IMG/VR virus record: IMGVR_UViG_3300018416_000063
Coordinates: 1-31,691 of that record
DNA: 31,691 nucleotides
Source: a virus
Lineage: Duplodnaviria; Caudoviricetes
Strand: one strand, 5' to 3'
Within the stretch, counting starts at the first letter, position 1. Each line of letters begins with the position of its first letter. Positions 1 to 31,691 of this stretch are shown here, in pieces. Position numbers and translations under genes: made by a program. The notes beneath the pieces were generated by a model. The model worked only from the letters and a program-made list of their open reading frames with translations. It had not been told where the DNA came from and made no database searches.

Positions 1-12
1 ATACTTATGGCC

Positions 13-47
13 AAAATAAAAGGCCTTTGGAAAAAAAGACCTTTTAT
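13..47 (-). terminator. Intrinsic terminator ending the minus-strand structural operon
   Basis: Minus-strand RNA AUAAAAGGUCUUU-UUUUCC-AAAGGCCUUUUAU forms a 13-bp stem. Its one G-U wobble pairs only on the minus strand. The GC core is followed by UUUUAUUUU, about 25 nt after the stop of the 327-aa ORF. Confidence 0.7.
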
Positions 48-71
48 CAAATAGTAAAAATGGAAACTATT

Positions 72-1055
72 TTATAATGCTTCTGAAGTTGTCCAAGCTG
101 GAGTACCCCATGAATTAGAGATATGTGTAGTTGCTGGTGGAACAGCTGAAGCTGATACTGTTAGAGTACCGTCTACTTTATCTAATGATTGTGGGTTTGT
201 GCCTGATAACGGATAAGTTGGGTTACCTGTATCAGCCGCGTCATCTTGGAATGTTACTTTTAATTGTACTTTACCTGAACCGTTGTCTAATGCTTCTACT
301 TTAATGTAGTTAGCAGTGTATGGTGCTGTGTCAGCGTACTGAATAAAGATTTGTTGCAGTGTACCAGTTAATCCGTGATAGTTAATGCTTGAAACTGCTG
401 AACCTGCACCACCTGCTGATCCACCAATTTTAGTTGTACCTGTTAGTGATTCACTGTTAACAGTGTGGCTAGACGAACCTGAAAGTACAACTGTTCCTGA
501 ACGTGTACATAAATCTGTCCATTCAGTGTTTTTATCGTTTGATGTACCACCTGAACGGCTAAATGACAATCTTATTGTGCCACCTGCGTTAAAGAAATAA
601 CGAGCTGTTGCCGCACTTGAAAAATCTAAATCAAGTGTTGTATTAACTGATGTTGTCCAAGTTGCTGTTGATGAACTTGTTGTTGAGATTGCTGTACCAA
701 CTGCGGCACAGTCAAATCTGTTATTATAAACTGTTGATAAGTCTGTTGATACTGTTGCGTATGCTTCAATTGTATCACCAGTTGTTAATGCTGAGTAATC
801 TGTTACTGTAGAACCTTGATGAGCCGCTAGTGTTTCGATTCGACCTAAAAAGTTATTCCACTGTGTTGCTGAAATTGTTGTTCCAGCTGATACTGATGAA
901 ATTGTGCCAGATTGTCCCCAACCTTTGTCGTCTGTACCTGCACCCCATACTGAGTTAACGTTTGCTACTGTATGTGTGCCTGTACCAGCCGCATCACCAG
1001 TGACGAACGTGTTATATTCGTCATCTAAAATTGTATCGCCTGCGGTATATGCCAT
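72..1055 (-). CDS. Virion structural protein (tail/fibre-associated), Ser/Thr/Gly-rich
   Basis: 327-aa ORF with AGGA SD and a MAYxxGDTI N-terminus. Internal G-x-T-I-x-A repeats (GDTILD, GTTISA, GDTIEA). Last gene of the tail module. Confidence 0.7.
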   Translation of the reverse strand: MAYTAGDTILDDEYNTFVTGDAAGTGTHTVANVNSVWGAGTDDKGWGQSGTISSVSAGTTISATQWNNFLGRIETLAAHQGSTVTDYSALTTGDTIEAYATVSTDLSTVYNNRFDCAAVGTAISTTSSSTATWTTSVNTTLDLDFSSAATARYFFNAGGTIRLSFSRSGGTSNDKNTEWTDLCTRSGTVVLSGSSSHTVNSESLTGTTKIGGSAGGAGSAVSSINYHGLTGTLQQIFIQYADTAPYTANYIKVEALDNGSGKVQLKVTFQDDAADTGNPTYPLSGTNPQSLDKVDGTLTVSASAVPPATTHISNSWGTPAWTTSEAL

Positions 1056-1079
1056 TTTTACTATTTCCTATGTTAAAAA

Positions 1080-2432
1080 TTAGTGAACGATTGCTACAAT
1101 CGCTTCAACTGTGCCTTCTTCTTCGCTATATTTAGTTTCTAAAGCACGGCCAATAACGTTAAAGTTATTGACTTCTGTTTTTAGTGCCGCTCTAGCTAAG
1201 CCGTTACCTGCTGAAACTAAACGATCACCTTTGTTTACTGTGCCAATTACTCTAACAGGTACTCTACCTGACATAGCAACTGGTGGGTGTGTAGCATCGC
1301 TACCAGCACCTGCGTTCATTAAGTATGCCGCTCTGGTTGAAATAACACCAAATACTTCATCACTTAATTCACTTGATGCTCTAGTAATTTCCTTAGCACC
1401 ACCTAATTCAACCACTGTTCCTGGCTGATATTCTGCATCTGCTTCAAAACGTTCAGCCAAGTCAGCATATTCTGCTGTAGTAGCAGTTCCGTTAAACTCA
1501 ACGGCATAAATTGTATTGTATTTTAATGAGCTAGTACCCATGTTAATTGTTGCGTTAGCACCTGGGTTAAATGAGCTTGTAGCACCATCAATGTTAATAA
1601 CTGTAGTTTGTGAACCACCGTCGTTAACTGAAAGTTTTAAGTCACCATCTGAAGTTTGGTTAGAAATAGTAACGTCTGAGCCGGATACGCTTACTCTCAT
1701 GTCACTATCTACACCAACTGCAAGACCTGTATCATTTAGCACACCTAGTGTGCCTGATGTTGTGTCATTTCCTGTTGCTGATAAAAAGCCTGTTGAATCA
1801 ACACCGTCTAACAATTCTGCGTTAGCGGCCTTACCATTAAAGATAGCATTTGCAACTGTTGAACTCATGTTCACACCAGGACCAATTGTTGCAAATCCTG
1901 AAATAGCAACTGATGGAGTAAATGTTGCATCTTTAGAAACGATAGTAACAATACTATCTTCTACGAACATCTTAACAACAACGTGATCTGTACCACCTGT
2001 GTCTTCGATTGTGTCAACAATAGCACCTGAAGTACCTGTACCTGCTGTAAATGCTGGACCAACTAAGATCCAACTTGCACCGTCATACACTTTTAGTTGA
2101 CTGTTTGTCGAGTCAAACCATAAGTCACCAGTAACTACTGATGTAGGTGCACTTGTACTTGCTGTTGCTGAACCTAAGTTTTTAAATTGTGAACCGTTGT
2201 AAACTTTTAATAAGCCACCGCTTTTATCAAACCATAGCTGACCTGTTAAAGGTGCTGAAGGTTGAGTAGTATTTGCACCACTCTCCAATAGTTTGATCAT
2301 GTTCTCATTTAAGAACTCACCATAACCAGCATAGTTTTTACCTACAACTGTAAGCGAACTATCTGTGTTAATAGTACCGTCTGCTACTGTAGCAAATATA
2401 GTACCATCTGTTAAATTAATTGTATATGCCAT
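1080..2432 (-). CDS. Tail fibre-like protein with C-terminal intramolecular chaperone/autocleavage (Peptidase_G2-like) domain
   Basis: 450 aa with GGAG SD. Two P-x4-G(Q/D)LWFD-x5-LKVY-x-G repeats. C-terminal YADLAE...GTVV...VFGVIST...PVAMSGRVPVRV-x-G-x-V-x-KGD-x-LVS...VIGRALE. Confidence 0.8.
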   Translation of the reverse strand: MAYTINLTDGTIFATVADGTINTDSSLTVVGKNYAGYGEFLNENMIKLLESGANTTQPSAPLTGQLWFDKSGGLLKVYNGSQFKNLGSATASTSAPTSVVTGDLWFDSTNSQLKVYDGASWILVGPAFTAGTGTSGAIVDTIEDTGGTDHVVVKMFVEDSIVTIVSKDATFTPSVAISGFATIGPGVNMSSTVANAIFNGKAANAELLDGVDSTGFLSATGNDTTSGTLGVLNDTGLAVGVDSDMRVSVSGSDVTISNQTSDGDLKLSVNDGGSQTTVINIDGATSSFNPGANATINMGTSSLKYNTIYAVEFNGTATTAEYADLAERFEADAEYQPGTVVELGGAKEITRASSELSDEVFGVISTRAAYLMNAGAGSDATHPPVAMSGRVPVRVIGTVNKGDRLVSAGNGLARAALKTEVNNFNVIGRALETKYSEEEGTVEAIVAIVH

Positions 2433-2461
2433 CTTTTAATACTCCGTATCCTTTATAGTAT

Positions 2462-2469
2462 TATTTATC
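2462..2469 (-). promoter_or_regulatory. Late promoter motif GATAAATA
   Basis: One mismatch from the T4 late consensus TATAAATA. Intergenic, 29 nt upstream of the 450-aa ORF start. The same 8-mer recurs upstream of three other structural genes. Confidence 0.75.
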
Positions 2470-2492
2470 ACAACCTATTATATTAGCACTTA

Positions 2493-3140
2493 TTAAGTAC
2501 TAGAAAGGTTGGTTAATGTTTGTATTCTCACCGTGTAATCAATTTGAATCTGTCTGTTTAATGATTTTTGTACAGGGTGGAATATCACGTGTGTTACTAA
2601 ATCTAAATCAGTAGCACTACCTTGCCATGATTTTAAACCCAACTCGTCAAATACATACTCTCCATCTAGACTTGTTGAGTTGTCAAATGCTTCTTGTCCT
2701 GCAGGTTCACCGTAGTCCAATAAGCAACTTACTAAAATATCTGTATAGACCTTGCCTGATGTGTGTAACACTGTAAGTTTGTTACGACTTGGATCAGTGT
2801 TTGATGCTGATGTATCATCAACAACTTTTTGATATGTTTCGTTGTATAAGTCAGCATTTTTACCTACGGTATTTGGAGGTAGATATGTAACAACTCCAGT
2901 AGAGTCTACACTTGATCCACCATTACCAAATGACATTTGATAAATGTGACCTATGTTTTTATTAGCCATAGCCTGTGCTAAACTGTTTGAGAAATTCTCA
3001 TAATGAATAGCATTACGCTTGTCTACTAATACTTCTTTAGTGTTAGGATCAAAGATCTTAATATGACCTTCAATTAGTACACCAGAAGTTTCATCAGGTT
3101 TTTTATTTTCCATAGTTTCTTTATCTTGTTTATCGTCCAT
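2493..3140 (-). CDS. Conserved-looking phage structural (baseplate/tail) protein
   Basis: 215-aa ORF between the giant protein and the tail fibre. GHIKIFD...DKRNAIH...FDELGL...THVIFHPVQKS-x-NR-x-IQIDYTVRI resembles tail-collar/baseplate-type proteins. Alternative start at 3113. Confidence 0.7.
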   Translation of the reverse strand: MDDKQDKETMENKKPDETSGVLIEGHIKIFDPNTKEVLVDKRNAIHYENFSNSLAQAMANKNIGHIYQMSFGNGGSSVDSTGVVTYLPPNTVGKNADLYNETYQKVVDDTSASNTDPSRNKLTVLHTSGKVYTDILVSCLLDYGEPAGQEAFDNSTSLDGEYVFDELGLKSWQGSATDLDLVTHVIFHPVQKSLNRQIQIDYTVRIQTLTNLSST

Positions 3141-3144
3141 ACTA

Positions 3145-3152
3145 TATTTATC
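3145..3152 (-). promoter_or_regulatory. Late promoter motif GATAAATA
   Basis: Lies in a 16-nt intergenic gap, 4 nt before the ATG at 3140. Confidence 0.7.
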
Positions 3153-3156
3153 CTAC

Positions 3157-6100
3157 TTAATTCGCCCTTCTTAAGAACTTGGCTGGAACCGTATCTGTCT
3201 GCGTTAACGGTTTACCATCGTTAGCATACAGTGATTGTGTATAACTCCAATCTACATATTCGTTACTTGACATGTTAACAACATCTGAGTTTACAACGTG
3301 TGTAGTAATTGCTGTACCATGTATACCTCTACGTAGATTGCTTACCGTGTTTGTTACTAGATCTCTATTTCTGTAACTAATACGCTCTCCGCCAATCATA
3401 ATAAATCCAAATACACCGTTTTCTAAATCTGGCTCAGGTAATTTACTTGCATCTCTGACATAGATAACGTCATCATCTCTTTCAACTTGTTGCACCAATG
3501 TTGATATTGATTCTTCACCACATCTCCAAATACCTGCTGTGTCATTCATGTCTTTAAAGATCTGAAATGTCATTGCGTTAGGTACAATATTTTCTGTTCT
3601 TAATGTTACTGTTACAATGTCAGTTGCTTGTACATTTACTGAGTAGAACTCAATGTATCTATTATCGCCATCCAACATTTTCCAATCTGTACCATAGAAC
3701 TTACGTTGACCATTTACATGAACAATTAAACGTTCAGGTAATGTAATAGTTCTACCTAAGAAGTAAACTGACTGATCAATAGTAACACCAACTTGTCTAT
3801 CAAAGCCTGCTTCTGTGTCAAAGCCTACTGAGTCAAATGTTGTTCTTGTGGTAAAGCCTGACTGTGTTGGACCTTGATACACTTTGGTCATACCATCTAA
3901 TTCATCAGTAAAGCCAAATGATGTTACAGCAATATGATCACCAACATTTAATGTAAGTCCAGTTGACTTAATGTGAATACATGCGGCCTCTACGTGTATT
4001 GGGTCATGTGTATGTCTATGAATTTTATAGTCTGCACCTGTGTCTACAAATATTTTAACTTTCGATCCATCTGCTGGAGCATTTTGTAGAGTAACTACTC
4101 TGTCGCTTGACCCATCGTATGGTGATAGTATGTAGTCAGCATATAGTTGTAGTTCATACTCATCAACGTAAACAGATAAGTCGTTATCAGCAATTAATCC
4201 TTGACCTAGTGTTGTTTGTAGATCTAAAGTAAAGTCAACAGTTGATCCGTCGCCAGTCCATTCTAAACCTTCGGGTGGTCTTAGTCTTTCTCCATTTAAT
4301 GTTACAATAGCAAACTCAGGATTAATGCCTTGGTCGTGAATATCCTGTGCTATTGGATATACATATTCACTTGCATCTGTTACATACATACTGTCAACTT
4401 TAGGATATGAAACATCACAGTGGACATCTGGATCGTATTCTAGTAATAGTGTACTCACTGTATCTAATCCTGAAAAGCCTAATACTGCTATATGGATGTA
4501 GTCTGTTGACTGTAATGCTCTACTACCCCCAATGACGTCTACCACATATCCTGATTCTCCTGCTAGTGCTGGATTGTCTTGTTCTGGTGTGTTACCATCT
4601 TGGAATATGCTTCTAATTGTTGCGAGTGATGGCTTACTAATTACTGGAGCGATATATGTGTTGTGGAACGCATAACCTAATGGGTTATTTGCTAGAATGC
4701 CTGCTTGGGTACGCATATCGTCTGACCACTCTGGAGCAAGACTTCCACCGTCCCATAATTCTGTGTATTCAAACATACAGAAATTCAACAAGTATAAGTA
4801 TTCTTTTGCGGCTACCTCAAATGCATCTGCATCTGTTTTCCAATCATCTGGATTGTCAAGATAACCCGATGGATCCCACTTGCCGGCATCGTATGCTTCT
4901 TCCATTGCGGCATACAAATCACCTGTCTGCCAGTCAGCGGCTAAGAACTGATATAGTTTTATATCGTCTGCAGGTAACCCGTGCATGTGTAGTGTGTGGA
5001 ATACGTGTTCAATAACTTCTTGTGCGTCTGTATCACCGTCGCCATACCCATCACCAGTTGAGTTCAAATACCAAACCATATCGTTTTGAACGGTATTATC
5101 AAACAAGTCTGTTAAATTCCAACTAGCAACACCTTCGTCAGTTAAGAAGTTTGGAGAGTAATCTGCTCCTGCACCTCTTGCTACTCTTTGTATAGTCGGT
5201 AAGCCTTCGTGATAAGTTCCTGCATCACCACTCAGTGTTTTAATTAAGTTTCTTTGATATTCTTCATTAATGCCTGAGCCATTTGGATCTGTAAATAGTT
5301 CAAACATACGTGCAACTTTTTCTGTAAACGCATCTGGAACTGCTGTTTGTCCGCCCACTGTGCCAGCCGCCATAATTCTTACACCGTTAACAGTAACTTC
5401 ACGTTTGAAGAAGTCACTACCATTACCAGTGACATTACTAATTGCACCGTTGTTGTATTCTGAATCTGCTACGCCTCCGCCAACTGCTGAGCTAACAACC
5501 TGGTCTACATCTGGAGCACCGTCGCCAGTTAAGTCTCTAGTACCGATACCTAGTTTAGTATGATATGTTTCATATGTTTCTAGTGTCCAGTTAGTAATTT
5601 TTTCACCATTGACTAAAACTTCTAAGTTTTTAATTTGCTCATGATCTACTGGTAAAATGATTTCTGCATGTCCGTCTGTTGTTAGGTAGTCGCCTGCTAC
5701 ATAGTCTTCAACTAACAGTTGATTACCGCCACCAACACCGTGTGCTGTTACACCAATGATATCACCTGTTGAGAATCTTCCATCTGTTAGTGTAATTGTT
5801 TTAGCGTTCCAATCGATTGTGTAGTCAACTGTGTCAACTGGTGTATCACCATATTCAAACACTAGTTGTTTACCAGTTGATACTTCGTATGCTAATACAG
5901 CAAACGGTACATCAATTAATCCATCAAAACTGATTGTTCTGTCTGTGCCATTGAATTCAACAAACTTAGTTTGACTCTGTCCTGACCAGCCTTGGTTTGT
6001 GTAGTCCTCACCTGGTCTTGTAGTAACTTGAATATTAAGTGTATCAAATACTGCACCTGGTACTAATTCTTGCGGAGCATGACTATTGTAACTATCAACA

Positions 6101-9100
6101 AAGGCGCCACCAACAACATCAATGTCTGTTGGTCTTGATGTATCATTAGTAATAATCTCGCCTGCTATTTTAAGAGTGTCTTCCATACCATATTGGCTGT
6201 GTTGAATCACAACAGTATCGTGCGGATAGTCTAAAGGCACAGTCCAGGTAACAGTAACTGGTGTTTTATCTTCAACTGTTGCTCTTTTAGCACCGTTGTT
6301 AATAACGCCGTCATCTTCACCTAGCTTGTATAAATCTGTATTGCCTGCTAAAAATTCTTCCTCACTAAGTGCTTGTGTCTTAATGAATAAACTATGACCA
6401 TATGAGAAGTTTCTAAATTTATATGTTGATCCTCGCTGTAGAGTAATGTTAGGGTCTTGTTCAAGTGTTCCGCCTGTTGGTCTATAAAAATCTGAATCCC
6501 ATGACCATAGCCACGGATCATCTTGTTCAAAGTTATCATTCATATGAGCCGCGTCTGGCTGTGAAACTGTTAAATCAAACACTTTAGTTTCAGTTACTAC
6601 ATCATATTGCGTTGTTGCTGATCCTGAGTAATCACCGCCTAGGTATTTGGCATCAAGAATAGTTTCTGAATAACTTGGTTTACCATTTTCGTCAAAGTCA
6701 ATGTTGTCCCACGGATTAGTATCAAAGTTACCTACATCATAGCCTGTGTTAGAACTAAAGTCCGGACCAATCATATTAACACCAGGATACTCAGTACCGT
6801 ACACTAATAATGATAAGTCTAATCCAGGATAGTTAGCGCCTGGCTGGTATAAGCCCATTGTACGATCTACACCTGATAAATCTGTAACATCAACTAATTC
6901 ATAGTCCAATGGATCGAATGTTGCTTTTGTTAGTGTTGACCCATCACCCCAGGTTACCTTATAAACTTTATTATTGAAACGTACTAGTTGATCTTGATCA
7001 TACGCTGTTTCGGCTGTCCAATCAACTACGTTAGTTGAATGTTGATATCGGTCAAACTTGATTGTTGTTTTATAACTTCTTACATCACCAGGCGCGGTAA
7101 CAGCAACTAATTTGGCTCCTTCACCGTTACCACCTTTGAGTGTAATAACTGGGGTTGACGTATATCCTGCACCTGGATAATCAACAACTACAGCAATTAC
7201 TTCACCTGCCGTAGAAACCTTTGCTGTCATTTCAGCAGGTATATCGCACTCACCTGTGATGATTAATTCTGGAGGTTCTGTATAACCACTACCTCCTTCA
7301 ATCACTGTTACACTTTCAATTGATAGTGCAAAGTTTTGTCTCCACATTGAATATTTGCCAGTAGACCAAATTACATTGTCTAGCTGATAAACACCTTCGC
7401 CTGTAATGTCTTCTTGATCTAATACATGTCTTGGAGATATGTACTTGTTTAATGTTGTATTAAATTCAGCAGGTAAATCAAAGTCAGTTGCATCACCTGA
7501 ATACACATCATCGCCTTTATACACTAGATTAAATTCTTTGATCTGTGTTCTATATGGCTTAACTTCTTTAATGTATTGTTGTAGGAAGTCTTGATTATCA
7601 CGTCTTAATATATCAAACTGTTTAAGTTCACGCAGATTATGCTGAACATCAATTAAACTTGTTTTTACTAACCAGTCAGTTGATTTTTGTTCACTTAAAA
7701 CATAGTTAAACATTAATGTAATTAAATCAATTCTATGTTTTGCTAGATCATCAACAAATATTTCTTCATTTAATGATTTAATAATTTGTCTTAATTCAAT
7801 AACTGCTTCTTGGTCAAAGTATTGAGCATCAAACACTTCGTTGTCAAATCCGTTGCGTTCTTGATCGTAATCATACACACTCTTTTTAATCTGTATTGTA
7901 CCTTTTTCTAGACCAACACGCTCCCATCCTGCATTAGTTAATCTGTAAATTTCAAATTTATTCTGTGCGTTTGAACGTACTTTAACAACTGTGCCTAAAA
8001 TTGCATCTGTTAATGTGCCTAAGTCTGCATATTGATTAACTTCTTTACTTGGTTTATCTAAAATGTTATAATCTTCTGCGTACCAATCAACTAAATCCCA
8101 ATAGCGTGTTGTTTTATAATTTTGTACACGTGTTAATAATAATGTTCTATTCGACTGTAATGTATAGATAGTCCAAAGACCACTATTATTCTCGTCTGAT
8201 TTAACAAGATACTTACGTCCAATTGGATCAATATTAATTGTTTGATAGCTCAATTCAGCAATATCATTTAACTCAATATCCCATGCACCTGTTGGCTTAC
8301 CAGGAATCTCTTCTTTGCTTTCAAGTAAAGGATATGATCTAATTTCAGTTACTGGTATTTGTTTAAGTATTCTATTTGTTGCTGTAATATAATTCTCTAA
8401 GGCTTTAAATCTATCAACAAACATTGTTTGTCTTGGACGGAATTCTACACCACGTCTATCTGTTATTGATAGATTAGAGTCAGGAACTTTGTTACCTGCA
8501 GTATCTGTGCCACAGAATGAATCTAGGAACTTACGATATAAACCATCACTTAAGAACTGCGTTGGATCATTATCTCTAATTAATTCAAATTCAATGTGAA
8601 CATTGTTATCTGTTTTAATTTTATCAAATTCAATATGTAATACCGAGTCAGTATCTAATACATAACCTTGGCTATTAAATAATGCAAATGTACCTGTGTC
8701 AACCATTGCTATATAAGGAATCCCACTTGACTTAGGTGTTTCAATATATTGCTGTATTGTTAATGGACTTAGAGTTTTGCCAGAATTTCTATCAACTGAT
8801 GTTAGCCCTTTGACCCAATAATAGTACTTGACTACAACTTCGCCACCTTGTCTGACATCACTAAGTGTCGAGAATGATTCTGTTGAATAAACTGTACCTT
8901 CACCTTCGTACTCGCTTGGCGGTACATCACTTGATATCCATTGATAAATGTCGATACTTGAACCAGGGAATAAGTTACCTATACGTTTAGCACGATAGTC
9001 TGCTGTTGATTGATTGTAGTTAATAAACTTAGCAGTAGAAACGTCCCACCATACTGTGCCTAAGTGTTCGTTACCCCAGGCCATGCCAAAGTTATTTTCA

Positions 9101-12100
9101 GTACCATTGTTATAGTTTGCTGGATCATTTGGTATAGTTAGGTCAATGTTTTGTTGGGCCGCACCTAATATTTTTCCTTGTAGAGGATCAATATAATCTA
9201 AGTAAGTTAAGACTTTTTCAGTTGTTTTATTGTATATAAATGCTGAGTTGATTAATTCAGTGTTAACTACATCAGTTTCTTTTTCAACTTCTTGCCATAC
9301 TGGTGTAAATGTTTCGTTATTAAATCTAACAATTCTGCCGTTAACATTATCGTTAGTTAGGTGTTTAGGTGAACCAATTAGTAGTTTAGCATTACAGTAA
9401 TCAACACTGGTACCAAATTCACTAAGTGGATGTACTAAACTGTCTGTAATCTGTTGCCCAAATACAAACTTACCTGGATTAGAATAAGTGTCTACATCAC
9501 TTTCCAAATAGTCGTATGTATAAACAGCACCACTTTGTGTTTGTATATCTTTAATTTTAGTAGCACCTGCATCAATTAATGTTGTACTTGCATCTAGTGT
9601 GACTTCTAAATTGGTAGCACCATTAGGTGACCCAATGATAATACTTAACGCATCACTCGAAATATCTAAACTATGTCCAAATCTTGCATTAACAATTGGA
9701 TATGGATTATGAATTGTTTGCATTCTTGGGAATATATCTATACCAAGATCTTCATGTATTACTCCAGTGCCTGGATAGATAAACAATTTGTTAGCCGCAG
9801 GTGCCGCGTTTACATTGATCAACTCAATTTTAATTTTGCCATCAACAACACTTGCTTTAACGTTTGGAAGGCCAGCATTATTAATATCATCTACATAACT
9901 TTCTACTGTTGTACCTGTTGCTCTAACATAATAGTTGTTAATTCTTAGTGCATCACCTACTGTAATAGTTGGGTTTGCTGTTGAACCCATTGTTGATCCA
10001 TATAATCTTGATCTGTTAACAAAGCGTGTTACTGATCCTGCTGAGTCAGCAGTTTTGCTATCTTGCGGAGCACCTACATACATTGAACAGTTAGTTGGAC
10101 ATACTCTTACTGCATAACCAAACTGTGAGTTTTCCATAGCTTCTTCTTGATGTAACTCACCTGCTAATACAAAGTTGTTAGTTTCAACTTCAACAATGTC
10201 ACCTAGATCAACTGAGGCATCATCTATTGTTACTGTATTACCTGCAACCGTATATGTTCCTGCATACAAGTAATCGTCATCATTGACTTGTACTTGATCA
10301 TTAATTAATACTGTTGGTTGACCTTGTATGTCTTTTGTAGTTGTGAATGCTAGTGTTGTATTATCTTTAACTTGGAAACGCTCTGTGTCTCTGTCGTACA
10401 CAAACACTCTGCCTACGTTGTCACTTGAGTCAATTCCTTCGCCCTTAGGAGCACCAATGATTAGTTGTCTGCCATCTCTTGTTGTGGCTAAACTTGATCC
10501 AAATCCATTCCCTAACACACCAGGATTACTAATAGAGTTAACATATTCATAATATGACTCTGCAAATACCTGTATTAATAAATTAGCTGGAGGCGCAATA
10601 CTTGCACCGGATTTGTTTGTTAGTGTAAATGTAATTTCTTGTGTTAACTCGTTGAATGTATAATCATAGTTAGGTCTTAATAATTCTTCATCAATCAATA
10701 CTCTAAATTTGTCAATTGATGTAGCATGATAAATTGAGCTAATATCATATGTTGTAGTTACACCATCACCTTCTTCTTGCCAGGTATACTTGCGTACCAT
10801 TTCAACTCTGGCTCCATCCTTAGGTGCTTCTGTAAATGTAATCTGGCTACCAGACACTGTAAAGTCAGTTACTGGTACTTGAATAATATTATCGATGTTA
10901 ACAGCAACCTGTGTTTCGTCGTCTACAGTAATGTATTCATCAATATTAAATACTATCGTTGACCCGTCTCCTAAGAATTCATATTCTTGCTGTTCATAAT
11001 CTCTACGTTGATATGTGTAGACTTTTTCGTTACCTGGTGCACCTACATAAATCCATTTTGAATTAGGACTAATTGCAACTGCTTGACTAAATCGGCTAGT
11101 TGTTGAATCACCGGATTCGTTACCTGGTACTGTTAAAAATTGTGATTCACGAATAACGCCACTAGTTGTTTGGTCAATGACTACTGCGAGTCCTTCGTCA
11201 TCTTTAGATCCTGGTGCACCTACAATGCTCCAGCCGCCATCAGCTGAATCAATTGCACTACCGTATTCTAAAATTTCTTTTTCAATTACACTAGAAGTTT
11301 TGCCTAGATGTAATTGTGTGCCTTCCTGAATATCTCCAGTACCAATTTGACCAAATACATAAACACTACCTCTACCACTTTCCCAACCTGGTGCACCAAT
11401 TAAACTTGTTAGCCCATCTGGTGTTTGTGATACAACTTGACCAAAGTTTGAATCTGCTTGAGGTGCTTTAAGTGTTTTACTCCAGGTATTGTTTCTATCG
11501 TTAAACGGATTAAATTTCTCTAGCACTTTCCAGCGTGTGCCGTCTACCCAGATCTTTTCACCTGTGTCAACTGAATGAATGTATGATAAGTCTGCAATAT
11601 CGCTACCTTGTGTAACTTTGCTCGACTGTAATACAAACGCTACGCCAAGATCGTCAAGTGCTGTTATTTCATCAGGCAATGATAAGTCAATTACAATTTT
11701 ATTTAACTGTGGTGTCGACTTAACTCTAAATGCGCCTGTTAATCTATCAAAGAATCTAAACACAACAATATCATCTTTTACTAATGTATGATGACCGTTA
11801 AATGTTACTGTTGATGTTTCGTCTAGGTTATCAACTATTCTAATAGGTTCATTACGTAGCAGTGTTGATCTATAAACATTCCAAGAGTAGTTGTTATCTT
11901 TTGCTACCCAAATCTTAGTGCCTTCAGTAATTTTGTTAATATTTTCTTCAATTGCTGTTAGATCTGCTAGTTCATAAACTTTGATATCAACATCTTCAAC
12001 ATTTACAAATCCTGCTGATGGTAGTGAGTTTTCAACATTCTGATAGTCAACAGTTGGTAATATATTACCATTGTTTACTTTATAGCTTGACTTATAAATG

Positions 12101-15100
12101 TCATCTACTCTCACTGTCTGGTTAACTGTAGATCCGTTTGTTTCGTTTGTGATCTTAAGTGTTGCTGGGTTACCTGTTAGTTTGTCGCTGATTAATTGTG
12201 CTTCGACATAACTTCTGTTAGATGTAGCACCATATAAGCCTGAACGCACAGCCCAGTTTTCAAATATGTTATAGTCTGCTAGTTCTTTATCAAGTTTAGC
12301 AGATTTAAATAAATCCGTTGCTTGTTTACTACCTTTATTACCAATAAAGTTTTTGTAAACATTTGTCTGACTCACATCATCTAGTGTAAGTCCTTGCATA
12401 TAATCTCTTGGGCGGAAGCCAATTAACCCAAAGCCTAATAAATCAGCATCTGATTCTAAGTTAGCCGCCGATAAATCATAATAGTCTTCACTTTGTTGTG
12501 CTTTTAATGCTATGTTTGGAATCAGACCAGTTTTGATTGATTCGTATTCTGTTTCTGTCCAATCTGCAAAGTCAAATAGTTCGGCGGGATTAATTCGTGT
12601 ACGTGCAGAGTAATATTTGTTTTTATACTTAACAATGTCTCCTTTTGAATACTCTGTATTATCTTGCCAGACTTCAACGTTAGGTTGATTCATAATAAAG
12701 CCAGGAGCGTTAACTGTTCCGTCCCAGTTATCTGACACAGTTCCTACTAATCTTAATCGGTGTTGTCTTGCACCAGTTGCTGGATCATACATTAAGTCAT
12801 TGAAGATTGATGTATTATCAAATACTAGTGCATGTTCGTAGCTTGTGAACTTAACTTTAATGTAATTAATTGAATCATCTTCAGATGTTTTAATAATCAG
12901 ATCATTGTCAAGTCTATGCCATACTAAATTATCTTTATGTATAGGTTGAAGATTTTGGTTCAATACAAACTCATCAGCACGTCTACCTAGAATAGGTGTT
13001 GCTACTGCACCCGGTTTTGATATTTTAAGTTCGTTGGCCGCAGGATTTAAATTAACTATCGCACCTTCTTGCCATCCTTGTTGATTCCAGTACAGGAACT
13101 CGTTGACCATTTGCCCCCAATTTAAAATATAATCATTTTCTTTGTCTTCAAATATAAAGCCTTTTGATTCTAGCCATTGTCCGTAACTTACTAAGAAGTC
13201 AACTAATGCACCTTTGTTAGTAAATGTATAACCATATGGTATTAGTACTTCTTTGTTAGAAAAGTCTAAGCTCATTCTAACAGTGTCATTACCTACTTGA
13301 ACATTTTTGTAGTTACCGTTTGGTATTGATTGGAATATTCTAAAGTATAACTGTTCTTTTGAGTTGCCGTAGACTGCATAGCCACCTGCAACTTTTTGCA
13401 CGATAACTGAACTATAAGTTACTTCATCAAAAGGTTCATTATTGTATAATAATACTTCATAACTTTCGTCTGGTAATAATAAGCTAGAGTTCAATGAGTT
13501 AGGTGATGTTTTTTCAGTAAACACTTTTAAGTATTGTTTGTCTGTAAAGCCGCCTGCTCTATAAACTAATTGTATTTTTGTATTACGGAAAGTATCAACG
13601 ATTGCTTGTTTGTCAGCAATACCTTGTCTACGTGCAAAGTCAACACACCAGTTAATGTATGAGTGTTTGATAGTGCCTTGACCATATATTTCAATATTGT
13701 TTGAAGTTAATCTATATCTTGAATCATAAACATATTGATCTAACTCTGTTGAGTATTTGTATCTATCTCTGTCTGCCATTAGGCTAAAGAACTGTGCAGG
13801 TTTAGTTTTTGCTAGTAGTTTCATAACAGCAAATGGATATGCTGAACTACGTCTCCACGCAGTTTCTGTAGGTCCCATGTCACCTACTTGCCATGATTTT
13901 TCTGTACTTTTCAAATCGTAATTATTAACTAATACATCAAAACTTGCTTCTAATTGTCCTTCATCGCCTGTTGGAATAATTGATTGTAAGCCTGGGCGTT
14001 TAAATTCTTCAATGACATAGTCACCATCCGGATGTGCTACAACACCATTGGCCATGTCGTCCCATAATACTAGGTTATCGCCTGTGTATGGTGCTGGACC
14101 ATATTGACGTTGCCACCATTCAGGTTCTTCACTGAATCCAAACATTTCCCAAGGACGTAAGTGAGGAACATCTGTATCGTAGAATTTATATAAGTTGCCT
14201 CTCCAGCCACCTTTAAGTAGTTCACCGTCTACTCTGTCCGTTGCTGTTGAGTAGTTCCAAGTTTTCTTATTGTCTTTATCGTACTCTTGTTCTTTGTAGT
14301 CTAACTTGTTCCATGCTACCCATGACAAGAAACTTTCTCCCATTAGCTCTGTAACTTCAGCATCAGTGTAGTCTGTAGTTCTAAACTTACCTGGAATAAC
14401 ATCATACCAACGTAGAGGTATTTTACTGTCTAGTGGAACTTTGATGTTGTTGTAGATTCTACGTTCAAATTCTAATAACACTTCATCACGGTTATCACCA
14501 AACGCAATCATTCTAGAACCATCATGGCCTTGTAAGATTGTCTGCGATGTTGTATATGAATCGTCTGTAAAGAACTCAGGTTTAAATCTATCAAACAATC
14601 CTAATTTAGTTGGTGTAGGCGGAACAAAACTTCCTTGAGTTGATTCGTATTCTCTAATCTTATCAACGTCACCCACAGTCAGTGTTTTACTAATTGTTAG
14701 TCTAGGTCCATCTGTTGCCACTGTGTAGTCTGTGTTGATTAATAATTGTTCATCATTTAAGTAAACTACCAGACCTCGATAGTTTGCTTTTGTAAAGTCA
14801 TATGTGTATAACAAGTCAAATACATTATCATCAATTGGTGTGATTGTTATTTTAGTTTCTTCATAGACTTCACCGCATGGTATTGTATCTGCCCAGTAAA
14901 ATGGCATATCTGGATTACGTCCTCTATTCAGACTCTGAAATGCTTGATCTAATCTTTCAGCGGCTGTACCTTGATAATCATTTTTTGTTAAGGCATCAAT
15001 TAATCTATTTTTAAATTTTTCGTATTCGTTTGATGCATATTCAACTGAATCAAAGAAGTTGATGTTTGAATCTTTTGCAAATGTTGCTGTAAACTGCATC

Positions 15101-18009
15101 GGTGCCGACTGTTCAACAATTTGTCTTCCGTATGTTGCGACGTCGCCCAGATCTCTTAAATTATTTTCGCCTAGTACTGTACCAACAAGGTCAGGATGAC
15201 TTTGACCAAGTCCAACAAAATGATTTCTAATTGTACCTAATGTAACTGTAGGGAACGAATCGTTAACAGAATTATCACTAAGATTTGCAGGCATTTCATA
15301 ATATGCAATATTACTCTTTTGATCACTGATAACATGAATGTGTACTAGTTCTTTTGTTTCGTTAAATGTAACTGTAGTTGATGTTGCTGTTCTAGTAACA
15401 GTATAATCGCTAGGTAACACAAACTGATTATCGGCATAAACAACCACAGCATTGTCACCATTGTTGTGTCTAATATCACATATACATGTTGCTGTGTCTG
15501 TAAATGTGAATATCTGTGCTTGTCGTGTTGTTTCGGAGCTCTTAACCCAACCAGTTCTAAGATTGTAATTTGTTCTATCTCTGTATTTTCTAACAAATCC
15601 GGTACCAACATCAGTTGTTGTTGACACATTATTAATCGTGTAAACAAAAGTGTCACTGTATAAGTTGTTGTCAAATACAATATCACCAACATTGTTGATA
15701 TTTAAGTAGCTTAATCTTAACCCAACTTCTTGATCAATTGGTCCTGTACCTTCTTTGTATGAAAATAGTTTAGTTCCTCTAAAGTTTGTTGATGGATAAA
15801 CAGCAGTGTTACTAATCGAATATCCGTCAGCATCAAATATATCAAACAATGGTGGTTGATTAATTTTTGTTTTTTGCTGTGTTTCTAACCACTCTGTCCC
15901 TGTATATCTGTAGCTCTTGCCTTTTAAAGTTGTACCACTCTGTAAGTAAACAACTTGATCAGCATTTACTTCTGCATCATCTGCTTCAACTAGCTGAATA
16001 ATTTTTTCACTTGTTTGTTCTGGATCTTCTGTTATGCCTATAGGATCAACTAGTTTAACTTCATAAATCTTATTACGTACCACAGGATCTAAGTCAGCGG
16101 CAAAAATAATTCTGGCACCATCATATAAACCAAAGTTGTCAATATTGTACCCTATTTTGCCTGCTACATTACTCAGTGCGTCTTTTTGTTTAAGATCGAT
16201 AATATCAATTGCACGTTTGCCTTCAGTACCAAAGTTATATAAACGAAGACCGTCATTAAATTCTAAGATAGGACGTTTAGCACGTGCTGTTTGATCTAAG
16301 TTAGCAACTGTTTTGTTATACTCTGCACTTGCTTTAATAACTGAAACATGGAACCAACGATTACTGCGTGTCCATGGATTTTTATCTTCAGAGGCTCTGT
16401 TGATAGTAAAGTAATCTTTATTGACCGGAGCATTTAAACTTGAGTCCCACGGTGCTTCGTCATATCCCTTAACATCAAATGGTTCGCTGTCTGAAATTGT
16501 ATAGTCTTCAGGTGTTTTAAAATCTTCCACTGCTAGTAATTTAATTGCAGTACCAACACCTTCAACATAGTATTCTTTATCTTGATAACTTTCAGGTAGT
16601 GTTCCGCCACGGAATTGTACTTTTAATCCATTGGTAAATTTAACACCTGTTGGTGATGTATATTCTTTAGCGCCTAAGATATCATCTTGTATGTTTAAAG
16701 TTAATTGATCAACAGCATCAACTACTCGAATAATACCAAATCTATTTTCATCATTTTGATCTTGATAGTATAAAGTATTGCTGATTGCTGTAATGTGTGG
16801 TTGTTCTTCAAAGAACCCTTCAGCTGTTTTCCAAAAGTATTGATTGTTATATTTTGTACCATACTGTACATGTACTTTTTTCAAGTTAGGAACTTCTTTA
16901 ACTTTGTTAAGTACCATAATTGGATTTGCACCACTAGGATCAAATTGAGGTGAATTTTCATCTTCCTCGTAACGATATTCGATACGATAAACAGAATAAC
17001 GATCTGTTTTAGTTGCTATGTCTTGTGATTCAGCAAAAGGTGTATCATTATCATCATATGGTGCAGTGTCAAATAAGTCATCTCTTTTCCAACCTGAGTC
17101 TTCACCGTCACCTGGGTTTCTATTAGTAAAGATAATTGTTCTGTTACGTAGATCAGTAACTTCATCAATACCATCATACTTGTCTAAGAATGGTCTTACC
17201 TGTTGATTGTTAACTTCATCAAATCTTAACTCTGTAACTAAATCAACTTTAGCCACAGTGTCCATGTTTAAGAAAAAGTTTTGTTCAGTATCTAGTGGAA
17301 CATTAAATTGAATAACACCATTGTCCTCACCGTTGTTAGTAACACCTAGTACTTCGCGGCTTGATTGGTTTGGCTGACCTGGAACAAGACCATTTGCGCC
17401 TGGGTTTGTTTGAATCCAAAATGGATTACCTGTTTGTTCTACATTAAATTTATAATTGCCGCCTCGAACAACTGTGATAGTTGGGTTTGTTCCTTCTACA
17501 CCACTAAGATTATAGTCAAATTCATTTCTAGTAACATCATATTCGTCACTAGTAGATATTTCAGTAGCACCTACATCAACCGAGTCAGGACCTTGTGGTA
17601 GCCAATAATATTGTGAGAAGTTAACAAATTTATCGTAGTCTACAAACGGATCCCATGAATAGTATTCTGAATCAAATAATCTATCATGTCTATTAACATT
17701 AGCACCTGCTACCTGTAGAGCATCCACTATGCCTGGATATGTTAAAAAGTCTTTAGTTTCAGATGAGTCTTTCTTTTTATATGTAACTGCTGGCTCTAAT
17801 TGATATGATGCCCGTTCTTGGTCTTGTTCTAATATATAACTATCAAGACCTTTGACACCTAATCCAGTTCTACGACCAACATATCCCTCAACACGTCTTA
17901 GTTGGGGACGCTGTACAATTTGATCAAGAGTGGCATTTAGAAACTTCTGATTGGTTTCTGTTTGAAATATTTCAGGTAATAGGTCTAATGTTCTAGTAAA
18001 TCTTGCCAT
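3157..18009 (-). CDS. Giant (4950 aa) multidomain baseplate wedge/adhesin-like virion protein (positional gp7 analogue)
   Basis: Uninterrupted 14.85-kb ORF directly after gp6. Begins LDLLPEIFQT. Contains G(S/A)GYT wedge-type repeats (~7100-7325), seven FG-GAP blades, many GDGS/V-x-(V/I)-(N/D) beta-sandwich repeats, and cupredoxin-like, CBM-like and peptidase-like modules. Confidence 0.8.
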   Translation of the reverse strand: MARFTRTLDLLPEIFQTETNQKFLNATLDQIVQRPQLRRVEGYVGRRTGLGVKGLDSYILEQDQERASYQLEPAVTYKKKDSSETKDFLTYPGIVDALQVAGANVNRHDRLFDSEYYSWDPFVDYDKFVNFSQYYWLPQGPDSVDVGATEISTSDEYDVTRNEFDYNLSGVEGTNPTITVVRGGNYKFNVEQTGNPFWIQTNPGANGLVPGQPNQSSREVLGVTNNGEDNGVIQFNVPLDTEQNFFLNMDTVAKVDLVTELRFDEVNNQQVRPFLDKYDGIDEVTDLRNRTIIFTNRNPGDGEDSGWKRDDLFDTAPYDDNDTPFAESQDIATKTDRYSVYRIEYRYEEDENSPQFDPSGANPIMVLNKVKEVPNLKKVHVQYGTKYNNQYFWKTAEGFFEEQPHITAISNTLYYQDQNDENRFGIIRVVDAVDQLTLNIQDDILGAKEYTSPTGVKFTNGLKVQFRGGTLPESYQDKEYYVEGVGTAIKLLAVEDFKTPEDYTISDSEPFDVKGYDEAPWDSSLNAPVNKDYFTINRASEDKNPWTRSNRWFHVSVIKASAEYNKTVANLDQTARAKRPILEFNDGLRLYNFGTEGKRAIDIIDLKQKDALSNVAGKIGYNIDNFGLYDGARIIFAADLDPVVRNKIYEVKLVDPIGITEDPEQTSEKIIQLVEADDAEVNADQVVYLQSGTTLKGKSYRYTGTEWLETQQKTKINQPPLFDIFDADGYSISNTAVYPSTNFRGTKLFSYKEGTGPIDQEVGLRLSYLNINNVGDIVFDNNLYSDTFVYTINNVSTTTDVGTGFVRKYRDRTNYNLRTGWVKSSETTRQAQIFTFTDTATCICDIRHNNGDNAVVVYADNQFVLPSDYTVTRTATSTTVTFNETKELVHIHVISDQKSNIAYYEMPANLSDNSVNDSFPTVTLGTIRNHFVGLGQSHPDLVGTVLGENNLRDLGDVATYGRQIVEQSAPMQFTATFAKDSNINFFDSVEYASNEYEKFKNRLIDALTKNDYQGTAAERLDQAFQSLNRGRNPDMPFYWADTIPCGEVYEETKITITPIDDNVFDLLYTYDFTKANYRGLVVYLNDEQLLINTDYTVATDGPRLTISKTLTVGDVDKIREYESTQGSFVPPTPTKLGLFDRFKPEFFTDDSYTTSQTILQGHDGSRMIAFGDNRDEVLLEFERRIYNNIKVPLDSKIPLRWYDVIPGKFRTTDYTDAEVTELMGESFLSWVAWNKLDYKEQEYDKDNKKTWNYSTATDRVDGELLKGGWRGNLYKFYDTDVPHLRPWEMFGFSEEPEWWQRQYGPAPYTGDNLVLWDDMANGVVAHPDGDYVIEEFKRPGLQSIIPTGDEGQLEASFDVLVNNYDLKSTEKSWQVGDMGPTETAWRRSSAYPFAVMKLLAKTKPAQFFSLMADRDRYKYSTELDQYVYDSRYRLTSNNIEIYGQGTIKHSYINWCVDFARRQGIADKQAIVDTFRNTKIQLVYRAGGFTDKQYLKVFTEKTSPNSLNSSLLLPDESYEVLLYNNEPFDEVTYSSVIVQKVAGGYAVYGNSKEQLYFRIFQSIPNGNYKNVQVGNDTVRMSLDFSNKEVLIPYGYTFTNKGALVDFLVSYGQWLESKGFIFEDKENDYILNWGQMVNEFLYWNQQGWQEGAIVNLNPAANELKISKPGAVATPILGRRADEFVLNQNLQPIHKDNLVWHRLDNDLIIKTSEDDSINYIKVKFTSYEHALVFDNTSIFNDLMYDPATGARQHRLRLVGTVSDNWDGTVNAPGFIMNQPNVEVWQDNTEYSKGDIVKYKNKYYSARTRINPAELFDFADWTETEYESIKTGLIPNIALKAQQSEDYYDLSAANLESDADLLGFGLIGFRPRDYMQGLTLDDVSQTNVYKNFIGNKGSKQATDLFKSAKLDKELADYNIFENWAVRSGLYGATSNRSYVEAQLISDKLTGNPATLKITNETNGSTVNQTVRVDDIYKSSYKVNNGNILPTVDYQNVENSLPSAGFVNVEDVDIKVYELADLTAIEENINKITEGTKIWVAKDNNYSWNVYRSTLLRNEPIRIVDNLDETSTVTFNGHHTLVKDDIVVFRFFDRLTGAFRVKSTPQLNKIVIDLSLPDEITALDDLGVAFVLQSSKVTQGSDIADLSYIHSVDTGEKIWVDGTRWKVLEKFNPFNDRNNTWSKTLKAPQADSNFGQVVSQTPDGLTSLIGAPGWESGRGSVYVFGQIGTGDIQEGTQLHLGKTSSVIEKEILEYGSAIDSADGGWSIVGAPGSKDDEGLAVVIDQTTSGVIRESQFLTVPGNESGDSTTSRFSQAVAISPNSKWIYVGAPGNEKVYTYQRRDYEQQEYEFLGDGSTIVFNIDEYITVDDETQVAVNIDNIIQVPVTDFTVSGSQITFTEAPKDGARVEMVRKYTWQEEGDGVTTTYDISSIYHATSIDKFRVLIDEELLRPNYDYTFNELTQEITFTLTNKSGASIAPPANLLIQVFAESYYEYVNSISNPGVLGNGFGSSLATTRDGRQLIIGAPKGEGIDSSDNVGRVFVYDRDTERFQVKDNTTLAFTTTKDIQGQPTVLINDQVQVNDDDYLYAGTYTVAGNTVTIDDASVDLGDIVEVETNNFVLAGELHQEEAMENSQFGYAVRVCPTNCSMYVGAPQDSKTADSAGSVTRFVNRSRLYGSTMGSTANPTITVGDALRINNYYVRATGTTVESYVDDINNAGLPNVKASVVDGKIKIELINVNAAPAANKLFIYPGTGVIHEDLGIDIFPRMQTIHNPYPIVNARFGHSLDISSDALSIIIGSPNGATNLEVTLDASTTLIDAGATKIKDIQTQSGAVYTYDYLESDVDTYSNPGKFVFGQQITDSLVHPLSEFGTSVDYCNAKLLIGSPKHLTNDNVNGRIVRFNNETFTPVWQEVEKETDVVNTELINSAFIYNKTTEKVLTYLDYIDPLQGKILGAAQQNIDLTIPNDPANYNNGTENNFGMAWGNEHLGTVWWDVSTAKFINYNQSTADYRAKRIGNLFPGSSIDIYQWISSDVPPSEYEGEGTVYSTESFSTLSDVRQGGEVVVKYYYWVKGLTSVDRNSGKTLSPLTIQQYIETPKSSGIPYIAMVDTGTFALFNSQGYVLDTDSVLHIEFDKIKTDNNVHIEFELIRDNDPTQFLSDGLYRKFLDSFCGTDTAGNKVPDSNLSITDRRGVEFRPRQTMFVDRFKALENYITATNRILKQIPVTEIRSYPLLESKEEIPGKPTGAWDIELNDIAELSYQTINIDPIGRKYLVKSDENNSGLWTIYTLQSNRTLLLTRVQNYKTTRYWDLVDWYAEDYNILDKPSKEVNQYADLGTLTDAILGTVVKVRSNAQNKFEIYRLTNAGWERVGLEKGTIQIKKSVYDYDQERNGFDNEVFDAQYFDQEAVIELRQIIKSLNEEIFVDDLAKHRIDLITLMFNYVLSEQKSTDWLVKTSLIDVQHNLRELKQFDILRRDNQDFLQQYIKEVKPYRTQIKEFNLVYKGDDVYSGDATDFDLPAEFNTTLNKYISPRHVLDQEDITGEGVYQLDNVIWSTGKYSMWRQNFALSIESVTVIEGGSGYTEPPELIITGECDIPAEMTAKVSTAGEVIAVVVDYPGAGYTSTPVITLKGGNGEGAKLVAVTAPGDVRSYKTTIKFDRYQHSTNVVDWTAETAYDQDQLVRFNNKVYKVTWGDGSTLTKATFDPLDYELVDVTDLSGVDRTMGLYQPGANYPGLDLSLLVYGTEYPGVNMIGPDFSSNTGYDVGNFDTNPWDNIDFDENGKPSYSETILDAKYLGGDYSGSATTQYDVVTETKVFDLTVSQPDAAHMNDNFEQDDPWLWSWDSDFYRPTGGTLEQDPNITLQRGSTYKFRNFSYGHSLFIKTQALSEEEFLAGNTDLYKLGEDDGVINNGAKRATVEDKTPVTVTWTVPLDYPHDTVVIQHSQYGMEDTLKIAGEIITNDTSRPTDIDVVGGAFVDSYNSHAPQELVPGAVFDTLNIQVTTRPGEDYTNQGWSGQSQTKFVEFNGTDRTISFDGLIDVPFAVLAYEVSTGKQLVFEYGDTPVDTVDYTIDWNAKTITLTDGRFSTGDIIGVTAHGVGGGNQLLVEDYVAGDYLTTDGHAEIILPVDHEQIKNLEVLVNGEKITNWTLETYETYHTKLGIGTRDLTGDGAPDVDQVVSSAVGGGVADSEYNNGAISNVTGNGSDFFKREVTVNGVRIMAAGTVGGQTAVPDAFTEKVARMFELFTDPNGSGINEEYQRNLIKTLSGDAGTYHEGLPTIQRVARGAGADYSPNFLTDEGVASWNLTDLFDNTVQNDMVWYLNSTGDGYGDGDTDAQEVIEHVFHTLHMHGLPADDIKLYQFLAADWQTGDLYAAMEEAYDAGKWDPSGYLDNPDDWKTDADAFEVAAKEYLYLLNFCMFEYTELWDGGSLAPEWSDDMRTQAGILANNPLGYAFHNTYIAPVISKPSLATIRSIFQDGNTPEQDNPALAGESGYVVDVIGGSRALQSTDYIHIAVLGFSGLDTVSTLLLEYDPDVHCDVSYPKVDSMYVTDASEYVYPIAQDIHDQGINPEFAIVTLNGERLRPPEGLEWTGDGSTVDFTLDLQTTLGQGLIADNDLSVYVDEYELQLYADYILSPYDGSSDRVVTLQNAPADGSKVKIFVDTGADYKIHRHTHDPIHVEAACIHIKSTGLTLNVGDHIAVTSFGFTDELDGMTKVYQGPTQSGFTTRTTFDSVGFDTEAGFDRQVGVTIDQSVYFLGRTITLPERLIVHVNGQRKFYGTDWKMLDGDNRYIEFYSVNVQATDIVTVTLRTENIVPNAMTFQIFKDMNDTAGIWRCGEESISTLVQQVERDDDVIYVRDASKLPEPDLENGVFGFIMIGGERISYRNRDLVTNTVSNLRRGIHGTAITTHVVNSDVVNMSSNEYVDWSYTQSLYANDGKPLTQTDTVPAKFLRRAN
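4531..5472 (-). other. Inserted zinc-metallopeptidase-like domain within the giant protein (aa ~4180-4493)
   Basis: Helical-looking segment flanked by GGG and GG linkers. Carries EVIEHVFHTLHMH (EHVFHTLHMH at 4981-5010) and a downstream KEYLY (Glu at 4801-4803). Confidence 0.55.
9364..11450 (-). repeat. Seven FG-GAP (integrin-alpha-type) beta-propeller repeats within the giant protein
   Basis: NFG..IGAPG, EYG..VGAPG, RFS..VGAPG, GFG..IGAPK, QFG..VGAPQ, RFG..IGSPN, EFG..IGSPK. Confidence 0.8.
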
Positions 18010-18017
18010 TCTTTATC

Positions 18018-21000
18018 CTAGTTCTTTTTAAGAGCGCCTGCTGTTAATGCATCTATAACTTCAATGTCATTAACTGTGGCCGCGTTAACAAAAATTTCGT
18101 TCGGTGCACAACGAACTTCGTATAAATCACCAAATGTTTTAGTTGGGTCTGTTGGTACAATAACTACTGAACTAACAATATCACCTAGTTCTTCGTGCAG
18201 GTATGCTGATAATTCAGAGAAGTAAAATGTATCACCAAAGTCCCATTTATCAATAGTAAAGTATTCGTTCATTGCTTGTACAACACGTGATTTAATTTCG
18301 CCTGTTGACACTACTACTCCGCTTTGTCTAATAACTTTAATTTTACCTTGTAATTCTAAACTTGCTTTTTCACCAAATAATGGTTTAAATGTCACAGAGT
18401 TTAGAATTAGACCATCACTGGCCATTTTATAATCTTCCAATGAGTTATAAGCCAATGTTAATTCATCAATGGTGGGTTGGTTTGGTTTAGTAACTTTACC
18501 AGTTGAGTCTTTAATCCAGCTTAAATATGTTGAATAGTATGTGTTAGTTACAAGGTATAGATCAATAATATTTGTCAGTGCTGGATCAATTCTGCGTGTG
18601 TTTGGTGAATTGTGTATGTATCTAAAGAACATATCCTGTCTACCCACTGACACGCGATAATCCTTAGTTTCGGTAATCGTAAACTCACTGCCTGTAATTG
18701 ATAATTGATAAAATTTCTTATCTGTATAAGCATAGAATACTTGACCTTGCAGATATTCTTTTTTCTTAAGCTCAATACTTTTTAGGTCAGCATACATCAT
18801 ATTGATAGTACCACTAGCAATTGGCACCCATCTTTCTAAGTTGTCAAAGTCTGTTTGTCGCTCAAAGAATACATATTTTGTATTTGGACTCACTGTTGGT
18901 GCTACTATGTCTTTAAAGATATCTGGATTGTCAGCAATCCCGTCTGAATCTTTATCTGAGAAACTTACTAATACTTTAAAGTTATCTACAAATCCGTCTG
19001 TTTCAACTTCTTGTCCAATAATATCTAGTCTAATGTCACTTGTTAAACTTTCGTTTGCGTCTGGCTTAGTATTTGTTTTTAATACTACAACATTGTCATT
19101 GACTGTTTTACCTGTTTTAGGATCATACACTTTTGCATTTGAATCAAAAATAAATCTATTTTCCAATACTGATGCAAAGAAGTAACTTAGGTCACGGTAT
19201 TTGATTGTATAAATCTCACCATCTGTAGTAAATTGTATTAACCATGATGCGTCACGATTTAATCCGTCTTTATTTTTAGCATAGTTAGTGTTGTATTCTG
19301 CGTTTTCATCAATGTTATCTGTTGAAATAATATACCATTCTCCAGCTTCTTCATCGTATCCAATACCAAAGTCTCGATATACTTCAATTTGATCAATCAT
19401 TTGATTTTCAAATGCCACTGTTAAATCTGTAGTGAACTTAGGAATAACTTCAACTGGTACACATCCTGTAGGTAGGTATTCATTAAATGTTACAGGACCA
19501 GATCCATCTGCTAAGTTGCCCTTACCAAAATTAGTACCATCAAGATATAGATCAGTAACTGTTGCCCATATCTCTAATCTCTCATTTGGTTTAGTTGGTA
19601 CTCCTGACTGTAGTCTATTATTAGCATCAAAATATTGATTGGTTGGTGGTACAAACTTAACTAGAGCACCTTCCTCAATATATTTTGTATTATTTGATGT
19701 TAAATTAATTGGTGTTGCTCCACCCGACACATCATCTTTAAAGTAGCCTGTTGTTTGATTAACAATAGCAGTTGATTGATTCCAAGAAATTCCTGATAAA
19801 CTAATACGTTCATATTTGTCATAGTAGAAATGTTTAAATCCTCTAGACTTAAGAATTGGTTCTACTGTATTCTGAATAACATCAGCAATATCATTTGTGT
19901 CTACAAAACTAAATGTTTTTGTAGGATCTGTAAATGATCTGTACAACATGCCATCACTAGCAAAAGACGTAGTTGATGAGTACTTACCTGTTGGGTCTAG
20001 CAAGTCTAACTGTCTGTTAATGCCAACACCTGTTCTAGACAGTGCTTTTGATTTTAAAATACTTGTAAATCTAGTAAATGGGAAGTTGTTATAGTCTTCA
20101 CCGTTGACCATTCTGTTCTGTGTGTAAAATGTCGCTGGCGCTCTTTCTTTAATTTCATTAATAGATTCTCTTGCTTTAGAATTTGAAACAGGGCTTTGTA
20201 ATGATACTGTCAACGTTAATGTTTCTGTTCTACCGTTACGGCTTACATAATTAATAGGTACTTCGACATTTTGAATTTCTTCAGGATTAATAATATATTC
20301 TAACCCGTTTGATGTTCTTACATAACTTCTATAATCCCCTAATGGTATTTTAGAGAATGTACCATCGCCAAATTGTAATTGTATTTGATCATTTGTTCTT
20401 GAGTTAGTTTGGTAAACTTCACGCTCTCCTGTACCACCGGTTTTATCAATAGCAAAAATGTTATCAACCTCTCTCCATTCTGTTAATGTATTTCCTTGTT
20501 GGTTCAGCTCAAATAACCAAACGTCATTGTTGTTGACTCCTTCAACATTAATATTAACTGTTCTGTTGGATATACGATCTACTAGAGTAAAGTCTTGGTT
20601 TGTTAATGTTCCTTGTTTGAACATAAAGAAAAAGCCGGTGTTTTCTGAACCGTATCCTAATTTGTCATTTTTATAAAGTATATTAAATGCTCCACCTGGC
20701 TGTGGACTTTGTTCGTATATATAAGTTTTATCTACTGATGTGCCTGACACAATTTCAAAATCCATCGACACTCCGTCAACGTCACTTTGGAAACTAGCAA
20801 TAGGCATAGTGTTTGGCGTTGTATTAATCTGATATTCGTCTGTGTTAACACCAAGTATTTGTTTTGAATTAGCAGGACGACCAAAACGCTGACTGTCAAT
20901 CATTGCCGCATTCATAATTGCGTTGAACTGTTCTAACCAATCTGGATTAGTTACTGAATTCCAGTTAACTGTAATACCTGATAGATTAAAGTTGTTGTAA

Positions 21001-21392
21001 TCTAAGACTGATTCTGTTGTTTGAACTGCTGTGACTTTTAAGAATCCATGGCTGTTAAGATTTCGTTTAGGTTGATACCCTACAAGTTTAGCAAGTTTAA
21101 CTACAGAGTCTCTACGCTCTGCTGTATCTAAAAAGTTTTCTCTGGTGTTTAAGTCGTTACGGAAAGCAAGACCTTGGCCCATAAATGCCATTAAGTCTAG
21201 CAGTGCAATAAATTCACTTGATTCTGTATAATCGTTAAATGTTTCTGGATAGTACAGACGTAAGTAGTCAACCATTGACTTACGTAGAGTTTCAAAGTCG
21301 TAACTTTGGAAGTCAGCCTCTTTGTAAGTGCGGTATAACTTCTTCCAATCTTCCGCCCCAAAAATAGCGGTTTGTCTTGTAGTCTTAGCCAT
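18018..21392 (-). CDS. gp6: Baseplate wedge subunit, gp6-like
   Basis: 1124 aa. DFETLRKSMVDYL..FNDY..SSEFIALLDL-x-A..ENFLDTAERRDSV-x-KLA-x-x-VGY-x-P, IQLQFGDG-x-F-x-KIP and ES-x-NEIKERAP-x-x-FYTQNRMV-x-x-EDY are gp6/baseplate-J hallmarks. Follows gp25. Confidence 0.9.
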   Translation of the reverse strand: MAKTTRQTAIFGAEDWKKLYRTYKEADFQSYDFETLRKSMVDYLRLYYPETFNDYTESSEFIALLDLMAFMGQGLAFRNDLNTRENFLDTAERRDSVVKLAKLVGYQPKRNLNSHGFLKVTAVQTTESVLDYNNFNLSGITVNWNSVTNPDWLEQFNAIMNAAMIDSQRFGRPANSKQILGVNTDEYQINTTPNTMPIASFQSDVDGVSMDFEIVSGTSVDKTYIYEQSPQPGGAFNILYKNDKLGYGSENTGFFFMFKQGTLTNQDFTLVDRISNRTVNINVEGVNNNDVWLFELNQQGNTLTEWREVDNIFAIDKTGGTGEREVYQTNSRTNDQIQLQFGDGTFSKIPLGDYRSYVRTSNGLEYIINPEEIQNVEVPINYVSRNGRTETLTLTVSLQSPVSNSKARESINEIKERAPATFYTQNRMVNGEDYNNFPFTRFTSILKSKALSRTGVGINRQLDLLDPTGKYSSTTSFASDGMLYRSFTDPTKTFSFVDTNDIADVIQNTVEPILKSRGFKHFYYDKYERISLSGISWNQSTAIVNQTTGYFKDDVSGGATPINLTSNNTKYIEEGALVKFVPPTNQYFDANNRLQSGVPTKPNERLEIWATVTDLYLDGTNFGKGNLADGSGPVTFNEYLPTGCVPVEVIPKFTTDLTVAFENQMIDQIEVYRDFGIGYDEEAGEWYIISTDNIDENAEYNTNYAKNKDGLNRDASWLIQFTTDGEIYTIKYRDLSYFFASVLENRFIFDSNAKVYDPKTGKTVNDNVVVLKTNTKPDANESLTSDIRLDIIGQEVETDGFVDNFKVLVSFSDKDSDGIADNPDIFKDIVAPTVSPNTKYVFFERQTDFDNLERWVPIASGTINMMYADLKSIELKKKEYLQGQVFYAYTDKKFYQLSITGSEFTITETKDYRVSVGRQDMFFRYIHNSPNTRRIDPALTNIIDLYLVTNTYYSTYLSWIKDSTGKVTKPNQPTIDELTLAYNSLEDYKMASDGLILNSVTFKPLFGEKASLELQGKIKVIRQSGVVVSTGEIKSRVVQAMNEYFTIDKWDFGDTFYFSELSAYLHEELGDIVSSVVIVPTDPTKTFGDLYEVRCAPNEIFVNAATVNDIEVIDALTAGALKKN

Positions 21393-21420
21393 AGAATACC
21401 TATAATCCTTTTGTTATAAG

Positions 21421-21428
21421 TATTTATC
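21421..21428 (-). promoter_or_regulatory. Late promoter motif GATAAATA
   Basis: Intergenic, 28 nt upstream of the gp6-like start. Confidence 0.75.
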
Positions 21429-21448
21429 ACTTTAATTAAGTGGGTATA

Positions 21449-21823
21449 TTATACGTAGTTGGCTGTGAGGTTTTCTGTATTGAGGAATAGTTTAAGCATC
21501 TGTGCTTCGCTTGACATTACAGTCTTAACTGAAATTTCACAGAGTAAACCATTGTTTTGTGTATAGAATAATATATTTTCAACTTTAACTCTTGGGTCAC
21601 GCTCTATAGATTTACGCATTTCGTTATCAAGTTGATTTAACGTTGCGTCGTCAATTACTTCATATAGATAGTCCCACAGAGAAGTACCAACATTTGGTCT
21701 TCCTGGTATAGTACCTTGTCTAATTAAAAGATTGTTTAGTAAGTCTCTTTTAACTAATTCAAAGTCTTCCAAGCGAAACTTTTTGTTTCTATCAATTGAA
21801 CTGTATCCGTAGAATCTTGCCAT
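21449..21823 (-). CDS. gp25: Baseplate wedge/sheath initiator, gp25-like
   Basis: 124 aa. D-x-ELVKRDLLN-x-L-x-IRQG..P-x-x-G-x-x-LWDYLYE..I-x-RDPRV. Sits in the usual gp5-gp25-gp6 order. Confidence 0.88.
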   Translation of the reverse strand: MARFYGYSSIDRNKKFRLEDFELVKRDLLNNLLIRQGTIPGRPNVGTSLWDYLYEVIDDATLNQLDNEMRKSIERDPRVKVENILFYTQNNGLLCEISVKTVMSSEAQMLKLFLNTENLTANYV

Positions 21824-21830
21824 AGTGTAT

Positions 21831-21838
21831 TATTTATC
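21831..21838 (-). promoter_or_regulatory. Late promoter motif GATAAATA overlapping the gp5-like stop codon
   Basis: The TAA stop (21834-21836) lies inside the motif, which is 7 nt before the gp25-like ATG. Confidence 0.65.
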
Positions 21839-24077
21839 TTGTATGTTTTGGGGGTATTGCACGTTGGTCACTAATAATTTGACTAACATTATTGTCTAGT
21901 GTTTCTCTGTCTGTAGTACCTGCATAAGCACCCGGATTACTATAACTCTTGTTTAAACTTGTTAATTTTGTATCAACCATATTAACCGAATATTTGCCGT
22001 TACGTGCAGTTTGTTCAATACCGTTATTAATCATAGTATTGCCACCTGTGCCTTTTGCCCAATCAGCAACATTGTCGGCACCATATGCTGAACTTGCATT
22101 TAATATTCCACCTAAGTCTTCTGCAGACTCTGTGCCTGTTACTACACCCTTGGCTTTTAATGAACTTAAATTATTTGATAAAATATCTTGCTGTGCCAGT
22201 GTTTGTGCATTCTTATCATTTAGGAATCCAGTTAAGTTATTAGCACTGCCTTTGCCAGTCCACACATTTGGATTTTTAAGCACTGACTCTAACTGTGTAG
22301 ATTGATTACCAAAGCCGTCTGTAACTGTTGATGCAGGATCTTTAATATATTTGCTGACTGTTCCTGGTTTCAAGTATCCTGATGATTCTAATTGATCTGG
22401 TGAAATACCATACTTGCCAATACCTTTGTCTACAGATACATCAGTAAAGTTTTGACCAACATCGTTAGCACGTTGTGCTATTAAGCCTGTAACTTGATCT
22501 TGATCTAAACTACCGATAGATTTTGTTGCAGGTATCTGTTTAGCAAAGTCACTGGATGTAATTTCGTTAGTAGGTAACTTACCAGCAATATTTGATGCTT
22601 TACTTGCCAATGCAGGACTTAGTGTTGACGTTGCTGTTTTACCTAACTGTACAGAATTTTCAACACCTAGGTTATGGAATGGCCATGGCTCGTGACTTGG
22701 TACTCTAGTAGCAATAGTTTCTAGTTCTCCATACTCTACTTCCCAACCGTTAGCACCTAGTTTTGTGTCACTAACTTTGTTTTTCTTAAGCAACTGATTA
22801 GCTGATACAGGAACCCCACCGCCATTGTTAAGATTAATTGTACCAGCCTTGGCATCTAATCTATCTCCGCCACTAATGCTTGATAGTTTACCTGCGTCTG
22901 TGGCCACAGTGTTATCACTGCGTAATCCAACAAATTGTTTACTGTACATTGTAGCAGACGCAATACCTGTAGCCGCCCAATCTGTTTTGGCTTCCATTCT
23001 AGTTGATAGTTCTGAATATGTTGATATGTGTCCGCCAGCATACATGTTAATGTCTTTGTCTGCGTGTAGGTTAATAGTACCCTGTGTTCTTACGTTAACT
23101 GAGTTTGTAGCAAATACATCAACAGTTCCTTCTTGACCGAACTCTAACCATGTCTGTCCGTTGGCGTGAATAATGTGAAAACAGTTACCGTCATCACTCA
23201 TAATAATCTGATGACCTTTAGCAGTTCTAATTCTTACTAGTTGATCTTTACCTTCAATATCACCATCATCAAGCACAATCGAATGACCGCCATTACGACC
23301 TACAACTTTAACATCCTCAGGTTTGAGTTCACCACTCTGTAGTTTTGATCTAATTTCTGTTTGTTCAACACCTTTAACACCTGAGTATATAGGTTTACCT
23401 GGAGTTGAGAATCCAAACACGTTACTAGGTGATTCACGCTGTGCTGTTGAAGTAATAGGACCACGTATATTGTCTTTTAATAGACCTTGTCCAAACAGTG
23501 TACCTGCTACAACATTGTGTACAGGTTTAGGTTGTTTAAAGAACTGTGGGTTTTCGTTGATTGTAGGATCTTCATTGTTAATTTCTGTTACAGGAACTTG
23601 ACTAGCACCTGACACAAATGATTTACCTTCTGAGCCTACTTCGTATTCTTTTGCTGAACCAATAGCAGGTACCATGTGATTTAAACTGTCTTCAGGAATA
23701 CATCCTACATAGTAACCGTTGTTTGGGTCACCTGCTACAAAGAAACACAATACTTTGGTGCCAATGTCTGGTGGTGTAAACCACATACCGTAACTGTGTT
23801 TATTGCCTACAAAGTTTCCTGATCCTACTGCTGAACCAGAATGTTCTGTTGAGCCAAAGAAAGGTGGAAGATAACTTACAGTTCTCCAGTTTGATTCATC
23901 TTTTTCATCAGGTCCAGCAAACTGTTCAATATAAACTTGTAGTCTAGCCGCACGTGTAGGATCAATGTTATTTTTAACAATGCCTATATAAGGACCCGAT
24001 TCCGCAGGTATCTGATTACCTGCACCAAATTTATAACCCTTAGGGGTTCCTCTTCCTCTTATGTGATTCTCTGCCAT
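21834..24077 (-). CDS. gp5: Baseplate central spike, gp5/VgrG-like, with C-terminal lysozyme-like extension
   Basis: 747 aa. N-terminal OB-fold signature G-x-VKNN-x-DP..RLQVYI..W..GMWF-x-PPDIGT-x-V..FV-x-GD. Spike repeats GHSIVLDD and GHQIIMSD plus a beta-helix-like run. RVPSHEPW is followed by about 280 extra aa. Confidence 0.85.
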   Translation of the reverse strand: MAENHIRGRGTPKGYKFGAGNQIPAESGPYIGIVKNNIDPTRAARLQVYIEQFAGPDEKDESNWRTVSYLPPFFGSTEHSGSAVGSGNFVGNKHSYGMWFTPPDIGTKVLCFFVAGDPNNGYYVGCIPEDSLNHMVPAIGSAKEYEVGSEGKSFVSGASQVPVTEINNEDPTINENPQFFKQPKPVHNVVAGTLFGQGLLKDNIRGPITSTAQRESPSNVFGFSTPGKPIYSGVKGVEQTEIRSKLQSGELKPEDVKVVGRNGGHSIVLDDGDIEGKDQLVRIRTAKGHQIIMSDDGNCFHIIHANGQTWLEFGQEGTVDVFATNSVNVRTQGTINLHADKDINMYAGGHISTYSELSTRMEAKTDWAATGIASATMYSKQFVGLRSDNTVATDAGKLSSISGGDRLDAKAGTINLNNGGGVPVSANQLLKKNKVSDTKLGANGWEVEYGELETIATRVPSHEPWPFHNLGVENSVQLGKTATSTLSPALASKASNIAGKLPTNEITSSDFAKQIPATKSIGSLDQDQVTGLIAQRANDVGQNFTDVSVDKGIGKYGISPDQLESSGYLKPGTVSKYIKDPASTVTDGFGNQSTQLESVLKNPNVWTGKGSANNLTGFLNDKNAQTLAQQDILSNNLSSLKAKGVVTGTESAEDLGGILNASSAYGADNVADWAKGTGGNTMINNGIEQTARNGKYSVNMVDTKLTSLNKSYSNPGAYAGTTDRETLDNNVSQIISDQRAIPPKHTR

Positions 24078-24083
24078 ACTTTA

Positions 24084-27014
24084 TTAATTACCTTGTGTTT
24101 CACCCCTGACTGGTAAAAAGTTAGGTGCTGTTTGGTTATTTGATACTGCTCGTTGGCCTGGTACTGAGTTACCATTGTCATTTACTTGTCCCAGGTTAGG
24201 TCCTATAGGTCCTGCTGTGTCATATTGACCTTGTCCGTTTTGTGCTGTGCTAATTGGTGTGAAGTTAGGTGCTATGTCCGAGTCAGACGTTATTGCCGCA
24301 TCACCCGGAACTTTATTTCCTTTAACACTTACCGGAGTAAAGTCTGGAGCATAATTGTTAGCACCATAGGTAACTGCTTTGTATCCAGGCATGTTCATAC
24401 CGCCTCTAGTAGGTCCTACAAATGGTTGTTCTTCTTGTTCTCTCTGAACAGGTTCTTGAGTTGCTGTTTCAGGAAATTCTCTTAGTATTCCTCGTAGACT
24501 CTGTGTCATTACACCTTTTTTAAAATTACTAGTAACATGTGTAAGTTTGTAAATTAATCCTTTGGCTGTTTTAGTACCGTCAGTGAATAGTGGATCTTTG
24601 AGATCAGCACTGCCATCTTCTTTATAATCTTCCATGGTTCTAAATTTAACTTCGACTAAAACTTCTTGGCTGTCATAATTAATTGAGCCATCTGGCATAA
24701 ACGGTTCAAATGTATCACCACTGGTGTATAGTACATCATTCTGTTGAACATAGTCTGGATCACCAATGATATCCATATTAAACGTAGCAAAGTCTACAGT
24801 TGAATAAATCACATCAGCGGCCTGTTCTGCAGGACTAGCAGTGTCTCCTGGTTGTCCTAGTCCACTGGCTCCAGACTTATTAACGTATGCTTTAGATGTA
24901 ATACGTTGACTGTCTTCTGTTGATTCTTGATCTTCTTGTGGTATTCTACCATCCATAGCAACAAAAAATGTTGTATTTAGATCTTGTTCGTAGTTAAGTA
25001 CTTCTGTGTTTTCTCCAGTAAACCAATAGCTATAACTTTTGTGTACTCCTCTAAATGGGGCTTTAGGAAAAAATGGAGAGTAAGTATCTGCTATCTGTTT
25101 AGGTGATATAATATATTCTATTTCGTAGGCATAGTCACCACGCTTGTCGTCCCAGGCAATAGGAAGAACTCTAACACCAATGTGATACCATTGTAAGAAC
25201 TTATTCTGTGACGGATTAGGTTTTACTTTTTTTGTTTTTGGATCAATGATATGTGTTTGCTGTTTTGAAATATATTCGCTAGACCTAATCATGATGTCAA
25301 GAAACTGATGTATCTGTTGACCTGCTGGCACAGCATAAATCTGTCTTGACTTATCATAACTTGTACTATTTAAAATACTATTGGCCGCGGCCTGTGCCGA
25401 CGCAGACATAGGTTTAGATTTTTTAACTGTTAACAGTGCTTCACTGGAAATAATTTTTTGTTTTCCTATGTCACCTTTAAATGTAACTTTATATTTGTCA
25501 GCATATTTGTAGCCTTGTTCTCTAGCCAACTTTTTCTGCTGTTCATTTAGCTCTTCTACAATACCTTTGTTTTGCTGAGTTGTACCAGCTTGGCTTTTAA
25601 GTATACCAGGAGTAACTGTTGTTTCAGTTGTACCCCATGGTGATGTTGCTGTAGTTTGACTAGTAGACGTTGCTGGCAGTTGTTCAACATTACTAGTAGC
25701 ATTAAATAGATCACCTAGAGTTTGTCCTAGTAGCTCAACATTAAAAGGAATAGTAGCACGTTTTGAACTCAGTGCTACTTCGTGATTAATTGCCACAGCT
25801 TGGCATTCATAAGTGATAGCACCTGTAGCAACTCTTGTTCTAATATTTGAAAACACAAATGGAATAAATTTACTTAATCTATCATCATCTGCTTCGCTCA
25901 ATTGTTTACCGTTTTCATCAAACCCTTTATATCTAATGACCAAGAGATAATGTTGTTTTGAAAACTCTTTCATTCCTGCTGACGCACATAGTTCTTTTAG
26001 TTTTTTAAAAAACGTGTAGCCCATTGGCTCGATGATGTTAAAGTTCATTCTTGTAACATTATGTGGACTAGAATTTGCTTCAGCAAATAGTCCTTGTACT
26101 TCTAGATCATCTATATACAGGTCCGGAAATATAACATCTTCATTAGCAGAATTACCACCACTCTGTAATATCTTTTTGAGACCTTGTGTTGTTTTATTTT
26201 GTGTGACTAATAATTGTTTATACTGTTCTGGTGTCTGTAGATATAATTCAATATTATAAGTTAACTGTGCGTACTTGTTTGTTGGATTTTCTGAAGCATT
26301 AAAATTCTCGTAGAATGCTGATGCTGTTTTTATTCCACCGTTAGCTGATGTTATAAAAGTGTTATCTTGTATATCTTGTGCGTCATCTGCAGATACAGGT
26401 TGGCCAATTAATATGTCCGGAGTTACAGGCGCATCAGCAAATGTTCCGTATGGTGATGTTGGAATACGATCTGCGTTTGACTGAACAACAGGCTCTCCTG
26501 CTGAGTTTGTTAAATGACTTGGATAAGGTGTTTGTGTTCCTGCCCCATCAGCACGTGCCTGTGCATCATTGTCTACTATTGCACCCGATGATGTGGCGCC
26601 TTGTGTTTCGCCTCTAACAGGTGTAAAGTCAGGTGCTGTGTTTTCATCTGTTCCTGTAACAGCAGTGGTTCCACCTACTCCGTCTTGTTCAACTACTGGA
26701 GTAAAGTCTGGACCTATCTGTTGATTAATCTGATTAACTGTTTGAAAACTTTGTTGTCGTCTTTGTTGTATTAATTCGTTATTAGTTGTTATTTGCCCGT
26801 CATATTCGCTAGGGTTTTGGCTTTTGTAAACAGTGGCTTCGTATCTAGCATTGGCACCTTCTTGACTAGCAATACGCACATCATTTTTTGCATCATATAA
26901 TTGTTGCTTACTTGAATTTGAATTACTTAAACGAGTCTGTGCATCAGCATTGGCACGATCCATGCCCTGTATTGCTCCTGACTGCCTCTGTAATACTTCA
27001 GTTATTGTAGGCAT
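24084..27014 (-). CDS. Baseplate hub protein (gp27/GPD-like) with low-complexity N- and C-terminal arms
   Basis: 976 aa. N-x-x-NKYAQLTYNIELY, YIDDL, FNIIEPMG-x-TF, YSYWFTG-x-NTEVL, MDIIGDP-x-Y and GLIYK..V-x-S-x-F-x-x-G-x-x-TQ-x-L. Lies between gp53-like and gp5-like genes. Confidence 0.7.
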   Translation of the reverse strand: MPTITEVLQRQSGAIQGMDRANADAQTRLSNSNSSKQQLYDAKNDVRIASQEGANARYEATVYKSQNPSEYDGQITTNNELIQQRRQQSFQTVNQINQQIGPDFTPVVEQDGVGGTTAVTGTDENTAPDFTPVRGETQGATSSGAIVDNDAQARADGAGTQTPYPSHLTNSAGEPVVQSNADRIPTSPYGTFADAPVTPDILIGQPVSADDAQDIQDNTFITSANGGIKTASAFYENFNASENPTNKYAQLTYNIELYLQTPEQYKQLLVTQNKTTQGLKKILQSGGNSANEDVIFPDLYIDDLEVQGLFAEANSSPHNVTRMNFNIIEPMGYTFFKKLKELCASAGMKEFSKQHYLLVIRYKGFDENGKQLSEADDDRLSKFIPFVFSNIRTRVATGAITYECQAVAINHEVALSSKRATIPFNVELLGQTLGDLFNATSNVEQLPATSTSQTTATSPWGTTETTVTPGILKSQAGTTQQNKGIVEELNEQQKKLAREQGYKYADKYKVTFKGDIGKQKIISSEALLTVKKSKPMSASAQAAANSILNSTSYDKSRQIYAVPAGQQIHQFLDIMIRSSEYISKQQTHIIDPKTKKVKPNPSQNKFLQWYHIGVRVLPIAWDDKRGDYAYEIEYIISPKQIADTYSPFFPKAPFRGVHKSYSYWFTGENTEVLNYEQDLNTTFFVAMDGRIPQEDQESTEDSQRITSKAYVNKSGASGLGQPGDTASPAEQAADVIYSTVDFATFNMDIIGDPDYVQQNDVLYTSGDTFEPFMPDGSINYDSQEVLVEVKFRTMEDYKEDGSADLKDPLFTDGTKTAKGLIYKLTHVTSNFKKGVMTQSLRGILREFPETATQEPVQREQEEQPFVGPTRGGMNMPGYKAVTYGANNYAPDFTPVSVKGNKVPGDAAITSDSDIAPNFTPISTAQNGQGQYDTAGPIGPNLGQVNDNGNSVPGQRAVSNNQTAPNFLPVRGETQGN

Positions 27015-27015
27015 A

Positions 27016-27318
27016 CTAGATTCCTAGTGCTTGTTTAAGTGTTGATTGTTTAGGTAAGTAAATTTTTAATCCGACTTTAAAATCCCAGATTGGATCTTTA
27101 ATTGAGTTTGGATTACGCTGTGCAAATACCCACCATAGACCAGGATCACCATACAAGTCATTGGCTAATAAATCTGGTCGATGTTGATATGTTTGATTAA
27201 TTTCAATAACCTGATCATCTACCTGTTTAGGTATAGGTCTATCTTTCATTATATCTAGATAGCCTGCAGTTTTTGCTGTTTCAAAATAAGGTGATGTCTG
27301 TGTGTATTTTGTAGCCAT
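27016..27318 (-). CDS. gp53: Baseplate wedge protein, gp53/LysM-like
   Basis: YQHRPDLLANDLYGDPGLWWVFAQRN..DP-x-x-DF-x-x-G-x-x-IYLP. Start is more likely the ATG at 27318, overlapping the upstream stop (TAATG coupling), giving 100 aa. Confidence 0.85.
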   Translation of the reverse strand: MATKYTQTSPYFETAKTAGYLDIMKDRPIPKQVDDQVIEINQTYQHRPDLLANDLYGDPGLWWVFAQRNPNSIKDPIWDFKVGLKIYLPKQSTLKQALGI

Positions 27319-28661
27319 TACCATTGTCCTCTTGTTGATAGTCCAGCACCGTCGGCATAATTTTTAAGACTAAACTGTTTACTTTGTTCTGCTCTTGTTA
27401 CTACTGGTAATAGAATTAAACTAACTTCAATTTTAGTTGGAACGTATGTTGATCCTGCTCTAGCCAAATTAGTTCCTTCGTTGGCCGCTTGAAATTGCTG
27501 TTCAGCACCAACGTCAGCACCAATGCCAAATAATCTACCAATACGACTAGCAATACCAAATATACCAAAGTTACCCGATCCACCACTTAAATTTGCTCTA
27601 GTTGACTGAGCTTTGATACTTCCTACTCCGCCTTCTGATGTTCTAATGTAGTCAACATTATCTGGTAAAGAATAGTTAAATTGGCTTACTACCGCTTTGT
27701 GAAAGTTAAACTGATTAGGCCCAAGACCTGTTACACTGACTAATGGTGGCGGCGTTCCTTTGTTAGCATCTTGTCCGTAAAACATTTTAGTTGCTGAACG
27801 GAAGAAGTGTATCATAGCCATCATATAGTCTGCTTCGTCTGTTGATTGTGCTGTAAATGTAGCATTAATCTGTACATCACTTACTTCTGAACTTTGATAG
27901 AAGTATGTTGGATAGTTTGAATGTGTTGGTGATATTTTGTCATAGTTAGCACGATAGTTAACCATTACGTTTGGTGTATATGGAAATACAACACCATCTG
28001 TTTTTAATAATGGCGATAATATACTGTAAGCATTTCCGTCTCTGTATAATACATCACTGCCTGGCATAAGACCAATTCTTAAACGCCAATCTTCTGTTCC
28101 AGCCTTGGCTGATACTGTAACTGGACCAGTTTCAATTTTTTGTACATCTTGAGGAACATATCCACCACCGCCAGGTGTTTCTGGGCCTGTGCCTGTTGGG
28201 TTACTAAAATTTGGTCCAATTTGATCGCCTTCTGTGATAGCGGCATCACCACCAATTGTTCCTGTGCCTCTGGTTTCGCCTGATCCAAATTGAGGACCTA
28301 TCTGTTCTCCAGGACCAGTAATGGCACGTTCACCTGGTACTTGACTGCCTGTACCAACACCTGTAAAATCTGGTTGAGGAGTAGCACCGGTATAGGTAAT
28401 AGCCGAATCGTTAGTTTCGATAGGAGCAAAGTTAGGTGCGTTCTGAGGGGCAGGACTATTATAATTTACATTATTACTGCCCTGTCCTAGACCTCTGTCT
28501 ACCTGAAAGTTAGGTGCTAGTTGTGACTCATTACGCAACATTGAGTATTCTTCAGCAGTAAAACTTGTACCCGCAGGTTGGTTAGTAGGTAAGTCTTGTT
28601 CTACACCTACTTGTATTGCTGGAGTAACTAACTTTCTATTATTAATTGGATCTTGTGCCAT
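27318..28661 (-). CDS. Baseplate tail-tube initiator/cap (gp48/gp54-like) with ~190-aa low-complexity N-terminal arm
   Basis: 447 aa with GAGG SD. Core GVVFPYTP..Y-x-ANY..THSNY..YQSS..I-x-A-x-FTAQ..EA..HFFRS-x-TKMFYG..GTPPP, then VPTKIEVSL. First gene of the baseplate operon. Confidence 0.7.
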   Translation of the reverse strand: MAQDPINNRKLVTPAIQVGVEQDLPTNQPAGTSFTAEEYSMLRNESQLAPNFQVDRGLGQGSNNVNYNSPAPQNAPNFAPIETNDSAITYTGATPQPDFTGVGTGSQVPGERAITGPGEQIGPQFGSGETRGTGTIGGDAAITEGDQIGPNFSNPTGTGPETPGGGGYVPQDVQKIETGPVTVSAKAGTEDWRLRIGLMPGSDVLYRDGNAYSILSPLLKTDGVVFPYTPNVMVNYRANYDKISPTHSNYPTYFYQSSEVSDVQINATFTAQSTDEADYMMAMIHFFRSATKMFYGQDANKGTPPPLVSVTGLGPNQFNFHKAVVSQFNYSLPDNVDYIRTSEGGVGSIKAQSTRANLSGGSGNFGIFGIASRIGRLFGIGADVGAEQQFQAANEGTNLARAGSTYVPTKIEVSLILLPVVTRAEQSKQFSLKNYADGAGLSTRGQW

Positions 28662-28683
28662 TCTTATTCCTCTTTATACATAC

Positions 28684-28691
28684 TATTTATT
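28684..28691 (-). promoter_or_regulatory. Late promoter motif AATAAATA heading the baseplate operon
   Basis: ATAAATA core 22 nt upstream of the 447-aa ORF start. Confidence 0.65.
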
Positions 28692-28732
28692 TAAATAATA
28701 ATAACCCAATATAATAGCTAAACCAAAAAAGG

Positions 28733-28760
28733 TTGACAGGGGTTGTTTTACATGTATAAT
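28733..28760 (+). promoter_or_regulatory. Sigma70-type early/middle promoter for the late sigma gene
   Basis: Perfect TTGACA (28733-28738), 16-nt spacer, perfect TATAAT (28755-28760), with an upstream A-tract. Confidence 0.85.
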
Positions 28761-28789
28761 TAATAGTAACTTATATGGAGATAGCAACT

Positions 28790-29689
28790 GTGGCAGAACA
28801 AAAAATTATGAGAGGTGGACGTAGAGTCAACTATCTTAACAACAGAGACATTCTCGCAGAAATACACAAAAGTAAAAAAACATACTGCAAATATCTAAAC
28901 AAAGAAACAGATTCAGATTTTGATATTATTGTAGATAGTGTTAGTAAGATTAATAAAACACGCATTAAAGAAGCTCGTGCTAATAAAATTGCTCGTGCTA
29001 AAAAGATTGACGGTGTTATTCTAGAACCTAAAGACGTAGCAGATACTGAATTAGTATTCCGTGTTATGACTTGGGATCATATCCCAATGGTGGATAAAAA
29101 GCCTACTAAAGCACAGTTAAAGAAACGTGCTAAGATTGAAGAAATGTTTGACGACATTGACGAAGCAAGAGATCAAGAGGACTATGGTATTGACGATCAA
29201 GTACATGCCAAAGTTAACTTTCCGCCATTTCAACACTACAAAGTTGACGAAGAGGGTAATCCATACTTAGTTGGTAAAAGTCATTGGAAAGGTGATTTGG
29301 AAACAGGTAAGTTTTCAAAAGACCACGGTGAAATGACTATGAAGTTAGCCAACATGTTTATTAAACTATGTGAGCGTTATGCTACACGTAGTAACTGGCG
29401 TGGTTATACCTACAACGAAGAAATGCGTGGACAGGCGCTACTTCAACTATCACAAATTGGTCTACAGTTTGATGAGTCAAAATCAGACAATCCATTTGCT
29501 TATTACACTGCGGCCATTACCAATTCATTTACTCGTGTGCTTAACATTGAAAAGAAAAATCAAAGCATTAGAGATGATATCTTAGAAATGAATGGACTTA
29601 ATCCAAGTTGGACAAGACAGAACGAAGGTGTTACTGACTCAGATCCACAAGGTCCAGGCAAAGTAACAACTATCAAGCCAAAAAAGTAG
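28790..29689 (+). CDS. gp55: Late-transcription RNA polymerase sigma factor, gp55-like
   Basis: NYLNNRDIL and NWRGYTY-x-EEM..A..FDESKSDNPFAYYT..NSF-x-R-x-L-x-x-EKK match T4 gp55 conserved blocks. Adjacent to gp47/gp46 as in T4-like phages. GTG start at 28790 preferred (GGAG 9 nt upstream); the track start is 28775. Confidence 0.88.
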   Translation: MAEQKIMRGGRRVNYLNNRDILAEIHKSKKTYCKYLNKETDSDFDIIVDSVSKINKTRIKEARANKIARAKKIDGVILEPKDVADTELVFRVMTWDHIPMVDKKPTKAQLKKRAKIEEMFDDIDEARDQEDYGIDDQVHAKVNFPPFQHYKVDEEGNPYLVGKSHWKGDLETGKFSKDHGEMTMKLANMFIKLCERYATRSNWRGYTYNEEMRGQALLQLSQIGLQFDESKSDNPFAYYTAAITNSFTRVLNIEKKNQSIRDDILEMNGLNPSWTRQNEGVTDSDPQGPGKVTTIKPKK

Positions 29690-29715
29690 ACAACAGCAGA
29701 CTAGTCCTGTAAACT
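29687..29715 (+). promoter_or_regulatory. Putative sigma70-type promoter for gp47-gp46
   Basis: TAGACA (29687-29692), 17-nt spacer, TAAACT (29710-29715). Confidence 0.5.
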
Positions 29716-29721
29716 AGTCTG
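29697..29721. repeat. Perfect 9-bp inverted repeat (hairpin or operator)
   Basis: CAGACTAGT-cctgtaa-ACTAGTCTG between gp55 and gp47. Confidence 0.8.
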
Positions 29722-29748
29722 TATTAGTTTTATTCATTCAAGGAAGGT

Positions 29749-30765
29749 ATGAGTAATTTATTTAAAAAGGCGGCTGTCCTTACAGATATACATTTTGGAT
29801 TAAAATCCAATTCAACTACACACAACGAAGACTGTTTAAATTTTGTAAAATGGTTTATTGAAAAAGCCAAGGCAGAAGGTTGCGAAACCTGTATCATGAT
29901 GGGTGATTGGCACAACAACCGTGCGGCAATCAACATTGTTACATTAAACTATAGTCTTACAGCATTAGAATTATTAGGCGATGCTTTTGATCGTGTGTTC
30001 TTCATTCCAGGTAATCACGACTTATACTACAGAGACAAACGCGACATACAGTCAGCGTCATGGGCTAAACATATCAAAAACGTACACATTATGAATGACT
30101 TTTATTCTGAAGGTGATGTACAGTTTATACCTTGGCTAGTAGGTGACGAAGCAAAGAAAGTTAAAAAGATGGAAGGACGTTATGCGTTTGGACATCTAGA
30201 GTTACCTCACTTCTTTATGAATGCTATGGTGCAGATGCCTGACACAGGCGAGATACAGCGTGAAGACTTTCGTGGCTTAGAACAGGTTTATACAGGACAC
30301 TTCCATAAACGTCAAAGCCATAACAACATTATCTATACTGGTAATTGCTTTCCTCACAACTATGCTGACGCAGGTGATGATGACAGAGGTATGACCATTA
30401 TTGAATGGGGTAAAGATCCTGTGTATCATTCTTGGCCTCAACAGCCTAGATATCGTGTTTACAACTTAGATGAAATGTTAAACAATCCTGATGAATTATT
30501 AAAAGAAAAAATGCACATTCGTGTAAACTTGAATATTGATATATCATATGAAGAAGCAAGTTTTATTCGTGAAACATTTGTAGGCAAGTATAATCTTAGA
30601 GAACTTACACTGATACCAGTTAAAAAAGATATTATGGAATCGGTGGCAGAACCTGGGGAGTTGAAGTTCGAATCAGTTGACACAATAGTGACAAATCAGT
30701 TAACATCAATAGAAAGTGATCATTACGATCCTAAACTATTACTAGAAATTTACAGAGATTTATAA
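29749..30765 (+). CDS. gp47: Recombination endonuclease subunit, gp47 (Mre11/SbcD-like metallophosphoesterase)
   Basis: 338 aa with motifs DIHFG, GDWH, GNHD, FGH and GHFH. AGGA SD. Confidence 0.93.
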   Translation: MSNLFKKAAVLTDIHFGLKSNSTTHNEDCLNFVKWFIEKAKAEGCETCIMMGDWHNNRAAINIVTLNYSLTALELLGDAFDRVFFIPGNHDLYYRDKRDIQSASWAKHIKNVHIMNDFYSEGDVQFIPWLVGDEAKKVKKMEGRYAFGHLELPHFFMNAMVQMPDTGEIQREDFRGLEQVYTGHFHKRQSHNNIIYTGNCFPHNYADAGDDDRGMTIIEWGKDPVYHSWPQQPRYRVYNLDEMLNNPDELLKEKMHIRVNLNIDISYEEASFIRETFVGKYNLRELTLIPVKKDIMESVAEPGELKFESVDTIVTNQLTSIESDHYDPKLLLEIYRDL

Positions 30766-31691
30766 TTGTTCAAACTAAAAACACTAACAGTTAAAAACTT
30801 TATGAGTGTGGGTAATGCCACACAAGCAGTTAACTTTGACCGCAGAGACTTAACACTGGTATTGGGTGTTAATATTGATCTCGGAGGCGATGATAGTGGC
30901 GCTAGGAACGGTACTGGTAAGACCACTATCATCAATGCCCTTTCATACGCATTGTTTGGTCAAGCACTGACTAATATTAAACGTGATAACTTGATCAATA
31001 AAACTAACTCAAAAGGCATGTTGGTTAGTTTAGACTTTGAACATGAAGGACAAACATATAAAATAGAACGTGGACGTAAGAAAAATGTCATGCGTTTTTT
31101 TGTAGGTGACGACGAGCAAGAAATCACAGACATGGCACAGGGCGATAGTCGAGAAACACAAAAGGCTATTGAACACATGCTAGGCATGAGTCATGAAATG
31201 TTCAAACACTTAGTAGCGTTAAACACTTATACAGAACCATTCCTTAACTTAAGAGCAAACGATCAAAAGGATATCATTGAGCAGTTACTTGGTATTACCA
31301 TGCTTTCAGAAAAGGCAACTAATCTTAAAGAACGCTTAAAAGAAACTAAGGATAAAATCAAAGAAGAAGAAATAAGAATTGATGCTCAAAAGGACGCTAA
31401 CGAACAAATGAAAGCACAGGTTGAGTCTATGAAGCGTAGACAAACTATGTGGGCTAACAAAAAACAAGAAGACATAGATAGTTTAACCAGTGCTATTGAA
31501 AACTTAGAAAAGATTGATATTGATTTAGAACTTGCTAGTCATAAAGAGTTGGCTAAGTTTAATCAAAGTAAAAAAGATCATGATGACATTACAGATGCTA
31601 TTGCAAGAACAGAACGTGATCTTAAACGTGAACAAGGTAATGTAGTTAAACTAGAACAAGACATACAATTATTAAAAGAACACAAGTGTCA
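30766..31691 (+). CDS. gp46: Recombination ATPase subunit, gp46 (Rad50/SbcC-like), 3'-truncated by window end
   Basis: Not in the ORF track. A TTG start gives MFKLKTLTVKNFMSVGN...LTLVLG...RNGTGKTTIINALSYALFG...LINK...YKIERG...IIEQLLGI, followed by coiled-coil-like sequence, open to the window edge. Confidence 0.92.
   Translation, partial: MFKLKTLTVKNFMSVGNATQAVNFDRRDLTLVLGVNIDLGGDDSGARNGTGKTTIINALSYALFGQALTNIKRDNLINKTNSKGMLVSLDFEHEGQTYKIERGRKKNVMRFFVGDDEQEITDMAQGDSRETQKAIEHMLGMSHEMFKHLVALNTYTEPFLNLRANDQKDIIEQLLGITMLSEKATNLKERLKETKDKIKEEEIRIDAQKDANEQMKAQVESMKRRQTMWANKKQEDIDSLTSAIENLEKIDIDLELASHKELAKFNQSKKDHDDITDAIARTERDLKREQGNVVKLEQDIQLLKEHKC

Follow-up and report, generated by a model that had tools for sequence, protein, structure and literature searches.

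Loss of GCWGC sites in a clade of uncultured T4-like jumbo phages, most likely by escape from a host restriction enzyme

The restriction endonucleases ApeKI and BbvI recognize GCWGC, and the specificity of Bsp6I is GCNGC. TseI and BceSIV represent further GCWGC-recognizing restriction-modification (R-M) systems (10.1101/380360, PMC4267653), and Fnu4HI a GCNGC system (PMC8936443). Site elimination was described as typical of non-temperate dsDNA phages and of orthodox Type II sites; it was reported in 7.5% of cases, and GCWGC was below expectation in 66.3% of genomes (Rusinov et al. 2018, PMC6286503). In PMC11094077, GCWGC occurs within a primer only. Characterized DpdA systems include those of CAjan, with the motif GA/GGC, and iggy, with GA (PMC10484667), the DpdA3/DpdL pair of phiST (PMC10516641, PMC8056088), and DpdA2 enzymes, for which insertion at under 0.1% of G was reported (PMC10516641).

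As in described restriction-site avoidance (PMC6286503), a short restriction-type site has been fully lost through substitution in the phage genomes analyzed here. However, the loss was found alongside a predicted base modification; GCWGC and GTAC were removed completely, but GCGC and CGCG only conditionally. It is most likely a case of the known avoidance, i.e., ordinary escape from a host DNA cutter, and as such a clean example of a known anti-restriction strategy.

GCWGC and alanine codons in the window

The window, i.e., the whole stretch of 31,691 bases that was analyzed (1..31691), is part of the genome of a T4-like jumbo myovirus that has not been cultured and that occurs in salt-marsh metagenomes. 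The occurrence data exclude three runs, which had shares of 0.00-0.03. The window carries a tail/baseplate module with gp55, gp47, and gp46, and the T4-like jumbo gene set suggests a non-temperate lifestyle.

GCAGC and GCTGC were both absent from the two strands. The expected number of GCWGC sites was 28.9 (sd 5.4) by 100 dinucleotide shuffles, 33.1 by the maximal-order Markov model, and 31.7, with a minimum of 23, by 1000 synonymous-codon shuffles. GCWGC was the most depleted of all 5-mers, whichever null was applied. The window-wide absence claimed by the sequence-only reading, which had proposed the exact count and the k-mer ranking, thus stands at 0 against 29-33 expected under three nulls. 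Depletion of this kind, against composition- and codon-aware expectation, is a mark of restriction-site avoidance. GCCGC/GCGGC was frequent, as that reading had stated, but the exact count was 39 (19 expected) and not about 35. Its remark that GATC and GGCC were not visibly depleted holds for GATC, at 0.98 of expectation, but GGCC was mildly low, at 0.65 by the Markov model. AGCT, which it had not mentioned, was at 0.4 of expectation.

Recoding was seen at Ala-Ala. All 34 such pairs in the window's 13 long ORFs started with GCG (23) or GCC (11), although 539 of 617 Ala codons preceding a residue other than Ala were GCA/GCT; both tendencies had been noted earlier by eye, the first for the pairs checked. 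The codon swap at Ala-Ala was GCA to GCG and GCT to GCC, and Ala-Ala dipeptides themselves were down by approximately 28% in the clade. Five pairs (992, 827, 707, 614, and 239), all GCG/GCC-first, were located in a 327-aa gene (72..1055, minus strand). The 4950-aa virion structural protein gene (3157..18009, minus) had 13 pairs, GCS-first throughout, and the baseplate wedge subunit gene (18018..21392, minus), whose product was 32-34% identical to those of Atu_ph07, SCTP-2, and GAP32, had two GCG-first pairs. Ala-Ala-Ala was written as GCC-GCG-GCC at 25383..25391 (minus). On the plus strand, the late sigma factor gene gp55 (28775..29689) had GCG-GCC at 29510, and the SbcD-like gp47 (29749..30765) had GCG-GCT at 29770 and GCG-GCA at 29923. 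The Ala-Ala cases cited previously, i.e., those of the 327-aa gene, the triplet, gp55, and gp47, were exact.

Depletion in the clade and the wider family

With gp47 as the marker, 80 related loci were identified and a quick tree was made, which had 52 rows once identical proteins were collapsed. Zero GCWGC was found in 26 of the 28 loci closest to the window. Observed and expected counts in the clade were 0/33 in the window, 0/151 in G001 (132 kb), and 0/97 in G002 (74 kb). They were 0/61 in G015 (66 kb) and 0/53 in G017 (50 kb), two contigs that lack gp47 and whose clade membership was judged from protein identity and the motif signature itself. The IscS of G001 is also carried by a 293-kb contig.

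The recoding could also be explained by a translational codon-pair bias at Ala-Ala rather than by selection on DNA, and the sequence-only reading had named such a bias as what would refute its view. By the synonymous-codon expectation, 28 of the 31.7 window sites fall in the Ala-Ala frame and only 3.5 outside, so a codon-pair effect could not be excluded from the window alone. However, in the two non-Ala-Ala frames of the five clade contigs, 0 sites were observed against approximately 84 expected. Sister lineages that share this codon usage freely used GCA/GCT in Ala-Ala; in G010, 123 of 223 pairs began so. The off-frame counts therefore indicate DNA-level selection, codon-pair bias is refuted and very improbable, and the long-term selection on DNA that had been proposed agrees with the clade-wide loss in all reading frames.

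Nanopore miscalling of modified GCAGC/GCTGC was reported for Listeria (PMC10687267), and the 23:11 split of GCG and GCC does correspond to plain A>G and T>C substitutions. This explanation is refuted, and its probability is practically negligible. Contigs from four other public runs were letter-identical over 13 of 18 GCSGC sites in 1-12000, the 26 relatives without GCWGC were assembled independently, and miscalling does not account for the deficit of Ala-Ala dipeptides. The letters of the 327-aa gene were identical in zero-difference contig pieces from independent runs.

In the wider family, GCWGC depletion was graded from none to total. A site was called bare, i.e., unshielded, when no G followed by A/G occurred within it or immediately 5' of it. 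Bare GCWGC numbered 715 in G319, 172 in G005, 115 in G010, 86 in G004, 50 in G317, 42 in G318, 4 in G003, and 0 in the clade. In the gp47 tree, non-avoiders separate a second clade of GCWGC avoiders from this one. Because the depletion is graded, intermittent host selection is indicated rather than a self-encoded nuclease. In L025 and L026, which fall within the clade, GCWGC and GCGC returned together in bare form, which makes a host change likelier than the loss of a single phage gene. Other words were purged by lineage. GTAC was at 0/216 in G002 and 0 in G017, showing that total purges can arise within single sub-lineages; bare GCGC was 0 throughout the clade, CATG was near 0 in L065, and ACGT was purged in L078 and G319.

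Conditional purges and a predicted 7-deazaguanine mark

Some purged palindromes, i.e., CGCG and GCGC, were kept family-wide only where G precedes A/G. The window has 13 GCGC sites (6104..30902), each with a 5' G or a 3' C, and none was bare against approximately 10 bare sites expected. Its 9 CGCG sites (237..30043) have A or G next on at least one strand, and again none was bare, with approximately 4 expected. Both purges had been missed before. Each of 12 family contigs had 0-2 bare CGCG, and CGCG followed by A/G persisted. Since CGCG and GCGC were kept only with G before A/G, a mark on this G likely shields the surviving sites, as judged from the missing words. In the proposed mechanism, DpdA would mark the first G of GA/GG steps, the mark would spare GATC, GANTC, CCWGG, and GGCC from selection, and sites beyond its reach would be removed by point substitution. 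GCWGC was purged in shielded contexts as well. Approximately 96 singly and 9 doubly flanked sites were expected in the five clade contigs and 0 were seen, and one doubly flanked site was present in 60 kb of G321. The clade has lost GCAGC/GCTGC in every frame, and the predicted mark likely gives no protection at GCWGC.

Two other shields were considered. RGCY methylation (PMC8919816) was rejected, as GGCAGC and GGCTGC both survive in G003. A shield of GG/CC only was replaced by G plus A/G because CGCG is retained ahead of both A and G; the sparing of GAGCT in G002 and G017 was also against it.

A gene for a TGT-fold DpdA was found outside the window, together with DpdL-like, FolE, QueD, and QueE genes, in the clade-type contig G015. 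DpdA was present in all eight contigs spanning the region among the 12 family contigs, with 512-518 aa and a DSGGFQ motif. For the model of the G005 protein (pLDDT 78.8), the best 50 PDB fold matches were all TGT. The G015 copy was 67% identical to it and keeps DSGGFQ, MILD, VLQG, HFLGT, and SFDCA. From the structural model, the gene product is predicted to be a TGT-fold DNA transglycosylase. It is only remotely similar to KVP40-type DpdA2 (KVP40.0122; hhalign E 2.5e-4, probability 43%) and to phiST DpdA3 (CGPG_00065; probability 14%). No match was obtained with KVP40.0122 by phmmer and tblastn, or by PDB sequence search with the DpdA profile. PF01702 (TGT) was found in none of G001-G005, so the Pfam TGT model does not reach so remote an enzyme; PF00145 was likewise at 0/5, and these five contigs showed no phage C5 methyltransferase. 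An earlier DpdA candidate, L115:11736-12656, was dropped.

The DpdL homologue adjoins DpdA (E 1.4e-10 to phiST CGPG_00067). By homology, precursor pathway genes for 7-deazaguanine appear to be present, i.e., FolE, QueD, QueE, and the DpdL homologue, whereas KVP40 queries for QueC and QueF had no match in the 12 contigs. Because no QueC was found, dDG or one of its derivatives is the likely base. A base as small as dDG, placed one position beyond a site, is no obvious block, which speaks against a shield. The set of FolE, QueD, QueE, and DpdL homologue without a detected QueC is shared with phiST as described (PMC10516641, PMC8056088), and the GA/GG motif deduced here is close to that reported for CAjan (PMC10484667). 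DpdA2-type insertion at its reported level would be too little for a shield. Compared with characterized DpdA systems, the base, level, and motif were read here from missing words. From the sites that survive, the target of this uncharacterized TGT-fold DpdA with DpdL is predicted to be G before A/G, and the pair appears to be shared across a large family of aquatic jumbo phages.

Probable host and the nature of the cutter

The host is likely an OM43-like member of Methylophilaceae. The clues came from G001 and G015 and not from the window; FabF was uninformative about the host. Across 400 kb from three candidate host genomes, GCWGC was at 507 against 503 expected, i.e., approximately one site per 800 bases. 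The cultured OM43 phages Melnitz, MEP401, and MEP402 had GCWGC at or above expectation (112/113, 95/82, and 94/81). Four Melnitz-like contigs whose SoxYZ was 77-83% identical to that of the clade also kept the site (42 seen, 47 expected). If the host is OM43, same-site avoidance by its other phages was thus found in 0/3 phages and 0/4 SoxYZ contigs, and the pressure was not felt by that group's other phages. These counts leave unsupported the suggestion of the sequence-only reading that the missing word is a usable host fingerprint. GCWGC does not match the words avoided by the probable host's other phages and should therefore not serve host prediction on its own.

The cultured OM43 phages (PMC9004378, PMC10580990) lack CGCG entirely, which resembles the bare-CGCG purge of the clade, but they keep GCWGC and purge GATC. 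GATC, CGCG, GGCC, or GGWCC was purged in them, and these purges indicate that sparse R-M systems do shape phage genomes. DpdA and Que genes had no match in 100 of 141.5 kb of Melnitz or in the whole of MEP401 and MEP402. The candidate host genus has sporadic Type II systems, one of them of the Bsp6I family. C5 methyltransferases were found in 8 of 42 candidate host genomes and those of the N4/N6 type in 4 of 42; none extended across the lineage. No GCWGC R-M system was recognized in these 42 genomes, which are incomplete and for which Pfam gives no specificity.

With a probability of about 0.65, we attribute the GCWGC purge to prolonged selection by a host restriction endonuclease, one that the predicted 7-deazaguanine mark fails to block. 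An orthodox Type II enzyme of the host would cut GCWGC-containing sites. This reading is supported by the off-frame zero in five clade contigs, the graded family depletion with its second avoider clade, the lineage-by-lineage purge of other restriction-type palindromes, the sporadic Type II systems of the candidate genus, and the several sites purged by OM43 phages. Against it are the lack of a recognized GCWGC system in the probable host group, the three candidate genomes without under-representation, and the OM43 phages and SoxYZ contigs that keep the site.

The clade could instead encode its own GCWGC-cutting endonuclease against host DNA and rival phages, from which its own genome was cleared. 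The purge is absolute even in flanked contexts, G321 retains a single doubly flanked site, the probable host genome is rich in GCWGC, and co-host phages keep the site. Such a nuclease would shred the host chromosome and co-infecting Melnitz-like phages. However, restriction-endonuclease families had no match in 115 ORFs of G001, 73 of G015, and 73 selected ORFs. The search, which covered approximately 190 of 350 kb of clade genome and left some 150 kb unseen, found no such nuclease, and the only nucleases seen were an SNase and a TnsA nuclease resembling gp4. When the strongly but incompletely purged G317 and G318 were compared with the non-purged G319, a single genome, no gene followed the purge. 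The graded depletion and the relaxed sites of L025 and L026 also fit poorly, and GTAC shows total purges in single sub-lineages. A clade-encoded nuclease is therefore unlikely, though the foremost rival. The fuller scenario, in which it would be a weapon, recoding the immunity, and a new DpdA subfamily the shield of GA/GG, is held equally doubtful.

A sequence-specific defence other than R-M, e.g., a DNA-modifying toxin or a nicking system targeting GCAGC, would account for the missing R-M system and the undepleted host genome. It is improbable, as every other purged word is a classical restriction palindrome, and co-host phages should avoid GCWGC too yet keep it.

The host enzyme may be specific for GCWGC/GCAGC (TseI/ApeKI, BceSIV, or BbvI type), which is the better candidate but, among all readings, falls short of an even chance. 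A GCNGC-type enzyme (Fnu4HI/Bsp6I) is a distinctly less probable sub-case, in which GCSGC would be covered by its internal GG. Because GCSGC always holds a GG step (class 0 is empty), a GCNGC cutter gives the same pattern as a GCWGC cutter. A missing word in a modified genome cannot name the enzyme. The sites of both groups of enzymes match the missing word, and the candidate hosts had only one Bsp6I-family system, in G183, where the nuclease lies beside a C5 methyltransferase. The GCNGC case is favored by this gene pair and by each GCSGC carrying G then G on one strand. An enrichment in the clade of contexts marking both strands may point the same way: GCG-GCC was at 52/202 against 19/126 after GCC (p 0.027), and G before GCC-GC at 30/131 against 29/197 (p 0.078), both among related genomes. 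However, the GCG-GCC excess was also present in the weakly purged G004 and G005, the Bsp6I family occurs in just one of the 251 genomes of the host family, and GCWGC is kept by OM43 phages in which DpdA had no match. Some words purged by the OM43 phages are sites of Type II families present in the candidate host genus.

Absence of GCWGC in the window

Neither GCAGC nor GCTGC occurs in the window, against 28.9 expected copies by dinucleotide shuffles and 33.1 by a Markov model. In 1000 synonymous-codon shuffles, the mean was 31.7 and the minimum 23, and GCWGC was the most depleted 5-mer under every null used. All 34 Ala-Ala pairs begin with GCG or GCC, whereas only 78/617 of the other Ala codons are GCG or GCC. 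The missing site and the recoded pairs had been noticed in a sequence-only reading; exact counting, the Markov and codon-shuffled expectations and the k-mer ranking bore out both, and all coordinates it cited were correct.

A general Ala-Ala codon-pair bias, with normal GCWGC counts in other frames, was named there as an alternative. It is very improbable, since outside the Ala-Ala frame none was seen against approximately 84 expected in five contigs, i.e., the window and its clade members G001, G002, G015, and G017 (only 3.5 expected in the window alone). Ala-Ala dipeptides were fewer in these five contigs (366 vs. 507 expected) but not in the relatives G004, G005, and G010 (1150 vs. 1091); therefore, selection extended to the protein level. 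Nanopore errors at modified GCAGC were published for Listeria (PMC10687267), and miscalling at modified GCAGC/GCTGC would fit the 23:11 split of GCG to GCC. However, contigs from four runs, whose library type is not on record, were identical to the window over 13/18 GCSGC sites in 1-12000, and separately assembled relatives showed the same absence, which makes this explanation hardly credible.

TAAATA, which resembles the T4 late promoter core, was scarce in coding sequence of the window (12 vs. 38-48 expected), likely by avoidance of stray gp55 promoters.

Relatives and spread of the purge

PHROGs annotation of the window gave baseplate wedge and hub, virion structural proteins, gp55, gp47, and gp46. 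The wedge protein showed 32-34% identity to those of jumbo phages Atu_ph07, SCTP-2, and GAP32. From CheckV figures of relatives, a genome size of approximately 350 kb was deduced. Words of 18001-27900 were present at 79-96% in 20 public runs, every one labelled salt marsh metagenome. The ORF caller placed the gp46 start at TTG (30766), directly after the gp47 stop, which is probably the true start; the gene exceeds the window end.

IMG/VR gave 598 gp47 loci, of which the best 80 were compared. The 28 nearest of these, many almost identical and all at 79-100% identity, held 4 GCWGC of 334 expected, with zero in 26. Three further loci (L049-L051) held 0/16, a third group of 11 loci 24/208, and the remaining 38 loci 978/1255. 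In a quick gp47 tree, the first and third groups (support 100 each) stood apart with non-avoiders in between. Counts for whole contigs were 0/151 (G001), 0/97 (G002), 0/61 (G015), 0/53 (G017), 1/77 (60 kb of G321), 61/321 (G003), 488/768 (G317), 424/723 (G318), 368/525 (G005), 230/361 (G004), 171/249 (G010), and 1252/1244 (G319). G015 and G017 are without gp47, and their clade placement, by carbamoyltransferase identity to G002 (71% and 86%) and motif signature, is partly circular. In two clade loci, L025 and L026, bare GCWGC and bare GCGC were both back, a possible recent host shift. Just past the tail genes of G001 (L081:3118-12141), there is a run of approximately eight genes of radical SAM/SPASM-like type, plus a carbamoyltransferase, conserved in the family.

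Surviving sites and a candidate G mark

Some purged palindromes survive by their flanks. In the window, each of the 13 GCGC sites (6104-30902) and 9 CGCG sites (237-30043) has a GA or GG step whose first G lies within the site or immediately before it. Bare GCGC was zero in the clade and bare CGCG 0-2 in each of 12 family contigs, which retain CGCG when the next base is A or G. In G003, a 5' G or 3' C flanks 57/61 GCWGC. The simplest rule for these sites would have G marked whenever the next base is A or G. GATC, GANTC, CCWGG, and GGCC, read earlier as not visibly depleted, were indeed little depleted, which this rule would also explain, as they contain such steps. Unlike CGCG and GCGC, GCWGC is purged in the clade even where flanked (approximately 96 singly and 9 doubly flanked expected, 0 seen), and the sole survivor in G321 is flanked on both sides; GTAC, in G002 and G017, is purged in like manner. 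Every GCGGC/GCCGC contains GG, and the GCSGC excess is therefore no proof that the enzyme ignores GCSGC. Enzymes cutting GCNGC and GCWGC would leave indistinguishable traces, the former being the less probable of the two; extra selection on doubly marked GCSGC gave a signal in the clade, but in controls as well.

For this putative shield, the family offers a concrete candidate enzyme. Adjoining DNA polymerase B is a protein of 512-518 aa that carries the motif DSGGFQ. Pfam TGT was found in 22% of its Atlas neighbour cluster, hhalign matched it to KVP40.0122, named DpdA2 (PMC8056088), at E 2.5e-4, and the top 50 PDB matches of its structure model were all tRNA-guanine transglycosylases. This TGT-fold protein is a candidate DpdA and likely the marker of G. 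G015 carries it together with FolE, QueD, QueE, and a homologue of phiST DpdL, and KVP40 queries for QueC and QueF gave no match in 12 contigs. Such a set without QueC points to 7-deazaguanine, i.e., dDG (PMC10516641), and DpdA motifs on record are GA and GA/GGC (PMC10484667). The candidate, the DpdL homologue, and a conserved neighbour of 355-362 aa, whose annotation in phage Phosso is glycosyltransferase, lie next to DNA polymerase B at L396:16619-19507 (G015) and L114:7135-13016 (G005), outside the window like FolE, QueD, and QueE. The neighbour could make the mark bulkier. Against the shield, DpdA2 insertion reaches <0.1% of G (PMC10516641), the protein is without clear subfamily placement, and so small a change would be no obvious barrier to cutting from one base outside the site.

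Elimination of restriction sites is well described (PMC6286503). In literature on GCWGC, avoidance, or DpdA2 in phages, no paper on the clade was found, although supplementary tables of PMC6286503 and PMC10516641 may list relatives; no report of context-dependent avoidance beside a DpdA mark was found either.

Candidate cutter and host

The GCWGC purge is real and ordinary in kind. Host restriction is favored (probability approximately 0.65), because the depletion varies by degrees across the family and has at least two origins, because it accompanies purges of other palindromes in particular lineages, and because in L025/L026 it is relaxed jointly with that of GCGC. GTAC, for example, was purged outright in G002 (0 vs. 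216) and G017, and its absence was limited to one sub-lineage (G002, G017, L007-L009, and L011). CGCG was wholly absent from the cultured OM43 phages Melnitz, MEP401, and MEP402, and its cutter appears near-universal for these phages and the jumbo family.

The probable host is in Methylophilaceae. G001 IscS showed 86-88% identity to Methylophilaceae genomes of 1.2-1.4 Mb and at most 77.6% to other taxa compared, and top IscU matches, in 4/64 database parts scanned, were Methylophilaceae (84-86%). Fused SoxYZ of G015 showed 56-62% identity in 5/5 genomes of that kind, and a Methylophilales-like clade of phage soxYZ is listed (PMC8190135). Candidate Methylophilaceae hosts are labelled OM43-like here. 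Host-like genes in clade contigs (L396:1155-1886, L398:373-2345, and L087:8469-10078) comprise fused SoxYZ, FabF-like ketoacyl synthase, RNA polymerase omega, DksA/TraR, IscS, and IscU.

In the candidate host genus, a C5 methyltransferase was found in 8/42 genomes and an N4/N6 type over the cut-off in 4/42. Nucleases beside methyltransferases (17 proteins scanned) belonged to NgoPII (two), Bsp6I, BpuJI, MutH-like, SinI, NgoBV, and His-Me finger families; Bsp6I occurred in 1/251 family genomes.

The absence had been proposed as a usable host fingerprint; several results speak against this. Three candidate host genomes (400 kb) held 507 GCWGC vs. 503 expected. Melnitz (100 kb), MEP401, and MEP402, purged of CGCG and GATC plus GGCC or GGWCC, keep the site (112/113, 95/82, and 94/81). 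In four Melnitz-like contigs, which have SoxYZ in common with the clade, the count was 42/47, whereas three SoxYZ loci from clade-like contigs held 0/44. Therefore, either the clade infects, or once infected, hosts other than those strains, or the phage itself supplies the cutter. A nuclease of the phage itself is unlikely. Pfam searches (115 ORFs from G001, 73 from G015) and PHROGs searches (73 selected ORFs), in data covering all but approximately 150 kb of a clade genome, detected no restriction-type nuclease, and no gene was consistently common to purged genomes and missing from the non-avoider G319.

G003, a jumbo phage from the second clade of avoiders, carries a module of curli-type CsgF/CsgG, FecR, and adenylate cyclase (L088:15337-19600 and L089:147-1712), as in Melnitz and HTVC008M, and a Tad3-like Thoeris inhibitor at L090:9528-10031.
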